Source: a virus
Taxonomy: Duplodnaviria; Caudoviricetes
Reading direction: 5' to 3' (one strand)
IMG/VR virus record: IMGVR_UViG_3300032214_001459
Coordinates: 430-64,429 of that record
Length of the DNA: 64,000 nt
Part shown: piece after piece, positions 1 to 64,000 of the stretch
How the letters are laid out: each line of letters begins with the position of its first letter
How positions within the stretch are numbered: position 1 is the first letter of the stretch
Translations under genes and position numbers: made by a program
Notes under the pieces: model-generated
Database searches by the model: none
The model's input: only the letters and a program-made list of their open reading frames with translations
What the model was told of the DNA's origin: nothing

Positions 1-350
1 TAGGGCTTCTGGTTGCGTGCCTCTAGGCGCACCTCTCTGGGGTGTCCCTCTGGCGTGTCTCTGGGGTGTGCCTCTCTGGGGTGTGTCTATTGGGGTGTCA
101 CTCTGGCTCACCTCTAGGGCGCTCTGGCGTGCCTCTGGCGTACCTCTAGGGGGTTGGGTTGGGGCTTGCCTCTGGGGTCTCTCTCTGGGGTCGCTCTGGG
201 TGGGGTGGAAAGTTATCTATTAGGGATAGTCACACCTGCCTCTGGGGTTGTGGCACTGCGAGGTGGTTTGGTTTGGGCTTGGTTATCGGAAGCCCCCCGT
301 CTGCTGGGGTGGTGGGTATGGGGTGTGGGGGTGGGTTTGGTGACCCCCTA
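1..350. repeat. Degenerate short-repeat, G/T-skewed tract (CCTCT(A/G)GG / CTCTGGGG units)
   Basis: Roughly 15 imperfect copies of (C/G)CTCT(A/G)GG(G/C) with many GGGG runs; very A-poor on + strand; overlapping ORFs are low-complexity W/G/L strings. Confidence 0.75.
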
Positions 351-431
351 GAAGCCCCGCTTTTTTAACGCTTTCCACAACACCCCTATTCCCGGGGGGA
401 GCCAAATAGCAGAAAATTGACTCCAGCTATT

Positions 432-626
432 TCACTTAGATTTATCCAAAGCGTAAAGCTTTTCTGCCCTCTTTTTTAGCTTTTTGTAGTATCGCGTTTC
501 TTTCGGATGCACTCCCGCGCAGCATGGGATTTCCTCATTCATTGCTAGCTCGACGAAGGCCTTATCTTCATATTCTTCTATTACTTCTTGAGTGTCCTGA
601 TACAGGCTGTCATGTGTTGTCCCCAT
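432..626 (-). CDS. Hypothetical protein
   Basis: Natural composition; start taken at MGTTHD (626) within ORF 432..653. Confidence 0.5.
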   Translation of the reverse strand: MGTTHDSLYQDTQEVIEEYEDKAFVELAMNEEIPCCAGVHPKETRYYKKLKKRAEKLYALDKSK

Positions 627-651
627 AATAAATACATCATATAATGAAAAC

Positions 652-882
652 ATGACACACGACTACATCTCCTACAACGACTTCCTTGCTGATGTCAGCA
701 TCCAGTACGAGCGTCAGAAGAACGATAAATACCCACTTCGCTATGGGCAGATGTACTTCAACCTGCTCGAAGAATCCAAGCCGGCACTTGCTAACCAACT
801 ACGGGAATCACTATATGACCCGTTCTATGTAGTACATGATGAGATTCCAGAGACTCACGCATTTGTAGAGTCCAAGTGGTAG
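652..882 (+). CDS. Hypothetical phage protein
   Basis: 76-aa ORF with RYGQMYFN motif; TATAAT 6 nt upstream of ATG. Confidence 0.7.
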   Translation: MTHDYISYNDFLADVSIQYERQKNDKYPLRYGQMYFNLLEESKPALANQLRESLYDPFYVVHDEIPETHAFVESKW

Positions 883-885
883 CTC

Positions 886-1044
886 TTATTTCTTACTTCC
901 TGTTTTAATTATTTCTTTTATCTTAAGGAACGAGCCTCGTTCCACTAGAGACTTAAGTAGCGATTCTATTTCTAGATTCTTTATATCTTCATCATCTGAT
1001 TTCTCAATAGTGATTATGAATGTCTGTTCATTGTTACTACTCAT
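886..1044 (-). CDS. Small hypothetical protein (52 aa, MSSNNEQTF...)
   Basis: Read manually; below the ORF-track cutoff; fills the gap convergently with 652..882. Confidence 0.45.
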   Translation of the reverse strand: MSSNNEQTFIITIEKSDDEDIKNLEIESLLKSLVERGSFLKIKEIIKTGSKK

Positions 1045-1283
1045 GTATTGCTAACCTGCTCGTTTCTCCGTAGAGGGATAATTTTATAAAGTGTCGCGGT
1101 TTATCAACTTAATTTATCTGGAATTATCTAGCTAATGGTAATACACCCGGGGTAAATATATATAGCAGTGTTCGTGCTTAGGATAAATTTATCCAGAAAA
1201 TAAGAAGAACTAAAAAAAATTTTCGATGCTTGCTAAAATGTTTAATAAATGACCCTTTGGAGTTACCGGCGCGCGGGGGGCGG

Positions 1284-1664
1284 CTAGAGCTGGGCGTTTA
1301 CGTATGACTTGTATTCTGGGCAAATAAAAGTAACTGAAGCAGCAATTATCGATGCAAAAAATTCATCATCATATGAACCAGAAGAATATTTTGTGAATAC
1401 ATCAATGATGTCTGAGAGTGTTGAACCAGTTGCAAATGAATCACAAACGATTGAACCAAATTCCAGTAAGTCAGCCTCAGTCCATGAACGAGCTTGCGCG
1501 GAAGAGCTGTATAGAGCGTCTAGATAGAGGTCGTACTTATTCGCTTCTGGTGCTGCTGCGGCAACTGTTGGTGGTGTTGTGACAAGAACTTCTCTGATTG
1601 TTTCTTTGCCACATCCAGAAAGGATTACAACTGCAGCAATGGACAAAAGTATTGATTTTTTCAT
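1284..1664 (-). CDS. Lipoprotein, DUF732-like
   Basis: Signal peptide with lipobox LSGC; C-terminal G-x-x-VC...ICP pattern typical of actinobacterial DUF732 proteins. Confidence 0.7.
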   Translation of the reverse strand: MKKSILLSIAAVVILSGCGKETIREVLVTTPPTVAAAAPEANKYDLYLDALYSSSAQARSWTEADLLEFGSIVCDSFATGSTLSDIIDVFTKYSSGSYDDEFFASIIAASVTFICPEYKSYVNAQL

Positions 1665-1735
1665 AATCCCCTATTTCTTTGATTTGTTTTTTAGAGCTTA
1701 TATGGAACCTGCCGTGCGTGCAAGTCTTCTTTTGG

Positions 1736-2584
1736 TTAGTCGAATTTTGAACCCAGTCTTCTGTGTGCCCACATTCCATAAAAAGAACGCTCGGAAGACT
1801 TGAATCCACCAAATACGGCATGGGCCATTAGGAATAAGTCAACTACAACCAGGTCGTTTTCCTCCCATGAGTGAATTTGTTGTAAATCTTCATCAAAATG
1901 TATAAGCTTCGTGAATCTCAACGCAAGCTCATAGAATCTTTCATTTTCCTCTTCTGAAGGTTTTCTTCCTTCAAATCTTTCTAGGTAAAAAGAATCTTCT
2001 CCATACTTGAATACGGCATTTAACCGTAGGGCGTGCCTCCCTGAAGGCTCGTATAGTTCTACGGCGTCATGTGTTGCTGGTTGTTGCTTTTCGTTTTTTG
2101 GTTTATCCCAATATTGAAATGCAGATACTTCGCACTTTTTTAGAAAAGATGTATCTTCTTCACTGAACGTGTCATACACGTCTGAGATATTGACGAACAG
2201 GGTTCTGCCGGCATCTTTTTCGCAAACAAATTTCTCCATATTCCACGTTGCACCTATTGCTGGGTTTTTATGACCCATGTGCTCTATGTGCCAAAGTAAT
2301 AAATATTCGTCTTTTGCAACATCATTACGACCCCATGTGCTCATTGAAAAAGAATGGTTCTCCTCATAGGGCCAGAATGTTTCTATGGGCGTGTTCGAAT
2401 TTGGGTGCCAATTCATGTGGTCACCGAAAGCTCTACTGATTGTCAATTGCTGCTCACGGGAAAACTTGAACCCACGGAAAACGATGATTGCTTGTTTTTT
2501 GAATAAATTTATGTATTCTGATAGATTGTTAACCAAGTGGTCGAAAGATTCAATCAATATTGGCTCTATAGCTTTTCTTGGCAT
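1736..2584 (-). CDS. TauD/TfdA-family Fe(II)/2-oxoglutarate dioxygenase
   Basis: IIVFRG, WHIE, GRTLF, HSWEENDLVVVD..MAHA..R motifs. Confidence 0.8.
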   Translation of the reverse strand: MPRKAIEPILIESFDHLVNNLSEYINLFKKQAIIVFRGFKFSREQQLTISRAFGDHMNWHPNSNTPIETFWPYEENHSFSMSTWGRNDVAKDEYLLLWHIEHMGHKNPAIGATWNMEKFVCEKDAGRTLFVNISDVYDTFSEEDTSFLKKCEVSAFQYWDKPKNEKQQPATHDAVELYEPSGRHALRLNAVFKYGEDSFYLERFEGRKPSEEENERFYELALRFTKLIHFDEDLQQIHSWEENDLVVVDLFLMAHAVFGGFKSSERSFYGMWAHRRLGSKFD

Positions 2585-2594
2585 TTTTTATTCC

Positions 2595-3269
2595 CTACTG
2601 GGTAATGTTGCTAAGTCTTATCATGTTATGAAGCAAGGCTAGCTTTGGTGTTGTCAGAAAAGACGTAACCACATATCTATCGCCACTAGATATCTTCTTT
2701 ACTCCGTGTTCGAAGAGTGGGCCTGAAGGCCAGGCTATTAATTGTCCTGATTTTGGCTTTATTTCTAGGTCTATGTCAGGGAAGAAGAGCTCTCCGCCTT
2801 CGTAGTCGTCGTTTATATAGAGGACCATCGCACCCTCGGTTATTGTCGTTGGGTGAAGGCTGGTTGGGTCGTAGTCCCTCATGTAATCGATTGAGTCACC
2901 TGACTCATTAAGGGAAACACCATCGCAGTGGACGCCCAGTGATGTTCCCTCTGGGTATTTCCTTAAAGCTGCTGGGTACAGAAACTGAACTTCTTGAGTA
3001 AATGAATACAAGAGCTCAGAAAGACCAAGTTTGGTGTATTTTCCCACGAGTTCGTGATTCGGACGTGGTGGCTCGTTTTCTCGACGTTGCTCTCCACGCT
3101 CATAGAAGTCATTCGGCCAGGAGTCTTGGTTCTTGCAAAATTCATAAAGCTCAAGACAGTCTTCTGTGCTTATGAAGTTATTAATTGATACAACTCTTTG
3201 TCTTAATGCTTCTTTGTGTATTTCCTTATGTATCAACACGTATTTTGAACCATTCCTAAATTGATTCAA
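2595..3269 (-). CDS. Prolyl-4-hydroxylase-like 2OG-Fe(II) oxygenase
   Basis: HCD, LYINDDYEGGELFFP, KPKSGQLIAWPS, HGV...SGDRY. Confidence 0.85.
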   Translation of the reverse strand: MNQFRNGSKYVLIHKEIHKEALRQRVVSINNFISTEDCLELYEFCKNQDSWPNDFYERGEQRRENEPPRPNHELVGKYTKLGLSELLYSFTQEVQFLYPAALRKYPEGTSLGVHCDGVSLNESGDSIDYMRDYDPTSLHPTTITEGAMVLYINDDYEGGELFFPDIDLEIKPKSGQLIAWPSGPLFEHGVKKISSGDRYVVTSFLTTPKLALLHNMIRLSNITQ

Positions 3270-4224
3270 CTAAATTTTTTGCCCAATGCCAATGTGCGTG
3301 CGAGCCGAAATGTGCCATTATCCGATTATCTTCTATTCGTAGAGTTTTTACTTTTAGTTTTTCTAATTCATTTATTGTGAAAGTAGAACTGTGTTTTTGC
3401 ATGCTCTTTGGCACTGAGTATCTGTCGTATCCGTAGTTGAAACAGCCATTAGACCTACTCTTTAGCTCTGCACAGCAGTCCTGGGCCCAATTGTCGTGAG
3501 CATACTTTCCGTACACCTCACCTGTTTCGCCATCAATACGTGGCTCATTCAATTGAAGGTAATTGACCGTGTATTTATTCTGAACAAAATGAGAAAAATG
3601 TTCAATAAGTTTATTCTCGTGATAATTTTCTATGTCTGTCCATATCTGCCATCTCAGAAGAATTCCATGAGCACGACATATTGCCTCTAGCGCGCTTAAA
3701 GCGACAATTGATTGAGCTACTGCCTGGTTTACAGTGTATGAGTTTTCTCGCATACCCCTGTAAGTATTTCCGTCAACAATTTCTCCATCCTCTTTCGCGT
3801 GCTCGTACCTTGTTAGTTCTGGGAATGTACATAGAACAATCTTCGGCGGCCCGTACATACGAATATAGGTGCTCAATATTCTTATCTGCTTCGCAATTGA
3901 GCAACCAGGTACCCCTAGGTTGACTACGTCATCAACTCCCATTAGCTCTTTGACAACGGTGGGCCAGATTAGGTTTTCTGGAACTCCAACTCCAAAAGTG
4001 TGAGAGCATCCAAGCGCAACCATGCTTGTGTTTTCATGGAACTCGATTGAGCGGAAGCCGTGCTTGTTAAATGAGTAGTCCAATAACTCTGGCATTGGGT
4101 ATTCACTGCCAAGATTAAATCTATTCGTTTTAAATGGAGAAACACGTTGAGAAAACGAGATGTGCCGAAATACGGTTTCATCAAGGTCCCCGTCCCAGTC
4201 TGGATATGGATGTTCTTCCTGCAT
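3256..4224 (-). CDS. SGNH/GDSL-hydrolase-like phage protein
   Basis: YSFNKHGFRS, ALGCSHTFGVG, NLGVPGCS, C-terminal HFGSHAH. Confidence 0.6.
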   Translation of the reverse strand: MQEEHPYPDWDGDLDETVFRHISFSQRVSPFKTNRFNLGSEYPMPELLDYSFNKHGFRSIEFHENTSMVALGCSHTFGVGVPENLIWPTVVKELMGVDDVVNLGVPGCSIAKQIRILSTYIRMYGPPKIVLCTFPELTRYEHAKEDGEIVDGNTYRGMRENSYTVNQAVAQSIVALSALEAICRAHGILLRWQIWTDIENYHENKLIEHFSHFVQNKYTVNYLQLNEPRIDGETGEVYGKYAHDNWAQDCCAELKSRSNGCFNYGYDRYSVPKSMQKHSSTFTINELEKLKVKTLRIEDNRIMAHFGSHAHWHWAKNLVESI

Positions 4225-4321
4225 AATTTGCCTAGTAGATATAAGGGGACTTTTTCCCGAATATCCTTCTCCAGAGCACCCTAATCATTGTGCGCAATTT
4301 CCTAAGTGTCATGCTGACATC

Positions 4322-5755
4322 TTATATGCAAATATTCATTCCTCTATGCATGGAATTCCACGCCACAACATCAGCCAAGTCGTTCAGCAAAGGCTGTCCC
4401 TTTATGTTAAGGCTTGTATTTAAAAGGATTGGAACACCAGAGTATTCGTGCCACTGTTTTAAAAGCTCGTAAAGACCAGCGTGTTGCTGTTTATTGACAG
4501 TTTGAACCCTTGAAGTGCCATCTTCATGAACCACAGAGGGAATCAACTCTGGTTTTTTGCATCTCACAGCGAATTGCATATACGGACTTGGATGGCTGAT
4601 TTCAAACCATTCTGAAGCATGCTCCTCCAGGACAACTGGGGCAAATGGTCGAAACATCTCTCTGCCCTTAACAGTATTGACCAAGTCTTTGCAGGAAGCT
4701 TCTCTTGGGTCTGCGAAAATGCTTCTATTCCCTAGAGCTCTTGGACCGTACTCTGCTCTTCCGCTTACAACTGCTGCAATTTTGTTCTCAATCAGTTCTT
4801 TTAATATTGAATCCACCGGATATTCGTTGCCAACATCTTTTCCAAGATATGGGCCTTGCCAATTTAGATGTTTTCCATACACAGCGGCTGCTGCTCCAAG
4901 ACTGCTCCCAGCATCCCCAGGATTCGGCATAATCCATACCTGATTATAGATGTCAAACAGCTTTGTATTTGCAGAACAGTTAAGGGCGCATCCACCCATA
5001 AATACCAGATTTTCTTTCCCAGTCTTTTTCTTGGCGAATACCATGAATTCAATAAGTCTTTTTTCATAGACAGCCTGAACGGCAGCTGCAATATCAAATT
5101 TATTTTGCTCTGTTGGTTTAACAGAAAATCCACTAACACCGTAATGAAAAAGCTCTGTCTGTTTATCTATGGAAGGGAATAAGGAGTTAATCTCAGAAAA
5201 GTAAATTGTGGGGTCGCCGTAGGCGGCCATTCCCATCATTATGTACTCTTCCTCGTTTGGCTTTAGTCCGATGTATTCCGTGAAAGCTGAGTAGAAAAGT
5301 CCGAAGCTGAATGGGTAGCTCCGAGAAAAAATTTTTTTTATTTCATTTCCGTTTCCAGACCAAATGCTGGTTGTTTCAAATTCCCCAATCGCGTCAAGGA
5401 CCACTATCGCAGCGTTATCAAAATTGCTTGTGTAGTAGCCGGCGCACGCATGAGAATAATGATGTTTAAAATTCAATATTTTTGACTTAGGGAAGTATTC
5501 TTTTACACCAGAATACGGAACGTTGCTTCCACCGAAAAGACCAACCCTAATCTTTTTCAAAAATGGCTTTTCGTAGTATCCAATGACATCTGGTTTTCCA
5601 TACTCAAGGGCTGCGTTAACAATTTCTTGATTCAGAAACCAATCATTTTTTATTTTGCTATACCTCTCGGAATGCGATGCGAAAAGGATGTTCCCGTCTT
5701 CAATTACAGACAGCGAAGCATCATGGGAGCAAGCGTTTATTCCGAAGATAATCAT
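4322..5755 (-). CDS. Carbamoyltransferase (NodU/CmcH family)
   Basis: HDAS, ERYSKIK, HHYSHA, DAIGE, GGCALN, PGDAGSSLGA, EYGPRALGNRS, FRPFAP, NTSLN motifs. Confidence 0.95.
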   Translation of the reverse strand: MIIFGINACSHDASLSVIEDGNILFASHSERYSKIKNDWFLNQEIVNAALEYGKPDVIGYYEKPFLKKIRVGLFGGSNVPYSGVKEYFPKSKILNFKHHYSHACAGYYTSNFDNAAIVVLDAIGEFETTSIWSGNGNEIKKIFSRSYPFSFGLFYSAFTEYIGLKPNEEEYIMMGMAAYGDPTIYFSEINSLFPSIDKQTELFHYGVSGFSVKPTEQNKFDIAAAVQAVYEKRLIEFMVFAKKKTGKENLVFMGGCALNCSANTKLFDIYNQVWIMPNPGDAGSSLGAAAAVYGKHLNWQGPYLGKDVGNEYPVDSILKELIENKIAAVVSGRAEYGPRALGNRSIFADPREASCKDLVNTVKGREMFRPFAPVVLEEHASEWFEISHPSPYMQFAVRCKKPELIPSVVHEDGTSRVQTVNKQQHAGLYELLKQWHEYSGVPILLNTSLNIKGQPLLNDLADVVAWNSMHRGMNICI

Positions 5756-5760
5756 AATTA

Positions 5761-6534
5761 TTAATAGTGATAGTGCCCGATTATGTTTTTGCGGAAAAAC
5801 CCAGGTAAACTTTTATGAGCACAATGAAGTGTGTTGCCAGACCAAAATAAAACATCTCCTGGCTGTGCTAGAAACGCTTCGGCTTTAAAAAAACCTTCTT
5901 CTAATGATTTTTCCACAAACTTTTCCATCATCACTGCATACTCCCTAACTATACGATGGTTTGGAAAAATTTTTGACAAATCTTCAGTTCGAGAACAGTT
6001 TTCTTGCTGAAGAAGGTTTTCTTCGTATTCTTTTTTGAAAGAAAGAAAATATGGATTATTCAGATAATCAAAATTATTGCTAGCTGGAATATATCCAAAT
6101 GGTCCAGATTCTATTTCAATTTTGTCAAGCGCAATCCACGCACCAACATGAGATTTATGCATTCTGTGATAATGCCTATCTTCATACAAACCAAAAAAAT
6201 CAGCAATGACGCTGTCGTAATGCCAGTCCTGGCCAACAGAAATCCAAGGCAAAAGAGATAGATGCAAATTTGGTTTATTGCCATCAAGCAGAACACTGAC
6301 AATATCTAAAATCTCTTTTGAATTAAGAAAATTACTTATATATTCATCTTCGGTGTGCATGTTGTCTCTGTACTCCCAACCAGAAATTTTCTGGTCTTCT
6401 TCAGTGCGTTTCCAGAGGTGATTATTTTCCTCGTAGTAAGTTTTATACTTTTCTAATCTATCCACTGATACCAAATTCTTAAAAATTACAAAACCCTGCT
6501 CATCGAAGTGCTTTTTTTCTGATTCGTAACTCAT
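5761..6534 (-). CDS. Phytanoyl-CoA dioxygenase (PhyH)-family protein
   Basis: FDEQGFVIF, WHYD, AWIALD...SGP...PAS, PGDVLFW...LH. Confidence 0.85.
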   Translation of the reverse strand: MSYESEKKHFDEQGFVIFKNLVSVDRLEKYKTYYEENNHLWKRTEEDQKISGWEYRDNMHTEDEYISNFLNSKEILDIVSVLLDGNKPNLHLSLLPWISVGQDWHYDSVIADFFGLYEDRHYHRMHKSHVGAWIALDKIEIESGPFGYIPASNNFDYLNNPYFLSFKKEYEENLLQQENCSRTEDLSKIFPNHRIVREYAVMMEKFVEKSLEEGFFKAEAFLAQPGDVLFWSGNTLHCAHKSLPGFFRKNIIGHYHY

Positions 6535-6929
6535 TCAACACCAACAACTGAGTACTTGCCGTAATGAAGTGTCTCTGCCGCATATTCCGGATTCAGAGTC
6601 TTGCGCCACCCGCCAATTGACTTCATGAGAACACCTGGCTTGCCTGTCGCGCTACAAGTTCTAGAAGCAATCTCTTCGTACTTCGAGATAATGCTGACAA
6701 TTCGTTTCAGGATGTCTTTATCGTCTGGATTAGATGGCTTTGTGTAGTAACGAAGCCCACCAAACTTTTCCTTAACTTGATAAATCTGGTATTTTGGGTC
6801 AGCTCCAGTTAATTCCTTATCACAATCCAAGACAAGTTGATACCAGCCCTCATCGACGTCTATCGACTTCCAGTATTCTGGAACTATCTTCTCTTTTAAT
6901 TTTTCAATCTGTAGCTGGAGCTCATTCAT
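6531..6929 (-). CDS. Conserved hypothetical phage protein
   Basis: GWYQL...QVKEKFGGLRYY...TCSATGKPG motif of a widespread phage family. Confidence 0.75.
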   Translation of the reverse strand: MNELQLQIEKLKEKIVPEYWKSIDVDEGWYQLVLDCDKELTGADPKYQIYQVKEKFGGLRYYTKPSNPDDKDILKRIVSIISKYEEIASRTCSATGKPGVLMKSIGGWRKTLNPEYAAETLHYGKYSVVGVE

Positions 6930-6935
6930 TTTGAT

Positions 6936-7187
6936 TTATCCAAATCTTTTCTTCATCACTTCTGCGATGTTTTCTTCTTCGTAGAATCTCATTGCATCTT
7001 CCATGCTTATTTCCTTCATATCCTGGAAGCCATCAACAATATTCTTCATTAATTCGGATGTTTCAACTAGCTCACCGTCAACAAGCGCTGTTTCATACAG
7101 TTCTTGTTTCTCGTCATCGACGGAAAGAACGAATAGTTTGATATGTTCCCCCATTGGGGTCATTCTGGAAAAAAATCTGTGTTTCAT
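6936..7187 (-). CDS. Hypothetical protein
   Basis: 83-aa ORF tightly packed in operon. Confidence 0.65.
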   Translation of the reverse strand: MKHRFFSRMTPMGEHIKLFVLSVDDEKQELYETALVDGELVETSELMKNIVDGFQDMKEISMEDAMRFYEEENIAEVMKKRFG

Positions 7188-7196
7188 TGCTTCAAC

Positions 7197-7349
7197 CTAC
7201 ACCTTTGGGACTTGGTAAATCTGCTCATCTATTATTTTCCCACAAGACCCGCAGAAAAGACCACGGCCACTCTGGTCCTCCCAATACAGCTGTTTGTTGA
7301 CGCAGTTGTGGGGTAGGCATGATAATAGTGATTTTAGTATATTTTTCAT
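7197..7349 (-). CDS. Small Cys-containing hypothetical protein (MKNILKS...)
   Basis: ATG immediately after tRNA 3' end; HNC...CGSCG possible Zn ribbon. Confidence 0.45.
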   Translation of the reverse strand: MKNILKSLLSCLPHNCVNKQLYWEDQSGRGLFCGSCGKIIDEQIYQVPKV

Positions 7350-7351
7350 AG

Positions 7352-7414
<63 letters not shown>

Positions 7415-7424
<10 letters not shown>

Positions 7425-7858
7425 TTGTTCTTTTTTATTTTATATGCCCACTCCGCGCTTCTTATCTTTCTGCATGCCCGACATTGCCTATTGTTGCCAT
7501 GCATGTAAGTATTTTCGGAATTGTACTCATGACCTTTGGGGCAATGTGTTTTAAGTGTTTGTGCTTTAACAAACCTACCCTTTGCGACGCAATCAGCCAT
7601 ATTCGATGCTTGTGTACCTGCGGTCAAATGGGCTGGGTTTACACATGGGGGGTTGTCACAAATATGCATAACCACTGGAGGATAAAAGCCATTGGCAAGG
7701 AGAAAAGAGTATCGATGGGCTCTTCCTTGTATGCCATTAACCTTGAAAGCTCCATACCCACCCCTGGTAAGTCCCCCGTTCCAAGTCCAGCATTCTTCAG
7801 GAGAGCCAGTGTGTACTTTGTCCCAAAACCTATCTGGTGTCTTATCTTTTGTGCTCAT
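7415..7858 (-). mobile_element. HNH homing endonuclease (HNH_3 type) inserted between two tRNA genes
   Basis: CWTW...GYG...AHRYS...VMHICDNPPCVNPAHL..GT..SNM..C and C-terminal THCPKGH...RQCRAC. Confidence 0.9.
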
Positions 7859-7872
7859 TACATCCTCTTTCG

Positions 7873-7947
7873 TGCCCCTGGTTGGAATTGAACCAACGTG
7901 GACCGCTACGGTTTCTACACCTTATAAGAGTGAGCCGATACAAGGGC
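7873..7947 (-). tRNA. Non-canonical tRNA-like gene, TAT (Ile) anticodon, lacking a D-arm
   Basis: Acceptor GCCCTTG/CAGGGGC+A, T-arm GTTGG-TTCAATT-CCAAC, anticodon loop CTTATAA, only 7 nt where the D-arm should be, 19-nt variable region. Confidence 0.7.
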
Positions 7948-7952
7948 GGGTC

Positions 7953-8279
7953 TCATTTGAAAACCTCTACCGTGCTGGCTATTCGTTCACGTAATGCACT
8001 GACGCTTCCAGATGCATTCATTTTCCCCTGGAAAACACCATTGTGGAAGACAAGAAGAGATGGTATCGACATGATGTCGAATTCTCTGGCTGTCACCATG
8101 TTCTCGTCTGTGTTTATTTTTGCAAAAACAACAGTGTCGGTAAATTCTTTTGACAATTCTTCAAGCAATGGAGAGAGTTTTAGGCATGGCCCACACCATG
8201 GTGCCCAGAAGTCCGCAATAACAATCTTGTCTGACGACTTTATTGTTTCATTGAATGTTTGGTCGGTAAGTTCTAACAT
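7953..8279 (-). CDS. trxA: Thioredoxin
   Basis: DFWAPWCGPC active site, IMSIP. Confidence 0.95.
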   Translation of the reverse strand: MLELTDQTFNETIKSSDKIVIADFWAPWCGPCLKLSPLLEELSKEFTDTVVFAKINTDENMVTAREFDIMSIPSLLVFHNGVFQGKMNASGSVSALRERIASTVEVFK

Positions 8280-8288
8280 GATTTAATA

Positions 8289-8747
8289 CTACTCCGTTTC
8301 GTCGTATTCTTTGTCGTACATCATTTTTATTACATCTTCTGGATAGATAAGAAAACCCTTTGCAGGGTTGTCCTGGCCACCAAAATCCCGTTTTGTTCCT
8401 TGATTAAATTTATCTGGATGTTTTCTCAAAAAGCGCTTCAGTCTTGCTACTGAGATTATTACAAAAGAGCCGTCCATCGCGTATATGTACACCCACCACT
8501 TTGCAGTGGTTATATTTATCCCGCTCTTAACCCAAATCTTTTCACCATTACCATCCGTGGTGCCGCGAGGATTCTGTTCTGTCTCGACGACCATGCGCCC
8601 ATTTCGGTATCTATCGCTTTTAACTTCAAAAGCCCCTTCGGAAAGCGTTGCGAAAAAAGACTTAACTAGTTCTTCGCCGGATTCACCATAAGACAAATCT
8701 TTTTTAAAGTCAAAAACTTTTTGGGGTATATCAAACTCTGCAGCCAT
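8289..8747 (-). CDS. Hypothetical protein, possible PD-(D/E)XK nuclease fold
   Basis: GESGE...FEVKSD...VVE...SGI..T.A.WW pattern. Confidence 0.55.
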   Translation of the reverse strand: MAAEFDIPQKVFDFKKDLSYGESGEELVKSFFATLSEGAFEVKSDRYRNGRMVVETEQNPRGTTDGNGEKIWVKSGINITTAKWWVYIYAMDGSFVIISVARLKRFLRKHPDKFNQGTKRDFGGQDNPAKGFLIYPEDVIKMMYDKEYDETE

Positions 8748-8798
8748 AGTGCACTAAGCATGGCATCAAAGTGGGAATAAATCAACCCGTGTTGGAGA

Positions 8799-9512
8799 TT
8801 AGTTTTTGTAAACTCTCCAGTTTCCAAGCTTGCCTGCGCTGTTGTCCATAATCCATTTTGCAAATTTGACGTTGCAATTAACGTCCTTGAGTCCGCTCAT
8901 TCTGTTTTTAACAGCATCCTCACCGCAGACCATGGCAACCTTTGACTTCCATGAAGAATTTATCTGGAGCAATCCAGTGTCGTATGACTTGTCCTTGTTT
9001 AGGTGGTATGTCATATTCCCATTCTTATCCCAGGTCGCATTTTGGGCATCTGGGCGGCAGTTGCTCTCGCGCCATGCGACATAGGAGAACACCTCAACTG
9101 GTTCCAAGCCAACTTCCTTGAACAATGGCTCCCACATTGGGCATCGCTTGTCTGGGTCACTCGGAATGTTGTAGACAGAACTCGCTGGGGGTGTTGGGAC
9201 GTTGCTGATTGGGAGGTTTAATTCCTGCAGTTTCTCTACGTGTTCACGACGGGTTATCGAGCCATAGACGCCATCAACCCGAACGGTCCCGATTGTCGTC
9301 TGGAGCGTTTTCACTCGCTGGCTATTCTCGCCAAAAGCATAAACATCTAGCAAAACAGCCTTTGCTTTAACTCCCTCCATCCTGTCTGGCGTTAAGACCA
9401 TGACAGCCGGGGGAGGCAACAGTGTGGCTACCTCCGCCTTTGTTGTCCCTGGGAGTGAAATCCCAAGAGCTCCAAAAAGTATAGAAATAGTCCATCCTGT
9501 GAGTTGTTTCAA
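8799..9512 (-). CDS. Secreted lytic transglycosylase (SLT/lysozyme-like) with peptidoglycan-binding segment
   Basis: Signal peptide; VDGVYG PG-binding motif; RESNC..AQN...DTGLLQIN catalytic motifs. Confidence 0.8.
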   Translation of the reverse strand: MKQLTGWTISILFGALGISLPGTTKAEVATLLPPPAVMVLTPDRMEGVKAKAVLLDVYAFGENSQRVKTLQTTIGTVRVDGVYGSITRREHVEKLQELNLPISNVPTPPASSVYNIPSDPDKRCPMWEPLFKEVGLEPVEVFSYVAWRESNCRPDAQNATWDKNGNMTYHLNKDKSYDTGLLQINSSWKSKVAMVCGEDAVKNRMSGLKDVNCNVKFAKWIMDNSAGKLGNWRVYKN

Positions 9513-9672
9513 TTGCTTGTCCTTCGTTCGGCGGATAAAAGTAGAGTTAGTATTTGCTCTATATGTAAGTGATTATTAACCCCGCCAAGGGGCGCTTATA
9601 AGTATACCAAATTCACGCGTGTGCGCAACATTTGTCAAAACCCTTGCTGTTAAAGGGTTTTATGGTCAACCA

Positions 9673-9924
9673 TTAGTCGACAAATATAAACTCTTCTGTA
9701 TCAATTGGGTCCATAGTGCAGACTATCCCAGTCTCGCTACTCACTGAAATGATTTTTATTTGCAACGAATCAAGAACACGCTCAACAAAATCTTCCGTAT
9801 TGACTCGCAACTCACTCATGTCCGATTCGTTTTCGTCGCCAGATGTCTGGAACGAAAGAACGACCTCGGAGATTGTGTTGGCAATTAATAATTTTGCTTC
9901 TGAGGTACTTTTTGGTTCTGACAT
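9673..9924 (-). CDS. Hypothetical protein
   Basis: Start at MSEPK preceded 6 nt upstream by TATGAT. Confidence 0.6.
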   Translation of the reverse strand: MSEPKSTSEAKLLIANTISEVVLSFQTSGDENESDMSELRVNTEDFVERVLDSLQIKIISVSSETGIVCTMDPIDTEEFIFVD

Positions 9925-9993
9925 GTTGACATCATAGTTCGTTCTGTGTATCATCTGGGGGCAGGTAAAAACCCATTAGGAATAGGAGAAATA

Positions 9994-10470
9994 ATGAATT
10001 TAGCACCAGTCACGATTTCTGGAAATCTCACAGGAGACCCAGAACTCACTTTTACGGCATCAGGACAAGCGCGTTGCGCATTCTCTGTCGCTGTAAATCA
10101 TGTTTGGTATGACCAAAGCAACGAGAAGCAGGAAAAGACAAGCTTCTTCAACGTTGTAGCTTGGAGATTTGCCGCCGAGCATGCAGCCAGAACCCTTGGA
10201 AAAGGACTTCCAGTTGTTGTTGTGGGCCGACTTGAGCAACGCTCTTACGATGACAAGGATGGGGCAAAGCGCTCAATCACAGAAGTCATTGCGGACACAG
10301 TTGCAATCGACACCAAGGGCCTTGAGGAAATTGTTCGCAGGACAAAGCAGTCAGGCGACACCCCAGCCCCAGCACGGACCAATAGCTCTGCACCAGCACC
10401 ACGTAGAGCAAAGCCAATGACAGCTGCCCCAGTTGGCGGCGGAATGATGGACGCAGAAGAGCCGTTCTAA
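9994..10470 (+). CDS. ssb: Single-stranded DNA-binding protein (actinobacterial type)
   Basis: GNLTGDPELTFT, GRLEQRSY, acidic C-terminus EEPF; AGGAG RBS before ATG 9994. Confidence 0.95.
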   Translation: MNLAPVTISGNLTGDPELTFTASGQARCAFSVAVNHVWYDQSNEKQEKTSFFNVVAWRFAAEHAARTLGKGLPVVVVGRLEQRSYDDKDGAKRSITEVIADTVAIDTKGLEEIVRRTKQSGDTPAPARTNSSAPAPRRAKPMTAAPVGGGMMDAEEPF

Positions 10471-10485
10471 GCAATTAAGTAATTT

Positions 10486-10540
10486 AAAGCGCCCGTTAAC
10501 CCATGGCAGAGACCATGGAACGGGCGCTTTTTATTTTTAT
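10486..10540 (+). terminator. Rho-independent terminator after ssb
   Basis: AAAGCGCCCGTT...AACGGGCGCTTT stem with inner CCATGG/CCATGG pair, followed by T-tract. Confidence 0.85.
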
Positions 10541-10620
10541 CGGTGAGGTTGTTGTTTTTGTCTCTGGCACATATTATTTAACTACTCTAATTAATCCACT
10601 TACCTAAGGAGTTACTAAAT

Positions 10621-10893
10621 ATGTCAGAGTACAACAAGCTCAAAGCTAAAGGAATGAAAAAAGGAAGACCCAAGTTCACTGGCGTTGAGAAGCAGCGCTC
10701 AATGGCACTTGCCGTAATGAGGCAGGAAGCAAGGCGTAGGGCTCACCTCGTACTGAAGAGTCGTCACTCTGATGAGTACGCCGAAATCTACGAAGCTGAA
10801 CTTTCAGCGCTAGCAAGCGAGCCCTCGGCTAAAGAGTTGGGTATCGTTGTAGCAAGTAAGCAATCTAAGAAGACACGTAAAACACAACAATAA
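10621..10893 (+). CDS. Basic hypothetical protein (possible DNA-binding)
   Basis: AAGGAG RBS; KKGRPK AT-hook-like motif, RQEARRRA. Confidence 0.7.
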   Translation: MSEYNKLKAKGMKKGRPKFTGVEKQRSMALAVMRQEARRRAHLVLKSRHSDEYAEIYEAELSALASEPSAKELGIVVASKQSKKTRKTQQ

Positions 10894-10903
10894 GGAGGCC
10901 ATC

Positions 10904-11212
10904 ATGGCTGCAAAGAAAAAGAAGAAGGTTGCGAAAAAGCAACCAGCAAGAAAGAAAGTAGTGAAGAAGAAGGCGGCCAAGAAGGCCGTTAAGAAGAAGG
11001 TAGCAAAGAAAAAGGCTGCACCAAAAAAGAAGGCAGTGAAGAAGGCTGTCAAGAAGACCGCCAAAAAGGTGGTCAAGAAGACTGCAAAAAAGATGGCAAG
11101 CAAGAAAGCTGCAAAGAAGAAGTCAGCACCTCGGAAGAAGAATAATCTTGCAAAAATTATTCAACTTCCAGTATCTCCGATTGTTGAATCAACCGAAGAT
11201 TCACTTATCTAG
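10904..11212 (+). CDS. Histone H1-like Lys/Ala-rich protein
   Basis: AAGGAGG RBS; tandem KKA(A/V)/KKV(A/V) repeats. Confidence 0.8.
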   Translation: MAAKKKKKVAKKQPARKKVVKKKAAKKAVKKKVAKKKAAPKKKAVKKAVKKTAKKVVKKTAKKMASKKAAKKKSAPRKKNNLAKIIQLPVSPIVESTEDSLI

Positions 11213-11509
11213 TTTCCGCAACACTTTCGTCGCGGTCTAATGCGCGGGCCCACCTGTTTTACCACCTCGGATACAGGAACGGCTCGCGCATTTGGATTTT
11301 CTGAATCCTTTTTCTCTTCTTCTGTTTCCTCGTTCATTGCTGGTCCTTATCGTTTACTAGCTCGCCAGTTTTGAACCTTCTTTTTGAATGTTCAAATATT
11401 GCAATTACATCCATATACGACTCAAAGCTGTCGTTTCTTAATTTTCCATCTGCGGCAGCAAGCTCTGACAGTAATTGATTGTCGTTTGAGTCTGTATTAG
11501 GGACGGTCA

Positions 11510-11692
11510 TTAGAACTCCTTATCACGTTTCCTTCTTGGGCGCTTAATCGCCTTTTTTCTTGATTGTCCATATTCTATTTCAACCCATTCGTCGAAATCT
11601 TCATATGCACCAGGGGTGTCGCGTATGTACCGCTCGTACTCTTTTATGAGTTCTACGTACTCTTCGTCGTCTTCGTAAAATTGATTAGGCAT
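11510..11692 (-). CDS. Hypothetical protein
   Basis: 60-aa ORF, acidic N-terminus and basic C-terminus. Confidence 0.6.
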   Translation of the reverse strand: MPNQFYEDDEEYVELIKEYERYIRDTPGAYEDFDEWVEIEYGQSRKKAIKRPRRKRDKEF

Positions 11693-11704
11693 AGTGTTTA
11701 CTTG

Positions 11705-11893
11705 TTAAAGATTACCAGACTCTGAGGTTTTCTTAGAGGAGCGTCTTTCAGCTCTTTTTGACTTCTTGGCCCTGTTTGATGGGAAACCCGAGTGAATCTC
11801 ACTTTTCTCTGCTGCGATAATGTCTGCAACCTCTTCATCCGAGAAATTGGACATGTAGGAGTCAATCATTTCTTTTGTTATCTTCCCACTCAT
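11705..11893 (-). CDS. Hypothetical protein
   Basis: 62-aa ORF, acidic N-terminus and basic C-terminus; GAGG RBS. Confidence 0.6.
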   Translation of the reverse strand: MSGKITKEMIDSYMSNFSDEEVADIIAAEKSEIHSGFPSNRAKKSKRAERRSSKKTSESGNL

Positions 11894-11895
11894 TG

Positions 11896-12054
11896 TTATT
11901 CCTCGATTTCTCTTCTTGAACGTCTACTTGCTCTTCCCTTTGGGCTGGCCGACAATTCCTCGGATACTTTTTCAACATCAGAGATTCCATACTTTTTCTT
12001 CAAGGCAGATAGGTAGTCTTTGTCCATGGAGTCGAGGTCTGTTATTTCACCCAT
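11896..12054 (-). CDS. Small hypothetical protein (52 aa, MGEITDLD...)
   Basis: Read manually; fills the gap between the 2706-aa gene and 11705..11893. Confidence 0.55.
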   Translation of the reverse strand: MGEITDLDSMDKDYLSALKKKYGISDVEKVSEELSASPKGRASRRSRREIEE

Positions 12055-12059
12055 TTTTA

Positions 12060-15000
12060 CTATTTATCATCCGTTTCTTTTTGAGTTTCAATTGGAAGGA
12101 AGCTATAAGAAGGAAGAGCCCCATTCGTTGCCCAGTCGTTGTTCCTTTTCGGGTTAGAAAATCCAAATTTATTCCAGTATTCTCCACTTGAATTCGTTGC
12201 CTCAATCTGAATCAAGGAAACATTATTGTTCTTTGCTTCATTCAGTATTGTCCCTAACATTGTCCTGCCTGTCCCTTCTTCTTTGTGAAGGCTAACAAGG
12301 TAGTCGATAGACAATACACGTCCATCCGAAACATCTCCAATGTTATTCCACCTCTTTGAGTACTCCCCAGAAATTGGAGCATTGCTAATGGCGGTTAGGG
12401 CTATTCCAGTTATTTCTCCGTCTTTATTTCTTGAAATATGCAGACCTGGAGGCCAAGGATTAAGGCTCGGGTCTAAATTTCTTCTATTTTCATCAAAAAT
12501 ACTTTGCAATTTCTCTAGAGTCTGATAAGCCAGACGAGATGATTCCTGCACCTTTGATACAGACTCAAGCTCCTCTAGTAACTCATCTATTCTGGCTTGT
12601 TTCTGGGCTTCTGGAAGATTGCCGTCATAGGCTTCGTCTAGTTGCTCGTCGATTCTCTCTGTGATTAGTCGAATTGTATCCTGTATATCCAGTGTTGCTT
12701 TTTCAACTTCATCAACAAGCTCTTTTGTAACATCTTTCTGTTGATAAGACGAGGTGGTCACTCCTTTTGATGAACTTCTAGATACTGCATCATCTATGAG
12801 TTTAAGTTGTTCTTTGAATTTATCATTTGCTCCAGAGCTAAGGCTCAGACCATCTGTCACTCTTTTATTTCTACCTTTTGACGCTGGCTTTCGTTTCAGG
12901 TCATCATGGCTATATCTAATACGTGTACCAGTCGAGCCGTCATCCTCAAAGTAGTCATAGTCAAACTCTGCTCTGTCGTTAAATTTACGAGTTAAGTCAA
13001 GATATTGATTAAAACGAATCTTATTCTTAATCTTAAGCGTTATTAATTCTTCTTGTTCGTCGGTGGATAGAGAGTCGAAGCTTCTAAGGGCATAATCTGG
13101 AGCAGGACGACTATCCGGCTTCTCTTCTCTTATTTTCTGTCGCTCAGATTCACTATTGTTTGTTTCGTTTAATTCAATATCGTCGTTAAGTATTTCAAAA
13201 CTAAAATCCTGTACACGAATTTCTAAATCCGACCAATCGTTGATTGTTTCATTGTTTTTGAGCATGTTTTCATATTTTTCATATATGCGTTTATATTCTT
13301 CTTCATAAGCGTCGGAGTTAAATGGTTCTACAACCGCCTGACGCTTCCTGATAGATATGTCATGCCTTGGGTTACGTATTCTTATTCCTAATTTTTTTGC
13401 TTCTTTTTCAATCTCGGATAGCGGAATGATATTTTCTGGTATGTTCATGGATTTTTCCATGTCCGTCAACACGGGGTATGGTTTTTTCCTCCACTTATTT
13501 GCAAGCTCTCCATCTGCATATGAAGAATCCATATAAAGTTCTATTAATCTATCCTGTTCCTCTATGGAATCTTCAGAAATGCGCCTATATCCATAATCCT
13601 TGAGGTCTTTAATTCTTTCTTTTCTTAATGTATTTATTCGTTTATTTTTTGCAATTGCAGAACTGACAATGTCGGCATCTATCTTTTCCGAAAAGATATT
13701 TAGTTCTCTGTCTGCACCAGAGCTAAGGCTTGGTCCATCATTTTTCTCTGCTTGCCCAAGCTTTAAACCCCACCCAAGGTCTGATGCCTCTAGCGGTACT
13801 AGTGGGTCAATCCAGTTGAACCCATCAAACAATCCGTCACTCTTCGAGTATCGCAGAATCCCGTTCTCATCTGTCCACATTTTGTCAAGAGCATCTCTTC
13901 CGATTGTGTCGCTTAGCTTATTAAGAACCAAGCTCCTAAATCCGGCATAACCTTCATTAGTGTCTCCATTGGCACTATCGTTTACTTGCAGCTCAAAGAA
14001 TCTCTGTTGTGCGCCAAGCAAGTTAGCTACTTGAGGCCAAACATCTTCACCAAAAGCTCCAAGCCATCCTATGTTCGAAGCCATCTCTCCGTGTCTAGTG
14101 AAGCCCTGCCCAGTGATTAGGTGCATGAATTCATGTGGAGTCGTATATGTCTCTCCAGAGTTATCCCAAGATGGTCTATACAGTGATGCAACTAGGTTTC
14201 TTACTAGAAGCGCTGCTGATACAAATCTTCCACCGTTTTCTGGTGGCTCTTCAGTTGTGTCTGGTATTTGTTTCCAGCCGACTGTTAGTGCTCGCTTTAC
14301 GTCTGGTCTATCTGGGTCTATTCCGGCATCTAGGAGGAGAGTTCTTACGCGAATTGCGTACCTTCTGGCGAATTCATCGTGGTGGGCAACGTTTGCATAT
14401 GCGCGCTGGAACATTTCCTTAACCCTCTTGCCTGCTGGAGAGTCTGAAAATTTAAATGTACTAAGTGGAGTTAGCTTTGTGTTATTTATAACTTCGGCCA
14501 TATTTCTTCCACCCGTTGCTGCGTCACCATTTGCAGACATGACTTTTGAGTCGGCCAAAATTTCTTCAGCTGGGTCATCAGGGAACATGTGTTTTTTCAC
14601 CAATGTCATAAACGGAATACCTGGTGTTGCCTGGTGATACTCGAACATTATTGTATTTAGTCTCGAATACTGGAAACTTCCTCTTTCCCGTGTCTGTAAT
14701 GCGGCTATTGGCACGGACATTATTATTTCATCGTTTATATCTCTAAGAACAAAAGAATTAACACCATCAATTGATTCCTGTCTGAATTCGCGCATCATGA
14801 ATTGCTGGCGCGACTCACCAAGGTCGTTTCTTAATTCTTGCATTTTTATAATTGATTTTGCCGCTGCTGAAGCCCATACATCAAGTGGTGGAAGCGCATA
14901 GTCCCGTGCGGCTTGAACAAACTCATCGTCACCAGCAAGGTCTGCTAGTTCACTGATAACTGGACCAAGTATCTTCTTTGTTGGAGAACCTGCAACTTCG

Positions 15001-18000
15001 ACTCTTGAGTGTCCAAGTCCTTTGAATATTTCGGCAAGTGATTCAATTGGTAGAATTTCTTCTTCAAGACTATTAAATCCAGGGTGTGGACTAAACTTGT
15101 CCTCACTCATTTGCGCTATTTGTAGCAAGAAGTCAAGGAAGTCATTTGTAGATACAGGGGTTCCATCTTTCTTCTTTATTTCTGAAGCCAACTTGTAGAT
15201 AAGTCTTTGGTCAATTGGGGTTGATGGTTCTTCCGGAAGAGAAGCTCTTTCAAAAGACTTTGCCACTCTCGTCAAAATTTCTTCATCGCTAACCATGCCG
15301 GAGCTCAATCCGAGAGCACCTCTCGACGTCATGCGGTTAAGAGCAGACCACTGTCTGTTAGACAACTGCCCGTTATTCTTGTAATACTGAGCCACAACAC
15401 TGCGAGAGAAGTTATCTTTTCTCTGAGAGGCAAGACGTATTATCTCCCTCTTTTCGTCATCCGAAAGATTTATCTTTGGCTGTGCACCAGATGAAAGAGA
15501 TGCGCCATCGGCGATTCGTTTGGCTTTTTTCTTTTCTTCTTCTCTTTGGCGTTTGAGCAGAGCGTTGTATTCTATCTTTGAGTAAACTTGGCCATACATT
15601 GCCCTAAATGTTTGTGTTGCTCCGTCCCGTGCCCCTTCAGCTTCTGCTACGTAGTAGTGGTTTCCGTTATCGACGTAATCTTGCTCATATGCTTTTAGTT
15701 TTTCATACTGATTTTCAAGCGATATAACAATACTTCTGGCGGCCAATCTATTTTCTGCTTCTAGTACTTGTTCTGATGCTTTGGCTGCACCACTGGAGTA
15801 ACCAGCTTCAAAATATCCACCGTTCTCGTGATAAATAGCTTGTTCTTTTAATTTATCTGAAACTTTTTGCCCATCAGAAATGTTCTGTTTCGTTGGTTTA
15901 CGGCCACGTGGTAAGTCACGCTTTTTCGCTCCAGAAGAAAGTGAAGGAGAACTAGTTCCACTAGCAAAAAGCTCTCCAAGTTCACTCAGCTTCGATGAGT
16001 GGTTAACTTTTTCTGAACCAATGTTATATTTTTCTGCTAGCGCGAGCATCAACTTACCGTGACCACGACGATGATAATCCTCGGGGACAAGGACGTCAGA
16101 TATGGTCAGCTTGCCTCGATTTCCAAGCTCGCCCCCAGTGTCGGTGCGTGCGTGAAGGACGCCAACTTCCAATCCGTTTGACCTCATTCTTACTGTGAGG
16201 TTCTGCTCCTCTGTATCATCAAATCTAGTTTTTAGTTCTGATTCTATGGACACCTTTATTGAGTCTCCATTTTTATCTTTAACAGTTAGTTGTACATCTC
16301 TATTTTTAATGCGATTTGATTCGCCAGAAACAGAAAGTTCATCTCTGTTAACCGCTATGGAAACCGAGTTAATGTCTAGATTTGCCCTATTTGCTTTAAT
16401 CCTGTCAATTACTTCGTTTAGATAGTCCCAACGACGACCGCCAGAACGTTCTGCGTGACCCACCGTCGGGTATGGGGTCAGGTCTCTATTAACTATTTTC
16501 CACAAATCATGATTGATTGATTCTCTTGCCACCGGAAGTTTTTGGCCCTTTGGAATAACCGAGCCATTCTTTTTTAGTAATTCAATTATTTCATCCTCTG
16601 GCACTGGTTGACCAACGTTGTAGAAATCAATATTTGTTAAATCATCAATATCATTAAGAATCGTTGCGATTCTTTCGAATTCAGGAACCCCGTAGTAGTT
16701 CTCTATAACCTCAAACGTGTCTCCCTTATTGAACCAACCACCCCTATCCACGAAACGTCTGTATTCTTGGTCAAATATCAAATCTGATTTACCGACACCA
16801 AAAATTGGATACCATTTCCCTACTGGATTGGCCTTTCCGCCTTTGCCCGTGCTCTGGTAGAAGGGTATTCTTATTCCGTTTACATCAACAAGTGCCATTG
16901 GTCTACCGGCAACTGTGAAAATTGGAGACTGTATCTGCTTGCCTGTTTCTGGGTCTATTAAATCAACTTCCGCTATTTGTAAATCTAAATTACGCAAATA
17001 ATCAATAGCAGAATTTACTTTTTCAAGTTGTTTTTTGCGTTCTTTTGGTGAGACTCTTGCCCCTGATGACAAAGATGGTGGCATGTCTTCTACATCGTCT
17101 GGAAGTGGCTCTATTAAGTCATTTACAAAGTTTGATAAATCCTCTTGTAGATTTCTTACTGGAGGATTTGATGTTCCATCAAATTGTGTTGCTGCGGCAA
17201 ATGCTCTACCGTCATCAGAAAGTGCAGAACTATGGTGAAGGTCTTGGTCGGGCCAGAAATCTCTCTGGTATTTGAATAAGGCAGAAGCGAGTCCTCTCCT
17301 CTTGTGCTTGTCATCAATCGCAATTTCGTTAACTATTGATGTTGAATCTTCCCCAGATGGGGTCATGACTGACATAGCCCCAACTAAACCATTTTTCTTA
17401 TTTCTTATATATTTTTCATCTGTCATTCTACTTATTACGGATATACCGACTTCGTCTAGTGGTTTTCCGTAGAAGGAGAGAAGTTCTTGTTCTCTTTTTT
17501 CAACAAATGCATCGAGTTTTGTCTTTTCAAAAACATAAACATTGTCACCAAGTGGACCAGTAGCGAATATCACATATTCTTTATTTTTTCCACTTTCATC
17601 CCTAAAGCTAATCGTGCGTATAGGTGTGGCAAAATTGTCATTTTCTCTATTATCTAAATCACTAACAATATTTAACTTCTGTGAGCCAGATTCGGGAACG
17701 TTTAAGCCAGAAGCCAGGGAAATTGAGTAGTCAAGTCGAGCCAATTCTCTGTCTTCTTCTGAAGACGATGAGAATACCTGTTCCGATGCTGCTGAGTTTA
17801 CTTCTCTCTTCGCTGAGCGCTGTTTAGATGTTCTGCCAGAAGATAGAGCGAGTTCTAGTGATTCATTATCATCCCACGGTCTGCTTTCTGAACCATCACC
17901 AAGAAAACTTTCAATATCTTTTCTTAATTTTTCATTTATTGCATTTTTTCTCACCTCTTGGTTTGGGTGGAAGTAAGCAACAACACCCTCTGCAAATGTT

Positions 18001-20180
18001 TCGGCTGGATTGGTGTGTCCGTATGATGTGATGACACGCGGAACGTCGTTTGTTTCATCTACGGGAACCTTGTCATCCCATAGTTTCATCAGTGGTAGGT
18101 CCCTATCTGTTTGCTTGTAATACTCAGAAAGCAAAAGCGCATTTAGGTAGTTGTCATCGTTTATATTGCCTGAACCAAAGAAATTAGTTCTGTTTTTCTT
18201 TCCTTGCTCGGTGTCTTTGACTGCTCTGAAAACGAGCCAGTGACCCCATTCGTGGACAATCGTCCCACTGATTGATTTGTCTATATGCGCATCAGTTATC
18301 AATGGCATATGCGTATCAGACCACAGAAGAGGTGTCTCTTCTCCTGGTACTGAACCCTCTCTATCGATAAGGGCGCGCTTGTTGAATATTAGAAGATTTG
18401 TACCAGGGGACAATCTTGCTCTAACAAATGGTTTTTTAGACAAAAATCTTTCATTTTGCAGTCTTGTTAATTTTTGACTGACCGATGGAATCGCTTCGTA
18501 TGTTTCAACACCTTTTGCCGACATTACTCCGATGGATGGAGCACCATGGTTTTCGAATGCCCATTTAACAGCTGGAGAAGAGTCGAGCAAAGCCTCCACC
18601 GCATCTCGTGATGCTTTAACGTTTTCTGGGGAGTAGTCGACTTCGTCCCATGGCGAATTCGCCATCATTTCGTCGTAATACTTTTTAAATGCAGCTCTTG
18701 GTCCTTCGATTTCATATGCACCTGGAGCAATGTCATCAACCCACATTCTGAAGTGTCCATCCTGCGAGTCTGGAACAATCAAATCTGCTATCTGTTTGCT
18801 ACTAAGCCCTTTTAGCCAGTCATTCTTGTATGCATTTATCTTTCCGCCAAGAACACTATCGTCGCCGTAATTGTAGTTAGTCGAACGATGCTTCTTAAGC
18901 ATTTCTCGTTCATTTTTTTGAAACGATATAACTGGACGCTTTTTATTGTTATCCAGTTTTATTATTGGGCGCTCCTGTGAGCCAGATGACAAACTTGGTT
19001 GCTGATTCTGCTTTGCAGCCTTAATAAACTCTTCTTTTGCTGCTCTAAATTTTTTTATTTCTGCATCAAATTTTTCATTATCTTTCTGCAGTTTGTTTTT
19101 TCTCTTTTCAGAATCAAGAAGATTAGTTGGCCAATCTCTTTCAAGAGCACCGTTTATTATTGCCGACATAACACGGCCCGTGGCTTGTGCGTCGGCGTCT
19201 GCGGTATGGTGTTTTTCTCCTAGCTCAACCTCTAAATACTTGGTTATCGCGGCAAGACCGTTTGATGGTTTCTTGTTTCCTTCAGAGTCAATAAGAAATG
19301 GCCCATCCTGATTTTCTTCAGACCACTTCGGAAGAGTCATGTCTGCTATGTCTTTTGTGTCCAGGTATCCACCGGGACGCCATTCAATTCCGGCATCGCT
19401 AAGCGTCTGTTCTAGAACGTCTTTGTCAAACGCAGCATTCTGTACACCAAAAATTGCATCTTCTCCAGCGAATTCAACGAGCGCCCTGTGAGCTTCGGCC
19501 ATAGACATCTGTTTGGATAGCCATTCGTCTGTTAGCTGGTTTCCGTCTTTATCTTTTAATTCTCTTGCCGACCATTCGCCAAGCGGCTCTTTTGGATTCA
19601 TGAATAGATTCAGGCGAGCTATTTCTTTATCGCCCTTCATTCTCACAACGCCAAATTGAACTGGCTGACCATTGGCTGACGGTTCTCTGAATTCGTCAAA
19701 TACAAGACCAGTTGTTTCGTAGTCAAAGAAGTTTATTTCGGTATCGTCGTAAATCTCTTTAAACTCTTCCCATGTTTTTGCTTTGCCAAATCTTTCTTCA
19801 GCACTTCCAATAAATGGGCCATATGTGGGTTTTCGTGGGAAAGATGGTTTTTTATCTTTTTCTCCACTAGATAGAGATAATTTTGGGGCATTAGGCATCG
19901 ACGATGGGGTTGGGTCTGGTTGCTCCCAGCCCGGCCACCCATCGAAAATTGTTCCATCTCCGTCGACGTCAACTCTGGTGCGGGGATTCAGGTCTCCATC
20001 TGGGACGCCAAGTCCACGAGCTCCGCGCCTTCTTTCACCACCTATATTTGGTCGGTCAACGAGTCTGCTTGCTGCCGATGAGCCGATTCGCCGGCCTATT
20101 GCCTTGACGTTAATTTCCTCTTTTTTACCACGACGTGACAGGCTAAAGGGAATCTCGAACTCATTATTTTGCGAAGACAT
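12060..20180 (-). CDS. 2706-aa multidomain (polyvalent) protein: DEDDh 3'-5' exonuclease, zincin metallopeptidase-like, three GNAT-like domains
   Basis: FFDYETTG...QNAAFD...LDT...HTADAD (about 19150-19745); HEWGH...PAETFAEG (about 17900-18300); GNAT motif A RRGLAS, RRGHG, GTGRTML; HEFMH; about 10 xL(S/A)SG linkers. Confidence 0.85.
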   Translation of the reverse strand: MSSQNNEFEIPFSLSRRGKKEEINVKAIGRRIGSSAASRLVDRPNIGGERRRGARGLGVPDGDLNPRTRVDVDGDGTIFDGWPGWEQPDPTPSSMPNAPKLSLSSGEKDKKPSFPRKPTYGPFIGSAEERFGKAKTWEEFKEIYDDTEINFFDYETTGLVFDEFREPSANGQPVQFGVVRMKGDKEIARLNLFMNPKEPLGEWSARELKDKDGNQLTDEWLSKQMSMAEAHRALVEFAGEDAIFGVQNAAFDKDVLEQTLSDAGIEWRPGGYLDTKDIADMTLPKWSEENQDGPFLIDSEGNKKPSNGLAAITKYLEVELGEKHHTADADAQATGRVMSAIINGALERDWPTNLLDSEKRKNKLQKDNEKFDAEIKKFRAAKEEFIKAAKQNQQPSLSSGSQERPIIKLDNNKKRPVISFQKNEREMLKKHRSTNYNYGDDSVLGGKINAYKNDWLKGLSSKQIADLIVPDSQDGHFRMWVDDIAPGAYEIEGPRAAFKKYYDEMMANSPWDEVDYSPENVKASRDAVEALLDSSPAVKWAFENHGAPSIGVMSAKGVETYEAIPSVSQKLTRLQNERFLSKKPFVRARLSPGTNLLIFNKRALIDREGSVPGEETPLLWSDTHMPLITDAHIDKSISGTIVHEWGHWLVFRAVKDTEQGKKNRTNFFGSGNINDDNYLNALLLSEYYKQTDRDLPLMKLWDDKVPVDETNDVPRVITSYGHTNPAETFAEGVVAYFHPNQEVRKNAINEKLRKDIESFLGDGSESRPWDDNESLELALSSGRTSKQRSAKREVNSAASEQVFSSSSEEDRELARLDYSISLASGLNVPESGSQKLNIVSDLDNRENDNFATPIRTISFRDESGKNKEYVIFATGPLGDNVYVFEKTKLDAFVEKREQELLSFYGKPLDEVGISVISRMTDEKYIRNKKNGLVGAMSVMTPSGEDSTSIVNEIAIDDKHKRRGLASALFKYQRDFWPDQDLHHSSALSDDGRAFAAATQFDGTSNPPVRNLQEDLSNFVNDLIEPLPDDVEDMPPSLSSGARVSPKERKKQLEKVNSAIDYLRNLDLQIAEVDLIDPETGKQIQSPIFTVAGRPMALVDVNGIRIPFYQSTGKGGKANPVGKWYPIFGVGKSDLIFDQEYRRFVDRGGWFNKGDTFEVIENYYGVPEFERIATILNDIDDLTNIDFYNVGQPVPEDEIIELLKKNGSVIPKGQKLPVARESINHDLWKIVNRDLTPYPTVGHAERSGGRRWDYLNEVIDRIKANRANLDINSVSIAVNRDELSVSGESNRIKNRDVQLTVKDKNGDSIKVSIESELKTRFDDTEEQNLTVRMRSNGLEVGVLHARTDTGGELGNRGKLTISDVLVPEDYHRRGHGKLMLALAEKYNIGSEKVNHSSKLSELGELFASGTSSPSLSSGAKKRDLPRGRKPTKQNISDGQKVSDKLKEQAIYHENGGYFEAGYSSGAAKASEQVLEAENRLAARSIVISLENQYEKLKAYEQDYVDNGNHYYVAEAEGARDGATQTFRAMYGQVYSKIEYNALLKRQREEEKKKAKRIADGASLSSGAQPKINLSDDEKREIIRLASQRKDNFSRSVVAQYYKNNGQLSNRQWSALNRMTSRGALGLSSGMVSDEEILTRVAKSFERASLPEEPSTPIDQRLIYKLASEIKKKDGTPVSTNDFLDFLLQIAQMSEDKFSPHPGFNSLEEEILPIESLAEIFKGLGHSRVEVAGSPTKKILGPVISELADLAGDDEFVQAARDYALPPLDVWASAAAKSIIKMQELRNDLGESRQQFMMREFRQESIDGVNSFVLRDINDEIIMSVPIAALQTRERGSFQYSRLNTIMFEYHQATPGIPFMTLVKKHMFPDDPAEEILADSKVMSANGDAATGGRNMAEVINNTKLTPLSTFKFSDSPAGKRVKEMFQRAYANVAHHDEFARRYAIRVRTLLLDAGIDPDRPDVKRALTVGWKQIPDTTEEPPENGGRFVSAALLVRNLVASLYRPSWDNSGETYTTPHEFMHLITGQGFTRHGEMASNIGWLGAFGEDVWPQVANLLGAQQRFFELQVNDSANGDTNEGYAGFRSLVLNKLSDTIGRDALDKMWTDENGILRYSKSDGLFDGFNWIDPLVPLEASDLGWGLKLGQAEKNDGPSLSSGADRELNIFSEKIDADIVSSAIAKNKRINTLRKERIKDLKDYGYRRISEDSIEEQDRLIELYMDSSYADGELANKWRKKPYPVLTDMEKSMNIPENIIPLSEIEKEAKKLGIRIRNPRHDISIRKRQAVVEPFNSDAYEEEYKRIYEKYENMLKNNETINDWSDLEIRVQDFSFEILNDDIELNETNNSESERQKIREEKPDSRPAPDYALRSFDSLSTDEQEELITLKIKNKIRFNQYLDLTRKFNDRAEFDYDYFEDDGSTGTRIRYSHDDLKRKPASKGRNKRVTDGLSLSSGANDKFKEQLKLIDDAVSRSSSKGVTTSSYQQKDVTKELVDEVEKATLDIQDTIRLITERIDEQLDEAYDGNLPEAQKQARIDELLEELESVSKVQESSRLAYQTLEKLQSIFDENRRNLDPSLNPWPPGLHISRNKDGEITGIALTAISNAPISGEYSKRWNNIGDVSDGRVLSIDYLVSLHKEEGTGRTMLGTILNEAKNNNVSLIQIEATNSSGEYWNKFGFSNPKRNNDWATNGALPSYSFLPIETQKETDDK

Positions 20181-20237
20181 TTCGCTTGCAATGATACCAC
20201 TATGCCTAAAAGGTCAAGAGTTTATAATTAGTGAAAA

Positions 20238-20612
20238 CTACTTTAATCTGGTATTGCATTTTTTGCATATTTTTGCCCACGGATACAACAACATCTCGTT
20301 TAGTGGGTGGTCGCACTCAAGCAGCGTTCTTGCCTCGATGTTAAGTGTTTGTCTAATCCATGCAGAAACTGTCATATTTGATAACGCTGAAGCCTGCCTC
20401 CACCTATCCCTGTCGGTATCCGTACATCTAATCAACTGTTGAACCTGGGCTGGACCATCATCTTCTTTTTCTACTGGCTGAATGGTCATATCTAGCGTTT
20501 CAGCCAACTTATCCATGGCTGGGCCGATGTTTGAATGTACGAAACCTTTATCTATTTGACTGTTATTTTCAGATGACATCATCTTCCTCTTCCGATTCAT
20601 CCACACTATCAT
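20238..20612 (-). CDS. Hypothetical protein, possible ribbon-helix-helix plus Zn finger
   Basis: LIRC...RWRQAS...TVSAWIR; CDHP...CKKC. Confidence 0.6.
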   Translation of the reverse strand: MIVWMNRKRKMMSSENNSQIDKGFVHSNIGPAMDKLAETLDMTIQPVEKEDDGPAQVQQLIRCTDTDRDRWRQASALSNMTVSAWIRQTLNIEARTLLECDHPLNEMLLYPWAKICKKCNTRLK

Positions 20613-21225
20613 CTAATTCTGTTGAGATTATTTCTGCATCTATGATGTCGGAATCAACTGGACCCATTAGAGCTTTTATTGTGTCGGCCGGAAGAACCCC
20701 AGATATTGCCATCAATTCAAGGAGCTTCTTTGCCTCGGATTCTGGGTCAAAACCTATTGCCGGCCTTGTTACGCCTTCTTGCCCAGCAATCGTTGCTCTT
20801 ACGTTCTGAGTGCTGTTCACGTCCATCTGAACGTTGATGTTTGTACTCTCCATGCCGAGCAATTTTGTTCTTCTGTCCATAATTGAAAGGACCTGCTGAA
20901 TAGCTTTCATGTCTGGCTCTATCTGCTGCTCAGAACCATCGTCCATTACTTGTCGTCTGTGTTGAGTCATGGGCCAAATTGCCTGCTGGAGATTGTCTAG
21001 CCGTTCAAGCTCCATGCGTAATACTTCCGGGTAGGCAAGAACCGCTTCTTTGTTCATCTTTTCAAGCTGTCGCTGGATTGCTTTAGCGACAACGCTGTTC
21101 GATATTCCAAATCTTCTAGCTATCTCGTTTATTGATGTTCCAGCTTGGCGCATTTTGAATATGCGCATATCACGTTCGCTTAAAAATTCCCTAGTTGTTA
21201 TTGGCTTAGATTTATCCTCGCTCAT
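20569..21225 (-). CDS. HTH protein, probable terminase small subunit
   Basis: N-terminal HTH (GTSINEIARRFG), ELERLD.LQ.AIWP, IMDRRTKLLG pattern seen in actinophage TerS-like proteins; ATGA overlap with primase stop. Confidence 0.6.
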   Translation of the reverse strand: MSEDKSKPITTREFLSERDMRIFKMRQAGTSINEIARRFGISNSVVAKAIQRQLEKMNKEAVLAYPEVLRMELERLDNLQQAIWPMTQHRRQVMDDGSEQQIEPDMKAIQQVLSIMDRRTKLLGMESTNINVQMDVNSTQNVRATIAGQEGVTRPAIGFDPESEAKKLLELMAISGVLPADTIKALMGPVDSDIIDAEIISTELDDSVDESEEEDDVI

Positions 21226-23018
21226 GGCCCAACTTTCATCCAATCTAGAACTTCAAATGGGAATCTCTTCCCACGCTTCATTTTCAGTGGCCACGGACGC
21301 TCTTCTCGCGAACCTCTAAAGTGTTTAACGTCATAAACATAATCGCCTAGAGCAGTTGGGTCTGGTTGTAAAGAGATACCAAACTCTGGCCACCTCGACC
21401 AAACAGCAGAACCAAATGGTCGTAAGTCTCGTGTAGACATTGTTGACCCAAGAGGAGCATGGTGTTCAATCCATAGTGCGCAATTGTATACAGTCCTAAT
21501 TGTGTCTAGATATTTCGCTACCTCAAGTGCTACTGACTCCGAAGTTCTTCCACCTGGGTCAAGAAAAGCCTTGTAGAGCGGTCCAATAATAAGCATCTGT
21601 GGTTGCACTTCTTCGATTGCTTCTTCAAGGATTGACCTATCTTGTGCTTTCAGTAAGTCCATTCCTGATGGCTTGGTCAAGATGTAGGCATCTAGTTTTT
21701 CAACCTTTGATAACCCCATTGCTTCTGAAGCAATCTGCCTGGATGTTCTTCTGATTATCTTCTCTGGGTTTTCAAGGTCGACGGTCAGGGTTCTTATTTG
21801 AGGCATTCTCTGAAACGAAAAAGGGTGGATTCCGGCGGAGCAACAGATGGCTATTTGTCGCGCGAGCATCGTTTTTCCAACACCCTCTGCAGCAACAACA
21901 ATCACTCTCTCCATGCGCTCAACCAATCCTGGTATAACCCATTCATGTGTTTCGTTTGTTGACTCAGCAAGGAAGTCATTCCACTGAACCAATCTTCCGG
22001 TGTCGAGTACATGTCCAACTGTTGATGATGCGACTATTAAGTTGCTCTTTGCAATCTTCTGTTTTGCGGTTAGGTCGTCCCTATTTAGCAGCTCATTGAG
22101 CTTGATGAGTGTTAGCTCTTCTGCTGATAATTCTTCAATTTCTTTTTCTGGTTCTTGTGTCTGCTCAAAGTACTGCGATGAGTCAAACGGGATGAGGTCT
22201 TCAATTTTTTCACCAGAACCAAGATGGTCGGTTATATCCTTTGTCGACGGACAAATCCATAACTGCGAGTCACAGCCAGCAGACTGCAATTCCGTGAAAA
22301 CATCAAGTGCGTGCTTCTTTCCTATTTCGTCGTTGTCCGCAACAATTTCGATTATTCCACCAGCAAGAGCCTCGGTGTGAATGTCCAGCCACTTCCCAGC
22401 ACCTCCAGGCATTGTCGTGGCGACAATTCCCATGTCAATGAGAGTGTCGGCGTCTTTTTCGCCTTCCACCAACCAAATCGGAATGTTTTTTGATTTAGCC
22501 TCAAGAACTGCTGGAAGATTATAAAGAACCTTTGGCGTCTCTCCAAGTGAATAGACCCAGCCACCAGAGCCATCAGGCTTTCTCTGTCTAAATGTTTTCT
22601 TGCCATCTTCATCGACAAGGCGCATCTTTTGAAACAGTAGGACACCATGTTCGTCTGTGTAATCATATGCTTTTACGAATTTTGGCTTAGAAGTGCTTGG
22701 CGGGTTGACCTGTGTATTTTTTGTAGCACTCGGTCTAACTTCATTAAATACATTCTTTGATGGCACAAACTTCCCATCTGGCGGCATGAGGTCGGAAACC
22801 TTTAGGCCAACTGAGTTGCAAATTTTTTCAACATCACAAGACATTGCTCGGTGACATGTAACAAGCGTCCGCCCGTCTCCACCTTGACCAATTGCAAGCG
22901 AAGGATTGTTGTCGTCCTCTCTACACGGACAGCGCGCCTGCCAGCCATTTCCTGTTTGGCGAACTCCGCTAAGCCTGCTTAAAAAGTTGGAAGTTTGTTC
23001 TGATGGATTTTGTGCCAT
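21222..23018 (-). CDS. DNA primase-helicase (Zn finger + TOPRIM + RepA/AAA_25 helicase)
   Basis: ARCPC..D..PSL, LVEGEKDAD, IVADNDE.G, Walker A AAEGVGKT, RPFGSAVW. Confidence 0.9.
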   Translation of the reverse strand: MAQNPSEQTSNFLSRLSGVRQTGNGWQARCPCREDDNNPSLAIGQGGDGRTLVTCHRAMSCDVEKICNSVGLKVSDLMPPDGKFVPSKNVFNEVRPSATKNTQVNPPSTSKPKFVKAYDYTDEHGVLLFQKMRLVDEDGKKTFRQRKPDGSGGWVYSLGETPKVLYNLPAVLEAKSKNIPIWLVEGEKDADTLIDMGIVATTMPGGAGKWLDIHTEALAGGIIEIVADNDEIGKKHALDVFTELQSAGCDSQLWICPSTKDITDHLGSGEKIEDLIPFDSSQYFEQTQEPEKEIEELSAEELTLIKLNELLNRDDLTAKQKIAKSNLIVASSTVGHVLDTGRLVQWNDFLAESTNETHEWVIPGLVERMERVIVVAAEGVGKTMLARQIAICCSAGIHPFSFQRMPQIRTLTVDLENPEKIIRRTSRQIASEAMGLSKVEKLDAYILTKPSGMDLLKAQDRSILEEAIEEVQPQMLIIGPLYKAFLDPGGRTSESVALEVAKYLDTIRTVYNCALWIEHHAPLGSTMSTRDLRPFGSAVWSRWPEFGISLQPDPTALGDYVYDVKHFRGSREERPWPLKMKRGKRFPFEVLDWMKVGP

Positions 23019-23027
23019 TTCTGTAAC

Positions 23028-23360
23028 CTATCCCCCGAACTTGAATCCGAGCAAAATATTTATTGGCTCTTTTGGCACTAGTGATACACCGAGTCTTCTC
23101 CTGAGAGTTTTTCTTTCTCTTTCAGTTTTCCCTCCCCAGATACCGTGTGGTTCGTGGAGCAGCGAGTACTGGAGGCATTCTTCTGATACCTCGCATTCTC
23201 CGCATATTGATTTTGCGAGAATCGTATTTTCTCTTCCTTTTACATAACTCCGTGAATAGGAGTCACCAGATTTTTCCGCAAATGGAAAAAATATGTTTGG
23301 GTCGTGTCCGAGGCACTTGCCGTTCTTTGGTGGTTTAGCCGATACTTTAGAGTCGCTCAC
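23028..23360 (-). CDS. whiB: WhiB-family transcription factor
   Basis: C...FFP...AKSICGECEVSEECL...GIWGGKTERER. Confidence 0.92.
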   Translation of the reverse strand: MSDSKVSAKPPKNGKCLGHDPNIFFPFAEKSGDSYSRSYVKGRENTILAKSICGECEVSEECLQYSLLHEPHGIWGGKTERERKTLRRRLGVSLVPKEPINILLGFKFGG

Positions 23361-23396
23361 GAATCCCCCGTTTAGTTAAGTGGTAAGGACGACATC

Positions 23397-23804
23397 CTAC
23401 TTATTTCGTGTCAGCTTTTCAACATCCAAAGCAGAAAGATAAATAACGGCATTTCTAATTACTAGCTTTCCGTTTATGTCTTCGGCCATGACATCCACGG
23501 CATCTAGTGGAACTCCAAATCTTGAAGAAAGAGTGGCCCTGGTTTTATCAATCCTCATCTCTTCTAAACCAAGGTCTGGCTCATCTATGAGCAAAATAGG
23601 ACCACGAACAAGCGATTTCATTTCTACATCTCGTTGTTTTGCGCGAAAGCACCACGCGCAAGCAATATCACCAGTCGCAGCACGCTTGCGAATCTCCGTA
23701 TGTCCACAAGATAACTCGTGATGGTACGTGACGTTTCCCCAGCTGCCACTTTTAGTGACAGTCAGTATTTGTCTTCTTGGAGCTTTTCTGTGGTCAGTTG
23801 TCAT
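23397..23804 (-). CDS. Hypothetical protein
   Basis: LSCGH...CAWC Zn-binding pattern; operon packing. Confidence 0.65.
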   Translation of the reverse strand: MTTDHRKAPRRQILTVTKSGSWGNVTYHHELSCGHTEIRKRAATGDIACAWCFRAKQRDVEMKSLVRGPILLIDEPDLGLEEMRIDKTRATLSSRFGVPLDAVDVMAEDINGKLVIRNAVIYLSALDVEKLTRNK

Positions 23805-23822
23805 GACCGTCCAGATGTATTT

Positions 23823-24116
23823 TTACTTGAAGAGTTTCTTGAAGAATCTTCTAAGTGAGCGCTTCTGCTTTTGAACGTTCTTGTCGATTGTGACATTGAC
23901 AAGGTTTGCCTTGCTTGCAACATCGTCAAGTACGTGATTAACGAACTTTTCTGCGTTAACAAAAGATATCGTCGAATCACCGACTTTGATTTCGGTCTTC
24001 TTTGCTTCAGCTGACTTCTTTGGTGCTGCCTTCTTAGCAGGTGCCTTTTTCGCAGCTGCTTTTTTTGCAGGACTCTTTTTATTAGCTGTTTTCTTTGATT
24101 TGCTGTTATCTGCCAT
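23823..24116 (-). CDS. Lys/Ala-rich histone-like protein
   Basis: PAKKA repeats at N-terminus; TAGAGT 7 nt upstream of ATG. Confidence 0.7.
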   Translation of the reverse strand: MADNSKSKKTANKKSPAKKAAAKKAPAKKAAPKKSAEAKKTEIKVGDSTISFVNAEKFVNHVLDDVASKANLVNVTIDKNVQKQKRSLRRFFKKLFK

Positions 24117-24198
24117 GACAAAGACTCTAGTCGATGGATTTGGGTCGTAGGGGATGGTGCTTCCCCTGGAACCGAGTATTTTCCCTTAATATCTCACG

Positions 24199-24831
24199 GT
24201 GGACGATTATATTGACGATTTTGGCAAATGTGCTCTTGCCTTAACGTCGGCCCAATTGGCAAAAGATACTGCTGTAAAAGAGCATGGAATTGGGGAAGAT
24301 ATAGCAACCCACTTCATAGGCTGGGTTGGCCCGAGTCTAATGATAATTGCTCAGATGAAATCAGAGATATCAAAAGAACCGCACGCCAAAAGGTTTACCA
24401 AATGCAAAAAGCTTTGTTTGATGATGAGAAAATACTGGGGAGTAACCGGGATTACGATGGTCGCAGAAGGGTACTGTTCTTCAAGCGCGGAAAAGACAAA
24501 AGGGATTGAACTTGCCGATGCCTTCCTAGACCCAGATATGCCCGTTAAGGAATGCATAACCATCACACACGTAAGCATGACGGATGACGGGGAGATAATG
24601 CCAGTCGCCATGTTAGCCGCCCCTTACAAGGTAAACCTAGGGAAAACCATTGATTGGGACGAAATCCTTATCTATCCGGAAAACGGCGAAAGTCACACCA
24701 GACACGCCCTCTACCCAATAATGCTAAGCAAGACAATGGATGAGAAGTTTGATTCATCAATCCCAATGTCTCAATACAATGAAATAAGAGATGAAATTTC
24801 CAGGATTGGCTTTCTTCTCCAGGAATTTTAG
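24199..24831 (+). CDS. Hypothetical protein
   Basis: 210-aa ORF, GTG start. Confidence 0.7.
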   Translation: MDDYIDDFGKCALALTSAQLAKDTAVKEHGIGEDIATHFIGWVGPSLMIIAQMKSEISKEPHAKRFTKCKKLCLMMRKYWGVTGITMVAEGYCSSSAEKTKGIELADAFLDPDMPVKECITITHVSMTDDGEIMPVAMLAAPYKVNLGKTIDWDEILIYPENGESHTRHALYPIMLSKTMDEKFDSSIPMSQYNEIRDEISRIGFLLQEF

Positions 24832-24850
24832 TAAGCTGTATAATAGTTAA

Positions 24851-25186
24851 ATGAATCAGCCATTTTATTCGAGCCCTGGTTTTGGCGGGCAAGATGAAAA
24901 TGAAGAAATTGACGGTGTTACGTATTTAAGGGCAACCCGTACTCCGTGCCTAGTTTGCGGACACCCAACTGGCGACTGTGTAAATGAAAAAGAAAATAAT
25001 GAAATAATTCAGCTATGGGGATATAATACAAACTCATCTCTTGATGCAAATCAGGTTTTCGTAATTACTGAAGATTACTGGATTCCATTTGAAATAGCTC
25101 CTGGAATTAATACAAGAATTCTTAAATATAAAAAGGGCAAACAAATACCCTTAATTACAGCCAGGGAACTTGGCCTAATAAAATAA
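24851..25186 (+). CDS. Hypothetical protein
   Basis: CLVCGHPTGDC motif; TATAAT 6 nt upstream of ATG. Confidence 0.7.
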   Translation: MNQPFYSSPGFGGQDENEEIDGVTYLRATRTPCLVCGHPTGDCVNEKENNEIIQLWGYNTNSSLDANQVFVITEDYWIPFEIAPGINTRILKYKKGKQIPLITARELGLIK

Positions 25187-25273
25187 AAATTAGTTGGATG
25201 CTAGACCATTTCAGTATTCATGTTTACTGTACACTCGTCTCTCTCATCACTAGCCAATTACAGGAATGGAAAC

Positions 25274-27199
25274 ATGTCAACTCTTAGTCAATCTTTTGTC
25301 GACTCTTACAAAATGAAGCAAGCGCCATGGGGATTTAATGGAATGGGGGAAATAGTATTTCTCCGTACCTATAGCCGCAAAAAGGAAAATGGGAATAACG
25401 AGACATGGGTTGAGACGCTCCAGCGTGTCATCAACGGTGCAATTGAGGTTGGCGTTGACTACACCCAAGAAGAGGCAGAAGCGCTATTTGACCACTGCTT
25501 TAACTTACGATGCTCATTCTCTGGTCGCTCACTATGGCAACTTGGCACACCGCTTGTCCAGAAGCTCAATGCAACATCTCTTAACAACTGCTATTTCACG
25601 AACATCGAAAAGATTGAGGATTTTGAGCTCTTGTTCGAATACCTAATGCTTGGTGGTGGTGTTGGATTCTCTGTTGAGCGCTCAAAGATTCACGACCTAC
25701 CAAAGATTAAGTCTGGTGTAACGATTACACATGAACGTAGTAACGACGCAGACATCATCGTCCCTGACTCACGTCAAGGATGGAAGCGACTTCTTCATGC
25801 AGTACTAAAGTCATATTTTGATACTGGTAAGTCTTTCTCGTACTCCACGGTTCTCATTCGTGAGTATGGCGCACCATTAAAGACATTTGGTGGTACAGCA
25901 TCAGGTCCTGGCGCGCTGATTGATGGGATTGCTGACATTAGTAAAGTTATGCAAAACCGCGAAGGGAAAAAACTTCGTTCAATTGACGTACTTGACATTT
26001 GCAACATCATTGGTCGCATCGTTGTTTCTGGTTCGTCGCGTCGTTCAGCGCAGATTGCAATGGGTGACCCGGATGACGTTCTTTTCCTTCGTGCAAAAAA
26101 TTGGGCATCTGGAAACATTCCTGCGTGGAGAGCGAACTCAAATAACTCCATTTATGCTGACCACTACGACGAAATAATGACCGAACTCTGGAAGGGCTAT
26201 GACGGAACTGGCGAGCCTTACGGCTTGCTGAATCGTCGCCTAGCAAGAAAGTATGGTCGACTCGGCGAGGCAAAGCCAGATAACTCAATTGAGGGCTTCA
26301 ACCCATGCGCAGAAATCGCATTGGCTGATGGCGAATCATGCAACCTTGCAACAATCTTTTTACCAAATGTGGAATCTTTGGAGCAATTCCAAGAAATTTC
26401 ACGTTTGCTTTATAAGACGCAAAAGCAAATTACCCGCATGGCGTACCCATATGAAAAGACAACGAATATCGTCAGCAAGAATGCGCGACTTGGACAGTCT
26501 GTTACTGGAATCCTTCAGTGTTCAGAAGAGCAGGTTTCATGGTTGTCACCTGCATACGAATACCTGCAGGAATTTGATAAGCAGTACTCCGCTGAGCGTG
26601 GATGGCCAGAATCGGTTCGTTTGACCACGGTTCAGCCTTCAGGAACGCTGTCCCTGCTCCCAGGCGTGACTCCAGGGATTCACCCAGCATTCGCTCCGTT
26701 CTACACCAGGCGTGTTCGCTTCGGCTCCTCAGACCCCCTTGTGGACGCTTGTCGCAAGCGCGGATACAAGATTCAGTGGGATATTGGTATCGACGGTAGA
26801 GAGGACCACACACGCTATGTGGTGGACTTCCCGTGCATGTCGCCAGAGGGTTCGGTTCTAGCTTCAGCAATGACCGCAGTAGAGCAGCTTGAGTGGGTGA
26901 AGAAGATGCAGACCGAGTGGGCAGATAATGCTGTCTCCGTAACCGTCTATTACCGCAAAGAGGAGCTTGGAGAAATCCAGGAGTGGCTCTCAAAGAACTA
27001 CGACAAGAGCGTTAAGTCAGTTTCGTTCTTGCTCCATGTTGACCACAACTTCTCTTTGCCTCCATACGAGGAAATAACCAAGGAGGAGTACGAAAAGATG
27101 CTCGCCAAGATTGATTTCTCTACGCCATTACAGGATGTGGCTTTCATGGGAGATTTGGACTTGGACAATTGCGCCACAGGGGCATGCCCGATAAAGTAA
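25274..27199 (+). CDS. nrdJ: Class II (adenosylcobalamin-dependent) ribonucleotide reductase
   Basis: RTYSR, GRSLWQLG, NNCY, GGGVG, RRSAQI, NPCAE, ESCNL, TTVQPSGT, C-terminal CATGACPIK. Confidence 0.93.
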   Translation: MSTLSQSFVDSYKMKQAPWGFNGMGEIVFLRTYSRKKENGNNETWVETLQRVINGAIEVGVDYTQEEAEALFDHCFNLRCSFSGRSLWQLGTPLVQKLNATSLNNCYFTNIEKIEDFELLFEYLMLGGGVGFSVERSKIHDLPKIKSGVTITHERSNDADIIVPDSRQGWKRLLHAVLKSYFDTGKSFSYSTVLIREYGAPLKTFGGTASGPGALIDGIADISKVMQNREGKKLRSIDVLDICNIIGRIVVSGSSRRSAQIAMGDPDDVLFLRAKNWASGNIPAWRANSNNSIYADHYDEIMTELWKGYDGTGEPYGLLNRRLARKYGRLGEAKPDNSIEGFNPCAEIALADGESCNLATIFLPNVESLEQFQEISRLLYKTQKQITRMAYPYEKTTNIVSKNARLGQSVTGILQCSEEQVSWLSPAYEYLQEFDKQYSAERGWPESVRLTTVQPSGTLSLLPGVTPGIHPAFAPFYTRRVRFGSSDPLVDACRKRGYKIQWDIGIDGREDHTRYVVDFPCMSPEGSVLASAMTAVEQLEWVKKMQTEWADNAVSVTVYYRKEELGEIQEWLSKNYDKSVKSVSFLLHVDHNFSLPPYEEITKEEYEKMLAKIDFSTPLQDVAFMGDLDLDNCATGACPIK

Positions 27200-27206
27200 T
27201 CGGTAT

Positions 27207-27283
27207 GCGTCGGTAGCTCAATCGGATAGAGCAACAGACTTCTAATCTGTAGGTTGTAGGTTCGAGTCCTACCCGGCGCGCCA
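27207..27283 (+). tRNA. tRNA-Arg(TCT)
   Basis: Canonical cloverleaf, loop CTTCTAA, encoded CCA. Confidence 0.95.
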
Positions 27284-27302
27284 TAACTAGGAAAGAGTAA
27301 AG

Positions 27303-27974
27303 ATGAAATCACAAAGTTTTGGTTTTGTTCGTCTTGATTCATGTATGGCAGATGACATCTCTGTTGTTAATTCGGCAAGAGTTTCATTTGCTAAGTCTCA
27401 GCAAGAGATGGATGATTCGGGGAGAGGTTTAATCAACTTCCTCATGCGCGAAAAACACGGAACCCCATTCGAGCACAATTCATTCCGCTTTCATGTTAAA
27501 TGTCCAGTCTTTGTTGCTAGGGAGTGGTTTCGGCACAGGATTGGCTCATTCAACGAATTTTCAGCAAGATACAGCGAGGTGGGCGAGGACTTTTTTGTAC
27601 CGTACCAAAACGATGTTAGGTCGCAAGTCGGAAAGCCAGGAGCCTACGAGTTTCATATAGTTGAAGAAGACATTGCCAATCAAGCAATAGAGATAATTAA
27701 TCAAGCCAACATCAGCGCTTATGAAGCATATAAAAAACTTATAGATATGGGCATTGCGAAAGAGCTATCAAGGACAGTTCTTCCAGTCGGCATGTACACA
27801 CAGTTTTACTGGACTGTAAATGCTCGTTCTTTAATGAATTTTCTTTCTTTGCGTTTGTCAAAAACTGCTCAGCTTGATATTAGAAGGTACGCAAAGTCTG
27901 TTGAGGCTATTTTTGCAGACAAGATGCCAGTTACCTATAAGGCTTGGGTTGAGAATGGAATGAACTGCCCTTAG
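27303..27974 (+). CDS. thyX: Flavin-dependent thymidylate synthase
   Basis: ARVSF, HGTPFEH, REWFRHR..SFNEFSARY, NARSLMNFL.LR. Confidence 0.96.
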   Translation: MKSQSFGFVRLDSCMADDISVVNSARVSFAKSQQEMDDSGRGLINFLMREKHGTPFEHNSFRFHVKCPVFVAREWFRHRIGSFNEFSARYSEVGEDFFVPYQNDVRSQVGKPGAYEFHIVEEDIANQAIEIINQANISAYEAYKKLIDMGIAKELSRTVLPVGMYTQFYWTVNARSLMNFLSLRLSKTAQLDIRRYAKSVEAIFADKMPVTYKAWVENGMNCP

Positions 27975-27980
27975 GCGTAA

Positions 27981-28562
27981 TCATTCGTCAAGCAGACGCT
28001 CTATGTCGTTGCATAGGTTCTCGTATTCTTGTTCTGGTGACTCGCAATACCCATCACGGTGAGCCCACCAAAGCAAAACCCCATTTGCTTTTCTAACTCT
28101 CTGTACGCCATTTCTATCGACCAAGAATTTCTCGAAGTTCCCGTTCATTGGAGCCTTTTCTCCTTCTGGATTTAAGCTCTTGTATAGGGGGTGAACATCT
28201 GGCTTTTCCTCTTCTCCATCACGGGCTTCCCGGGAAACAACCATCTCCGAGAACGGATATGTAACGTTCCACTCTGCACGTCCGTACTCCTCGGCATCCT
28301 TTGCTCCAGTTATGCCATTCTCGTACTTGCCGTAAGTTACTCCTGCTCCGCAGTAATCGTTTGTTGGAACAGCGATTACTTCAAAACCCCTGTGCTTGTA
28401 CTTCTGGTAAACCTTTTCCAGAATCCCATACTGCTCAGCATTGCCACAGTGCCCAGTAACGTTCGCAAAAAGAGTGACTTTCCCGGAAATCTCGTCAATC
28501 AAATTGACTTTTCCATCTGAATCCATCAAAACAACGTCTTTTAGTGAATTTTGTGTTTCCAT
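27981..28562 (-). CDS. Glutathione peroxidase-family protein
   Basis: GKVTLFANVTGHCG, GFEVIAVPTND, NFEKFLVDRNG. Confidence 0.88.
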   Translation of the reverse strand: METQNSLKDVVLMDSDGKVNLIDEISGKVTLFANVTGHCGNAEQYGILEKVYQKYKHRGFEVIAVPTNDYCGAGVTYGKYENGITGAKDAEEYGRAEWNVTYPFSEMVVSREARDGEEEKPDVHPLYKSLNPEGEKAPMNGNFEKFLVDRNGVQRVRKANGVLLWWAHRDGYCESPEQEYENLCNDIERLLDE

Positions 28563-28676
28563 ATTTGTAATTATATCAATTGTAAGTCCTGGTAATAAGA
28601 CTTACTATTGCTATGATTCATAGCGAGGGGGCATTCACTTAGGTGGTGCTGAAACTGACTTTGTCTACCCTCACGG

Positions 28677-28752
28677 TGGCGAGTAGCTCAGTTGGCAGAG
28701 CAGCGGACTGTTAATCCGCTTGTCGTAGGTTCGAGCCCTACCTCGCCAGCCA
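28677..28752 (+). tRNA. tRNA-Asn(GTT)
   Basis: Canonical cloverleaf, loop CTGTTAA, encoded CCA. Confidence 0.95.
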
Positions 28753-28965
28753 GTATTGAATGGCTATATTCATCACTAAAGCGTTTATGTAAATAGAAAA
28801 GTATTTAGTTGTTAGTTTCATTATTTATGCTTTCTCTGTTCTAGGGAGATTTATATCTCTATTAGATAGTCCATTTTGTACTCTCTATTACATAGTCCGC
28901 TTCGTCCCATTCATTGATGCAAAATAGGAAAATGACCGGGATGAATGCCAATACCTCGCCAGCCA
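28739..28965 (+). repeat. 14-bp direct repeat of tRNA-Asn 3' end (TACCTCGCCAGCCA) flanking an AT-rich insert
   Basis: Copies at 28739-28752 and 28952-28965; internal 17-bp near-repeat TCTCTATTA(G/C)ATAGTCC at 28856 and 28882. Confidence 0.75.
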
Positions 28966-29048
28966 CTATACTGATGACGGCCTCTTGCTGGAGGGCGTCA
29001 TTATCATTTCTGTCGGTGCGCAGTCAGAGCGTCTAGCAAGCACCATCT

Positions 29049-29138
29049 GGAGCGATGGCAGAGAGGCTTATTGCACCTGTCTTGAAAACAGGAGTCCGTT
29101 TGCGCGGACCGGGGGTTCAAATCCCTCTCGCTCCTCCA
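29049..29138 (+). tRNA. tRNA-Ser(TGA)
   Basis: Cloverleaf with long variable arm, loop CTTGAAA, encoded CCA. Confidence 0.93.
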
Positions 29139-29157
29139 TTTATGTTATTGTTTTGCG

Positions 29158-29236
29158 CACGCAGAAGCATCAGCGGTAGAGCACCCGTGGAATCTAACGG
29201 ACGGTCTCTGGGTTCGACTCCCAGACTGCGTGTCCA
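29158..29236 (+). tRNA. Non-canonical tRNA-like gene, undetermined anticodon
   Basis: CACGCAG/CTGCGTG acceptor + T + CCA, 6-bp T stem TCTGGG/CCCAGA with TTCGACT loop, bulged D stem, 8-nt anticodon loop GGAATCTA. Confidence 0.7.
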
Positions 29237-29311
29237 GCCCCTTTAGCTCAGTGGTAGAGCACCTCACTTGTAATGAGGTGGTCCTCGGTTCAATCCCGAG
29301 AGGGGGCTCCA
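29237..29311 (+). tRNA. tRNA-Thr(TGT)
   Basis: Canonical cloverleaf, loop CTTGTAA, encoded CCA. Confidence 0.95.
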
Positions 29312-29355
29312 ATTGTCTCGGAACGGAGACATTTACGGCGTAGTAGTATTGCTCT

Positions 29356-30141
29356 ATGGGTATAAAGCTGTATAAAAACATCGAGATAGGTGATATTGGG
29401 CCTACCCCAGCAATACCATTTATCAGCGATGACAAGCTATCAACCGAGAAAAAAACCATAATGGCATTTGGTTCTTCGCTTGGTAGGCCAATTGCATACA
29501 AACAGGAACAAGCAGGACAGTTAGTACAGCATGTTCTTCCAGTATTCAAGACCGAGCATGGACAGATATCAACATCGTCTAAATCAAACCTAGAGCTCCA
29601 CACCGAGACAGCCTTTCATCCATTTAAGCCGTCGTACGTTCTCCTTTTGTGCTTAAGGGGAGATGCTGGTGCGGTAACCACATACGCAAACACTGAAGAC
29701 ATAGTTAAGAAGATAAGTAAAAAATCACTCGAATTGCTTCAGCAGTCAATTTATGCAACAAGAATAGATGACAGCTTTCGTTCGAATGGTGAGCCAGATT
29801 TTGAAATGATTGTAAAAATATTGAAAAAGAATTCAAATGATGGATTCGACATAACCTACGATAAACATTTCATGCGTGGAATAACAAGCGAAGCGCAGGA
29901 AGCTCTAGACGAACTCAACGAAGCAATAAATGAAAGCGTGCAGGATATTGTTTTGGAGCAGGGTGATTTATTGGTAATTGATAATAGAACTACAGTCCAT
30001 GGAAGAAAGCCATTTGCCGCAAGATATGACGGAACCGACAGGTGGGTAATGAGACTGCTTGTCGTAGACTACTCAATACCTAGACAACACTTAAGAGGAA
30101 ATACAATCGTTACAGATTTTGGCAAACAGACAACGCTATGA
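29356..30141 (+). CDS. Clavaminate synthase/asparagine oxygenase-like (TauD-fold) dioxygenase
   Basis: LELHTETAFH, LLLCLR, GDLLVIDN..TVHGR.PF.ARYDGTDRW. Confidence 0.88.
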   Translation: MGIKLYKNIEIGDIGPTPAIPFISDDKLSTEKKTIMAFGSSLGRPIAYKQEQAGQLVQHVLPVFKTEHGQISTSSKSNLELHTETAFHPFKPSYVLLLCLRGDAGAVTTYANTEDIVKKISKKSLELLQQSIYATRIDDSFRSNGEPDFEMIVKILKKNSNDGFDITYDKHFMRGITSEAQEALDELNEAINESVQDIVLEQGDLLVIDNRTTVHGRKPFAARYDGTDRWVMRLLVVDYSIPRQHLRGNTIVTDFGKQTTL

Positions 30142-30410
30142 ATAGAAACAAAACATCTGCATACCCAGTCGCCGTTATTGAATCTAGATACAGCGGAACA
30201 TACGAGGGTGGGAAGTGGCACGCAATCCCAAGATATGACGAAGTAGTTTCGCTTGAGTCTTATGACGACTACAGGAACGGTGACGATTGTTCGGCTGTCG
30301 ATTTCTGGGATTCAACGGATGCGTTACTGATAGGCGTTGGAGAAACTCCAGAACTGGCCATAGCTGACATGTGGCTGAAGATTTCATCCATCACACCCGA
30401 AGATTGGTAG
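30138..30410 (+). CDS. Hypothetical protein
   Basis: SRYSGTYEGGKW...GVGETPELA; ATGA overlap. Confidence 0.7.
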   Translation: MNRNKTSAYPVAVIESRYSGTYEGGKWHAIPRYDEVVSLESYDDYRNGDDCSAVDFWDSTDALLIGVGETPELAIADMWLKISSITPEDW

Positions 30411-30476
30411 CATCTTTTTTAGAGATACTTCACCTATTTCACATCTCGGTAAGAGATTGGGTGCAATAATGTACTC

Positions 30477-30623
30477 ATGTTTATTTTTCTAATTATCTCA
30501 GTAGCGTTGGTCGTATTAACACACAAATTCATAATGGCAGCAGTCAATAATTACGAATACCACGGAAGCAATACCGCAAGACAAGAGTGGATTAATTTCG
30601 AGAGGGAAAGACTCGGGCGCTAA
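30477..30623 (+). CDS. Small membrane-anchored protein (48 aa)
   Basis: Read manually: MFIFLIISVALVVL... hydrophobic N-terminus. Confidence 0.45.
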   Translation: MFIFLIISVALVVLTHKFIMAAVNNYEYHGSNTARQEWINFERERLGR

Positions 30624-30865
30624 GGCTCGATAAAGATACATTCCCCAGGGCACTCTTCGGCTGCCTCTATAACGTCAGAGAGTCTTTCGTCTGCGAAAGA
30701 TGCCATTCCTGCTGCTCCCTCCGGGTTCCCCACAGCGGCCGCATAAATCTTGTCCCCTTCTTTTACATACGCAAGACCGTCTGGCATCATGTGGAAAACA
30801 TCTGGGGCTATCTCCGCGCAAAGACCATCTCCAGTGCATAAGTCTTGGTCAATCCAAACTCTCAT
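30620..30865 (-). CDS. Ferredoxin (single-cluster, actinobacterial type)
   Basis: MRVWIDQDLCTGDGLC..IAPDVF...AAEECPGECI; TAATG coupling to upstream gene. Confidence 0.9.
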   Translation of the reverse strand: MRVWIDQDLCTGDGLCAEIAPDVFHMMPDGLAYVKEGDKIYAAAVGNPEGAAGMASFADERLSDVIEAAEECPGECIFIEP

Positions 30866-31320
30866 TATTTTTCCCTTGTAATTGGTCCACCAGTTACCCA
30901 AGCTCTACAAGTTCTCTTTGATGCGCATTTAAAGTCAAATGCTTCGCAGTAGCCAAGTTGGCCTGCGCCATCTATTGCTTCCCACTCGTCTTTCCTCTCG
31001 CCACCAGTAACACCACCCTCTATGCATGCCATCATGGATGGGGTTTTTATAAAAAGCGAACAGTTGCCGCATAGTTGTTTCTTCGCCGAAGCGGAGTCAA
31101 CTTCCCATTCTTTTGCAATCTTTTTCCAATAGTCTTCATTTGGCTCAGCTGGATTTAATGGTCCGTACATTGCTGTATCAATAGCCTTTTTACGATTCCG
31201 CAGATTAACAGCAATATCCTTTGTGGCTGTAGGGCATTTACCGGACGAAGAAGCGTCTTTTTCTTCGAATCGAAAACCTTTCACAACACCACTGTATGTG
31301 CCCCACGTTTCGTTACTCAT
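30865..31320 (-). CDS. Cys-rich hypothetical phage protein
   Basis: CPTAT...YGPLNP...CGNC...GYCEAFDFKCASKRTC. Confidence 0.7.
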   Translation of the reverse strand: MSNETWGTYSGVVKGFRFEEKDASSSGKCPTATKDIAVNLRNRKKAIDTAMYGPLNPAEPNEDYWKKIAKEWEVDSASAKKQLCGNCSLFIKTPSMMACIEGGVTGGERKDEWEAIDGAGQLGYCEAFDFKCASKRTCRAWVTGGPITREK

Positions 31321-31321
31321 A

Positions 31322-31603
31322 TTACTCTTCGCTATCTGGGATACCGTTACCGTTTTTATCTTCGGCATTTCTCCCGGTTGAAATCATCAATCCGGCTAGC
31401 GTACCAGTAATAAAGGTTGCCACAGAGGAGAGCACGCCAAAGAACATCTTGTCGTTTTCGGCTTGAGCACCAATCGGTTGCGTAACGAATACGAGTGCCC
31501 AAAGGACTCCAACGGTTGTGATGAGGAGAACAAATCCAAGCATGCAGCCAATAACAAACTTAAGGCGAGCATCTAGTTCGGCTGCTGTTAGGCGTGGTCT
31601 CAT
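31322..31603 (-). CDS. Two-TM membrane protein
   Basis: Two hydrophobic segments, C-terminal DKNGNGIPD. Confidence 0.7.
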   Translation of the reverse strand: MRPRLTAAELDARLKFVIGCMLGFVLLITTVGVLWALVFVTQPIGAQAENDKMFFGVLSSVATFITGTLAGLMISTGRNAEDKNGNGIPDSEE

Positions 31604-31833
31604 GGGGCTACTACCTCTCCTGTTGTTGTTTCTGTTACTTCTGCGCTTGGGTCCCATCCAAGCAGCGTTTCTGTACACGCGCCATCTACTTTGCATTCTG
31701 GTGGCTCACATTCACTTTTGCCCCAGTTCTCGGGGTCTTGGCATGCATAACGATATCCACCATCATAGCCGCAGGCTGAAACTGCAATCAGCATGATTGG
31801 AAGCAGTTTAATTAATCGTGTTGACTTGTGCAT
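31600..31833 (-). CDS. Small lipoprotein
   Basis: Lipobox VSAC; YRYACQDPENW..ECEPP.C...G.C. Confidence 0.7.
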   Translation of the reverse strand: MHKSTRLIKLLPIMLIAVSACGYDGGYRYACQDPENWGKSECEPPECKVDGACTETLLGWDPSAEVTETTTGEVVAP

Positions 31834-31926
31834 GCGCTGGCACCCATCAATTCGGCGCAAGTACAATCGTTCGCGCACCAAGTCTCACAACTGCAATGTG
31901 CACATTGGCACTCAGACTTTTCATGG

Positions 31927-32199
31927 CTACCGGGCATCATTTTCCTTTGCTTTTACTGGAGCTTTTTTGTCAACCTTGTTAAACACATCATTGATTTCAG
32001 AACTTGAAAGTTTTCCATCTTCCAAAAATGCCCGCGAGAGGCCCTCGATTACGACTGCAACCCCTGCAATTCCAGCCATGAAGACAGCTTTGTGTACCGG
32101 AACACCAGCGATAGTTCCTGCACCGATAACACCAAGACCAGATGCGGCGAAAGTAGCAAGAATTCTAAGTAAAACATTTACAGTTAAGTCCTTTTTCAT
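31927..32199 (-). CDS. Holin-like membrane protein
   Basis: Two TM segments, DGKLSSSEIND and basic tail. Confidence 0.55.
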   Translation of the reverse strand: MKKDLTVNVLLRILATFAASGLGVIGAGTIAGVPVHKAVFMAGIAGVAVVIEGLSRAFLEDGKLSSSEINDVFNKVDKKAPVKAKENDAR

Positions 32200-32223
32200 A
32201 CAACCATTATCCCATACTTGCGG

Positions 32224-32625
32224 TTATTTGATTTTGAACTCAGCCCATGTTTTGTCGCCAATTCCAAAGTATTCCCTAGCAAGACCAGACTGGATTATGT
32301 CAATATTCAAGCAGGCTGTTTTCGGGTCATCCACGTTGTCGGATGAGAAGATTCTTGCCAATATCCGTCCGTATTTATCGTTTTTGTCAGGAATTGTATT
32401 TACAAAAACCCATTTATGGTTTGTGAGCCACTCTTCTGTGAATTTCTTGGCTTTAAGACCGAGCTCTTTTTCGGCAAGGTCTTTAGTACGTGATTCTGGA
32501 GTATTTACCCCGTACAGGCGAACCCTCATTTTGTGATGAATATTAAACCCAAGGTCGACCATTAATTCGATTGTGTCTCCATCAATGACCTTTAAGAGCG
32601 TTGCCCCATACCAGAATCGTTCCAT
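32224..32625 (-). CDS. SNase-like (thermonuclease) protein
   Basis: KVIDGDT, RVRLYGVNTPE, DKYGRILA, GLAREY. Confidence 0.9.
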   Translation of the reverse strand: MERFWYGATLLKVIDGDTIELMVDLGFNIHHKMRVRLYGVNTPESRTKDLAEKELGLKAKKFTEEWLTNHKWVFVNTIPDKNDKYGRILARIFSSDNVDDPKTACLNIDIIQSGLAREYFGIGDKTWAEFKIK

Positions 32626-34154
32626 TAGTACTTGGATATTCCGTTATTTTTGCCTGGCGTTCTCTTCGGTGCTGGTGGGCCAACTTGTGGCTTTGGCTTA
32701 AAAAACCCTGGGTCTGGGTTCTTATCCTTGTCAACTCGTGGACCTCTAGCAGGACCACTGGCCTGTTCTGTCCTGTCGGCTCCAGGTCGTGTGGCAGAAG
32801 GATTGCTGGTTCGTGGGTATCTGTCAGCAGGCTTTTGGTCACGTGGGCTTGATGGGGAAGGTTTCTGACCAGGAGGATACTTCTTGCCTGGCTCTGGATA
32901 CCTATCCGCTGGTTTCTGGTCGCGCGGCTTTGATGGGGAAGGCTTCTGTCCTGGTGGGTACTTCTTCTCAGGGTCGGGATACCTATCTGCAGGCTTTCCT
33001 GGCTCGTAACCCTTTGGATAAGGAGGGTTTGGCTTGGGGTTAGGCTTTTTAGGTGGTTCTGAACTGGTTGCTGGTTTCTTTGATTCTCCAGCACGAACCC
33101 TTCTATCGTATTCAGCTCTTGCTGCCCTGCGGGCTGCACGCTCTTTTTCGTCACGGTCTTCTTTTTTGGCGTTTGCAGTAATTCCCTGTTTCTTCAATTG
33201 ATTTCTAACAAAACGCTTTCTATCTTCATCCTGAGTGAATTTGGCTCTTGCTTCAGCTCTTGCGTCTCTTTCGTTTTCTGGTCTGTCATAAATCTGATTC
33301 TGAATTTGACCTTTGCCGTCTTCCTCGGGGACAATCCTTCCCATTCGTGTCGGCGTTATTCCTCTTCTTGCTAACTCGCGTCGGACTTCTTGTCTTCTTC
33401 GCTTTTCAAGGAATGAGTTACTTAGTTTCTTGTATGGCTCTCTTTGTTTTTTAGGCTTGGCTTGCTCGTTTTCTGTACCGTCGAAAACTGTTCCGTCACC
33501 ATCACGGTCGATTTCGTCTTCTGGATTGCTTCCTGGTGGTGGTGCGCCTCCAGCGCGTTGTCCTATCGATTGTCCAAGAGCAGAGCCGCCAGCTTTTACT
33601 TCAATTTCTTCGAATTCTTCTGACTTCTTTTTTGAGTTCTCATATCTTTCAAGAAGTCTTCTTCCTTTTGCCGCCAATGCAGCAGCATCTTCTGCATTCT
33701 TTGGAACTCTCTCGCCCCAAGCCGTAGCGGACAACGCAAGCCTTGTTGCTCTTCCTTTTTCATCAACCATTGGTCCGGATGGATTTGTGAAGAAGCGTGT
33801 GAGGAATGAACCTTTTCTTCTCATCTTCTCTGGAGTATCTGCTGGCCCTTTTACTCCAGGCTTCAAATTTGCGCCTTCAGTGCGCTTGAAGAACTTTCTT
33901 CCTTCAGCAGTAAGACCACCATCTGGGTCCTTTAGTGCTGACTTTTCTTCTCTTTCATCGAACTTGTCTGACAGTTCGTCAAAAACTCGTGCGCCGTAAT
34001 ACTCGTCATAGAGTGGCGTTCCTTCAAGATGTACTTTTCCATCTTCTGTGGGTTCGATTATCAAATCGCTCTTTATGAAAATCTCTTCGATTTTGAGCAA
34101 TTCTTCGTACATTGAGTCAATTTCGTTGTTATCCATGATTACCAATTCTCGCAC
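32625..34154 (-). CDS. Head-module protein with DxDGDG module and Pro-rich tandem repeats
   Basis: KDPDGGLT...GANLKPG...RRKGSF domain; DRDGDGTVFDG; directly downstream of MCP. Confidence 0.75.
   Translation of the reverse strand: MRELVIMDNNEIDSMYEELLKIEEIFIKSDLIIEPTEDGKVHLEGTPLYDEYYGARVFDELSDKFDEREEKSALKDPDGGLTAEGRKFFKRTEGANLKPGVKGPADTPEKMRRKGSFLTRFFTNPSGPMVDEKGRATRLALSATAWGERVPKNAEDAAALAAKGRRLLERYENSKKKSEEFEEIEVKAGGSALGQSIGQRAGGAPPPGSNPEDEIDRDGDGTVFDGTENEQAKPKKQREPYKKLSNSFLEKRRRQEVRRELARRGITPTRMGRIVPEEDGKGQIQNQIYDRPENERDARAEARAKFTQDEDRKRFVRNQLKKQGITANAKKEDRDEKERAARRAARAEYDRRVRAGESKKPATSSEPPKKPNPKPNPPYPKGYEPGKPADRYPDPEKKYPPGQKPSPSKPRDQKPADRYPEPGKKYPPGQKPSPSSPRDQKPADRYPRTSNPSATRPGADRTEQASGPARGPRVDKDKNPDPGFFKPKPQVGPPAPKRTPGKNNGISKY
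32815..32998 (-). repeat. In-frame tandem repeat, 27-aa (81-nt) unit KPADRYPxPxKKYPPGQKPSPSxPRDQ, about 2.3 copies
   Basis: Visible in translation and DNA. Confidence 0.85.
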
Positions 34155-34167
34155 ATAAATGTCCGTA

Positions 34168-34214
34168 CAAAAGAAACACCCCCGATTTCGCCATTATGGC
34201 TACTCTCGGGGGTG
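34168..34214 (-). terminator. Rho-independent terminator after major capsid gene
   Basis: CACCCCCGA/TCGGGGGTG stem followed on minus strand by TTTCTTTT. Confidence 0.8.
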
Positions 34215-34243
34215 AGACTTAATTTTGCCTTAAAGGCTGAGTA

Positions 34244-35626
34244 TTACGGTGCCGTTGGAGCGTTGTCGAATGTGACTTCAACGAATGCTTCTGGACGCTT
34301 GACAGCGAGAGCAAGTCTCTGTTCTGCCAAAACGACGATTGCGTTGCGCACGAAGAAGTCGCTGTGCTGTTCGCTGATGCGAATGCTTGCTTCTTCTCTG
34401 TCGTACAACTGAGCGCCGGTTCCGAACGCACCAACAAGTGCCTTGCCTTCGGTCATTGCTGGAGTGTCAATGATTGGCATTCTCCATACCTTTGGCTCGC
34501 CACCCATTGCAACTGACACAGCAACCAAGTACTGGCCATTGCCATCCTTGGTCAACTCGATGTCTTCCCAATCGTTCGGGTGCAACACGATACCCGATGG
34601 CTCGTAGTAAGCCAAGAAGGAGAGTGTTGCAGCACGACGGAGAGCGTCTGCCTTGGTGTCACCCATACCAGCTGTTGCCGAGTAGGCACCAGATGACCAT
34701 GAGTATTGCTGAACGTTTGGTGTGTTCATGATTCCGAGGAGGTTTTCGCCAGCACCGTTACCGTTGAGGATTTGATTATCCTCAAGAAGACGGAGACCGT
34801 ACATCAACTCGTTGTCGATGATTGAGCGCAACTGTGGCTCATCGGCGAGGACGTTGCGGTGTGCAGCTTCCCAGTGTGCCAATGTGCGGATAGGAGCTTG
34901 CTCACCAACGAATGCGAATGAAGATTGTGGCTTCAAACCAAATGCTGTTCCAGCTGATGTTCTTTCAGCAACTGATGATGCCGAGTTTACTCCAGCTCCA
35001 GCCTGAAGGGTTGTGAAACCAAGCTGACGGAAGTACTCGATAACTGCTGCGTTTGTTCTACGAACTGGGAACAAGTCACGAACACGCTTCGTACGCATCG
35101 GAGGAAGAACCATTGCATCGCGCTGAACTGTTCCAAACTCACCGAGGCGGCTGTTTGTTACTGCAGTTGTTGGCAATGCTGTGTAAATGTCCTTCTGCTG
35201 AATGCCGAAGTTGTGTGTTGTCAATGAAGTTGCAACCTGCCATGGTGATGACATGTTTGCACCGTTACGACCGTTAGCCAATGACTTGAATTCTGGTGAA
35301 TCCAAGAACATCTGACCAATTGTCTTAACTTCATGTGAAGAAAGTTGTCTGAAGTCTGCTGATGCAGCTGCGTATGCGGCTGAAACAGTTTCTCCTTGTG
35401 GCTGATTTGACCATGACTCAACTGAGCCCATTGTCTCGAGGTCGGACAAGAGTGACTTAATTTCCTTGATGTCTCTCATGTTCTTATCGAAAGCTGTTTT
35501 CTGGTCTGCCGAAACTACAACAGTTCCTTCTTCGATTTTGAATGAATCTGCAATGGCCTTGTTTTCTGCCATCTTACCGCGAAGAGCTGATTGCAACTCT
35601 TCTGTTCTTGCTGTGTCTTGCGACAT
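34244..35626 (-). CDS. Major capsid protein (HK97 fold)
   Basis: VRDLFP, KPQS, IRTLAHW, L.D.PQL.SII...L.YGL...ED.QILNGNG.G.NL.GI, F.RN.I..LAE.RLALAV.RPEAF. Confidence 0.95.
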   Translation of the reverse strand: MSQDTARTEELQSALRGKMAENKAIADSFKIEEGTVVVSADQKTAFDKNMRDIKEIKSLLSDLETMGSVESWSNQPQGETVSAAYAAASADFRQLSSHEVKTIGQMFLDSPEFKSLANGRNGANMSSPWQVATSLTTHNFGIQQKDIYTALPTTAVTNSRLGEFGTVQRDAMVLPPMRTKRVRDLFPVRRTNAAVIEYFRQLGFTTLQAGAGVNSASSVAERTSAGTAFGLKPQSSFAFVGEQAPIRTLAHWEAAHRNVLADEPQLRSIIDNELMYGLRLLEDNQILNGNGAGENLLGIMNTPNVQQYSWSSGAYSATAGMGDTKADALRRAATLSFLAYYEPSGIVLHPNDWEDIELTKDGNGQYLVAVSVAMGGEPKVWRMPIIDTPAMTEGKALVGAFGTGAQLYDREEASIRISEQHSDFFVRNAIVVLAEQRLALAVKRPEAFVEVTFDNAPTAP

Positions 35627-35778
35627 ATTTTTTCTCCTATTGAGATGTGAGGGTTGATTATGTTTACTTACCGTGGCTTAGGTAAGCACCCAGCCCTGTG
35701 ATATCAAAATTAACAGATATTTGTCACTACTTAGTGCAACTAATTAAGTTTCACAACAAAAGTGTGTAAATATATAAT

Positions 35779-36855
35779 TTACTTTTTTTTGTTCAATCTT
35801 TGGCTCAATGGAACCTTTGGATTTTTCTTAGCAAGCACTGTTCTGACGGCAGATTCCATTCGTTCTTTTTCTCTGTTTTGAATGTTTCTGCGCCCAAGCG
35901 ATGTTGACCCAGTTCTGTTCGAATAATCAGTCATATTCGTGCATGGCATCCAGACGACTCGTCCGTTTTTGGACATTCTTCGGCTTATTCCTATGCAGCC
36001 AAGCTGACGCGAACGAGCTCTTGCTGACTCTTGGTCCAAGAACACGTCTTGCGCATTTTCATTGACATATTCAGGGCCGATTGATTTACCAGAAACAATT
36101 CCAACTCCAGGAACGCCAACTATCCCCCGTATCGGCTTTTCTTGCAGTTCCTCAAATTGTTGATTTGGGTTCATTCGCCTTCTTCCCTTTGCCCTGGTCT
36201 TTGGACCAGACGACTCGGGGACTACTGTTCTCCACTTAGGACCTTCTGCGAGGTTGGAAATTCTGTCCATCTCTTCCATTGTCGAACATGGCATCCAATT
36301 GCCGTCTTTATCCTTGTGCACACCAGAACAACCAATCATTTTTGCGACATTCATCGCTTCCTGAAGTTTTTTGTCTGACTTTATTCTTATTTCATTGAAT
36401 AGATTTAGCAATTTTGTTTCTGAATCAGAGTCAGCAAAGTAGCTTTTCCGCGCAGAACGACCAGCATCGGCTGCAGCCTGAGTGTTTGCAACAAACTGCT
36501 TTCCAAGTTTGCTTCCTTTTTTCTTTTTTGCATTTGTTGCTTTTTTCTGAGCGTCACTAAGCTTTGACCATGCCTTTTTAGGCAGATACCGAGTCGTTCC
36601 ACCATCCCTGATAGCTGGCTTGCCGTCGGATGTAGTCCATTTTTCTTTTGTCCAGTCAGAAAGAGAACGCTGGGTCTTGGACTTACCCCCACGATAACCA
36701 CCGCCATTTTTCTTGTATGCAGCAGCTAGGAGTTGCGCCTTCCTGGCCGACCATTGACCGCTGCGACCACCAAGGGAGCCATTCAAAATCCTATTTTTAA
36801 GGCTCTCCCGTAGCTTTGGCTTCGTATATGTCGATGCTCTTTTTCTTTCGCTCAT
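35779..36855 (-). CDS. Basic phage head-module protein with two GC.G....WMPC repeats
   Basis: YTKPKLRE...GQWSARKAQLLA..YK..GGGY, WTKEKW, RYLPKKAW; GCSGVH...WMPC and GCIGIS...WMPC. Confidence 0.75.
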   Translation of the reverse strand: MSERKRASTYTKPKLRESLKNRILNGSLGGRSGQWSARKAQLLAAAYKKNGGGYRGGKSKTQRSLSDWTKEKWTTSDGKPAIRDGGTTRYLPKKAWSKLSDAQKKATNAKKKKGSKLGKQFVANTQAAADAGRSARKSYFADSDSETKLLNLFNEIRIKSDKKLQEAMNVAKMIGCSGVHKDKDGNWMPCSTMEEMDRISNLAEGPKWRTVVPESSGPKTRAKGRRRMNPNQQFEELQEKPIRGIVGVPGVGIVSGKSIGPEYVNENAQDVFLDQESARARSRQLGCIGISRRMSKNGRVVWMPCTNMTDYSNRTGSTSLGRRNIQNREKERMESAVRTVLAKKNPKVPLSQRLNKKK

Positions 36856-37616
36856 GAGAGCCTCTTCAGTCTTGACTTTATTGATTCAGAATACCTATGC
36901 TCAGGTCTTACTGACTTTTCTGAAATTTCTTCAATCCTTTTTGATAGCGCACTTGAGCGTCTAGTCAATCTAGTTCCATCAAGATTGCTCACCATTGACT
37001 TTCGAGCAAATCTTCTCATTTGGCCTTCGCCAACATAGTTGTTGATTTTATCTATTGAGTGGTTTGTGATTCTCTTAGAGTCCTTTTGTACTATCTGGTT
37101 GATTGAGGAATCAAATCCAATACCGTAAGCAGACAGAGACGTTATAACAGAACTCTTTTTTAATCTACTCTTAAATGAGCCGGCTTTAAATGCGACCATG
37201 TTTATCTTTGCGGTCACATTAGAGAATTTACGTATTTGCTTTCCAGAATGTTGCGAAGATTCCTTGCCTTCCGAGAGGATGCTTCTTTCTTTAAATGCCT
37301 TTCCTCTTGTTTTTCTATCAAACTCAGTTTTTATTGCTGGGACTATCGTTGACTCGATATTTGATACGTCCATTATTGATTTACTGATATATGTTTCAAA
37401 AAGCGCAGCAGTATTACCCGTGATTGACTTGAACTCAGTTATTTCTACACCGTCAGGCATCGACTTACTATCAATGGAGCCAGTCTTGAGGATGTGCTGA
37501 GTGACCGACTTACCGTACTCATTGATACCGTGAACAGAAACCATTCCCTCTTCTCGAACAGCTATAACCAGTGGTGTATTTCTTACTGAGTCTTTTATTA
37601 CTGCATATGTTTTCAT
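36852..37616 (-). CDS. Hypothetical protein
   Basis: 254-aa ORF, coupled to neighbours. Confidence 0.7.
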   Translation of the reverse strand: MKTYAVIKDSVRNTPLVIAVREEGMVSVHGINEYGKSVTQHILKTGSIDSKSMPDGVEITEFKSITGNTAALFETYISKSIMDVSNIESTIVPAIKTEFDRKTRGKAFKERSILSEGKESSQHSGKQIRKFSNVTAKINMVAFKAGSFKSRLKKSSVITSLSAYGIGFDSSINQIVQKDSKRITNHSIDKINNYVGEGQMRRFARKSMVSNLDGTRLTRRSSALSKRIEEISEKSVRPEHRYSESIKSRLKRLS

Positions 37617-39619
37617 TAGTTACCACCACGCACTACTGATTTTAGTTTTTCTTTTTGGGAGTTAAGTGATTCAATTCTTAGAGAAAATAGCTTGTCAATG
37701 ATGTTTATATGTATTTTTTCTCCAGTGGAGAGTCCATATTTGTCAAGTTCTCCAATCACTTCTTGCTTATTAATTGAACGAGCCCTGTTTATAAGCTGGG
37801 AAAGATACTTCATAAATATGATTCTTTGTTCAACTTTCAAGGCTTGGTAGTACTCTGAGTATGAAGGTATCAACTGTGATTCGTAGTAATTATCAATTGC
37901 CATTTTCATTCTTTTTGTGATTTCTATCTTCGACAAGTCAATAAGGCCTGACGAGTTATTGTTCGCAACGATTGCGCGAACCCCATCACTTGTCTCTACT
38001 GGGTATATCGATGTCATTGGTCTTTCTCTCTGGTCTGTTAGATAGTCAGACACCATGATTCTCGCAACATCAATAGGCTCTAGGTCATTAAATTTAATGT
38101 TTGGATTAAATTTGGAGCCAGGAATAACGCTCTCGATATCTTGCCTCATATACATTCTGTTATTGTTTTTTGCTGCAGCAAATACAACTTCCGGGGACTG
38201 CAGACCGAGCTTTCTCTGTATGTTTGAGGCAAATTTTTCAGCTAGATGTTGGAATGCTTTAGGGTCCTTGTATAGGAACCACTTACCGTCACCAGCCGCA
38301 ACAAGCGACACAGCATCTGAAAGTTCCTGTCTAGCGAGTATTGATGGGTCACGAAGTATTTGTTCGATTATCTCTGGTGAGATTTCTGAGAGTTTTCCAC
38401 CATTTGCAATATGGTTTATTGCTTGCTCGAGGTTGGTTATGAGTTTTACGTTCTTTTCTTCTTTTAGCGGGCTTGATGAGCTTGGTATCTTTGGTGAAGA
38501 CAGTTTTCTATTCTTTATAAGCTCATCCACCCACTTAGGGCTTCCTGAAATTAGATTATTTGGATTCTTTATTCCACGGAAATCTTCTGAGTACCTAATT
38601 CCATCGCCCATTTCGTTTGCGACGAACTTGAGACGTGACGAAGGGTCCTTCCCGATAGGAGTTGACATTGCTGTGCTTACAGTTCTTCCGAGTTTTCTTC
38701 TTTCTCCAACCGTTAGCTTGCGAGCTTTCTCCAGACTTATAGTGGAACCGCCTGGAATAACGTAGACAAGCGATGAGATGCCGGTATTTGAAAGCATTCC
38801 GAGCTCTTCGTTCCCAACATCTTCCATTGTGAGTAGCGAGCGAAGGTAAGTTGCTCCCTCCATGTCCCTGTTGTCTGGAATGGCTCTCAACACCTTGTCT
38901 GGAACAACTGGTTCTAGAACAAAACCATCTCGCCTAACCATTCTTCGGATTAGCTCATTGGATGATTTGTTGTATTTTCCAATTTCATCAACAAGTGAGG
39001 ATGAGCCAAGTCTTCTGGCTGAAGGGTTATCAAAAGACACCTTCGGTATTTGTGGAGCCCGTGATGAAATTATCGAGCTAGGTGCGGCAACTCCAGTTAT
39101 ATCTCTTCCACTAGTGCGGCTTACGTTGCCCCTTACGGCCCTGCGTACCGCGCTGATGGCAAGACCAAGCGGGGAAGGAATGTCAAAAAGCTTTGCTCCA
39201 CACGTAGATAGACGGGAGTCGGTGAATCGACCACCATACTGATATCCCTCTGGGCATCGGTATCCTCTATTTTGACCAGGCAGCGAGCCACCTATTCCGC
39301 TCGGCTTGCCTGGAGTTAATGTCCGGTAAACCGTGGAGCGAACTGGGGAGCGAAGTGGGTCGGAGTCTCCGGGTATTGCAAGACTAGTTAATGTCGAGCC
39401 AAGTTTTCTAACAGCGTTGGCCTTGAACTGAATTGAATTAGAGCTTTTATCTTTTCTTCTCGTATTTCCATTCAATCTAGATACTGCTTTGTAGTCAACG
39501 AATAGTTGATTAACCGCGCCTATGCCTCTTATTGCATCAGTGTTCGATTTAAGAAATAAATCAGCAACTATCGTCCGCTTTACCTTTACTTCAGGGCAGC
39601 AGTCTTGATTAATTTCCAC
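37616..39619 (-). CDS. Head-module protein with CPxG..FTD..C leader and degenerate HipA/PI3K-like kinase fold
   Basis: Likely GTG start at 39619 after GGAAGAG (ORF track 39712); LYK...LAEKFAS...LGL.SPEV...DYL.DQRER pattern. Confidence 0.65.
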   Translation of the reverse strand: MEINQDCCPEVKVKRTIVADLFLKSNTDAIRGIGAVNQLFVDYKAVSRLNGNTRRKDKSSNSIQFKANAVRKLGSTLTSLAIPGDSDPLRSPVRSTVYRTLTPGKPSGIGGSLPGQNRGYRCPEGYQYGGRFTDSRLSTCGAKLFDIPSPLGLAISAVRRAVRGNVSRTSGRDITGVAAPSSIISSRAPQIPKVSFDNPSARRLGSSSLVDEIGKYNKSSNELIRRMVRRDGFVLEPVVPDKVLRAIPDNRDMEGATYLRSLLTMEDVGNEELGMLSNTGISSLVYVIPGGSTISLEKARKLTVGERRKLGRTVSTAMSTPIGKDPSSRLKFVANEMGDGIRYSEDFRGIKNPNNLISGSPKWVDELIKNRKLSSPKIPSSSSPLKEEKNVKLITNLEQAINHIANGGKLSEISPEIIEQILRDPSILARQELSDAVSLVAAGDGKWFLYKDPKAFQHLAEKFASNIQRKLGLQSPEVVFAAAKNNNRMYMRQDIESVIPGSKFNPNIKFNDLEPIDVARIMVSDYLTDQRERPMTSIYPVETSDGVRAIVANNNSSGLIDLSKIEITKRMKMAIDNYYESQLIPSYSEYYQALKVEQRIIFMKYLSQLINRARSINKQEVIGELDKYGLSTGEKIHINIIDKLFSLRIESLNSQKEKLKSVVRGGN

Positions 39620-40253
39620 AACACTCTTCCTCGAGTGATTTTGTATTCTCGTAAGGCATTGATTTTTCTTGTCCGTTTTCGTCTTCTCCAGAGATTTCCC
39701 AATTTTTATCATCTCTCAACATCTTGCAGAATGAATCTTCCATTTCTAGGAAGTCTCTGAGAACATCAATTGCGTGCATAACGTCATTCTCCGTAACAAC
39801 TGACTTAAATTGGAAATCTTCATTTTCGAAGTCATGAAAGAAGACATCTTCCTCTAATGACTTCTTCCCACCAAGCTCACGCACGATGTTCTTTGGTTTT
39901 TTCCCAGACAAAGATGAATTGAATTGAGAGTCTGTCCAGTTTGTGAGTTTTCGAAGCTTCTTCTTGCAGTTCTTCATCGTTGGGTGATGGCACCCTTCAT
40001 TTGGCCATAGACCCGTTGTTTCATGGTGAAGCCATGCACATATATTTGACAGTGGATAAAGCTCTGGGTGATTAGCAAGTATCAATCTGCAGCGTCTGAA
40101 TCCACCCGGCTTCTTCATGATTGGACGCCAGTAGCGCAGCAGACGCTCCAGGTTGCCACGTCGTGGGCCGTAGCCTCTTAAGATGTCTCCAGTGACAAGC
40201 TCTTGTGGGAGTATCCCGCCAAGTGGGTCGGCTTTAATGTTTTCGCTTGTCAT
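39609..40253 (-). CDS. Conserved hypothetical phage protein
   Basis: GNLERLLRYW...PGGFRRC...CAWLHH.TTG.WP motif. Confidence 0.75.
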   Translation of the reverse strand: MTSENIKADPLGGILPQELVTGDILRGYGPRRGNLERLLRYWRPIMKKPGGFRRCRLILANHPELYPLSNICAWLHHETTGLWPNEGCHHPTMKNCKKKLRKLTNWTDSQFNSSLSGKKPKNIVRELGGKKSLEEDVFFHDFENEDFQFKSVVTENDVMHAIDVLRDFLEMEDSFCKMLRDDKNWEISGEDENGQEKSMPYENTKSLEEECCGN

Positions 40254-40753
40254 TATTCTTCAATCTCCCTGAGCATGGACATGGCTGTCCATATAGACTT
40301 TCTCTCCTCGGTTGAGGAAAATCGCATTAATTTGTTCTCAATAGACTTTACCACTTGTCCGTCGCAGCAAGATTTACCAGATAACTGCTCTATTGATTTA
40401 CTAAATCTTGAAGCATCTTCATTTTTCTGAGAAATACTTCTCTTATTTCTGCCAAGAGATGTTTGCACGGACACTCCATCTAGAACTTCTTTCGGTATCT
40501 CTTTACTTTTTTGAATAAATATCATTTCCCATGTTTCTTTATTCTCGCCATCGTCACCATCCCAGAAAACCTTGTGGAATGGGGTTGTTTTGATTCTCTT
40601 TATGTTTCGAGCTCTAGCGACATGTGACTGAAAATCTACCATCATTACTGTTCCATCATCTTTTTCTATTGCCCCATCCATGTCGTCTGCAGAGGCGTCC
40701 AAGATGTAATAAAGCTTGCTACCACCAGATGAGCCAACTAGTGCCGCTTTCAT
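40253..40753 (-). CDS. Hypothetical protein
   Basis: 166-aa ORF, coupled to neighbours. Confidence 0.7.
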   Translation of the reverse strand: MKAALVGSSGGSKLYYILDASADDMDGAIEKDDGTVMMVDFQSHVARARNIKRIKTTPFHKVFWDGDDGENKETWEMIFIQKSKEIPKEVLDGVSVQTSLGRNKRSISQKNEDASRFSKSIEQLSGKSCCDGQVVKSIENKLMRFSSTEERKSIWTAMSMLREIEE

Positions 40754-43700
40754 ATACCAGAGCCAACTTTCGAAACAACTCTTGGCTTCTGGCCCTTACG
40801 CATTTCCTTTAGAAGTTCTTCTACAGTCTTTTTTATCTCTGCAGCTATTTCTTTCTTCAAGAGAGTCTCAACATCTTCTATACCACGCGAAGCTTTTGAG
40901 TGGGTTCTTGGGTTTTCGATGTTCAATCCTTGTGGGTGAGCGATTTTTACCTTTGAGAAACCAAGCTTTGAGTACTTATCTTTGACTTTCTTCGACATTC
41001 TGTATTCGCGTAACTTTGCCATGCTTTCGGTATTTATCTGACCAGGACCACCAACTGAATAGAAGTAATTTATTTCTTCCTGAGTGAATCCCATATCCCT
41101 CAATGACGCGGCAATTGACTCATCATTCACTACGTCCGAGATGTCTTCTTTTTCGCTTAATTTTGACAGCTTGGAATATGGGTAGTTAATTGAATCAACT
41201 TCATCTGCATCAAAACCACCAAGTATGTGTGCTTCGAAATTCTCATTTCCCTTTGTTTTGCTGTTACGGGATACTCTTGAAAAATCTCCGTCGACAGATG
41301 AGGCAAGAAGATTAACTAGCGCATCAGAGGAATCTGAGTTGGTATTAGGATTTTGAGAGTACGAAATGGCATGAGCTATATCGTCCCTGGATGTAGAGTC
41401 CATCCTTACCGGCCTGTGTCCGTTCTTTATACCGGAGCCCCTACCGTATGATGTCCTCTTTGATACCTCTGGCTTCAGAACTATCTCGACATCACCAAGG
41501 GAAGTCAATCCGTCTCCAACTATATCGCTATCTTGCACCTCAAATACTGCATCTGGGCCAACGTTGCCAACTCTATTTTTTATAACATCATTTTTCTTTT
41601 TCTGAATATCAGATTTATGAACCAGATATCCAGAGACGGGCATAAGGTCGTCTCTGACGTCCTTGGTAAGCCCTACGCTTTCGTAGTATTTTCGGATTCT
41701 TCCATATTCATCTTTGTTCTTACCAAAATCTGGTGATTCAAAACCTTTGAACGAAGAGAACCATTCAGCAGCAACGTCTTTCTTTGTGCTTTCTTTTTTA
41801 TCTCTATTTTTACCAACAGAGCGACCAGTGCTTTCGTCTACCACTGTTTTGTTATTGGTTGTTTTCTTGGTTGCGCCTGACTGACGCACTGGTACTTCTG
41901 GCTTCTCTATTTGAGCACCGGAAGCAAGTGAGAAATCTTGGAATCTGGTTTCGCCTATATCCTCAATACCCGGCTCAACCGGAATATTAATGCGTTCTGC
42001 CATTCTTGTCATGCGGTCATATAGCTTCCAACGCTTTTTGGGGTCAGTTTCAACTCTGTAGTCGTCATAGACCTTGTGAATTACTTCCTTTTCCACTGCA
42101 GACTGTGGAGTATGGAATTGCAACTCAAACCTGGTTCCATCTGGATGTACTGCGGCAATATTTATCCCCTGATATGGGTCGCCTGTTTTCCAATAGTTTT
42201 TAACAGTAAGTTTATATCCAGCTGACTGCAATTCATCGATTACAGATTTTGCTCCGCTCACATAGTTTTCCGGAGTGTATGTCATCGTGTACCTTATTAC
42301 ATCAGACATGTCTGCAGCTGCCTCTTCGGCCGTCCTGCTTCCTCTTTCGTCATTTATCTTTCTTGCTAGAGATTTAACTGATTTAAATCGTGCAGCTAGA
42401 CCAATCATTACAGCGCCATGCTTGTTGGAAAGGTCGATTAGGGTTTTAGTTATTTCTTTTTCTACAGGCTTTAGTTTTTCTCGTTGCTTGTCTGCTGCGT
42501 CAACAACATCTTCTGCGTACTTTCCGCTTTCTGGCAGTGGATTGTCCGGCTCAACTAGGTCGTATCCACCGTAGTTTGACTTACCTGGCTTCTGTTCGCC
42601 CCATGGTTTTTCAATCTTTCTAAGGTCTATGACTCGAGCTTGGATTGTCTGATTTTCAAGAGCCCTATTCATGGCGACCCTGTTATGACCATCCGATATG
42701 TACATCTTCCCGTCTACATCGATTACGAGGTTCGGGTAATATCCCTCTCTGAATGGCTCCTGACCAGATACAACTTTGTCTATAGAAGAACCTTTTAGGT
42801 GTGATTCAGTTGGAAGAATGTCTGATGATAAATCAACTTCAGTTACCTCAACTCCATCCCACCCATCCCATGCTTTTGATTCTTCAACTGATTTAACCTC
42901 GGAGTACTCAGGTTCCCATTTCATTCCATACTCACGAACAGACCTATCTCTGTTTTCCTTTAGGCCAGGAGACCTGCGCTCCCTCTTTGCGCTCAATCCC
43001 TCGATGCTTACTGGATATAGCTCAGCATCTTTAATTTTTTGCGCTAAATCTTTCACAGAATCTTGCGCGGTTTTTATATGCGCATCGAACTCCTCTTTGG
43101 ACATTGGGGTAGTTTCACCATCCTCGTAAGGAACAACCTTTCCGACAGTTTTTCCTTTTATCTCCATGTGCTCCTGGAAAACCTTTGCAAGAGTCAATGA
43201 TTCAAAAATTGATGTTTGTAGTTCATTTACCTGAACTTCGATTTTTTCATTTTCCGGAAGATGGTCATTAAGCATCTTTATTGCTGCCCACCTATGGTGG
43301 CCATCAACTACATATCCATCCCTAGAGGTTAATATTGCCCCTTGGAACCATGCGTTTTCAAGGAATGCATCTCTATTTTTATTAAACTCATCCGAACCAG
43401 GTGTGCCCCAAGATTCTCTCAAAGTCATGTATTCGTTATACATGTTTTCTGTCTGTTGATGTATCTGAATGTTGCGTAGTTGTTTTTGAGAAGCGTAAAG
43501 CTCATCTGGCTTTTTAGACTTACGCACTACAGATTGCTCTCCATCCGGAAGAACTTTCTTTAGGAATTCAATCAATTCTGGTTCTGTTGATACTTCAACC
43601 TTGGACCATTCTGTATTTTCAAAAACCCACTGTTTGTCTTCTTCTGAAACATCTGCAAACTTACTTGGATTTCCGAGTTTTTTTGAAATATCTTTATATC

Positions 43701-46700
43701 TCTTAGAGTCTTCATCTGAAAGGCCTGGCTTAGATTCATACTTTCCAGAAACGTGACCATACTTGAGTGCTCTCATCGCTGGCGAGTTTGCGCTCTTTGC
43801 AGGACCACCACTTTGTGGCATGTTTTCTCTTTTTACACCGATATTTTCGCTACAGAATACGTTCTTCTTTTTTTCATACAATGCACAAAGGTCTATGTCG
43901 TGTGTTTCCATGAAGTTCTTGATGTAGCTATTCTTCTCTGCGCCAGAAAGACCCAGCTTGTCTGCTTCATCTGATGCAACAGACTTCAGCTCAACTTCTG
44001 TCTGTAGCGCGGCATTCTTAACCATTTTGCGCTCACCCTTGTCAGGTACCTCTACTTCGTAACCAAGCGCCATTAGGGCTATTGCTCGGTCGGCAGAGTC
44101 GGTTATGTAGATTGGATTATCGGACAGCACGCTTTGTTGGCTAGAGCGCTCTAAACCAAAATCTGCTTTTAATCTTTCATCATCAAGCCTGTCTAATGCT
44201 CGACCACCAATTCCAGCCTCACGCAACTTGATGAAATCGTCTTTTGCACTTTTTGCTGTAGCGGCTTGAGATTTTCTATCTCTAAAATTGTTAACTCTTC
44301 TTGAAAGTCTGCTAGTTCTTCTTGTTTCTCCATCGGTGGAAACAGCCCCAGAAGAAAGACCAAGTGAGCGCACTTTCCCAGAAGTTGACAAATCTGATAT
44401 CTCGTCTTCATTCATCCGGACGCGAACTCTTCTGTCAAAACCGGAATGCAATTTTTGAGCAGCAGTTTCTATTCTGTTTATTATCTGCTCATTTGATTCA
44501 GTATTTAGTATCTCCTCAACTGAAACGGCGAGATTTCTATCCTCGTCCATCAAGGCCGCAATAGAGGATTTTAACGATTCAGACCTTTCCCCTGGTTTTC
44601 CAATTACTTCACTGTATTTCTCATGTCTTTTAGCTCTCAGGGACTCAGTTGTAGATTCGGAGCCAGATGAAAGCGTTAAAAACTTTTCTGAAGAAGTTTC
44701 ACCAAATTCTGCTCCAGCTGTAGAAACCTCAGAGACGATTGACTCGCTGGTCTCAGTCACCTTTATCGCATCATCAGACTTCGTTCCAGATACTTCATCT
44801 TTTCTCTTAACTGCATGCCTGTCGGCGACGAGCTGTATCTTCTTCTTTGCACCTTGTCTCCAGATTGCATCACCGGGACCATCACCAATCGATTTTGACA
44901 AATCATCAAGAACGTCAACAGTGTCCTTTTGCGATGAAATCTCTACTATGAGACTTCCGTCCTTATCTCTTCCTACAACGCGCAACTTTCCTGGTGGTAT
45001 TACGAATTGCTGCTCATCGCCCTTCTTGGCTAACGGGAATAGCCCCCTGTCGCCTTCTTTGACCTGAATAACAACACGCTTTTTCTTACTACCCTTTTCC
45101 GGCTTCCCAGGCTTCATTGAGCGTGAAAGAACCTTGCCTTGACCAAACGAGTCGATATCTATTTCTTTGCCTGGCTTGACACGAGAGAGCTTTGATGAAT
45201 CTAAGAAAACTTCCATCTCGAATGGAGTTGTTATATCCGAAGCATCAATAGCTTCCATTGCAGGTATGAGTATATTTTCAACCTGCTCATCTAGTGAGCC
45301 CTCATCTACCGATGATGGGTCGGAGTCAAGGCCGAGCCTCTTTAACCTGTTGTTTCTCTTGTTTATGGCTCTTCCAACAACAACTTGTTTTTCTGGCTCA
45401 AGCATCTGCGTTATCTCTGCAGTATTGAAGTCATCTATTTCTTTTACTGCTTCGAACTGCTGCTTGGTGATATTCCGCCTGTGCTTGGCTCTTTCCTTCT
45501 TTGCATTTAGGGCAATTTGTTCTTTGCTCTTCATCTTTTGAGGCTTGAGTTTTCCCCTCTTAGCCTCATCAACAGCCTTGCGTGATGCTGTAATTTCTTT
45601 GGTAATTTCTGCTTTCAATTCATTTCGGATTGCTCTCTCTGGTCTTGTGTCGCCAGCGGCTCTCTGATTTACTATGTGCTGCTGGATAAATATCTCCCTG
45701 TCAGCAACTGCGGTTATGTATTCATCACTGTCGGGCTTAAGCGAGGAAGCCTTCAGGTCGTAGTCTGCAATTGTCTTCATCAGTGACTTTTCATCTAGAG
45801 ATTCAGCCTCGCCGCGTAGGGAGTCAATACGAGCTTCTGTCTCTCGGCGTTTAATCATTTCTTCTGTTGCTGGTTTTTTGGCCTTATTAATCTCAAGCGC
45901 CATATCAGTTATTTCTTTATCTGACTTAGACTTTCCGTCAGAGTTGAAATCTCTATTTTTTGCAATTTCTTTTTTCTTCTTTTCCTCCAATAAGCGAAGC
46001 GGTGATTTTATTCTCTCTATTTCTTCGTCTATAGATTCAAGGGGAAGCCCGGCTTTTTCAATATCACTTCTCTCTTTTTCAAGATTGCTCAATATATCTT
46101 CCCGTATTTCAATCTCAAAAATAGTGTCAGCAAGTTTTTCGGCCAGTCCGTTTTGGTCTAAATCTTTTATTTCTTCCCTGTGCGCAGCTAGTTCGCGTTC
46201 TTCGCGTTTTATGGCAATTGCCTTTTTATCTAATTCAATTGCAGAGCGTAGATGCTTTCTGACAGGAAGAACATCTTCGCCTCTTTCATACGGCGAGAAG
46301 TATGACTCCTCGAGCTTCTCGAGCATTTCAAGGTCGGTTACTGCTCTGGCCTCAGAAGCTTTTGCTCCTATTGCGTCATCCATGAACCCAAGCGCATCAT
46401 CTATGTCGTCACCGAATATTAGACCTTCTTCCCTTAGTCCCCAAAGTTCGGCCGTTGATTCAAGGGCGTAAACCTCCATGTTCCCGCCTCTTAGCGAACC
46501 TTGTGGATAGCTTCCAGCAAGAAATGCAACATTTTCAATTTTTGACATTGCTTCTTCGAGCGAGCTTATGTTTATATCGTCCTGAGAGCCGACCACCAGT
46601 GCCGAAAGGTCCATTCCAGTTAATTTTCTAAAATCAGAAACCTCTTTAACAGCTCCGGTAAGTTTCCCTCCCTTGACCACCGGAACCTCTATGTGCCCAA

Positions 46701-48453
46701 GGGTGTCTATCTGTTGTTTTACTGCCGTAAGGAATGCTTCGCCCTGGATTGTATGGGCAATTTCGTGCAACATAATATGGCGGGCAAAAGAACGTGGCCC
46801 ATCAATTAATCCAGCCATGCCACGTGCTGTGTATTCGGTGTTAATAAGAAAGTCGGCTACAGAAGCCATTGCTTCAGCATCAGTCTTTGCGCCAACTGCT
46901 GAAACAACCAGTCTCTCGCTCGGAGACATGTTGGGGATGCCATCCTCGCCCTCCTGGTTGGTCATTATCTGTTCAAGATTTATTCTTATAACCGATTTTA
47001 TATTTGCGCCTTTAGTGTCAGCATCCCAAAGCGTATCCGCCTCAGAGTTATGAGGGAGAGGAGCTTGACGAAACTGCACCGTTCCTATCGTCCTCATGTG
47101 TTCTGGTCGAATTACAAATTGTTCAAGCAGAGAGTCAAGCATTGCCCTTTCTGTCTCGTAAAATCTTTTTTTATCAGCAGTAAATAATGCTAGTTTTTCT
47201 TCATCAGTTAGCGATGACCATTCAGGGATTGATTCAAGTCTTGATGAAATAAATTCATTTACTTCGCTCTCAGACAACCTTCCCTCAATATTTATATCCC
47301 AAATTCCTCTATTTGATAATATTTTAAGTAATGCATGCCTGTCTGCGTTTACTGCTCTTTGCTCCGGAGTGAAATCACCAGTGACCATTCTTGACTCAAG
47401 CTTTTGAATAACACTCTCAGAGCGAGCAAGATTCTTCTGTGCGATTACGGTTGCATTCTTAAACCATCTCAACCTACCTGGAACGTCAACAGTCTCTGCC
47501 GGGATTGTCGGTATCCTTTCACCTGTCTCTAAATCGAAAGATGGACTTCTTCCAGGCAGTTCGGTGCCTGGTCTGGCGATGCCAAGTCTTTCTCTCCATG
47601 TTGACTTCGCTCCAGAGGCAAGTGAAAGCGAATCGTCATTAACTTTCATTAAATCTGAAATCTTTTCAGCTATAAATTTAGCTGCCCTTTCAGCACTGAT
47701 GCCAAAACAATTTGAACCAAGATGGTCGGTGAACTGGTTAGCTGCTGGCGTACCTGGTGGGCACCTAAACTTATTGGCGGCATCCCTCATTATCCCGAAT
47801 CGTCCTGCGGTCCTAGCTAGGAGATTTCCGCCAGGAATCCTCGACTCAAGTGATTGGCCAGGAAGTCCAGCCTTAAACTCCATCTTTGGGTTACTTACGT
47901 AGTTGCTTTTTTTTCTTCTCTGCGCGCGCGACAAACCAAGACGTGGATATGCCATATCTATATTAACTTCCGACTCAGGTATTACGTCGCCTGTTTTTTT
48001 ATTAACCTGATACTTAGTGAACTGAATCTGTGGTTTTTCTTTTCTTATCTTTTGTGCAGCCTGGAAGTTAATATCCGGTTCTGTTTTAATCCACCCAAAA
48101 TTTGCATCCAGATTCATGGAGCGCTTTGACTTCCAACTAGGGTACAAAACTAGACTGCGACCCTCTTCCCATGCCTGGTTGTCCTCAACGCGAATCCCTG
48201 GAGAAGTTTCAGTAACCCCGGGTTTTGTGGTTCCAGTAAATTCACGCTTCTTATTATCAGTATCTTCATACGTTGGCTTTTTACCCATTGCCGCCTTAAC
48301 TGCAACATCGGCATTAAGTCTTGAAGAACTGAGAGACTGAACTACAGACGCACGAAATTCAATCGCTTTAGAATTGAAATTATTGCAGCACGATAGAGGC
48401 GATATCAATCGTTGAGAAACGATTACTCGTGTCTTGTTTCTATCACCCGTCAT
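40750..48453 (-). CDS. 2567-aa multidomain protein: zincin, ART-like, two ParB-like domains, RelA/SpoT-like nucleotidyltransferase
   Basis: HEIAH...ESTAELW; DEQQFVIPPG; DGHHRWAA; DGHNRVA; RFKSVKSLARK/DVIRY/YQGIN/FELQFHT; four xL(S/A)SG linkers. Confidence 0.85.
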   Translation of the reverse strand: MTGDRNKTRVIVSQRLISPLSCCNNFNSKAIEFRASVVQSLSSSRLNADVAVKAAMGKKPTYEDTDNKKREFTGTTKPGVTETSPGIRVEDNQAWEEGRSLVLYPSWKSKRSMNLDANFGWIKTEPDINFQAAQKIRKEKPQIQFTKYQVNKKTGDVIPESEVNIDMAYPRLGLSRAQRRKKSNYVSNPKMEFKAGLPGQSLESRIPGGNLLARTAGRFGIMRDAANKFRCPPGTPAANQFTDHLGSNCFGISAERAAKFIAEKISDLMKVNDDSLSLASGAKSTWRERLGIARPGTELPGRSPSFDLETGERIPTIPAETVDVPGRLRWFKNATVIAQKNLARSESVIQKLESRMVTGDFTPEQRAVNADRHALLKILSNRGIWDINIEGRLSESEVNEFISSRLESIPEWSSLTDEEKLALFTADKKRFYETERAMLDSLLEQFVIRPEHMRTIGTVQFRQAPLPHNSEADTLWDADTKGANIKSVIRINLEQIMTNQEGEDGIPNMSPSERLVVSAVGAKTDAEAMASVADFLINTEYTARGMAGLIDGPRSFARHIMLHEIAHTIQGEAFLTAVKQQIDTLGHIEVPVVKGGKLTGAVKEVSDFRKLTGMDLSALVVGSQDDINISSLEEAMSKIENVAFLAGSYPQGSLRGGNMEVYALESTAELWGLREEGLIFGDDIDDALGFMDDAIGAKASEARAVTDLEMLEKLEESYFSPYERGEDVLPVRKHLRSAIELDKKAIAIKREERELAAHREEIKDLDQNGLAEKLADTIFEIEIREDILSNLEKERSDIEKAGLPLESIDEEIERIKSPLRLLEEKKKKEIAKNRDFNSDGKSKSDKEITDMALEINKAKKPATEEMIKRRETEARIDSLRGEAESLDEKSLMKTIADYDLKASSLKPDSDEYITAVADREIFIQQHIVNQRAAGDTRPERAIRNELKAEITKEITASRKAVDEAKRGKLKPQKMKSKEQIALNAKKERAKHRRNITKQQFEAVKEIDDFNTAEITQMLEPEKQVVVGRAINKRNNRLKRLGLDSDPSSVDEGSLDEQVENILIPAMEAIDASDITTPFEMEVFLDSSKLSRVKPGKEIDIDSFGQGKVLSRSMKPGKPEKGSKKKRVVIQVKEGDRGLFPLAKKGDEQQFVIPPGKLRVVGRDKDGSLIVEISSQKDTVDVLDDLSKSIGDGPGDAIWRQGAKKKIQLVADRHAVKRKDEVSGTKSDDAIKVTETSESIVSEVSTAGAEFGETSSEKFLTLSSGSESTTESLRAKRHEKYSEVIGKPGERSESLKSSIAALMDEDRNLAVSVEEILNTESNEQIINRIETAAQKLHSGFDRRVRVRMNEDEISDLSTSGKVRSLGLSSGAVSTDGETRRTSRLSRRVNNFRDRKSQAATAKSAKDDFIKLREAGIGGRALDRLDDERLKADFGLERSSQQSVLSDNPIYITDSADRAIALMALGYEVEVPDKGERKMVKNAALQTEVELKSVASDEADKLGLSGAEKNSYIKNFMETHDIDLCALYEKKKNVFCSENIGVKRENMPQSGGPAKSANSPAMRALKYGHVSGKYESKPGLSDEDSKRYKDISKKLGNPSKFADVSEEDKQWVFENTEWSKVEVSTEPELIEFLKKVLPDGEQSVVRKSKKPDELYASQKQLRNIQIHQQTENMYNEYMTLRESWGTPGSDEFNKNRDAFLENAWFQGAILTSRDGYVVDGHHRWAAIKMLNDHLPENEKIEVQVNELQTSIFESLTLAKVFQEHMEIKGKTVGKVVPYEDGETTPMSKEEFDAHIKTAQDSVKDLAQKIKDAELYPVSIEGLSAKRERRSPGLKENRDRSVREYGMKWEPEYSEVKSVEESKAWDGWDGVEVTEVDLSSDILPTESHLKGSSIDKVVSGQEPFREGYYPNLVIDVDGKMYISDGHNRVAMNRALENQTIQARVIDLRKIEKPWGEQKPGKSNYGGYDLVEPDNPLPESGKYAEDVVDAADKQREKLKPVEKEITKTLIDLSNKHGAVMIGLAARFKSVKSLARKINDERGSRTAEEAAADMSDVIRYTMTYTPENYVSGAKSVIDELQSAGYKLTVKNYWKTGDPYQGINIAAVHPDGTRFELQFHTPQSAVEKEVIHKVYDDYRVETDPKKRWKLYDRMTRMAERINIPVEPGIEDIGETRFQDFSLASGAQIEKPEVPVRQSGATKKTTNNKTVVDESTGRSVGKNRDKKESTKKDVAAEWFSSFKGFESPDFGKNKDEYGRIRKYYESVGLTKDVRDDLMPVSGYLVHKSDIQKKKNDVIKNRVGNVGPDAVFEVQDSDIVGDGLTSLGDVEIVLKPEVSKRTSYGRGSGIKNGHRPVRMDSTSRDDIAHAISYSQNPNTNSDSSDALVNLLASSVDGDFSRVSRNSKTKGNENFEAHILGGFDADEVDSINYPYSKLSKLSEKEDISDVVNDESIAASLRDMGFTQEEINYFYSVGGPGQINTESMAKLREYRMSKKVKDKYSKLGFSKVKIAHPQGLNIENPRTHSKASRGIEDVETLLKKEIAAEIKKTVEELLKEMRKGQKPRVVSKVGSGI

Positions 48454-48473
48454 AGCGGGTATCCATGATGCCG

Positions 48474-50141
48474 TTAGTCGATGTTGTTTTCGAGAAGCTG
48501 GAATTCAACAAGGGCCGCCATGAAATCTGCATCATTTACAACCTCGTCACTCTTTTCCTTGCTTCCTGCGAGCCAATTTGCAGGGATAAGACTCTCCAAC
48601 TTTAGCTCACGTGCTCTCTTCATGATGTGACGCTTAGCTTTGTCTTTATCCTTTGCTCTACCAAAAGCTTGAACAGCATTTCGTAGGTCGTTCTCAGATG
48701 CAATTGGGTACGAGCCATCTGGCATCGCCGAGCCCTCTTTGGACATCGACTCTCTCTGCTCATCGGTGAATGCTCTCTTAAGAGCAATCTCTGCTGCTTC
48801 TGCTTCAATCTCTTCTGCTTCTTCTGGCTCGTACTTGTCGTAACCGAGAATTTCTCCGTCCAAAGCAACAAAAACGTCATACGACTTTCCGTCAATTCCG
48901 TCAATTTCTACAGCGTATGCATCGAAGCCTTCAAAAACATCTGGCTCAACAGCAACTACGTGGCCTTCGATTGACTTAACGGCAATCTCTGCTGCTTCAG
49001 AAAAATCGACAAGCTTCAAACTCGTGTAGTCCGACTTCTGCTCAAATTCTTCTGAGTCAAGTTTATGGAATCCCATAATCTCAGCAGTTGTTCCATCAAC
49101 GAACACTTCTTTTACTGAGCCGTCTTTCGTCTGTACGTCGATGACGAACATGTCAGCGTCTGATGAATATCCAGAGTCAACCACGAAGCCATCGAATGCT
49201 TTTTCGGCAAGTCCCTCAACATGGAGTAGTCCTGGAAGACCCTTCTCTGATACACAACCGCCTGGGCAGTCATCGCAAACCGACATTCCTGCAGGGTGCG
49301 CTTTTCTGTCAAGAGCACAAACAAAACCATCAATGCCGATTTCTTCGGACTTGATTCCGAGCGAAGCAATACGCTCTTCTCTTAGGTTGTTCCAGTCTTC
49401 GTCTGCTGCATTAAAAAGAACTTGTTCATCAACTTCTTCCTCGGACTCAAGACCTTTCTCTGACATTTTCTTCATTTTGCGAACGTAATTCAATGCCTTC
49501 ATAATGTCGTCTTCTGACATTTCATCTTCAGGAACTTCTGTTTCTGCTGACACTTCTTCATCGATTTCTTCGTCAACAGCCATGCCGCCCTTTTCGCCCA
49601 TGCGACGACTCTTCATCCAGTTAAGCGCCTTTTCAAGCTCCTCTTCCGAAACGTCTTCATCGCCCATATCTTCTGCGACTACTTCTTCTTCATCTTCTTC
49701 TTCATCTTCTTCTTCATCTTCGTCGTCCTCTGCCATCATGTCCACCATCTGTGTGTCCATGCCTTTTTCTTCCGGCTTCTTAAGGTCTGGCTTCGTCATG
49801 CCAACGGCATCTTCTGGGACTTCACCGTCTCCAGTTACATCTTCTGATTCTTCGTCTTCTTCTTCGTTGCTTCCGTCTGGAAGAGAAATCATTTTCTTCT
49901 TCTTCTTTTTTGGCATTGAATTTTCAGCATCAACCATGTCGGCGTCGACCATGTCCTCCATAGGAACCATCTTCATCTGTAAAGGTGTTGCGCCACATTT
50001 TGCGCATAGTTCTGCACCCTTTACAAAGCCACATTCGGTAGGGGCGGCACCCTTGGCGCACTTCAGCACGTTTCCATCAGCATCGATGCTTACATTGGCC
50101 TTTTCGTCGTAGCTCATATGACTCCTGAAATTTGCAGGCAA
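48474..50141 (-). CDS. Acidic scaffold-like head protein with PepSY-like repeats
   Basis: Long E/D tracts; two PepSY-like segments (AAEIAVKSIEG.VV.VE...Y.VEI....DVFV...G); AMPDGSYPI...DLRNA motif; position after protease gene. Confidence 0.65.
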   Translation of the reverse strand: MPANFRSHMSYDEKANVSIDADGNVLKCAKGAAPTECGFVKGAELCAKCGATPLQMKMVPMEDMVDADMVDAENSMPKKKKKKMISLPDGSNEEEDEESEDVTGDGEVPEDAVGMTKPDLKKPEEKGMDTQMVDMMAEDDEDEEEDEEEDEEEVVAEDMGDEDVSEEELEKALNWMKSRRMGEKGGMAVDEEIDEEVSAETEVPEDEMSEDDIMKALNYVRKMKKMSEKGLESEEEVDEQVLFNAADEDWNNLREERIASLGIKSEEIGIDGFVCALDRKAHPAGMSVCDDCPGGCVSEKGLPGLLHVEGLAEKAFDGFVVDSGYSSDADMFVIDVQTKDGSVKEVFVDGTTAEIMGFHKLDSEEFEQKSDYTSLKLVDFSEAAEIAVKSIEGHVVAVEPDVFEGFDAYAVEIDGIDGKSYDVFVALDGEILGYDKYEPEEAEEIEAEAAEIALKRAFTDEQRESMSKEGSAMPDGSYPIASENDLRNAVQAFGRAKDKDKAKRHIMKRARELKLESLIPANWLAGSKEKSDEVVNDADFMAALVEFQLLENNID

Positions 50142-50257
50142 TCACCAGTTGGTGTCACCGTTTGTTAATGGTCTAAATTATAACCTACCACGCGCCTCTA
50201 CAATGGATTAGCAATATTTAGTCGTTTAGATGGAAATGTAGACCCTGGACCTTCGTC

Positions 50258-53200
50258 TTACTTCTTGTCTTTATCTTTCTTAAGGATAACTCTTTTACCG
50301 AGTTCGGAGGCGTCATCTCCATACAGAGTCCTGCCTTCCTCCCTCAATCTCTTTGTTGCATTGCGTAATTGTTCAGCACTAAATATGTCATCAATCTTGT
50401 AGTTAGTTCCAAAAATTTCATTAAAACGATTTACAACATTCTGTAGTTCGCCCTGACTGAATCTTCTTTCGTCACCAGTTTTCTTTGAGAATGTGGCTCC
50501 CTTTCTGGCAGCAACACCCTTGTGGGAGACCGTGAAGTCAGAAGAATTAAGGATGTAGTCCCTATTCCGTCTAGTGTTTTTGGCTTTATCGGCAGCGTGC
50601 TTTGACTGAGTAAATTCATACAGGGCTTCATACACGGAGTGCTTCGATGCTGCCAGCTCTTGGTCTAGCTTTTTGCCAGATTCATCTTTCTTCCATACCG
50701 ACTTTGCATCAGGAATCATCCCTGTTCTAATCATCTCATTTATATATGTAGTTGGGACTCCACCGGCCTCCCAGTTCCTGGCAATCTCTCTCGTATTCAG
50801 GCCGACATCGTCAACCCCGAAAGACTCGACCATTCTCCTCTTAAGCTCTTCATGCCACTTATCGCTCTTATCGATACCAAGTGATTCAAGGAGCTGGTCT
50901 ACGTCAAACTGCTCTCGGCTGGTCTTGTCTGATGGGGCTGAAGCTGCTTCTACGACAGACTGCTTAACCAGGTCGCTTGGAGTGTCATCTCCACCAAATA
51001 CTGCCTCTTCAAGAAGCATCTCTTCGGCCATTGAACCAAATTCAGACTCACCGCGCTTCTTGCTGAATATTCCAGTAGACCTGAATTTTCCGGTTTCACT
51101 TACTTCGCCAAGTGAGGCATATTCCTTTTGACTTATTACGCCGTTCTCTTCCTTGTCAATCCAATAAGGGAATGCGTCCTTGCCGAATGTCTCGATGATG
51201 AATCTGTCGCGCATATTGGCTCTACCAAGGTTTTCGACGAACTTTTCGGATGGGGTCATTTCACTGACTCCTTCTTCTTTTTCTGACGTTGGGGCGAATA
51301 GTCTCCAGGCATCAAACCCATCCTGCTTGCCAATTTCTGAAAGCAAGAAACGAACTGCGTCGTGGGTTACGCCAGCGTCGTCATCTGAAAGTTTTGCAAT
51401 ATCTGATTTACCTAGAGCCAGCATCTTCCCAAGCTCGTCGTTGTTCAGCGGACGTGTCTGTGTCCAACGCGCAATCATTCTACTGTTTGGGTTGTCTGGG
51501 TCCGATGGGTAGCTAGAGAACTCGGTTGGAATTCTTACTGCATCCCTAAGTTTTGAAACAGGGACAAACCATTCGTCTGGGTTTACTTCATCTTTTATTT
51601 GATTTGATGAAACTTTCCCAATTTTAACCTTTGGTCTTGCGGCCATGCCCTTAGATACTGAATTGATTACATTCTTTATTTCGATGTTTTTCCGTTCAGC
51701 TGTTGTGTCTTCTGGGTCAAGTGCGATTCCGCGCTCTCTAACTCCACGCCAAAACTTCATTGCGTATTCGAGTTTGCGCTTTGCCTTATCGTTTCTTCTA
51801 GGGTCACCGTCAATGCGTATTGCCGCAAGGTCGCGAGGGCCAGCTATATTCGCGGCAAATTTCTTTCCGCTAACACGCTGATTTTTTGCTCCAGCACCGA
51901 TATCGTCGCTGCCACTTGAAAGGCTTATTGCTCTCAGTCTTCGCGCGTATCTACCCTCGGGGGTATTTGCCCCAGAGGCGAGAGCTAGGTCGTCGAATTC
52001 TTCTGCAGATGGAGCTGGCTTGCGCTTTTTAGGGACCTTTTTTGAACGAAGTATGTTCCTATCTGCAACGCTTTGTCTGTCTTGTTCGTTGAATGGAAGG
52101 CGTCTATTTGCTCTATTTGTCTTCTTTTTAGCTCCTGAAGAAAGAGACAGAGAAAGTAAATCAGAATCGTCGCCGTTATCTCCGTCGTATTCATCGTCAT
52201 CCGGTCCGGCTACATCTTTGAAATCAGGGTCACCAGAGTCAAAACCGCCAGATTCGTCCTCCACTTCTGGTTCATCATCTTCTTCTGGAGCGACATCTTT
52301 AGTCTTTCCCTGTGACTTGACGTATCTATCGAAAGACTCATCCAATCTCTTTCTGCGTTCTTTTCTGGCAGCATCGCGTGCTTCTGTATCACCAGAGTAA
52401 GGAACGTAGAAACCAGCAGGGGCCTGAAGCTCGTCATATATTCCATCTGGATTTTCTGCAATTTTATCTTTTGCACTTTTTATAGATGCATTTTGTGAAT
52501 CATCAAAATAAAGTTTTGCAAGAACTGCGCCAATATCTATTTGCTCTTGAGCTCTGGTTATTGCAATATATACCTTGTTGTGCTCTTCTCTGCGCATCAA
52601 TTGCAGCTGTCTCTCGACAGCAAGTCTGTCCTTTGGACTTAACTTTGCTAATTCTTCTTCTGGTATTACTGGGACCATGTCTTCAGGATTTTTGAAATCA
52701 TCAGCGAGTCTGACCCTCTTCCACTCCCTGCCCTTGGAAACATGAACCGTCATAATGTCGGTATCTGTGTTCCCTTCCGTGGCAAGTTGTCTAACCCTAT
52801 TTCCTAGTTCATTGGCAAGACGCGCAGTTTCTTCGCTGTCTTTTCCTTGTATAAAGAACCCAGGAAGCGAAGCTCTTGGCACAGAACTATCTGGTAAATC
52901 ACCTTTCATTGGTGGGACAAAATCATCGGGTGTGTCTGATGGGAATGTCTGAGCTGTACCAACTTGCTGTATTAGTCCCTGCCTAAATTCAATTACAGCA
53001 TCTGGGTATTCTGCTTTCATCTTCTTTATGACTTTTGATATATCTCCGTGATAATCAATTTTTCCTGGTTTCCCATCTTCGATAGGGCCCCATGTTTTTT
53101 TAACTTTGTTCCATCTTCTGAACTTGTACTTTCCTCCATTTGCTCCTTCGCCAGCGATTATCAATGCCCCGGATGGCTTCCCATCATCTCCAATATGAAG

Positions 53201-56200
53201 TTTTACGAACACCTCACCATCAGACACGCTCTCTTCTTTTTTAGGTATTATCCAAGAGATTTTCTGGCTACTTCCAGCTTTTGTTCCAGGCTTAAGTTTC
53301 CCAACTCTGTCCATCTCGTCGGTAGTTATATAATCTTTACCAGATTCCATGTCAGGAAGGTTTATACCCTCGCGCATTGGTCTTAATCCCTGATACTTAA
53401 TCTCATTGCCATTTATGTCTGTATATTTTTGGCCCTGTGGACGGAGAAGGTCTTTAAAGAACCTAGCCCCCTTCGCATCTCCTCTTACTCCGCCATCCTT
53501 TGATTTAGGGTATGCAAGGTTGTGTAAAGTCCGGAGTTCTGATTCTCCACCCTTAATCATCTTGTCAATTTTTGCCAACATCTCGTCTTTTGATGGGTAT
53601 CTGCCCTTTTTCTTGTCAAATCTCCATACGTCTTTAAGTAGTTTCGATGGTTTTGGTCTTCCTTCGATTCCAAACTTCTTATCTAGGTCGCCAACAATCC
53701 AGTCGAGCTGAGTGAAGAAATCAAGAAACTTTTCATGCGTATCCGCAGGTATGCCTATGGCTGGAATTTTTCCGTCAGCTCCACCTGGGGCGTATTCATC
53801 TCTAAGCTCGTTGATGGACTTGAGCATCGAGTCTCTTCCATCTTTTTCCAGTATTTCTATAAGGTCTACAGCGACACCATCGAGGGTGTACTTCTCGGAA
53901 ACTGTTCTCAATCTTCCAGCTAGCTCTTGTGGATTTTTTATATCTTCTATTCCGTCAAGGTCCAGGTATGCAATTTGATGCGCATTGATGCCATCCTGGA
54001 TTACCTTCAATGCTTCAACCATTACTCCTGAGTTAGTCGAAGTTAGAACAGCATCGGCGCCAGTCATGTCCTCCACTATCTGACCTTCAGCGCGTGGAAC
54101 ATGTTCGTCGTAAAGTTTTGAAATGATGTCTTTTACTTCTTTTTCGTTTTTGCCCTTAAAGTCGACCGCTCTTCCGCCAAGCTTGTATTTAACTTCTATG
54201 AATCTAAGTTTCTTTTCAAGGTCTTTTTTAGGAAGTATTTTCCCATCTGGTCCGTTTATGTTGAGCGCGTTTATAACAACATTTTGCGCCTCGCCGACAA
54301 CATGGTGCCATATGTTTTTTTCTGGTGTTCCCATGTTTTGATAAAAGTTAAAATCGTCTATATTGCCTTGCATCAGCACGACATTGGCCAAATATGCAGG
54401 CATTGCTCCATACCGGAATGAACGTGTTAGAGGAAGTCTGAATGTTGCATTAGCTTTCTCCAGGGCATCCATGGCTCCTCTGAACCCATAGATTGCTTGA
54501 CGTGAGTCGCCGACCATTATTATTGGCATGTTCTTTGCATTGTCGGCAAGTACTTTTGCCAATACGGGGTTTACGTCTTGGGCTTCGTCGAACATGAATA
54601 CATCAAGAGGCTTATCACTCGTAACAGAAACAATCGATACAGTTCCGGTTACTTGTCTATTACCTGACAGCTCACCCTTTTTTGTTTCTTTCTTCGATGG
54701 AGGATTTAGCTTCCGTATTACTGCGGCAACCTTTTCTCCAGTTTCTGGAATCTTGAATTCTACAAGGTCACCAACCTTTATCTTTCCTGCATCCATGTCC
54801 TCAACGGTTCCAAGTTTGACTTTATCAAATACAGTTTCGTTTGGTCTATGGCCAATCAAACCTTTGTCATACCTGAGGTCTGGATTTGTTAGGGCCCACA
54901 TCTTGATTTGATAGTCCTGCGGGATGAGCACGTTTGATTTTGGGTCAACTGTTTCATCCCAAAGCATTTGTGCATATTGAACCATTTTTTCATCGATTGA
55001 ATCTTCGGTTGGTACTGGTTCGCCCTTTTGTAATGCCTGAATTTTTTCTATATCACGAAGTAGGAAATGTTGTTTTGACAGCTTCTCATCCGAACTTTCA
55101 GCAAACCTGCCAAGAGCTTTTTTGAGATTTTGGGAAATAGTAAAACCATCATCAGTTTCTTCGTCAACAATCCCATCTTTAGAAAGGCGTTCTGCGATAT
55201 TCGGTGCAGAGTCATAGCTTGTGTACCCAAGCTCTCTGTACCCTGGTATCTCTCCTGTGAATTCCTTTGTTTCTCCCTCAAACGTGGTTGCAACGTTTAC
55301 GGTGTTACGTTTTGCTCCTCGCAACTTCTTAGAGTCTCTTGGACCAACTCCAAGCTGTATCTTTCTAGTCGTTCCAGCCCCATAGAACGCATCTCCAGTT
55401 CCAAGAACAAGTGACCAATAAGCTATTTGGTTACCGGTTGCAACACCTGTATTTCTAGGCATTACTCTGTTGCCGTCTTTTGCATTTCCCCTGTTAAATA
55501 CTGTGTAGTAAATTTGCTTACCAGGGTAAAGTGCTGCAACAGCACGAGCATTCTGCTTGAGGTTAGTGGTCTTTCCGGAACCAGCGCCTGCACCAATTGC
55601 AACAATTCCTGATGTCTCACTTTCCAACATATGAACAAGCGTGTCTATTGAAGCCTTTTGTTGTTCTGTTGGTTCAAATTCATCAGGAAGGAACTTATAC
55701 TTTTCTCTATACGAGACAGAGTCGTCTAGTCTTGGAATCGTTGTTTTACCGTCAAGGCTGACGATTGGTTTTGCACCACTCGAAAGAGAAAGTGCTCCAG
55801 ATTCATCAAGAATCCTTCCACTGGAGTCTCTTTGAGTTATGCCTGAGCCATATTCTTTTTCATCGCCAAAGTATCTAAGTTCTTTTACTTTTCTAACACC
55901 AACTTGAGTGCCAGATGAAAGAGCGATTACAGAGTCCTTTGCCTCATCGGTTGCAGCGCCAACAGCTTCTGTGGCTTTTTCTGTAACATCTGGTTTACCT
56001 TTGCGCTCAGTGTCTGGAACACCTGCAAGTCTCCTCATCGTTGGAGACCTATCCATAATGTAATCAGCGGCTTGCTGCGCTTTTTCCATCGCCTTAATAA
56101 ATGCGCCTGGGTCTTCTTTGAGGTTTGAAATCCAACTCTTTATATAGACAACATGGTCTTTTCTTACTTCTGGTGTTATTCCGACTGCTGCTAGAAGAAA

Positions 56201-59200
56201 TGAAGAACCCATTTCTGCAATCAGCTCCTCTGATGCACGAATCTTTTTATTTTTTCCGTAATCTCTTACAGTTTGCCTATCTATACGTGCCGCGCCACCT
56301 GTCCAGTGAGTTAGTTCATGGAAGAGTGTTCCGTAATACTGTTCTGGAGACTTGAACATTTCGTACAAAGGCATCTGTATTAAATCTTCGCTTGGGGAAA
56401 AGAAAGCCCCATCTCCACCAAACTTAATGACTGGCTTAATTTCTTCTATTACTGCCTCAGCATCTTTTATTTTAAGTGCAGGGTCAAGACGTTCTTTGCC
56501 AACATCCAACAGCTTCTTTACGTATGCATCTGGGAGACCTTCAATGTCGTCCAAGTTGTATACAGTCTGAACAATAAAATATTTACCAGTAGAACCCTCT
56601 CTCGGGACAAGGATATTTACCCCATCCTTGCCATCCTTCACCTTCCCACCGAACTTCGCCCATTGCGTTTTGCCAGCCCAGAAATTTCCCCTGTATTTAT
56701 TTTGTCTATGAGAATTAGCGAGCAAGAGTGAGTTCATGCCCTGGTATAGGCGACTTCTTGTTGGGTTTTTTGCGTAAAGAGTAGGGGTTCTCCAAGGTAC
56801 GTCCCAGTACGTTGCAGTTGGATTTTTTTCCATCTCGATGAGAGCTTCAAGAATGGACTTTCCTATTTCGTCATAAATCTTTTTATTTTCACCAGATGAC
56901 AAAGAAAGACCATCAGCCTTATCGGCCAAGGTTTTTGATGCTGGCTTGTCGCCAAAGACACTGCCAGATGAAAGAGCCAAGTTGTACTCAGGGACCTTGT
57001 TGGTGTCTGACTCCATCTTCTCAATAGGAACACGACGCTTGGATTCTTTGCCAGCAGAAGCAATATCTTCAATGTACTTTTCTGTTATTGCAGAACGAGC
57101 ATTCCAGAGAGAATCCTGTTCTTTGGAAATCATTCTTGTTGCTACGTCGCTAGCTTCAATATTCTTCTTATCTTTAATCGTGGATACACGTGAATACTTA
57201 TTTATGTCGCCAATCCACTCATACGACCTATCGCGGATTGCTTCTAGCTTTCCTGCTTCATTGCTTCCAGGCTTTACTGACTCAAGTCTTACATTCGTAT
57301 CCCGAACGGTTGCCTTGTGCTTTGCTAAAGAGCCATTGTTGAGAGCATCCATGGCATCATCAACGATGTCCATATAATCCTGGAACTCATCGTCTCCACC
57401 AGTAACCAGGTCAAATGCCTTCTTTGTGTCAAAGCCATTAGCTTCAACTATTCCATCTCCACCGAGCATGTCTGCAATATCGGTTGTTATGTCATCTTTG
57501 ATTAGAGGGTTCTCTTCAAGGTAATCATGCACCTGGTCGAGTAATCCGTTTCCTTCATCGGTTGTTGTTATGTCGTAGTTGTAGTAGTCGCGACCCCTAC
57601 CACCAGAAGAGAGGGATGGGCTCTCTTCTGTCGCTGGCTTCGATGGGAGATTTCTTGAGTCTCTGCTTACGAGCTTTCCGCTACGTCTATCAACGAGTCT
57701 GTCTGCAAATTGATTTCCCTTGCCGAGCTTCCAGTATTCTTTGTTTTCACTATTGAGGTTTGCTGGCTTAAGGCTTGCCTGATATGCGAGTTCGCCAATT
57801 TCGTCAGCATAAACCTCGTCCCATTGCGCAAGGATTCTGTTGGTTCCCTTGTCTTTCCCTGTATTTATTTTCTGCTCAGCTCTGACGTAGTAGAGGTCTG
57901 GAACAGAGTTATACCCGATGACTACTTGCTGGTCCTTTGTGGAAGGAAGAATCATTTCATTCCCTCTACGCTCAACGCGGCCACCGGATATAGCCATTAT
58001 GTTCCCTCTGCCAATTTGATTCATTGTTTCGCGAAGGTCGAATCTGTCTGGCTCATATCCTCTAGAAGTGGCCCAGTCGTCGCTTGCCCCAGAAGAAAGT
58101 GATACGCCGTCTTTTTCTTTGCGCATTTTGCGCATGTGTCGTTGTTCGCGCTTTCTAACTTCCATTCTAGTTAGACCAAGCTCTTCCGCAACATCTTGCA
58201 GAGAAGCTCCAGTTGTCATTCTCTTGCGATAAATCTCTTCATCACTCATGTCTTTTGGCTTTTTGCGAGAAGTGACTTTTGGTCTTTCTTCTTCTGGGCC
58301 CATCATGTCAAGAAGAGTGTCGTAGAAATCTACATTTGTATCGCTCTCGTAATTTTCTTCGTCAAAATTTGGTCTTGTATCGTCGTCTGCTCCAGAAGAG
58401 AGGGAGAGTGAACTTCTCTTCTTTGCTTCTTTTTTCTTTCTTAATGGGACTGGCGATAATGAGTCAAAACCGTATTGACGCATCCAGTCGGATAGGCCAT
58501 CTTTCCCATCTGGACCAATACCCCTAAATCCAGTTGCATCTGGTCTGTTGTTATACATGAATTCATGCATCGCATCTTCCATGCCGTTGTAGAATTCGTT
58601 GTCATCACCACGTGATGCTTCAAGGAAGGTGCCAGCGCGCATAACCATTCCCGAATACCAATCTCGGTAATCGACAGAGGAAGTGTTTTTATCGCTAAAT
58701 TTTGCTGGACGTCTATTTGTATCGTCACCAAGCCACATGACTCTGGCTTGATTGACGCCCATCTCTCTTCCGCGTAGGTAATCAGGGGACCTGTAGGCAT
58801 CTGGCTTATATCTAGGAACATCAGTCCAGCCGTACCCGGAGTCTTTCCAGTCTTTAATTACTTCTTCAAACTTCTTACGCTTTTCAAGTTCTTCCGGAGA
58901 TACAAGTGACTCAAATTTTGGGTCACCAGAGTGGCGGGTGAGTCTCTTTTCCTGCTCACCAGAAGATAGCGATGGTGTTTTTTCTTTATCGGTTTTTGGC
59001 TTCTTGCTGAAGTCGAGTTCACCGCGTTTTACTTTTTCCTTCTTTGCAGGAGCTTTCTTCGCAACTGCTTTCTTCGCAGCTTTCTTTACTGGTTTTGCGT
59101 CGCCATCGAGAATGTCACTTACATCATCTGCTTCGTATTTTGGTTCTCTACTGGTAATCGTTTTGCCAGGCTTCTCCTTGCCGCCTTCGCCAGGGATATT

Positions 59201-61090
59201 TGCAACGTCTCTTCTTTGTGATGAGGAAAGCTTTGGGTTATTGACTGAACCAGGTCCGTCTGGAGTTGGGTCTGGTTGTTCCCATCCTGGGATGTTGTCA
59301 AAAAGAGTTCCGTCTCTGTTCTTGTCGACTCTTGTTCGCGGGTCAAGGTCGCCTTCCGGCATACCAAATCCACGACCCCTGCGTTTGCCGCCACCGATAT
59401 TTGGTCTATCAATTGCTCTTGAGCCGAGCGACCGACCTATTCTGTAACCGAGGGCTTTACCCTCTATCTCATGTTCTGAGAATTTTTTTTTTAAGTTGTG
59501 GAGAGCCGTATCGACTGCGTCTATGAGGTTTTCAGTTACCCCGGAGATAATGACTATTCCTTCTGAGTCAACAAAAGTCTCTGCTCTGTGGTAATCAAAT
59601 ATTGGGTCAAGGGCTGTTTTTACTCTAAATGCAAAACTTGGCTCGACTGGTATTACGTACGACTTCTCACCCATATCATCGTCATCGCCGAACTCTGCAA
59701 GATTCTTGTACTTGTTTCTTTTCTTCTTTTTCTTGCCAACCGCATTTCTAACAATTCCAAGAACAAACTCGCCTGGATACTTGAGTTCAAGAACATCAAT
59801 AATTGCATTTTCTGCTTCGGAAACATGCTCTTCAAGTTCTTTGGAGCCACTGCTCAAAACAATTCCATTTGGAATAACTGCAAATCTGCATTTTCCTTCT
59901 GGTTCGACTGGCATGTCAATGATTTTGCACTTTGAGCCGCCTTGGTAGAAGACGCAGTTTGAGCACTTAACACCGATGCGTGCTACTTCGTTTTCTTCTG
60001 CAGGGCTATATCCAGCCCATACACCGTTTGAATCTTCATTGAATTTACCGTGGCGTGAAACTATCTTCAGCAAGGCATCGCGAAGGTCTGCCTCTTCCTT
60101 ATCCAAAGATGGTTTTGCGTTTGAATCATACTGAACTGCAGGAAGAGGAATCATTGTTAGTCCATCGCCACTTGGCTTTACGGCGACTGGTATGGATGGC
60201 ATCTGTTGAGGTCTAATCACGCGCTGTGGCTCGTTTGCCGGCATAGGCCTTCCGCTAACCATAGGCATAGGTGCTGACTGTGGAGTGCGAACTGGAGACT
60301 GTGGAATGCTGATTACCTCAGGCGTCCCAAACATGTATCGACCTTGGCTTCTCATGAAGCCACACTTGTACTTCTTGGCACCACTCATCTCGTGGCGCGT
60401 GAATACAACTTCGTCACCATCTATTGAGTGAACAGAAACTTTCGCGCCAAAAAGATTTGAAAGTTCTTTTTCCATTTCTTCGTAGCCGTTGCTCTCATCC
60501 CTCTGAGGCATCATCGCGATAGGAGTTCCATATGCAGAATCGTCTGCCTTTACGGATATCGTTCCTGTCAGCTGATTTGCTCCGTGCAGAACAGGGCTGA
60601 CTTCATAAAGTTCAACTTCATAAAGAATATTCGCTTGTGCCTTTTGGTCAAACTGAGCTCTTAGGGTCTTATAGCCAATAGACCACTCTTGTTCTTCCCC
60701 AAAGAAAGCAACGTTAAGAAATGCCTCTTTGCCTTTTTCTGAATTCAAATTGAACTGGACCTTTGCGAACAAACCGCCTATGCCAGCAATCTTCATTTTC
60801 AACGGAAGACGTGGGTCCTGTGGTCCAACCTCGTAAATTTCTAGAACTTTTCCGATAGGGTCGTTCCAGTTGTGGCCCCATACAACTCTTGGCTTTCTGC
60901 GGAGCAGACTCTTAGTAAAAGCCCCCGAAGCACAAACATCACCAACTGAGTCTTTATTGCCAATTCCGGCCACGAAGCATTCGACTATTCCCTCGGCCTC
61001 ATCAAGATTGATTGGTCCGTTTACTGACTTTGCGCCATGTGCCGACGTTGCTTTGTATTCGAATGCTTCATTTGACATTTTTGGAACCAA
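50258..61090 (-). CDS. 3610-aa prohead protease fusion: HK97-type protease + ArdC-like + SF1 (UvrD-like) helicase
   Basis: GNKDSVGD...GAF..SL...WGHNWNDPIGK...EWSIGY...LYEVSPV..GAN (about 60550-61000); PW...Y.GMN.LLL and FHELTHWTG...EELIAEMGS (about 56060-56880); GAGSGKTT, DEAQD, GDSRQAIYGFRGA, SFRYG, TVHVSKGREW, YIAITRA (about 52540-55680). Confidence 0.9.
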   Translation of the reverse strand: MVPKMSNEAFEYKATSAHGAKSVNGPINLDEAEGIVECFVAGIGNKDSVGDVCASGAFTKSLLRRKPRVVWGHNWNDPIGKVLEIYEVGPQDPRLPLKMKIAGIGGLFAKVQFNLNSEKGKEAFLNVAFFGEEQEWSIGYKTLRAQFDQKAQANILYEVELYEVSPVLHGANQLTGTISVKADDSAYGTPIAMMPQRDESNGYEEMEKELSNLFGAKVSVHSIDGDEVVFTRHEMSGAKKYKCGFMRSQGRYMFGTPEVISIPQSPVRTPQSAPMPMVSGRPMPANEPQRVIRPQQMPSIPVAVKPSGDGLTMIPLPAVQYDSNAKPSLDKEEADLRDALLKIVSRHGKFNEDSNGVWAGYSPAEENEVARIGVKCSNCVFYQGGSKCKIIDMPVEPEGKCRFAVIPNGIVLSSGSKELEEHVSEAENAIIDVLELKYPGEFVLGIVRNAVGKKKKKRNKYKNLAEFGDDDDMGEKSYVIPVEPSFAFRVKTALDPIFDYHRAETFVDSEGIVIISGVTENLIDAVDTALHNLKKKFSEHEIEGKALGYRIGRSLGSRAIDRPNIGGGKRRGRGFGMPEGDLDPRTRVDKNRDGTLFDNIPGWEQPDPTPDGPGSVNNPKLSSSQRRDVANIPGEGGKEKPGKTITSREPKYEADDVSDILDGDAKPVKKAAKKAVAKKAPAKKEKVKRGELDFSKKPKTDKEKTPSLSSGEQEKRLTRHSGDPKFESLVSPEELEKRKKFEEVIKDWKDSGYGWTDVPRYKPDAYRSPDYLRGREMGVNQARVMWLGDDTNRRPAKFSDKNTSSVDYRDWYSGMVMRAGTFLEASRGDDNEFYNGMEDAMHEFMYNNRPDATGFRGIGPDGKDGLSDWMRQYGFDSLSPVPLRKKKEAKKRSSLSLSSGADDDTRPNFDEENYESDTNVDFYDTLLDMMGPEEERPKVTSRKKPKDMSDEEIYRKRMTTGASLQDVAEELGLTRMEVRKREQRHMRKMRKEKDGVSLSSGASDDWATSRGYEPDRFDLRETMNQIGRGNIMAISGGRVERRGNEMILPSTKDQQVVIGYNSVPDLYYVRAEQKINTGKDKGTNRILAQWDEVYADEIGELAYQASLKPANLNSENKEYWKLGKGNQFADRLVDRRSGKLVSRDSRNLPSKPATEESPSLSSGGRGRDYYNYDITTTDEGNGLLDQVHDYLEENPLIKDDITTDIADMLGGDGIVEANGFDTKKAFDLVTGGDDEFQDYMDIVDDAMDALNNGSLAKHKATVRDTNVRLESVKPGSNEAGKLEAIRDRSYEWIGDINKYSRVSTIKDKKNIEASDVATRMISKEQDSLWNARSAITEKYIEDIASAGKESKRRVPIEKMESDTNKVPEYNLALSSGSVFGDKPASKTLADKADGLSLSSGENKKIYDEIGKSILEALIEMEKNPTATYWDVPWRTPTLYAKNPTRSRLYQGMNSLLLANSHRQNKYRGNFWAGKTQWAKFGGKVKDGKDGVNILVPREGSTGKYFIVQTVYNLDDIEGLPDAYVKKLLDVGKERLDPALKIKDAEAVIEEIKPVIKFGGDGAFFSPSEDLIQMPLYEMFKSPEQYYGTLFHELTHWTGGAARIDRQTVRDYGKNKKIRASEELIAEMGSSFLLAAVGITPEVRKDHVVYIKSWISNLKEDPGAFIKAMEKAQQAADYIMDRSPTMRRLAGVPDTERKGKPDVTEKATEAVGAATDEAKDSVIALSSGTQVGVRKVKELRYFGDEKEYGSGITQRDSSGRILDESGALSLSSGAKPIVSLDGKTTIPRLDDSVSYREKYKFLPDEFEPTEQQKASIDTLVHMLESETSGIVAIGAGAGSGKTTNLKQNARAVAALYPGKQIYYTVFNRGNAKDGNRVMPRNTGVATGNQIAYWSLVLGTGDAFYGAGTTRKIQLGVGPRDSKKLRGAKRNTVNVATTFEGETKEFTGEIPGYRELGYTSYDSAPNIAERLSKDGIVDEETDDGFTISQNLKKALGRFAESSDEKLSKQHFLLRDIEKIQALQKGEPVPTEDSIDEKMVQYAQMLWDETVDPKSNVLIPQDYQIKMWALTNPDLRYDKGLIGHRPNETVFDKVKLGTVEDMDAGKIKVGDLVEFKIPETGEKVAAVIRKLNPPSKKETKKGELSGNRQVTGTVSIVSVTSDKPLDVFMFDEAQDVNPVLAKVLADNAKNMPIIMVGDSRQAIYGFRGAMDALEKANATFRLPLTRSFRYGAMPAYLANVVLMQGNIDDFNFYQNMGTPEKNIWHHVVGEAQNVVINALNINGPDGKILPKKDLEKKLRFIEVKYKLGGRAVDFKGKNEKEVKDIISKLYDEHVPRAEGQIVEDMTGADAVLTSTNSGVMVEALKVIQDGINAHQIAYLDLDGIEDIKNPQELAGRLRTVSEKYTLDGVAVDLIEILEKDGRDSMLKSINELRDEYAPGGADGKIPAIGIPADTHEKFLDFFTQLDWIVGDLDKKFGIEGRPKPSKLLKDVWRFDKKKGRYPSKDEMLAKIDKMIKGGESELRTLHNLAYPKSKDGGVRGDAKGARFFKDLLRPQGQKYTDINGNEIKYQGLRPMREGINLPDMESGKDYITTDEMDRVGKLKPGTKAGSSQKISWIIPKKEESVSDGEVFVKLHIGDDGKPSGALIIAGEGANGGKYKFRRWNKVKKTWGPIEDGKPGKIDYHGDISKVIKKMKAEYPDAVIEFRQGLIQQVGTAQTFPSDTPDDFVPPMKGDLPDSSVPRASLPGFFIQGKDSEETARLANELGNRVRQLATEGNTDTDIMTVHVSKGREWKRVRLADDFKNPEDMVPVIPEEELAKLSPKDRLAVERQLQLMRREEHNKVYIAITRAQEQIDIGAVLAKLYFDDSQNASIKSAKDKIAENPDGIYDELQAPAGFYVPYSGDTEARDAARKERRKRLDESFDRYVKSQGKTKDVAPEEDDEPEVEDESGGFDSGDPDFKDVAGPDDDEYDGDNGDDSDLLSLSLSSGAKKKTNRANRRLPFNEQDRQSVADRNILRSKKVPKKRKPAPSAEEFDDLALASGANTPEGRYARRLRAISLSSGSDDIGAGAKNQRVSGKKFAANIAGPRDLAAIRIDGDPRRNDKAKRKLEYAMKFWRGVRERGIALDPEDTTAERKNIEIKNVINSVSKGMAARPKVKIGKVSSNQIKDEVNPDEWFVPVSKLRDAVRIPTEFSSYPSDPDNPNSRMIARWTQTRPLNNDELGKMLALGKSDIAKLSDDDAGVTHDAVRFLLSEIGKQDGFDAWRLFAPTSEKEEGVSEMTPSEKFVENLGRANMRDRFIIETFGKDAFPYWIDKEENGVISQKEYASLGEVSETGKFRSTGIFSKKRGESEFGSMAEEMLLEEAVFGGDDTPSDLVKQSVVEAASAPSDKTSREQFDVDQLLESLGIDKSDKWHEELKRRMVESFGVDDVGLNTREIARNWEAGGVPTTYINEMIRTGMIPDAKSVWKKDESGKKLDQELAASKHSVYEALYEFTQSKHAADKAKNTRRNRDYILNSSDFTVSHKGVAARKGATFSKKTGDERRFSQGELQNVVNRFNEIFGTNYKIDDIFSAEQLRNATKRLREEGRTLYGDDASELGKRVILKKDKDKK

Positions 61091-61186
61091 CTTCTCTCGG
61101 CTGCTAGTCGATATTAAACGAAAAACATGTTCCAGAATGTAAGTATTTTAAAAAACTGAATGTTTTACAGAAATAGTTTAATGAAA

Positions 61187-63256
61187 CTATCCAACCTGTC
61201 CAAACGTCCATGCATTTTTTGCTTCTGTTTCAGAAATTTCCAATTGGTCTTTGGCGAGAATGTTCGCATACATACCAACAATCTCTTCTCTAAAGACGGA
61301 GAATCTCTGCTCTTCTCCTGCATGAGAGAATGACTTCATCATCATTTCCTCCATCGAGGAACGAATTCCAGAGTTCATTGAGACTATTCGTGATATCTGT
61401 GAATCAATATTTTTCTTGATTGTTGCAGGGGCAATCGTTCTTGGCTTGAGTCCCTTTTGAGAATATGATTCTTTTCTGAACTCAAAAGAGTCGTTGATTA
61501 TTGCCGAGATAACAGGGCGAAGGTCATCTTCCATCTGCTTATTCCACGTCTCTGTGGCAAAAATTGAATCAAGGTCAAGGGTTCCGGACATGAGAGCTTT
61601 CTTTGACTTGCTACTTCCAGCTTTCTCCAAGACGACTCTTTGCTGTCTTTCGACGACTCTTTCAATTCCCCTAGAGAGGATTTCAGACCAGCGCTCAATC
61701 GCCATTTCCGATTTATCAAAATCCTCTGCTAGTGCTGTTTTGTACTGAAAACCATCCTGTGGGTCGCTTGCCATTCCTTGTGGGATTGGAGCTGCCCCAG
61801 TAGCTGGAGCCATTCCGGCGACCTCTGGTGGGAGCGTTGTTTGAGCCATATCGCCAGCACCAGTAGCGGCGACCTCAGCCATTGCGCCCTGCATTGTGTT
61901 TGGGTCAAGCGGAGGAACAGCACCCTCTACAGGCGGCATCCCTGGCATCCCTGGCATTGGAGGCATTCCTGGTGCCCCAGGAGCGCCGCCAGGTATCTGT
62001 GCAGCGTTCTCTTCCATCTTCTTTTTCGTATTAGCAATAGGAATCAAGTTTGGATTCATAAGCAAAGAGTCAGCAAGGTCTGCTTCAACTTCTTTTCTTC
62101 CGCTTGCAATTCTGTATTCGTTCACAGAGATAAGACCCTGACCGAGTTCTTCTTTTAGGTATCTCTCACGTTCCTGCTTGTAAAGCAACAAGATTGGAAC
62201 TTCGCTTGTATCGAAGTCGAGGTAGTACTTTTCATCAAGTTCATCAAGCGCTCTTGCTATTGGCTCCAGGTGGGGAAGCATTGTCTCAACCCAAAAAACT
62301 CTTATCTCTTCAGATGAGTTGCTGAATGTTCTTCCCGAAGCATTTCCAATTACAGATTCTGGAACTCCAAACGCAGCAAGAATTTCTTCTTTGGTGATTT
62401 GGCGCATCTGTATATAGGCAGCATCTCTTGGGTTTGCAGATGTATCAACAAAGTCGACACCTTCGTCGGCAGCAATGACTGTGGTGTGTCCAGTTTTTCC
62501 TAAATTACCCCTAAATCTATTACGTAATTCTTCCTTGTCATCTTCATCAATCTCGCCCCTAACAACAAGCAAACCGCCAGGTCTTCCGTCGTTAAGAAGA
62601 TAGTTTCTGTTGTACAACTTGGCTAAGTTTTCTATCTCTACAGCGACTCCGGATGCTTCCAATGGGGTTAGAGACAAGTATGGGTCGAGTGGGTGTGGTC
62701 TTCTAATCCAGACAACATCCTCTGGCTTCATGATTATCTTTTTGCCATAAGGCATCTGTACTTCGTAACCAGACACAAATGTCCTGGCGTCAGGGATTGG
62801 TGCGGTTGATTGTGGTGGCAAAAGGTTCAAACCGATGACTCCACCATCACGCCCACGAATCTTCTCTATGAATGCACCACGAGTTCCAAGGAGCAATTGA
62901 GCTGAAAGTCTGTATCTAAAAATAAAAGAGTTTTCGCCAATGTTCGATTTAACGTTGAGAAGCTCAAGCAGTGAAGAGCGTTTTGCCTCACGGCCAACTA
63001 CGATTTCTCCGTCCTTCGAATTATCTTTTCTTAGGATGATTGGGAGTCTTGCTTGGTTCCCGGCAATTGCATCAATACACCTGTTAACCCAGGTGATTTT
63101 TTGCATACCTTCCCTGTAGGCACGCTCAATATCCCATGAGTCTCTGTATGGCTTATCTGAGTAACTTGGGTTGCTGGATACAGGGGCACCATAACCAATG
63201 GCAGACTTATTTTGTTTTTGACCAAGAGACTTATTTTCTGATGGATTCCAAGGCAT
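61187..63256 (-). CDS. Portal protein (HK97 family)
   Basis: WVNRCIDAIA...LP, LLLGTRGAFI, LTPLE, NDGRPGG, ILAAFGVPES.IG; Pro/Met-rich C-terminal extension. Confidence 0.92.
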   Translation of the reverse strand: MPWNPSENKSLGQKQNKSAIGYGAPVSSNPSYSDKPYRDSWDIERAYREGMQKITWVNRCIDAIAGNQARLPIILRKDNSKDGEIVVGREAKRSSLLELLNVKSNIGENSFIFRYRLSAQLLLGTRGAFIEKIRGRDGGVIGLNLLPPQSTAPIPDARTFVSGYEVQMPYGKKIIMKPEDVVWIRRPHPLDPYLSLTPLEASGVAVEIENLAKLYNRNYLLNDGRPGGLLVVRGEIDEDDKEELRNRFRGNLGKTGHTTVIAADEGVDFVDTSANPRDAAYIQMRQITKEEILAAFGVPESVIGNASGRTFSNSSEEIRVFWVETMLPHLEPIARALDELDEKYYLDFDTSEVPILLLYKQERERYLKEELGQGLISVNEYRIASGRKEVEADLADSLLMNPNLIPIANTKKKMEENAAQIPGGAPGAPGMPPMPGMPGMPPVEGAVPPLDPNTMQGAMAEVAATGAGDMAQTTLPPEVAGMAPATGAAPIPQGMASDPQDGFQYKTALAEDFDKSEMAIERWSEILSRGIERVVERQQRVVLEKAGSSKSKKALMSGTLDLDSIFATETWNKQMEDDLRPVISAIINDSFEFRKESYSQKGLKPRTIAPATIKKNIDSQISRIVSMNSGIRSSMEEMMMKSFSHAGEEQRFSVFREEIVGMYANILAKDQLEISETEAKNAWTFGQVG

Positions 63257-63259
63257 ATT

Positions 63260-63460
63260 TTACTCAAGTCCTAACAACAAACCAAATAGACCGCACGTCA
63301 GTCCGGCAACCACTAATCCCGCTGGCGGGAATATTAAACCTGCTCCAATACTCGTACATAGTATAAATGAAACCATGAACAGATTAGCGAACGTACGTCT
63401 GTTTAGTTTGGGTTTTATCAAGGACTTGAACTTATTGGGCAGAGTGCTCAGTTTGGGCAT
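63260..63460 (-). CDS. Small membrane protein upstream of portal
   Basis: G.GLIFPPAGLVVAG hydrophobic motif typical of the gene preceding portal in HK97-like modules. Confidence 0.7.
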   Translation of the reverse strand: MPKLSTLPNKFKSLIKPKLNRRTFANLFMVSFILCTSIGAGLIFPPAGLVVAGLTCGLFGLLLGLE

Positions 63461-63514
63461 ATAACATACAGTAGCCTATAAACACGAGTAACGACATTAG
63501 GGAATGCAAATCTG

Positions 63515-64000
63515 ATGGCTAATAAACCAAATTGGGATGAGGTACTAAAGTATCTCACGCCAAAGGAGACTCCATTCTGCCCAGAAGAGCCTTCTCTCAA
63601 TCAGAAGGTTTTTCTCAGAACCCATGCGCTCGAAGCCCTTTTTGGAGGTGCTGCTGGTGGTGGTAAGTCTTCGGCTTTACTGATGTCGGCACTTCAATAC
63701 GTAGATATTCCTGGTTATTCAGCAATTCTCTTTCGTAGAACTTTTGCTGACTTGTCGCTACCTGGAGCGTTGATGGACCGTTTTAAGTCCTGGATGTCTC
63801 ACTACGACGATATCCACTGGAACAGCAATACGTTCATTGCTACATTCCCATCTGGGGCAAGAATATCTTTTGGATACCTGAATAACGTTAATGACTATCT
63901 TCGTTATAAGGGTTCGGAATTCCAATTCATAGGGATGGACGAGGTCACGGAAATACGAGAGTCCGACTATAGATACCTCTTTTCCCGTTTGCGCCGCCCC
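63515..64000 (+). CDS. terL: Terminase large subunit (5' part, runs off the window)
   Basis: Manual translation MANKPNWDE...; Walker A GGAAGGGKS, ILFRRT, Walker B FIGMDEVT, YLFSRLR. Confidence 0.9.
   Translation, partial: MANKPNWDEVLKYLTPKETPFCPEEPSLNQKVFLRTHALEALFGGAAGGGKSSALLMSALQYVDIPGYSAILFRRTFADLSLPGALMDRFKSWMSHYDDIHWNSNTFIATFPSGARISFGYLNNVNDYLRYKGSEFQFIGMDEVTEIRESDYRYLFSRLRRP

What the first reader, a model, noticed from the sequence alone, without database searches (positions are those of the whole stretch)
12060..61090. Three giant phage proteins are enzyme strings punctuated by a recurring xL(S/A)SG motif: candidate protease-processed virion polyprotein system
Seen: by manual count the peptide [S/A/G/T/V]-L-[S/A]-S-G occurs about 10 times in the 2706-aa protein (near 19864, 18981, 17835, 17706, 17061, 15930, 15486, 15297, 13716, 12831). 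It occurs about 12 times in the 3610-aa protein (near 59846, 58958, 58391, 58088, 57602, 56963, 56891, 55910, 55775, 52133, 51971, 51911) and 4 times in the 2567-aa protein (near 47611, 44662, 44347, 41917). I did not notice it in the ordinary genes. The Ser codons differ between copies, so it is conserved as peptide, not as a DNA repeat. Copies sit at domain boundaries: either side of the DEDDh nuclease, the zincin, the GNATs, the ArdC module, the helicase and the ParB/RelA block. Known: phage head proteases process internal proteins (T4 gp21, phiKZ gp175); viral polyproteins are cut at small Gly-ending motifs (adenovirus protease, ASFV pp220, LxGG); P1 packages DarA/DarB anti-restriction proteins. 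Inference: these are polyproteins loaded into the capsid and cut into separate effectors that are injected with the DNA. The motif would act as a plug-in cassette boundary that lets domains be swapped.
Basis: partly seen in the sequence, partly recalled or inferred. Interest (0 to 1): 0.95.

Follow-up and report, generated by a model that had tools for sequence, protein, structure and literature searches.

The report
Junction peptide code in phage polyproteins
Three giant proteins of an uncultured phage are chains of swappable enzyme modules joined by one short peptide (Leu-Ser-Ser-Gly), which is most likely a protease cutting signal, although no cut has been measured and the protease that reads it is unresolved.

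Summary
L[SA]SG occurs 10, 4 and 12 times in the 2706-, 2567- and 3610-aa proteins, at the coordinates given. Shuffles give a mean of 0.55 and a maximum of 4. None occurs in 24 other ORFs of the window.

- **Position:** 12 of 12 modelled sites lie in low-confidence linkers at domain edges.
- **Spread:** 118 of 119 relatives of the protease-fused giant carry at least 3 sites.
- **Dialects:** Related phages use another peptide (ITGAM, ISGRM, LSGSM, FSSG) genome-wide at the same joints.
- **Cassettes:** Homology breakpoints cluster at the sites, and module order is permuted between genomes.

Best reading (0.65): it is a proteolytic processing signal of virion-delivered polyvalent polyproteins.

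The enzyme is open. The fused S78 head protease is 73-76% identical across dialects. A dialect-independent E-F-K-S motif sits at the expected capsid-protein maturation point. Zincins are embedded in site-bearing giants in 8 of 8 genomes. The tail tape measure also carries sites.

The general polyprotein idea is in print (Iyer 2017). My six literature searches did not find the site code. This scan had already found the same code in at least five other genomes.

The parts
50258..61090 (-). 3610-aa polyvalent giant (C). It begins with the S78 protease and has 12 L[SA]SG sites.
60557..60988 (-). Peptidase_S78 (HK97-type prohead protease) domain, aa 35-178 of C. H73, S137 and H169 are invariant in 26 aligned sequences.
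   Evidence: E=2e-10, 41.5 bits, cut-off 21
59483..59492 (-). Run of ten A's at codons 533-536 of C, at the start of the leader homology. Both shifted frames stop within 4-5 codons.
   Evidence: A10/A11 in 5 of 6 S78-fused giants
59219..59497 (-). Leader-like element of C (aa 532-624), 57% identical to aa 13-104 of the 2706-aa protein.
   Evidence: E=5e-24
58118..58216 (-). Sigma-70 region-4-like HTH, aa 959-991 of C (below the Pfam cut-off). It is a confident small helical domain in the model.
56087..56884 (-). ArdC-N plus MPTase-PolyVal zincin (HELTH), aa 1403-1668 of C.
   Evidence: E=1.2e-12 and 7.8e-36
52538..55651 (-). UvrD/SF1 helicase region, aa 1814-2851 of C.
59846..59857 (-). Site C-412 (VLSSG). 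Doubtful: lineage-specific, directly after a conserved Cys-rich domain.
58958..58969 (-). Site C-708 (SLSSG). This is the first family-wide site after the leader.
58391..58402 (-). Site C-897
58088..58099 (-). Site C-998
57602..57613 (-). Site C-1160
56963..56974 (-). Site C-1373
56891..56902 (-). Site C-1397
55910..55921 (-). Site C-1724
55775..55786 (-). Site C-1769
52133..52144 (-). Site C-2983
51971..51982 (-). Site C-3037 (LASG). The homology block with the G007 giant starts exactly here.
51911..51922 (-). Site C-3057
40750..48453 (-). 2567-aa polyvalent giant (B) with 4 sites. It has a zincin HEIAH at aa 563 and a weak ParB-like match at aa 1691-1766.
47611..47622 (-). Site B-278 (LASG)
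44662..44673 (-). Site B-1261
44347..44358 (-). Site B-1366
41917..41928 (-). Site B-2176 (LASG)
12060..20180 (-). 2706-aa polyvalent giant (A) with 10 sites. It is encoded away from the head module, after the primase/helicase gene.
19869..20144 (-). Leader element of A (aa 13-104), shared with C and ending at site A-103.
19005..19853 (-). DnaQ/epsilon-like DEDDh exonuclease cassette, aa 110-392 of A.
17868..18917 (-). Zincin cassette (HEWGH at aa 643), aa 422-771 of A. It is a confident fold with only sub-threshold Peptidase_Mx/M90 matches.
17268..17399 (-). GNAT match, aa 928-971 of A.
16023..16214 (-). GNAT match, aa 1323-1386 of A.
19863..19874 (-). Site A-103
18981..18992 (-). Site A-397
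17835..17846 (-). Site A-779
17706..17717 (-). Site A-822 (LASG)
17061..17072 (-). Site A-1037
15930..15941 (-). Site A-1414
15486..15497 (-). Site A-1562
15297..15308 (-). Site A-1625
13716..13727 (-). Site A-2152
12831..12842 (-). Site A-2447
61187..63256 (-). Portal protein, with no site.
34244..35626 (-). HK97-fold major capsid protein, with no junction site.
35282..35293 (-). E-F-K-S at MCP aa 112-115, conserved in 5 of 5 genomes whatever the dialect. It is a candidate HK97-type maturation site.

Best explanation
The three giants are polyvalent multi-effector proteins of an uncultured tailed phage whose complete relatives are about 137-170 kb. Each giant is a chain of independently folding cassettes: exonuclease, zincins, GNATs, an HTH, ArdC, an SF1 helicase, a ParB-like module and unknown modules. 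The flexible joints carry one short peptide, [S/A]-L-[S/A]-S-G.

I read this peptide as a proteolytic processing signal read by a phage-encoded protease. On this reading, the giants are made and loaded as polyproteins. Loading would use the N-terminal S78 head protease of the 3610-aa protein, and the leader element shared by the 2706-aa protein and the 3610-aa protein. The giants are then cut into separate enzymes that are delivered with the DNA. Because every joint has the same signal, cassettes can be gained, lost and reordered at the joints.

Shown here:
- the enrichment of the motif
- its position in linkers
- its clade-wide conservation
- the genome-wide 'dialects'
- cassette shuffling at the sites.

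Inferred:
- cleavage itself
- packaging and injection
- the identity of the enzyme.

Enzyme, given that cleavage occurs: about 0.4 for an embedded zincin, about 0.4 for the S78 prohead protease, about 0.2 for a host or other protease. My slight lean is a two-code model. In it, S78 reads the conserved E-[F/Y]-K-[S/A] sites, which lie in the MCP and near the N-termini of several head proteins. A faster-evolving zincin reads the dialect junction code.
For: (1) Enrichment: 26 sites against a shuffle mean of 0.55, and no hit in 24 other ORFs. In complete relatives the top 4-mer of the giants is nearly absent from the rest of the proteome. Counts in giants versus the rest are LSSG 20 vs 1 (G006), LSSG 17 vs 1 (G007), ISGR 13 vs 0 (G002) and TGAM 10 vs 2 (G001).

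(2) Family-wide conservation: 118 of 119 C-family giants have at least 3 [LF][SA]SG, with 1253 observed against 34.5 expected. Of 95 A-family giants, 73 are LSSG-type, 12 are xTGxM-type and 10 are neither.

(3) Linker position: 12 of 12 modelled sites lie in pLDDT<50 segments, most at the edges of confident domains. At 8 of 12 sites the core is 75-99% conserved while the flanks are 20-56% conserved.

(4) Dialects at orthologous joints: the exonuclease cassette is flanked by LSSG in this phage and in G007, by ITGAM/VTGSM in G001 and by ISGRM in G002. The leader ending in 'PDPTP' is followed by a site within 200 aa in 80 of 82 cases. Unlinked giants of one genome share the dialect in 5 of 5 genomes analysed in full. 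Such concerted change is what co-evolution with one trans-acting reader predicts.

(5) Cassette boundaries: of 163 internal ends of 51 inter-genome HSPs, 27% lie within 10 aa of a site. The null gives a mean of 5% and a maximum of 13.5% in 1000 trials. Cassette order is permuted between G006 and G007.

(6) Proteases are at hand. S78 is fused in cis in 5 of 5 LSSG/FSSG genomes. HExxH zincins are present in site-bearing giants in 8 of 8 genomes.

(7) Precedent: the SPN3US prohead protease cuts 14 A-X-E sites in 9 head proteins (PMC10052503, passages read). Iyer 2017 predicts that embedded peptidases release the domains (PMC5512222, passages read).
Against: - No cleavage product, virion proteome or expression data exist for this phage or any site-bearing relative. 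The cultured relatives lack the motif: Gordonia phages GMA6 and ChisanaKitsune, and Actinomycetia phage DSL-LC01.
- The MCP and portal carry no junction site in any genome, unlike the T4/phiKZ-type systems.
- The S78 domain is 73-76% identical between dialects, which is hard to square with a changed specificity.
- The tape measure protein, which is not a capsid protein, carries dialect sites, so cleavage confined to the prohead cannot explain all sites.
- 11 of 71 LSSG-type A-giants lack the zincin cassette, and its HExxH variant does not track sub-dialects.
- One pair of giants, P0015 with LSSG and P0208 with ITGAM, may share a 180-kb contig (unresolved).
- Low pLDDT in three stretches reflects whole unmodelled cassettes, so for sites 998, 1037 and 1160 only 'not inside a confident domain' is shown.
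- G000 and G006 are near-duplicates, so some HSP ends are counted twice.
Confidence: 0.65

Rival explanations
1. The peptide is a non-proteolytic junction signal. It would be a short linear motif bound, uncut, by a capsid-internal, portal or tail component. Alternatively it would be needed for threading the unfolded chain through the tail during ejection. The giants would then stay intact as beads on a string.
For: The tape measure, another ejected and threaded protein, carries the motif. The MCP and portal lack it. Iyer 2017 notes that the N4 virion RNA polymerase, ArdC and TraC1 are delivered uncut (passage read). The linker position and the dialects would also fit co-evolution with a binding partner.
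Against: - Tandem sites 20-54 aa apart (fragments of 24, 45, 54 and 20 aa) look like spacer peptides rather than docking sites.
- The core is four small residues after one hydrophobic residue, which is typical of protease subsites and poor for affinity.
- Leader plus site at N-termini (80 of 82) resembles propeptide removal.
- No candidate binding partner was identified.
Confidence: 0.18
2. The peptide is a cleavage signal read by a host protease, and the dialects reflect different hosts. There is precedent, recalled and not from a call: staphylococcal phage 80alpha uses the host Prp protease.
For: It would explain sites in both the capsid cargo and the tape measure. It would also explain why the conserved S78 does not track the dialects.
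Against: The hosts are unknown, and no host enzyme with this specificity is known to me. Phages with MCPs 70-80% identical use different dialects, which would need frequent host-protease changes. Phage-encoded proteases are present in every genome.
Confidence: 0.08
3. The peptide is a site of post-translational modification or of a translational event (2A-like skipping) at the joints.
For: The motif is Ser/Thr-rich and sits in exposed linkers.
Against: No hydroxyl position is conserved across variants: LASG, ITGAM, ISGRM and LSGSM place Ser/Thr differently. There is no modifying enzyme universal to the genomes and no bacterial precedent for 2A-like skipping. The last point is my own knowledge and was not searched.
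Confidence: 0.05
4. The peptide arises by chance, from low-complexity composition, or from a DNA-level repeat or recombination site.
For: Ser, Leu and Gly are common residues. The codons CTT and TCT are over-used at the sites.
Against: There are 26 sites against a shuffle mean of 0.55, and 1253 against 34.5 expected across relatives. There are 23 distinct 12-mers among the 26 sites. Other peptides stand at the same joints in other genomes.
Confidence: 0.01

Closest known systems
Polyvalent proteins of phages and conjugative elements (Iyer, Burroughs, Anand, de Souza, Aravind 2017, PMC5512222; abstract and passages read)
   Same: These are giant polypeptides that combine many unrelated enzyme domains. 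They include ArdC-N with the MPTase zincin, ParB-like, GNAT, nuclease and helicase modules. They are encoded beside virion genes and are predicted to be delivered with the DNA. The paper predicts processing by embedded peptidases and draws the analogy to RNA-virus polyproteins.
   Different: The passages I read describe no recurrent junction peptide, no lineage-specific dialects and no cassette exchange at a defined site. The paper states that assemblin-like peptidases are always at the C termini of polyvalent proteins; here S78 is N-terminal. I could not see its supplementary architecture lists (FTP files), which may hold similar architectures.
Motif-coded processing of head and ejection proteins by prohead proteases: SPN3US gp245 at A-X-E (PMC10052503, passages read); T4 gp21 at L/I-x-E and phiKZ gp175 at S/A/G-x-E (both recalled)
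   Same: One short motif recurs in many virion proteins. N-terminal targeting propeptides end at a site. The protease is itself processed.
   Different: Those proteases belong to the T4 gp21 type, not to S78. 13 of the 14 SPN3US sites remove N-terminal propeptides rather than separating enzyme modules. Their MCP and portal carry the motif; here they do not. Here the tape measure does carry it. No dialect switching is described there.
HK97-type head maturation (S78 protease gp4 removing the MCP delta domain between Lys103 and Ser104; recalled, not from a call)
   Same: The gene order is portal, S78 protease, then an HK97-fold MCP. A conserved E-F-K-S lies at MCP aa 112-115, where a delta domain would end.
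   Different: About 25 kb of cargo genes lie between the protease and the MCP. The protease is fused to about 3400 aa of cargo. The junction code is unrelated to the K/S site.
Polyproteins of eukaryotic RNA viruses and retroviral Gag/Gag-Pol
   Same: One chain carries an embedded protease, short sites between the mature products, and spacer peptides between tandem sites. A slippery run lies at the protease/cargo joint.
   Different: This is a DNA phage. Three or more separate polyproteins plus the tape measure share one code. Nothing has been shown biochemically.
Phage P1 Dar system (DarA/DarB/DdrB anti-restriction proteins packaged in the head; as described in Iyer 2017)
   Same: Anti-restriction and DNA-handling enzymes are carried in the capsid, and DdrB is processed before packaging.
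   Different: The Dar proteins are separate genes with no shared junction motif. No homology between them and the giants was tested here.

Membership tests
Polyvalent proteins (Iyer et al. 2017) | Two or more domains of disparate biochemical activity in one polypeptide of a phage or conjugative element | tested here: met
   Pfam finds S78, ArdC-N, MPTase-PolyVal and UvrD in C, and RNase_T plus GNATs in A. The DnaQ-like fold and the zincin fold appear in the model.
Polyvalent proteins (Iyer et al. 2017) | Signature domains of the class (MPTase-PolyVal PF18818, ArdC-N PF08401) | tested here: met
   PF18818 at E=7.8e-36 and PF08401 at E=1.2e-12 in C. Neither is found in A or B.
Polyvalent proteins (Iyer et al. 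2017) | Genomic context with virion or late genes, implying packaging and injection | tested here: met
   C and B lie between the portal and the MCP. A lies elsewhere but shares the leader with C. Packaging itself is not testable with these tools.
Peptidase S78 (HK97-type prohead protease) | Pfam PF04586 match above the gathering score | tested here: met
   41.5 bits against a cut-off of 21, aa 35-178.
Peptidase S78 (HK97-type prohead protease) | Conserved catalytic-type His and Ser residues | tested here: inconclusive
   H73, S137 and H169 are invariant in 26 sequences. Their mapping onto the catalytic residues of HK97 gp4 is recalled. No solved homologue was found by sequence.
Peptidase S78 (HK97-type prohead protease) | Gene next to the portal and upstream of an HK97-fold MCP | tested here: met
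Prohead-protease cleavage-motif systems (T4 gp21, phiKZ gp175, SPN3US gp245) | Cuts mapped at the motif by protein chemistry | not testable with these tools
   No isolate and no proteome are available. Cultured relatives lack the motif.
Prohead-protease cleavage-motif systems (T4 gp21, phiKZ gp175, SPN3US gp245) | The same motif in the MCP and/or portal maturation sites | tested here: not met
   No junction site in the MCP or portal of any of 5 genomes. The MCP instead has a conserved E-F-K-S.
Prohead-protease cleavage-motif systems (T4 gp21, phiKZ gp175, SPN3US gp245) | Motif at the end of N-terminal targeting propeptides of internal proteins | tested here: met
   Leader plus site at A-103. 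80 of 82 leaders are followed by a site within 200 aa.
Viral polyprotein with embedded protease | Recognition sites between, not inside, folded products | tested here: met
   12 of 12 modelled sites lie in pLDDT<50 segments. None lies in a Pfam envelope. Site 412 is doubtful.
Viral polyprotein with embedded protease | Protease shown to cut those sites | not testable with these tools
   The complex prediction gave no verdict (see Tried and rejected).

The most novel reading that the evidence does not exclude
A large clade of uncultured DNA phages runs a true polyprotein economy with two private proteolytic codes. The conserved S78 head protease would read E-[F/Y]-K-[S/A]. Those sites lie at the MCP delta-domain junction and in propeptides of head-internal proteins. 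A fast-evolving embedded zincin would read a genome-wide junction code (LSSG, FSSG, ITGAM, ISGRM or LSGSM). That code co-evolves with the zincin, marks every cassette joint and the tape measure, and makes effector cassettes plug-and-play between giants. A conserved A10 slip site at the protease/cargo joint would set the ratio of bare protease to protease-plus-cargo, as in Gag/Gag-Pol.
Probability: 0.25. Interest if true: 0.88.

Novelty: new variant of a known kind. Interest (0 to 1): 0.72.

Why it matters
If the peptide is a cutting signal, these phages are DNA viruses that make polyproteins. They devote about 21-25% of a 137-170 kb genome to the giants. The giants are cut into dozens of anti-defence and DNA-handling enzymes.

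- **Annotation:** The code gives a sequence-only rule for splitting thousands of unannotated giant metagenomic proteins into their functional units.
- **Evolution:** It exposes which cassettes are exchanged between phages. The genome-specific dialects offer a natural experiment on the co-evolution of a protease and its sites.
- **Testability:** It makes a prediction from 2017, that polyvalent proteins are processed, testable at defined residues.
- **Tools:** A short orthogonal protease/site pair could also be a useful tool.

Tried and rejected
1. MPTase-PolyVal as the required enzyme in cis is rejected. C-family giants with S78 but no PF18818 (for example P0107, P0109, P0112, P0119) still have 9-10 sites.

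2. Presence or absence of zincins as a discriminator led nowhere, because 8 of 8 genomes have one in a site-bearing giant.

3. The HExxH variant against the dialect shows no clean link within the LSSG type: HEWGH 30, HEWAH 15, HEYGH 10, HEFGH 3, others 2, no module 11.

4. S78 residues specific to a dialect: 11 positions differ, among them D77E, R144D and Q146F/V. There are only two non-LSSG sequences, so this is suggestive at most.

5. Complex prediction with S78 aa 1-200 against a 48-aa two-site linker gave no verdict (score 0.00). It counts neither for nor against.

6. Foldseek on the 1100-aa model returned only exonuclease matches, so the zincin fold was not placed. Pfam at E<=5 gave sub-threshold Peptidase_Mx/M90 matches. 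The ESM Atlas gave leads only: unnamed clusters, M90, and ATLF-like at 0.93-0.94 with recognition below the tool's mark.

7. A PDB sequence search with the S78 domain gave 0 hits at E<=1.

8. Cultured relatives with proteomes: none carries the motif.

9. The 'FASG' at about aa 105 of the tape measure lies in a hydrophobic helix. Two sites in a 1391-aa protein of G006 look fold-internal. I treat all of these as chance.

10. The E-[FY]-[KR]-[ASGT] motif is not enriched genome-wide: 8 vs 5.5, 12 vs 12.5, 11 vs 10.8, 13 vs 11.2 and 12 vs 9.1. Only particular copies are conserved.

12. Not used: the third homologous-protein search, the search of protein representatives, sequencing-run tools and RNA tools.

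13. Literature: six searches found no description of the junction peptide. This covers only the held library. Supplements were closed.


Full report
**What the window holds.** The window is almost the whole of a 64,429-base viral contig. On the minus strand it holds a classic HK97-type head module.

- The module starts with the portal at 61187-63256 (PF04860, E=4.5e-50).
- Next comes a 3610-aa ORF whose residues 35-178 are a Caudovirus prohead serine protease (PF04586, 41.5 bits against a cut-off of 21).
- After it come a 555-aa ORF, a 2567-aa ORF and five smaller ORFs.
- The module ends with an HK97-fold major capsid protein at 34244-35626 (PF05065, E=5.8e-42).
- The 2706-aa ORF lies apart, after a primase/helicase gene.
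- The three giants take 41% of the contig.
- Other genes include ribonucleotide reductase, thymidylate synthase, a 2OG-Fe(II) oxygenase, a carbamoyltransferase and five tRNAs. The host is unknown.

**Relatives.** The nearest cultured MCPs are those of Gordonia phages GMA6 and ChisanaKitsune, at 46-48% identity. Uncultured relatives are plentiful: 440 IMG/VR stretches encode a related MCP, on contigs up to about 170 kb.

**The observation.** It holds exactly.

- L[SA]SG occurs 10, 4 and 12 times in the three giants, at the coordinates given.
- Composition-preserving shuffles give a mean of 0.548 and at most 4 in 2000 trials.
- A weight matrix of the 26 sites finds nothing in 24 other ORFs of the window, not even weak matches. 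The motif is therefore either fully present or absent.
- The codons differ: there are 23 distinct 12-mers among the 26 sites. It is a peptide signal, not a DNA repeat.
- The extended consensus is [L/P/I]-[S/A/G]-L-[S/A]-S-G-[A/S/E].

**Position of the sites.**

- No site lies inside a Pfam envelope. The DEDDh exonuclease, both GNAT matches, ArdC-N plus MPTase, the helicase and the ParB-like match each sit between two sites.
- An AlphaFold2 model of residues 1-1100 of the 2706-aa protein has confident domains at 110-392 and 422-771. The first is a DnaQ/epsilon-like fold by Foldseek. The second is a zincin with HEWGH.
- All five sites of that stretch (103, 397, 779, 822, 1037) fall in segments with pLDDT below 50.
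- A model of residues 881-1780 of the 3610-aa protein puts all seven of its sites in such segments. Its confident domains are at 947-992, 1182-1340 and 1401-1697.
- About 35% and 46% of the residues of the two models are below 50. Twelve of twelve is therefore unlikely by chance.
- For sites 998, 1037 and 1160 the low confidence covers whole unmodelled cassettes. There only 'not inside a confident domain' is shown.
- At 8 of 12 sites the four core residues are 75-99% conserved among relatives, while the flanks are 20-56% conserved.
- Site 412 is an exception. It follows a conserved Cys-rich domain, and only 6 of 108 relatives have a motif there.

**The motif is a property of a large phage clade.**

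- Of 119 relatives of the protease-fused giant (2000-4700 aa), 118 have at least three [LF][SA]SG. The total is 1253 against 34.5 expected from composition.
- Of 95 relatives of the 2706-aa protein, 73 are of this type.
- The flanking residues vary by lineage: S..A here, and R..R, K..K, G.. and FSSG elsewhere.
- Twelve relatives lack LSSG but carry [I/L/V]-T-G-[A/S]-M at the same joints. Two carry L-S-G-S-M, and other genomes carry I-S-G-R-M-G.
- The start of the exonuclease cassette shows this best. It is preceded by SLSSGE here, by ITGAMS in one lineage and by LSGSMS in another.

**Complete genomes.** In four complete relatives the commonest 4-mer of the giants is almost absent from the rest of the proteome (my own ORF calls).

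| Genome | Top 4-mer | In giants | In the rest |
|---|---|---|---|
| G006 | LSSG | 20 | 1 |
| G007 | LSSG | 17 | 1 |
| G002 | ISGR | 13 | 0 |
| G001 | TGAM | 10 | 2 |

Unlinked giants of one genome always share the dialect, in 5 of 5 genomes analysed in full. The seventh pair, P0015 and P0208, could not be resolved.

**Cassette boundaries.**

- Between this phage and G007, the exonuclease cassette aligns 103-402 to 870-1167, and the zincin cassette aligns 391-800 to 1851-2265.
- The C-terminal block of the 3610-aa protein starts exactly at site 3037, which aligns to a G007 site.
- Over 51 inter-genome HSPs of at least 100 aa there are 163 internal ends. Of these, 27% lie within 10 aa of a site, against a null mean of 5% and a maximum of 13.5% in 1000 trials. 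41% lie within 20 aa, against 9.4% and a maximum of 21.5%.
- G000 and G006 are near-duplicates, so some of these ends are counted twice.
- Against 119 relatives of the 3610-aa protein, 26% of 896 internal HSP ends lie within 15 aa of a site. Random cuts give a mean of 9.7% and a maximum of 27.3%.
- Two inter-site segments, 1002-1163 and 1164-1376, are shared by far fewer relatives than their neighbours.
- Cassette order is permuted. It is exo-zincin-X-GNAT in G006 and X-exo-GNAT-zincin in G007.
- Cassettes also move between giant types. The C-terminal module of the 2567-aa protein sits in the A-type giant of G001 and G002.

**Which proteins carry sites.**

- Sites are found in the giants and in the S78 ORF of G001. 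That ORF is 830 aa, with S78, DUF6321 and two sites after the protease domain.
- Sites are also found in a protein of about 1650 aa that follows the tail tube and tail assembly chaperone genes. I take it to be the tape measure.
- The tape measure site near residue 586 is S-LASG-A in G006, K-LSSG-H in G007 and LSGAM in G001.
- The MCP and portal never carry a site.
- A leader element is shared by the N-terminus of the 2706-aa protein (aa 13-104) and aa 532-624 of the 3610-aa protein (57% identity, E=5e-24).
- Among the fetched giants, 80 of 82 such leaders are followed by a site within 200 aa, with a median gap of 33 aa.

**Which enzyme.** The data do not settle this.

*For S78:*
- It is the enzyme known to act in proheads.
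- It is fused in cis to site-delimited cargo in 5 of 5 LSSG/FSSG genomes. In the 4 other-dialect records where it was found, it sits in a frame of 785-831 aa.
- Giants without the MPTase keep their sites.

*Against S78:*
- Its domain is 73-76% identical between dialects, with H73, S137 and H169 invariant.
- A different motif, E-F-K-[S/A], is conserved at MCP residue 112-132 in 5 of 5 genomes whatever the dialect. A Y-K-[A/S] is likewise conserved at the protease's own N-terminus.
- That position is where an HK97-type delta domain would be removed. The HK97 cut after Lys103 is recalled, not from a call.
- The tape measure is not a capsid protein.

*For a zincin:*
- Every one of 8 genomes has an HExxH motif in a site-bearing giant.
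- The zincin cassette of the A-type giants is itself flanked by sites.
- It has diverged beyond BLAST recognition between the LSSG and xTGxM lineages, while the neighbouring exonuclease cassette stays 41-56% identical.

*Against a zincin:*
- 11 of 71 LSSG-type A-giants lack the cassette.
- Its HExxH variant does not follow the sub-dialects.
- Zincins may simply be effectors.

*Unplaced:* The zincin family itself could not be placed.

**Comparison with what is known.**

- The giants meet the definition of polyvalent proteins (Iyer et al. 2017). That paper predicts processing by embedded peptidases and compares the class with RNA-virus polyproteins (passages read).
- The passages I read mention no recurrent site. 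The paper says that assemblin-like peptidases are always C-terminal. Its supplementary lists were not available to me.
- The best experimental analogue is the A-X-E code of the SPN3US head protease: 14 sites in 9 proteins, 13 of them removing N-terminal propeptides.
- Six literature searches found nothing on the junction peptide.

**Earlier notes of this scan.** They describe the same code in at least five other genomes, with the same reading and the same open question about the enzyme. I reached my reading before opening those notes. They added the slippery-run lead, which I then tested.

- A run of ten A's lies at codons 533-536 of the 3610-aa gene, exactly where the leader homology starts.
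- Both shifted frames stop within 4-5 codons.
- The run is present as A10 or A11 in 5 of 6 S78-fused giants. It is absent from G009 and from the two unfused S78 ORFs.

**Verdict.** The reading as a cassette-boundary processing signal of virion-delivered polyproteins is the best supported (0.65), but it rests wholly on sequence comparison. The enzyme, the scissile bond, and the place and time of cutting are all open. It is a new variant of a known kind.

Noticed in passing
window 59483-59492 (minus strand, codons 533-536 of the 3610-aa gene): A run of ten A's lies exactly where the leader homology begins, and both shifted frames stop within 4-5 codons. An A10 or A11 run stands at the same place in 5 of 6 S78-fused giants. 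It is absent from G009 and from the unfused S78 ORFs. This could yield a short protease-only form and a long protease-plus-cargo form.
   Followed up: partly
window 35282-35293 (MCP aa 112-115); also aa 11-14 of the 3610-aa protein, aa 32 and 192 of the 2567-aa protein, aa 95 of the 698-aa ORF, aa 61 of the 254-aa ORF: An E/Q-[F/Y]-[K/R]-[A/S] motif lies near the N-termini of head-module proteins. It is not enriched genome-wide. The MCP copy and the protease's N-terminal copy are conserved in 5 of 5 genomes whatever the junction dialect. It is a likely HK97-type maturation site and a second code.
   Followed up: partly
window 19869-20144 and 59219-59497: A leader-like element of about 90 aa, ending in PDPTP, is shared by the 2706-aa and 3610-aa proteins (57% identity). 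It is found in other genomes at the N-termini of site-bearing proteins. It is a candidate capsid-targeting sequence.
   Followed up: partly
window 32625-34154 (509-aa ORF downstream of the MCP): This ORF carries DUF6321 (E=1e-27). In the ITGAM-dialect genome G001 the same domain is fused directly after the S78 protease domain (830-aa ORF). It may be a scaffold or protease-partner domain that is split off in this phage.
   Followed up: no
L100:12597-17543 (G006) and its counterparts in G007, G001 and G002: The tape measure protein of about 1650 aa follows the tail tube and chaperone genes. It carries a junction site of the genome's own dialect near aa 586, in a Gly/Ala-rich stretch. The region is missing from the window's contig.
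   Followed up: partly
window 58931-59900 (aa about 317-442 of the 3610-aa protein): A Cys-rich, zinc-ribbon-like domain lies after the protease. It is 49% identical to part of a 'capsid maturation protease' ORF of the cultured Actinomycetia phage DSL-LC01, whose 3289-aa giant has no junction motif.
   Followed up: no
P0021 (4356-aa relative), aa 624-950: This relative has tandem copies of a 12-aa unit (AIPLPSPKNRDT) inside a giant, next to an LSSG site.
   Followed up: no
G010 giants (L135-L142): The commonest 4-mers of the giants of G010 are GATG, TGAT and GPTG (75, 47 and 34 copies). This indicates a long collagen-like or Gly-rich repeat protein in that phage, unrelated to the junction code.
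   Followed up: no
window 7351-7424, 27207-27283, 28677-29311: ARAGORN finds five tRNA genes (Met, Arg-TCT, Asn, Ser-TGA, Thr-TGT). Earlier first-reader notes on odd tRNA-like genes at 7873-7947 and 29157-29236 were not examined.
   Followed up: no
The ParB-like match (aa 1691-1766) is below the Pfam cut-off.
   Followed up: no

Follow-up and report, generated by a model that had tools for sequence, protein, structure and literature searches.

A conserved tag common to giant multi-enzyme proteins and a head-module protein of an uncultured large phage, and its putative role in capsid targeting

In an uncultured large phage, a conserved segment of about 90 residues is common to two giant multi-enzyme proteins and a smaller protein of the head module; the most likely role of this putative tag is to direct its carriers into the assembling capsid. 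The window, by which we mean the whole 64,000-nucleotide stretch of DNA that was analysed (positions 430 to 64,429 of IMG/VR record IMGVR_UViG_3300032214_001459), holds three copies (Table 1). A first-pass annotation had described a shared leader of some 75 residues; all three segments were recovered, on the minus strand, and their similarity holds, but the element extends to about 90 residues and, being internal in P0003 and P0004, is no leader there. Similarity is greatest between P0002 and P0003 (54 of 94 identities, 57%, over residues 13-104 and 532-624; E 6e-24), followed by P0002 and P0004 (34 of 88 identities over residues 21-108 and 182-251; E 4e-8) and by P0004 and P0003 (E 7e-4). When 1117 six-frame ORFs of the 64,429-bp record were searched with an HMM of the three copies, these three came back (E 1.8e-49, 8.8e-49 and 4.6e-25) and no fourth, the next best match having E 0.37. 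Nor was any other common segment disclosed when window ORFs of 60 residues or more were compared all against all by BLASTP; the sole further pair was an antisense echo of the tag DNA. Each of the three copies has, as had been noted, a Glu-rich lead-in ending in KA and a loop of the form D-x-[DN]-x-D-G. Copy 1 runs from the lead-in through a basic helix (K-A-I-G-x-x-I-G) and a spacer rich in Gly and Arg to a D-V-D-G-D-G loop, followed by PGWEQPDPTP and, last, the first L-S-S-G site of P0002 (19863-19874). The record is probably a fragment of a larger genome, since relatives of similar size are rated 34-42% complete and complete relatives measure 145-170 kb; the carrier genes, which had been called unlinked, therefore lie some 30-39 kb apart within that larger genome.

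Table 1. Tag copies, their carriers and neighbouring genes in the window (residue numbers are those of the encoded protein)
Feature	Position	Strand	Description
Tag copy 1	19863..20144	-	P0002 residues 13-106
Tag copy 2	59213..59497	-	P0003 residues 532-626; ends K-L-S-S-S
Tag copy 3	33399..33644	-	P0004 residues 171-252; short form without Gly/Arg spacer; ends K-L-S-N-S
P0002, 2706-aa polyprotein	12060..20180	-	Tag, RNase_T-type exonuclease (151-337), GNAT domains, 10 L[SA]SG
P0003, 3610-aa protease fusion	50258..61090	-	Peptidase_S78 (35-178), tag, ArdC-N, MPTase-PolyVal, UvrD-like helicase, 12 L[SA]SG
P0004, 509 aa	32625..34154	-	DUF6321 (75-146), short tag, basic region, proline-rich repeats
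Major capsid protein	34244..35626	-	Phage_capsid (175-452) and N-terminal extension
P0005, 2567 aa	40750..48453	-	4 L[SA]SG, no tag, no Pfam family
g555, acidic protein	48474..50141	-	Net charge -87; candidate scaffold and candidate tag receptor
Portal protein	61187..63256	-	Directly upstream of P0003

The protease domain of P0003 scores 41.5 bits against PF04586 (Pfam cut-off 21), and its H73 and S137, which we take to be the catalytic His and Ser, are nearly invariant in 22 aligned fusions; relatives start at the Met four codons downstream of the listed TTG. Behind the protease comes a small alpha/beta domain (residues 478-534) and then the tag, and ArdC-N (1403-1495; ArdcN, E 1.2e-12) and MPTase-PolyVal (1543-1668; E 7.9e-36) come later. 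P0003 has the character of a polyvalent protein, with unrelated effector domains, MPTase-PolyVal among them, in one polypeptide and the portal gene adjoining; P0002 combines RNase_T and GNAT domains. The gene for P0004 is directly downstream of the capsid gene, and behind its tag there is a basic, proline-rich tail with no evident cargo, where the first-pass annotation had each copy precede a cargo region. The C-terminal 92 residues of g555 match the C-terminus of a protease-scaffold fusion of Gordonia phage ChisanaKitsune.

A profile search of 1,835,955,588 representative proteins found 24 tag carriers, none in a cellular context. In sixteen the protein opens with an S78 prohead protease and a mid domain, and the tag stands at a fixed distance behind them; four carry it at residues 13-106/112 with an exonuclease behind; one 240-residue protein begins at the tag, and three have it behind DUF6321, DUF3721 or an unknown N-terminus (one each). 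There was no match in 50,697 cultured-phage records, and 185,579 species genomes yielded one phage-like MAG contig. IMG/VR supplied 440 capsid-gene relatives. The 24 representatives and the IMG/VR loci alike are phage head-associated and have the tag ahead of variable, shuffled cargo; occurrence mostly in non-virion proteins, named beforehand as contrary to an address role, was not seen. In each of five complete relatives the tag is present in two ORFs, of 2205-4250 residues, in two of the five also in an ORF of 441-541 residues, and nowhere else in the genome. Behind the fixed protease-tag head the order of cargo is shuffled: ArdC-N/MPTase starts at residues ranging from 819 to 2003, and UvrD may precede it, follow it or be missing, according to the relative. 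Similarly, P0002 and its relative L003 are 96-97% identical over the first 400 residues and 22-43% in the later modules.

A short motif, L[SA]SG, is repeated between the domains of the large proteins. Its 26 occurrences in P0002, P0003 and P0005 compare with about 0.2 expected in each (maximum 3 in 2000 shuffles), an enrichment of 20- to 60-fold. The motif follows every distinct N-terminal tag (12 of 12) within the next 32-55 residues, 8 of 21 protease-type tags within the next 60, and none of 18 distinct DUF6321-type copies, so that in the last carrier the tag would not be removed at L[SA]SG. The capsid protein has Q-L-S-S-H (residues 94-98, about 35324-35353) at the presumed junction of scaffold domain and mature protein, and [LF][SA]SG occurs in large flanking ORFs of 54 of 62 relatives with L-[ST]-S at this junction, versus none of 17 with other junction motifs, a comparison that ignores relatedness and in which the 17 contrasting loci represent few lineages. 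The L101 lineage has S-L-R-S in its capsid protein and G-L-R-S in its cargo. Judged by these sequence patterns, L[SA]SG appears to be a cleavage site of the prohead protease.

The tag itself is under purifying selection, with dN/dS of 0.05-0.14 versus 0.03-0.11 for the enzyme domains. It is the best-conserved segment in the comparison with L010 (87%), and is 87-91% identical where the adjoining linker (residues 625-708) is 59-82%; its invariant residues persist across lineages with only 25-50% identity, and it is kept in three to five different protein contexts. All this makes a passive linker or duplication remnant with no specific role, a reading already disfavoured, very improbable, even though such a remnant would accord with a tag that is predicted to be disordered and resembles no known family. 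AlphaFold2, given the tag alone or within residues 1-700 of P0003, returned one helix and otherwise low-confidence coil, and apart from that helix the tag is predicted to be disordered on its own. None of 21 segments matched PHROGs v4, two matched one unrelated Pfam-A family each (E 0.027 and 0.078), and searches of PDB sequences and of the Atlas gave no significant match and no match, respectively. The likeness of the acidic loop to an EF-hand, remarked upon in the first-pass annotation, survives as a short pattern. An EF-hand loop has acidic or amide residues at positions 1, 3 and 5, Gly at 6, a hydrophobic residue at 8 and an acidic bidentate ligand at 12, within a helix-loop-helix. The tag loop has the first half of this arrangement and aligns with three EF loops of ALG-2; D71, D75 and G76 are invariant, with D or N at position 73, in all 21 sequences of alignment A2, and a few further homologues have N at loop position 5. 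The second half is missing: position 12 is W, I, T or G, AlphaFold2 places no helix after the loop, and the 21 segments gave no Pfam EF-hand match and PDB EF-hand profile matches of E 0.19-0.69. Single EF-hand loops usually work in pairs, and the one loop per tag might accordingly pair between carriers, possibly via calcium, with P0002 and the DUF6321 protein riding on the protease fusion instead of binding shell or scaffold. Two or three carriers per complete genome would suit such a small hetero-oligomer, as would the occurrence of one C-terminal variant in both N-type (P0023, P0026, L028, L046) and protease-type (P0022, P0024) carriers; however, the two types of tag within G001 and within G002 are 26-32% identical and differ in C-terminal variant, and this, with the poor EF-hand matches and non-acidic position 12, leaves co-assembly through paired tags improbable. 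Tags within one genome do not co-evolve in general, and this difference between copies is also not the simplest prediction of a single shared receptor pocket.

A different role is suggested by the N-terminal half of long-form tags, which is rich in Arg and Gly and has a net charge of +3 to +10: a basic segment of this kind might, by binding DNA or the portal channel, set the order in which proteins are ejected into the host. The giant virion polymerase of phage N4 offers a precedent, its N-terminal region serving injection and its C-terminal region encapsidation (PMC5512222). Yet the DUF6321 form lacks the basic spacer, and the motif that stands between tag and cargo in all N-terminal copies implies that, if cleavage occurs, the tag is lost before ejection; we regard an exit signal as quite unlikely. 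Of no greater likelihood is a pro-region with a docking or regulatory function, by which the polyprotein is offered to the S78 protease or the enzyme is kept inactive until assembly. The fixed distance of the tag behind protease and mid domain in two-thirds of representatives (16 of 24) and the cleavage-like motifs behind it would be in keeping with this, but the capsid protein and P0005 have the motif with no tag, the DUF6321-type carriers have the tag and no L[SA]SG anywhere, and AlphaFold2 did not, at low confidence, dock the tag in cis against the protease domain.

We favour, at slightly less than an even chance, the reading of the tag as a cleavable prohead-incorporation propeptide, similar in function to the capsid targeting sequence (CTS) of phage T4. 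Its observed basis is the homology of the copies, their restriction to phages, an unvarying place in front of shuffled cargo, purifying selection, and the enrichment and co-variation of the motif. The basic N-terminal half of long-form tags beside the very acidic g555 also speaks in its favour, as do precedents in T4, SPN3US and P1. Tags in general have a short amphipathic helix of basic character, K-[AGS]-[IL]-G-x-x-[IL]-G, followed in most cases by a spacer rich in Gly and Arg and then by an acidic D-x-[DN]-x-[DN]-G loop, in which calcium may play a part. Such a tag would dock its carrier onto a component of the assembling prohead, for which the acidic scaffold-like g555, the portal, the scaffold domain at the N-terminus of the capsid protein and other proteins with the tag are candidates. 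The capsid would in this manner take in the polyprotein headed by the protease, the unlinked 2706-residue polyprotein and the DUF6321 protein. Cutting by the S78 protease of P0003 at sites of the L-S-S-G type would then free the N-terminal carriers of their tag and split the polyproteins into separate enzymes (exonuclease, acetyltransferases, ArdC/zincin and UvrD helicase), which would presumably be ejected with the DNA. The first-pass proposal of a T4-like address label is partly supported, by the cargo layout, by L[SA]SG behind the N-terminal copies, by purifying selection and by predicted disorder, and is weakened by the DUF6321 copy and by P0005. The latter, with the cleavage motif and no tag, speaks against a universal address, since it calls for a second address or for a tag that is dispensable, and the tag is thus not the sole address of the system. 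Placement of the T4 type, with the tag starting near residue 13, is seen in P0002 and in each of the 12 distinct N-type carriers, and not in P0003, P0004 or the DUF3721 fusions, the location of carriers in the head being presumed. In the protease-tag-scaffold-like proteins (P0025, P0028) and DUF3721 fusions (L101, P0027) the tag stands behind modules that may be self-targeting, which makes a pure address role less obvious.

Several known systems bear comparison. In T4 the CTS is an N-terminal propeptide on otherwise unrelated internal or ejected proteins (IPI-III, Alt); it brings them into the prohead core and is afterwards cleaved off by the prohead protease (PMC7411985; PMC9024508, citing Mullaney and Black). 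The N-terminal copies here repeat the order of tag, putative cleavage motif and cargo; however, the T4 signal has about 10-20 residues and the present tag about 90, and the latter also occurs internally, behind a protease, DUF6321 or DUF3721. In the phiKZ-like Salmonella phage SPN3US, as described in PMC7411985, propeptides of 111-130 residues, proposed to target ejection proteins to the prohead, are removed by the prohead protease, which itself carries a proposed C-terminal targeting propeptide. The resemblance lies in large phages with many ejected head proteins and, in SPN3US, a propeptide on the protease itself; the differences lie in protease family and cleavage motif, and in carriers that are there separate and not fused to the protease, whereas polyproteins of 2700-3600 residues are found here. 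P1 DarB, a 250-kDa anti-restriction methylase-helicase, enters the head by means of 30 residues at its N-terminus, enough to carry in a reporter protein as well (PMC9024508), and the cargo here is likewise anti-restriction-like (ArdC-N, helicase). The Dar proteins, in contrast to the carriers with their recognisably common signal, show none by BLAST, and cleavage of the DarB signal is not described in the available text of PMC9024508. Polyvalent proteins of phages and conjugative elements have many effector domains per polypeptide; their packaging and delivery are predicted, and peptidases are proposed to process them (Iyer et al. 2017, PMC5512222). P0003 resembles them in its MPTase-PolyVal and ArdC-N domains, and differs in the putative common targeting module and repeated cleavage-like motif, of which the available text makes no mention. 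The HK97 prohead contains about 60 protease copies (PMC12749128). There, as is proposed here, a protease of the same broad type enters a capsid whose scaffold is the N-terminal domain of the capsid protein. A C-terminal targeting region of the HK97 maturation protease was reportedly described by Duda, Oh and Hendrix in 2013.

More speculatively, and with a likelihood below that of the propeptide reading, a transferable address of about 90 residues, possibly calcium-dependent, and a lineage-specific cleavage code may together make up a system for delivering cargo by way of the capsid, used by a widespread clade of uncultured phages of some 150 kb; the prohead protease itself would lead a 3000-residue anti-defence polyprotein into the head and then dice it. 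The code would be L-S-S-G here and G-L-R-S, I-T-G-A-M or I-S-G-R-M in sister lineages. To our knowledge, how phages choose the proteins that they enclose and inject is understood for few model phages, and known signals are short and unrecognisable by sequence. The signal-like module described here can be tracked by homology through several protein contexts and lineages, and its adjacency to a cleavage-like motif that co-varies with the presumed maturation site of the capsid protein makes the question directly testable. It also suggests that a DNA phage may use a polyprotein strategy, with a maturation protease fused to its own cargo, and singles out about 9000 residues of anti-defence enzymes as candidates for injection in an abundant group of uncultured phages. 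If the delivery system outlined above is real, the tag and cleavage site would constitute a portable means of loading arbitrary proteins into these capsids, and the tag would be the first recognisable sequence family of capsid-targeting signals common to several protein contexts and phage lineages.

The segment that the first-pass annotation had described as shared by unlinked giant genes was recovered between residues 13-104 of P0002, the 2706-aa polyprotein, and 532-624 of P0003, the 3610-aa protease fusion (57% identical in 94 aligned columns, E 6e-24), and the shorter version claimed for P0004, the 509-aa DUF6321 protein, was borne out by BLASTP (P0002 21-108 against P0004 182-251, E 4e-8); the P0004 and P0003 copies align at E 7e-4. 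An HMM built from the three sequences and run on the six frames of the 64,429-bp record, most of which the window covers, found these three places only, the next match lying at E 0.37, and all-against-all BLASTP of the window's ORFs revealed no shared segment besides this tag. Its elements follow a set order: first a charged lead-in, then the helix motif K-[AGS]-[IL]-G-x-x-[IL]-G, next, only in the two longer copies, '..DRPNIGG' and a Gly/Arg-rich spacer, then a loop D-x-[DN]-x-D-G, a hydrophobic residue with F-D, and then 'PGWEQPDPTP'. All three copies end in K-L-S-x-S. Two plus-strand ORFs that are 55% identical over 75 residues represent an antisense echo of the tag similarity and do not count as evidence of genes.

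Features of the window that bear on the tag and its carriers, in head-module order where applicable
Feature	Position	Strand	Remarks
Portal	61187-63256	-	Phage_portal, E 4.5e-50; first in head module
P0003, 3610 aa	50258-61090	-	after portal in head-module order
Listed TTG start of P0003	61078-61090	-	probably unused
g555, acidic, 555 aa	48474-50141	-	between P0003 and P0005
P0005, 2567 aa		-	after g555; followed by five smaller genes
Motif in P0005, residues ~193-249	47700-47880
Motif in 698-aa gene, residues ~96-171	39200-39430
DUF3721 protein, 358 aa	35779-36855	-	upstream of capsid gene
Major capsid protein	34244-35626	-	Phage_capsid, E 5.8e-42
P0004, 509 aa		-	DUF6321, E 1e-27; last in head-module order
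C-terminal repeats of P0004	32625-33100	-	proline-rich
Cysteine-rich stretch	30865-31368	-	C-x-x-C ... C
P0002, 2706 aa	12060-20180	-	~14 kb past head module
Antisense ORFs	19753-20439; 58797-59444	+	echo of tag
Auxiliary genes	2595-5755	-
Auxiliary genes	25220-27974	+

Nucleotide-metabolism and replication genes separate P0002 from the head module. Pfam places an N-terminal Peptidase_S78 prohead protease (residues 35-178) at the head of P0003, followed by ArdC-N, MPTase-PolyVal and UvrD-like helicase domains, and finds an RNase_T-type exonuclease and GNAT domains in P0002; both are polyvalent proteins in the sense of Iyer et al. 2017 (PMC5512222). Relatives start at a Met four codons downstream of the listed TTG (M-S-N-E-A-F-E-Y-K), so that its residue numbers may be 4 too high. 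P0004 (pI 9.6) carries, after a strongly basic region, tandem repeats of ~26 residues (P-A-D-R-Y-P ... K-K-Y-P-P-G-Q-K-P-S-P-S), and a literature search on DUF6321 found nothing. Cysteine-rich stretches in several proteins, including P0003 at ~375-400 and g555, look like small zinc-binding modules. The auxiliary genes encode a Nol-like carbamoyltransferase (E 9.7e-107), a 2OG-Fe(II) oxygenase, a B12-type ribonucleotide reductase and a thymidylate synthase.

The closest cultured capsid proteins, at 46-48% identity, are those of Gordonia phages. Complete relatives (G006-G010, the genomes behind loci L003, L030, L033, L038 and L069) measure 145-170 kb, and direct terminal repeats are present in two; relatives at 53-63 kb have completeness ratings of 34-42%. 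The idea that the 64-kb record is a whole genome was rejected, given terminal-repeat relatives of 158 kb and the incompleteness of contigs of similar size; it is probably ~40% of a genome, which would account for the lack of a recognized tail or terminase gene among the genes scanned. Since the record is a fragment, statements about the genome apply to the record only.

The distribution of the tag is narrow, and confined to phage contexts. When the three-copy profile was scored against 1,835,955,588 representative proteins (cut-off E <= 0.001), 24 matched; these were sorted using BLASTP with portions of the window's proteins, Pfam being added for 11. Sixteen combine an S78 protease, a conserved mid domain and a tag at residues ~370-660, and four bear the tag at residues 13-106/112 ahead of an exonuclease, with ~480 unrelated residues intervening in P0023. 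The others are a 240-aa protein beginning at the tag, a DUF6321 type, P0029, in which a 150-residue N-terminus of no recognized kind precedes the tag, and P0027 (3566 aa), in which the tag comes after DUF3721 and a module resembling the 358-aa gene of the window, and before NUDIX, HTH and Zeta_toxin-like domains. The DUF3721 protein, stand-alone in the window, is thus fused to tag and cargo (HTH, P-loop/Zeta_toxin-like, NUDIX) in other lineages (P0027 and L101:2575-5172). A tag-pattern search of IMG/VR yielded 21 loci, and an iterated HMM showed that, among 80 capsid-gene relatives, many have the short form in the gene lying downstream of that for the capsid protein; IMG/VR has 440 such relatives. 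In each of the five complete relatives the tag is present in two giant ORFs, with no copies beyond these and a 441-541-aa ORF, which has it in two of the five (E <= 0.01). There was no tblastn match to the tag in 50,697 cultured-phage records, and an HMM scan of the head region of Gordonia phage ChisanaKitsune gave nothing below E 0.28; among 185,579 species genomes the single match lay on a MAG contig of 24.8 kb. The tag has no counterpart among Pfam or PHROG families, and an Atlas search with it gave no usable match. Homologues in non-virion proteins, the outcome set beforehand as contrary to a capsid-targeting tag, were not seen among the 24 representatives, the IMG/VR loci or the species genomes.

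Behind the tag, the cargo is a mosaic, as judged by comparison of sequences. The first 400 residues of P0002 are 96-97% identical to those of L003 and its later modules 22-43%; the starting point of the ArdC/MPTase pair in the protease fusions varies from residue 819 to 2003, and UvrD stands before the pair, after it, or is absent. In the comparison with L010, the tag is conserved better than any other segment. The similar variants in P0023/P0024 and P0028/P0029 had suggested a general co-evolution of the tag copies in one genome, a notion we rejected: the two copies in G001 and in G002 are 26-32% identical and differ in their C-terminal variants, and the tags cluster according to type, not genome.

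A second recurrent feature is the motif L[SA]SG, presumed to be the cleavage site of the S78 protease. It occurs 10 times in P0002, 12 in P0003 and 4 in P0005, against a shuffled expectation of ~0.2 (maximum 3 in 2000 trials), lies between Pfam domains, and is absent from all other minus-strand ORFs. The capsid protein has Q-L-S-S-H at 94-98, at the junction of its conserved N-terminal extension and body. In raw counts that ignore kinship, 62 of 80 relatives have L-[ST]-S at this junction, and in 54 of these 62, flanking ORFs no shorter than 250 aa contain one or more [LF][SA]SG (3.2 per locus on average); the motif is found in such ORFs in none of the 17 relatives with other junction residues, kinship again being ignored, and the remaining relative combines a junction E-L-S-P with three motifs. 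Sister lineages repeat G-L-R-S instead (with S-L-R-S in the capsid protein), I-T-G-[AS]-M, or [IV]-S-G-[RK]-M, which suggests that protease specificity drifted together with its substrates. These inter-domain motifs, accompanied by different capsid junction residues, were noted in L075, L087, L096, L098, L100, L101, P0027 and P0029. We infer that the capsid protein and the polyproteins are both substrates of the S78 protease, which would place the polyproteins inside the prohead.

The position of the motif relative to the tag depends on the type of carrier. It lies 32-55 residues past the loop in all 12 distinct N-terminal tags. The 21 distinct protease-type tags have it within 60 residues in 8, at 61-131 in 9 and further off in 2; it is missing from the other two, one of which is an ORF ending at the contig end. 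In the window's group of protease-type tags, K-L-S-S-[SATR] stands at +31 and L[SA]SG at 61-131 residues. None of 18 DUF6321-type copies is followed by it. An 'I-V-I-S-S-G' upstream of the protease-type tag was considered as a flanking cleavage site and discarded, its position in relatives not being conserved as L[SA]SG.

A possible partner for the tag emerges from g555. Over its C-terminal 92 residues this protein shares 48% identity (E 1e-22) with the C-terminal end of the ChisanaKitsune 'capsid maturation protease' (L001:18336-19841), which combines a protease, an acidic region and this g555-like motif in a gene directly upstream of the capsid gene. In the window phage, the protease and the scaffold-like part (g555) are separate genes, set apart by ~3400 residues of tag plus cargo. 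With a net charge of -87, versus +3 to +10 for the N-half of the tag, g555 is a candidate tag receptor. P0005 and a 698-aa gene have in common an N-proximal motif ([F]-K-A-.., R-C-P-x-G ... F-T-D ... C; BLASTP E 0.001), which may constitute a second address. A mini-motif [FVG]-K-A-[GILN] occurs once in each of six head-module proteins. ParB-like and RelA-like parts, considered for P0005 on inspection by eye, are not supported, as Pfam recognizes no family in the protein.

AlphaFold2 models the tag alone (21-row alignment) as one helix (P0002 16-39) with the rest coil, at a mean pLDDT of 56.5. In the model of P0003 1-700 (mean pLDDT 51.3), which had no Foldseek match in the PDB at E <= 0.001, the protease, a beta domain at 202-254 (pLDDT 72-78) and a small alpha/beta domain at 478-534 (pLDDT 71-84) are formed and the tag is left unplaced, with a short helix at 551-558. 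Because the alignments are shallow, these models only weakly suggest that the tag is disordered. A PDB profile search returned EF-hand proteins only (ALG-2 and calmodulin, E 0.19-0.69), whose calcium loops align with the tag loop; loop position 12 is not acidic, and a calcium role is offered as a lead only. A complex prediction pairing the capsid protein monomer with tag residues 8-106, run without controls, scored 0.00 and speaks neither way.

Taken as a whole, these observations lead us to favor a prohead-incorporation propeptide, unstructured until bound, that would bring together in one prohead the polyprotein led by the protease, the unlinked polyprotein and the DUF6321 protein, whereupon the S78 protease would cut the tag from N-terminal carriers and dice the cargo. 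We hold this reading tentatively, judging its chances to be slightly short of even. The capsid-targeting role first proposed is thus partly supported. It is favored by the phage contexts, the fixed tag ahead of mosaic cargo and the cleavage-like code; it is weakened by P0005, which has L[SA]SG motifs and no tag, and by the internal position of the tag in three contexts. The DUF6321 carriers would moreover keep their tag, which counts against a propeptide, as does the fact that copies within one genome may be only loosely similar (26-57% identical).

Several rival roles, each judged less likely, have to be set beside the propeptide. A passive linker is disfavored by conservation: between window and relatives, the linker after the P0003 tag is 59-82% identical versus 87-91% for the tag itself, and dN/dS is 0.05-0.14 for the tag and 0.03-0.11 for enzyme domains. 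The tag might be an element for handling the protease, behind which most representative carriers have it, with N-terminal and DUF6321-type carriers among the other contexts. Pairing of one tag with another and a signal for ejection are the further rivals.

Capsid-targeting propeptides are already known as a kind, and the targeting region of the HK97 protease is a functional precedent. So are the T4 CTS, than which the tag is much longer, and the propeptides, 111-130 residues long, that ejection proteins of SPN3US bear (PMC7411985), as well as the P1 DarB signal (PMC9024508). The abstracts and passages searched held no account of the tag or of polyvalent cargo with an S78 protease fused at its N-terminus; the supplement of PMC5512222 might contain such architectures. 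If the tag is a propeptide, what is new would be a sequence family without Pfam-A or PHROGs match that turns up across several lineages and protein contexts, and its coupling to a prohead protease that stands N-terminal to polyvalent cargo in one fusion; these features, and a length well beyond that of the T4 CTS, would make it a distinctive form of this known kind.

Follow-up and report, generated by a model that had tools for sequence, protein, structure and literature searches.

A RelA/SpoT-type synthetase domain of the toxin clade inside a giant phage head-module protein, and a candidate inhibitor gene at a distance

Introduction

The window, the whole stretch of 64,000 nucleotides analysed here, contains in its head module a giant open reading frame in which a RelA/SpoT-like domain had been predicted from the letters of the sequence. 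This raises the question of what an alarmone synthetase-type domain does within a phage head protein and how the cell producing such a phage would be spared from it. The original prediction proposed an injected enzyme which shuts off the host. RSH synthetase domains of this type take a pyrophosphate group from ATP and attach it to the 3'-OH of purine nucleotides. On phage heads, alarmone-synthetase toxins have been characterised for prophage MuF proteins, and their role in infection is stated as unknown in the excerpted text of PMC10083569.

Here, the domain, its carrier protein and the surrounding genes were compared with sequence and structure libraries. We consider it rather probable that an intact synthetase of the toxin clade is carried by the giant head-module protein, is packaged and is released into the next host, with an 83-aa protein encoded elsewhere in the genome serving as its inhibitor. 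The features on which this reading is built are listed in Table 1.

Table 1. Features of the window discussed in the text (positions in the window; residues refer to the giant protein P0001).
Feature	Position	Strand	Residues	Remark
Giant open reading frame P0001, 2567 aa	40750..48453	-		Carrier of the SYNTH domain
RSH synthetase (SYNTH) domain	41950..42537	-	~1973-2168	Bounds from structure alignment
Motif RFKSVKSLARKI	42355-42390	-	2022-2033	K2024 and K2032 invariant in 47 aligned sequences
Motif MSDVIRYT	42286-42309	-	2049-2056	Catalytic Asp and syn2 'RYT'
Motif YQGIN	42160-42174	-	2094-2098	syn3 'GxN' signature
Motif FELQFHTPQS	42100-42129	-	2109-2118	syn4 E-x-Q-F-H signature
C-terminal module	40804..41694	-	2254-2550	Homologous to a separate gene in relatives
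ParB-like nuclease-type region	43156..43383	-	1691-1766	DGHHRW motif; Pfam ParBc_2 match sub-threshold
Second DGHxR motif	42679..42693	-	1921-1925	Putatively ParB-like, called from the motif only
HEIAH (HExxH) motif	46753..46767	-	563-567	Putative zincin-like peptidase
166-aa gene	40253..40753	-		Overlaps the giant gene's stop with its start; conserved head-module gene
Major head protein gene	34244..35626	-		One end of the head module
Portal protein gene	61187..63256	-		Other end of the head module
3610-aa polyvalent protein	50258..61090	-		Beside P0001; N-terminal Peptidase_S78 prohead protease, ArdC-N, MPTase-PolyVal, UvrD-type helicase
83-aa ORF	6936..7187	-		Candidate IapK/Tis1-like inhibitor; outside the head module, ~33 kb from SYNTH

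Identity and fold of the synthetase domain

The four synthetase motifs named in the original prediction are all present in one minus-strand frame, that of P0001, where they span residues 2022-2118. The segment 42000-42450, in which the domain had been placed, corresponds to residues 2002-2152 and represents the core of the SYNTH domain. A phmmer search against the PDB revealed SaEAS (8VX3, E 4e-15), and the C-terminal region of the XopAD/skwp family was matched in NCBIfam (E 1.7e-26). Among the PHROG families, phrog_2859 (E 4.4e-39) and phrog_7625, annotated as 'head morphogenesis' (E 3e-24), were found, and in a library of 1.84 billion proteins 3488 protein clusters matched at E<=1e-3. Taken as sequence matches, these lie far beyond chance. 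Furthermore, in 128 phage records tblastn detected MuF minor head proteins whose C-termini match the domain (E 1e-20 to 4e-14), which supports the earlier statement that relatives of the domain occur as C-terminal toxins of phage MuF head proteins.

The Pfam family RelA_SpoT (PF04607) covers 104 of its 113 model positions on the domain, with a score of 17.5 bits against a gathering cut-off of 27 bits (E 0.0052). Due to this, Pfam would not call the domain, and a six-frame Pfam scan of the record gave no RelA_SpoT match. The clade is divergent, and membership in the RSH family rests on the solved homologue and on the fold.

For the Apk/EAS clade, a signature of RYT in syn2, GxN in syn3 and [YF]H in syn4 has been given (excerpt of PMC12226406), and the SYNTH domain carries it in full as IRYT, GIN and QFH. 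The Asn and His which had been regarded as substitutions of the canonical motifs are indeed present, but they are not deviations, since GxN and Q-[FY]-H are the normal signature of Apk/EAS enzymes according to the excerpted texts of PMC12226406 and PMC12691689. Judged by sequence, the domain is a RelA/SpoT-type synthetase of the toxin/exported clade, to which Apk1/Tas1, Apk2 and SaEAS belong.

A first model of the domain calculated from the single sequence was poor (pLDDT 58.4) and was replaced by an AlphaFold model based on an alignment of 47 sequences (pLDDT 93.2), in which the domain is predicted to adopt an alpha/beta nucleotidyltransferase-type fold. A Foldseek search with this model placed 8VX3 on top (E 2e-12, TM 0.78-0.83), followed by Tas1 (6OX6) and RelP/RelQ enzymes; 37 structures matched at E<=0.001 and, among the matches listed, these were RSH synthetases. 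In VIA-align, 194 residues were superposed on 8VX3 with an rmsd of 2.5 A, at a Z of 20.7. Further structures followed at a Z of about 12.5, and RelP, RelQ, Tas1 and CapRel gave values of 11.5-12.6.

The giant carrier protein and its delivery

Homologues of P0001 found in metagenomes comprise 1923-3815 aa. Besides the SYNTH domain, P0001 contains further regions of effector type, namely the ParB-like region, which stays below the Pfam threshold, and a conserved HExxH region. The HExxH motif is invariant in all eight giant homologues (8/8) and is accompanied by a conserved E..AEL..LR segment ~95 aa downstream; the region gave no Pfam match. A module of residues ~1808-1950, which includes the second DGHxR motif, accompanies the SYNTH domain in the homologues P0008 and P0009 as well. 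Outside the SYNTH domain, seven pieces of P0001 compared with Pfam yielded weak sub-threshold matches only, and for the C-terminal 368 residues neither a notable Pfam family nor a usable protein-atlas match was obtained.

In P0001, ~399 residues follow the SYNTH domain, which is thus internal, while it forms the C-terminus in the relatives P0006-P0009, P0013, P0014 and L016-L024. The C-terminal module of P0001 is homologous to a separate gene of 303-350 aa that follows in relatives (E 2e-39 to 2e-65). This shows that the module has been fused on in the clade of the source phage, and it was this in-frame fusion of the giant gene with the head gene behind it that made the domain internal.

The head-module location is confirmed, since the gene for P0001 lies between the portal and the major head protein genes. 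A carrier of the MuF type, on the other hand, is not borne out: P0001 is a giant multi-domain protein lacking a Phage_Mu_F match, and a six-frame scan for this family was negative in both records (0/2), i.e., the window's own record and a complete relative. No other recognised capsid-targeting domain turned up either, be it in the carrier or elsewhere in the record. CheckV estimates this record to be ~40% complete, and the source phage has a genome of ~170 kb.

Nevertheless, the capsid most likely takes up the giant protein, which would then be released together with the DNA into the next host and act there as a takeover enzyme. An unlikely, though not negligible, alternative is that the enzyme is not ejected at all and acts either late in the producing cell or outside of cells after lysis, comparable to an exported synthetase or an interbacterial toxin. 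This would fit to the closest solved enzyme, SaEAS, which is extracellular (excerpt of PMC12691689), to the excerpted text of PMC10083569, where the role and the injection of MuF-fused toxins are stated as unknown, and to the lack of a recognised capsid-targeting domain. However, every related locus keeps the gene in the head module between those for portal and capsid, and a prohead protease domain forms part of the giant protein next to P0001. Furthermore, a cognate inhibitor, as discussed below, makes sense if the enzyme must stay silent in the producer. All three points speak against this alternative.

Product and acceptor of the enzyme

The SYNTH domain is expected to produce (p)ppApp and/or (p)ppGpp. 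Its toxic action would arise from nucleotide depletion together with an overload of alarmones. For two further exported enzymes, (p)ppGpp is the only product (excerpt of PMC12691689); the product can therefore not be read from the motifs. Also the conversion of Apk2 motifs left the specificity unswitched, according to the excerpt of PMC12226406.

It had further been considered that the enzyme might pyrophosphorylate tRNA. In this case, the SYNTH domain would be a 3'-CCA pyrophosphokinase like CapRel, FaRel2 and PhRel2, which shuts off translation, and the five tRNAs encoded in the window would become relevant for the phage. The fold is indeed common to CapRel (7ZTB, Z 11.5) and FaRel2 (8PU3, Z 7.0), and the acceptor is not fixed by motifs alone. 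But the nearest relative is, by a wide margin, the nucleotide-making enzyme 8VX3, the assayed phage MuF relatives make (p)ppApp only (excerpt of PMC12226406), and the PADLOC models of defence toxSAS gave no match. [quoted passage not shown] Targeting of tRNA is therefore not favoured and appears very unlikely, and a nucleotide acceptor is the preferred reading.

Conservation of the active site

The active-site residues were mapped onto those named for SaEAS in the excerpt of PMC12691689. In the phmmer alignment, D2051, R2054, N2098, E2110 and Q2112 pair with D121, R124, N169, E182 and Q184 of SaEAS, and all five are invariant across the 47 aligned sequences. One contact is less certain: K154 of SaEAS faces a Thr in the SYNTH domain, with an almost invariant Lys two residues on.

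One may argue that the domain is a remnant without catalytic activity, kept in the giant protein only as cargo or for its structure, as it no longer forms the end of the protein, has been separated from its immunity-like gene and scores below the Pfam threshold. This view is difficult to reconcile with the 14 invariant positions of the alignment, which include the five active-site residues mapped above, with an identity of 69-99% of the domain among six related phage contigs, and with the retention of the inhibitor-like gene in the own record as well as in the complete relative. We hold a dead remnant for highly improbable, and an intact enzyme is assumed in the following.

The candidate inhibitor

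In known loci of Apk2 toxins, an ORF of 68-72 aa follows the toxin gene (6/6 loci fetched). A profile built from such ORFs picked up the 83-aa ORF of the window. When the family of this ORF was compared with IapK-like proteins by hhalign, the probability rose with deeper profiles from 60% over 83.5% to 90.4%, the final value (E 1.4e-6) covering 26 columns only, and the similarity is limited to 24-26 C-terminal columns. Out of 25,580 shuffled ORFs used as a control, none matched the scores obtained without shuffling (12.7-14.9 bits), the highest being 10.0 bits.

A further indication comes from the position of the gene in relatives. Homologues of the 83-aa ORF comprise 72-84 aa, with outliers of 96 and 114 aa. 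In L016, L017, L020 and L023, homologues with 40-50% identity lie right after the giant gene that ends with the SYNTH domain, with 0-4 nt of spacing or overlap between the two genes, and in L022 and L024 a homologue after the giant gene was detected by HMM. Thus, a homologue is present at this place in all six loci in which the giant gene is covered up to its end; the member in L016 was missed by the IapK profile. In the clade of the source phage, the candidate inhibitor gene has moved out of the head module into a region that holds metabolic and nuclease genes. A profile scan of P0001 and of the fused giant proteins of L002 and L005, with L001 and L004 left out, found no remnant of an inhibitor gene inside of them. 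A 48-aa plus-strand frame (36608-36676) was also matched by the IapK-like profile, first with an E of 0.019 and then of 0.21, and was dismissed as noise.

The statement that no obvious hydrolase is adjacent holds, and no alarmone hydrolase was detectable in the record of the window or in the complete relative: an Aph1-type HD hydrolase (HD_4) was found in neither of them (0/1 each), and MazG and NUDIX were absent from both (0/2 records each).

The 166-aa gene downstream, which had been put forward as a candidate antitoxin, is not supported in this role and appears very improbable, because its protein shows no IapK-like or Aph1-like similarity (hhalign 0.3% and 0.2%, respectively) and because its homologues in relatives (104-146 aa) hold the same place two genes past the SYNTH domain, with a different small ORF directly after the domain, so that it behaves as a fixed head-module gene. 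The overlap with the giant gene, the lack of a known family (no notable Pfam, PHROG, PADLOC or PDB match) and the restriction to the source phage group (10 homologues) would be in line with an antitoxin. When a complex of this protein and the SYNTH domain was predicted, the score was 0.00; the prediction was run without controls and has no bearing either way. On these comparisons, the 83-aa ORF appears to be the better antitoxin candidate, and its IapK/Tis1-like protein probably holds the enzyme in check in the producing cell.

By leaving the late head operon, the inhibitor gene may even have turned a toxin-immunity pair into a timed switch, a tentative suggestion to which we assign a rather low probability. 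In such a scenario, the virion-borne synthetase would arrive in the new host without its inhibitor and cause a short shock of alarmones and ATP depletion. The phage inhibitor, expressed from its separate region, would then shut the enzyme off and allow replication to proceed, and later it would silence the newly made giant protein until packaging. If true, this would represent a self-limited 'pulse' takeover by a large, apparently integrase-less phage, unlike the prophage-borne Apk2 systems described so far. A paper on the lineage of the source phage or on an unlinked IapK-like gene was not met in our literature search, which was not designed for exclusion.

Comparison with known systems

An alarmone synthetase in a phage head module is a known kind of weapon, and P0001 adds a member. 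SaEAS from Streptomyces albidoflavus (excerpt of PMC12691689) is the closest solved structure, with 25% identity over ~195 residues, and shares the active-site D, R, N, E and Q as well as the RYT, GxN and QFH motifs. In contrast to this small Sec-exported bacterial enzyme, which has no immunity gene, the domain described here is buried in a phage head-module protein of 2567 aa, an inhibitor-like gene exists, and a Thr is present at the position of K154. Apk1/Tas1 (6OX6) displays the same fold (Z 12.5, 23% identity) and the same named active-site residues, and together with Tis1 it follows the same scheme, in which a toxin is paired with an inhibitory protein, but it is delivered via PAAR/T6SS and is more distant from the SYNTH domain than SaEAS. 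The type III effectors XopAD/skwp (NF041399) are the best NCBIfam match and are listed as carriers of EAS-type domains in the excerpt of PMC12691689. Here, the match is restricted to the terminal domain, i.e., the last ~200 model positions; the SKWP repeats are lacking, and with 91.9 bits the match stays far below the family cut-off of 2000 bits.

The Apk2 MuF toxins, which stem from temperate phages and have IapK (Tis1-like) and Aph1 as immunity proteins (PMC10083569, PMC12226406), are homologous in the SYNTH domain (~30-33% identity, 128 records). Both systems have in common a carrier from the phage head module and a small inhibitor-like ORF of ~70-84 aa, which in the relatives of the source phage also lies directly after the toxin domain. 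They differ in that P0001 contains no MuF domain, is ~5x longer and has its domain internal after the fusion, and in that the inhibitor-like gene of the source phage lies ~33 kb away and no HD hydrolase was found. Also a tyrosine integrase was not found in the complete 170-kb relative.

Polyvalent phage proteins with RelA/SpoT and DdrB-type ParB domains have been described (Iyer et al., 2017; PMC5512222). These likewise unite many effector-type domains in one giant head-module polypeptide, combine RelA/SpoT with ParB-like domains and have a zincin-type peptidase nearby. The described cases stem from (pro)phages of Helicobacter-type Epsilonproteobacteria and of Spirochaetes. In the source phage, by comparison, MPTase-PolyVal is recognised by Pfam only in the neighbouring 3610-aa protein, and the ParB call of P0001 is sub-threshold.

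Two lessons for annotation follow from the locus: Pfam misses the Apk/EAS-type clade, and the next small gene is an unsafe guess for an antitoxin. Furthermore, the phages provide a natural comparison, in which sister clades keep the inhibitor-like gene after the toxin domain, whereas the clade of the source phage has unlinked this gene and fused the toxin gene to the next head gene. A comparison of these clades could reveal if ejection of such enzymes takes place, at which stage they are silenced and which products they make.

Synthetase domain of P0001

By sequence and fold, the giant protein P0001 harbors an intact synthetase (SYNTH) domain of the Apk/EAS clade. The four synthetase motifs named in the original prediction all lie in one P0001 frame (aa 2022–2033, 2049–2056, 2094–2098, and 2109–2118). 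The Pfam model RelA_SpoT matches this region weakly (17.5 bits, below the cut-off of 27), and the exported alarmone synthetase SaEAS from Streptomyces albidoflavus (PDB 8VX3) matches it with an E-value of 4e-15 (phmmer). Further matches were obtained with the XopAD/skwp model of NCBIfam over its last ~200 positions (E 1.7e-26) and with two PHROG families in their C-terminal portions (E 4e-39 and 3e-24), one of the families being annotated as 'head morphogenesis'. Relatives of the domain are encoded in 128 GenBank phage records, with ~28–34% identity among the 30 matches listed, and nearly every annotated match is the C-terminus of a minor head or head-morphogenesis protein. A large protein library contains 3488 matching clusters (E<=1e-3), including many giant proteins with the domain placed internally or at the extreme C-terminus.

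After a single-sequence fold had been poor, the domain was modeled from a 47-sequence alignment, which resulted in a pLDDT of 93.2. Foldseek placed 8VX3 on top (E 2e-12, TM 0.78–0.83), followed by Tas1/Apk1, RelP, RelQ, and CapRel. Using VIA-align, 8VX3 reached a Z-score of 20.7 (rmsd 2.5 Å, 194 residues), and all other synthetases stayed at Z <=12.6 (CapRel 11.5, FaRel2 7.0). The best structural matches are RSH synthetases, in line with the nucleotidyltransferase fold presupposed by the original prediction.

For SaEAS, crystallized as a D121A mutant, the ATP-binding residues R124, K154, N169, E182, and Q184 have been named (PMC12691689). In the phmmer alignment to 8VX3, the numbering of which fits a chain beginning at G36, D121, R124, N169, E182, and Q184 correspond to D2051, R2054, N2098, E2110, and Q2112 of P0001, all five being invariant in the 47-sequence alignment. 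K154 is paired with a threonine, and a nearly invariant lysine lies two residues beyond.

The N and H residues which the original prediction read as substitutions are present, but belong to the adenosine 3′-pyrophosphokinase signature reported by Paulet et al. for this clade (RYT in syn2, GxN in syn3, YH in syn4; PMC12226406). Exchange of these motifs left the specificity unchanged in the same report; SaEAS, sharing the motifs of the P0001 domain, is described as promiscuous, and two further exported enzymes yield (p)ppGpp only (PMC12691689). Due to this, the product of P0001 cannot be called from sequence. The domain would use ATP to synthesize (p)ppApp and/or (p)ppGpp.

Head module and gene fusion

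The synthetase domain sits within a giant protein of the head module (Table). The IMG/VR record comprises 64,429 bp, nearly all within the window, and is ~40% complete (CheckV).

Features of the window
Feature	Position	Strand	Remark
Portal gene	61187..63256	-	First in head-module gene order
3610-aa polyvalent protein	50258..61090	-	Directly after portal gene; N-terminal Peptidase_S78 prohead serine protease; ArdC-N, MPTase-PolyVal, UvrD-type helicase
555-aa protein	Between 3610-aa protein and P0001	-
P0001 (2567 aa)	40750..48453	-	After 555-aa protein
166-, 214-, 698-, 254-, 358-aa proteins, in that order	Between P0001 and major head protein gene	-	358-aa protein at 35779..36855
Major head protein	34244..35626	-	End of listed gene order
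Third giant ORF (2706 aa)	12060..20180	-	PHROG 'DNA polymerase exonuclease subunit' (aa 147–431); acetyltransferase
83-aa ORF	6936..7187	-	Candidate inhibitor
tRNA-Met and HNH endonuclease genes	7351..7858	-	Directly upstream of 83-aa ORF
Auxiliary genes	2595..5755	-	Nol-like carbamoyltransferase (E 1e-106), 2OG-Fe(II) oxygenase-like protein
tRNA-Met	7351-7424
tRNA-Arg(TCT)	27207-27283
tRNA-Asn	28677-28752
tRNA-Ser(TGA)	29049-29138
tRNA-Thr(TGT)	29237-29311

The 3610-aa protease-fused polyvalent protein also has a weak sigma-70 region-4 match. DUF3721 (PF12518, E 3.5e-13) is present in the 358-aa protein, whose gene immediately precedes that of the major head protein. The latter shares 46–48% identity with its counterparts in Gordonia phages, for example GMA6 and ChisanaKitsune; the G+C content of the window is only ~39–47%. 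In total, five tRNA genes are present.

Within P0001, a sub-threshold ParB-like region (aa 1691–1766) and a second DGHxR motif were observed, and its HExxH motif is invariant in 8/8 giant homologues. A MuF domain was found neither in P0001 by Pfam searches nor in the entire window record and a complete relative by six-frame scan. P0001 (aa ~229–250, 47704..47766, -) and the 698-aa protein (39197..39259, -) have the motif RCPxG(6)FTD(5)C in common and are weakly similar over ~250 residues (BLASTP E 4e-5), so that both may carry a common N-terminal module.

The same domain is present in six IMG/VR contigs with 69–99% identity, one of which is the complete relative G001 (170,425 bp, rated 100% complete). 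As in the window, the giant ORF continues beyond the SYNTH domain in all four loci spanning the gene (L001, L002, L004, L005). In more distant relatives, retrieved using the giant homologues P0007 and P0009 as queries, the giant gene terminates with the SYNTH domain; next to it (gap or overlap, 0–4 nt) comes a 79–84-aa ORF, and then genes of 303–350, 104–146, and 216–222 aa. By BLASTP, these three genes correspond to P0001 aa 2254–2550 (31–37% identity, E 2e-39 to 2e-65), the 166-aa gene (36–40% identity), and the 214-aa gene of the window, respectively. These correspondences argue for an in-frame fusion, in the window's clade, of the giant gene with the head gene that follows it, whereby the intervening small ORF has disappeared and the SYNTH domain has taken an internal position. 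Behind the domain, the linker differs in length among relatives and looks like an insertion hotspot, with insertions of ~250–340 residues before the fused C-terminal module (aa ~2194–2532 of the L004 giant ORF; aa ~2199–2455 of P0004).

Candidate immunity proteins

In six known loci of the phage MuF toxin Apk2, a 68–72-aa ORF comes after the toxin gene (6/6), and a ~137–144-aa gene is next in 5/6, annotated in four as HD or (p)ppGpp-type phosphohydrolase. This order agrees with the published arrangement of the immunity proteins IapK and Aph1 (PMC10083569, PMC12226406). The 166-aa gene resembles neither (hhalign, 0.3% against IapK-like and 0.2% against Aph1-like). The motifs and domain of the original prediction stand, its interpretation does so in part, and the 166-aa gene is not supported as antitoxin. 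HD_4, MazG, and NUDIX domains were found neither in the window record nor in G001.

When the window record and G001 were scanned with a profile built from the small ORFs next to Apk2, it matched an 83-aa ORF and its G001 counterpart. With deeper profiles, the hhalign probability of this family against IapK-like proteins rose from 60% to 83.5% and 90.4% (E 1.4e-6), with only the C-terminal 24–26 columns aligned. Among 2,558 ORFs of nine loci, the top six matches of the IapK-like profile all belong to the 83-aa ORF family (12.7–14.9 bits; best of 25,580 shuffled ORFs, 10.0 bits); a seventh member (L016) was missed.

The most telling pointer toward the 83-aa ORF as a putative inhibitor is the position of its homologues directly after the SYNTH-terminal gene: the 79–84-aa ORFs of the distant relatives are 40–50% identical to it (BLASTP E 4e-14 to 4e-23). 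Such a homologue lies directly 3′ of the giant gene in 6/6 loci reaching the gene's end, a count which leaves out L018, L019, and L021, ending before the giant gene does, and in which L020, L022, and L024 may be copies of one phage, since their scores and positions are identical. Judged by these similarities, the phage has a cognate IapK-type small ORF, a candidate inhibitor that is unlinked in the window's clade. In the window, this ORF is on the same strand as P0001, ~33.5 kb away from the end of that gene; it adjoins the tRNA-Met gene and is neighbored by genes for a carbamoyltransferase, a 2OG-Fe(II) oxygenase, a thioredoxin-like protein, and an HNH endonuclease. Its relocation could have involved a homing endonuclease. 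The 83-aa protein would block the synthetase in the producing cell.

Proposed delivery and relation to known systems

The gene position, the protease-fused neighbor and the MuF/polyvalent precedent suggest that the giant protein would be packaged in the virion and then released into the next host. A search of G001, restricted to the tyrosine type, found no integrase; the window's phage may therefore be virulent, whereas MuF toxins have been described from temperate phages. Iyer et al. 2017 (PMC5512222) reported RelA/SpoT domains in polyvalent proteins of phages, both alongside DdrB-type ParB domains and fused to MuF, so the general kind of system is already known. What stands out here is the unusual gene arrangement within it.
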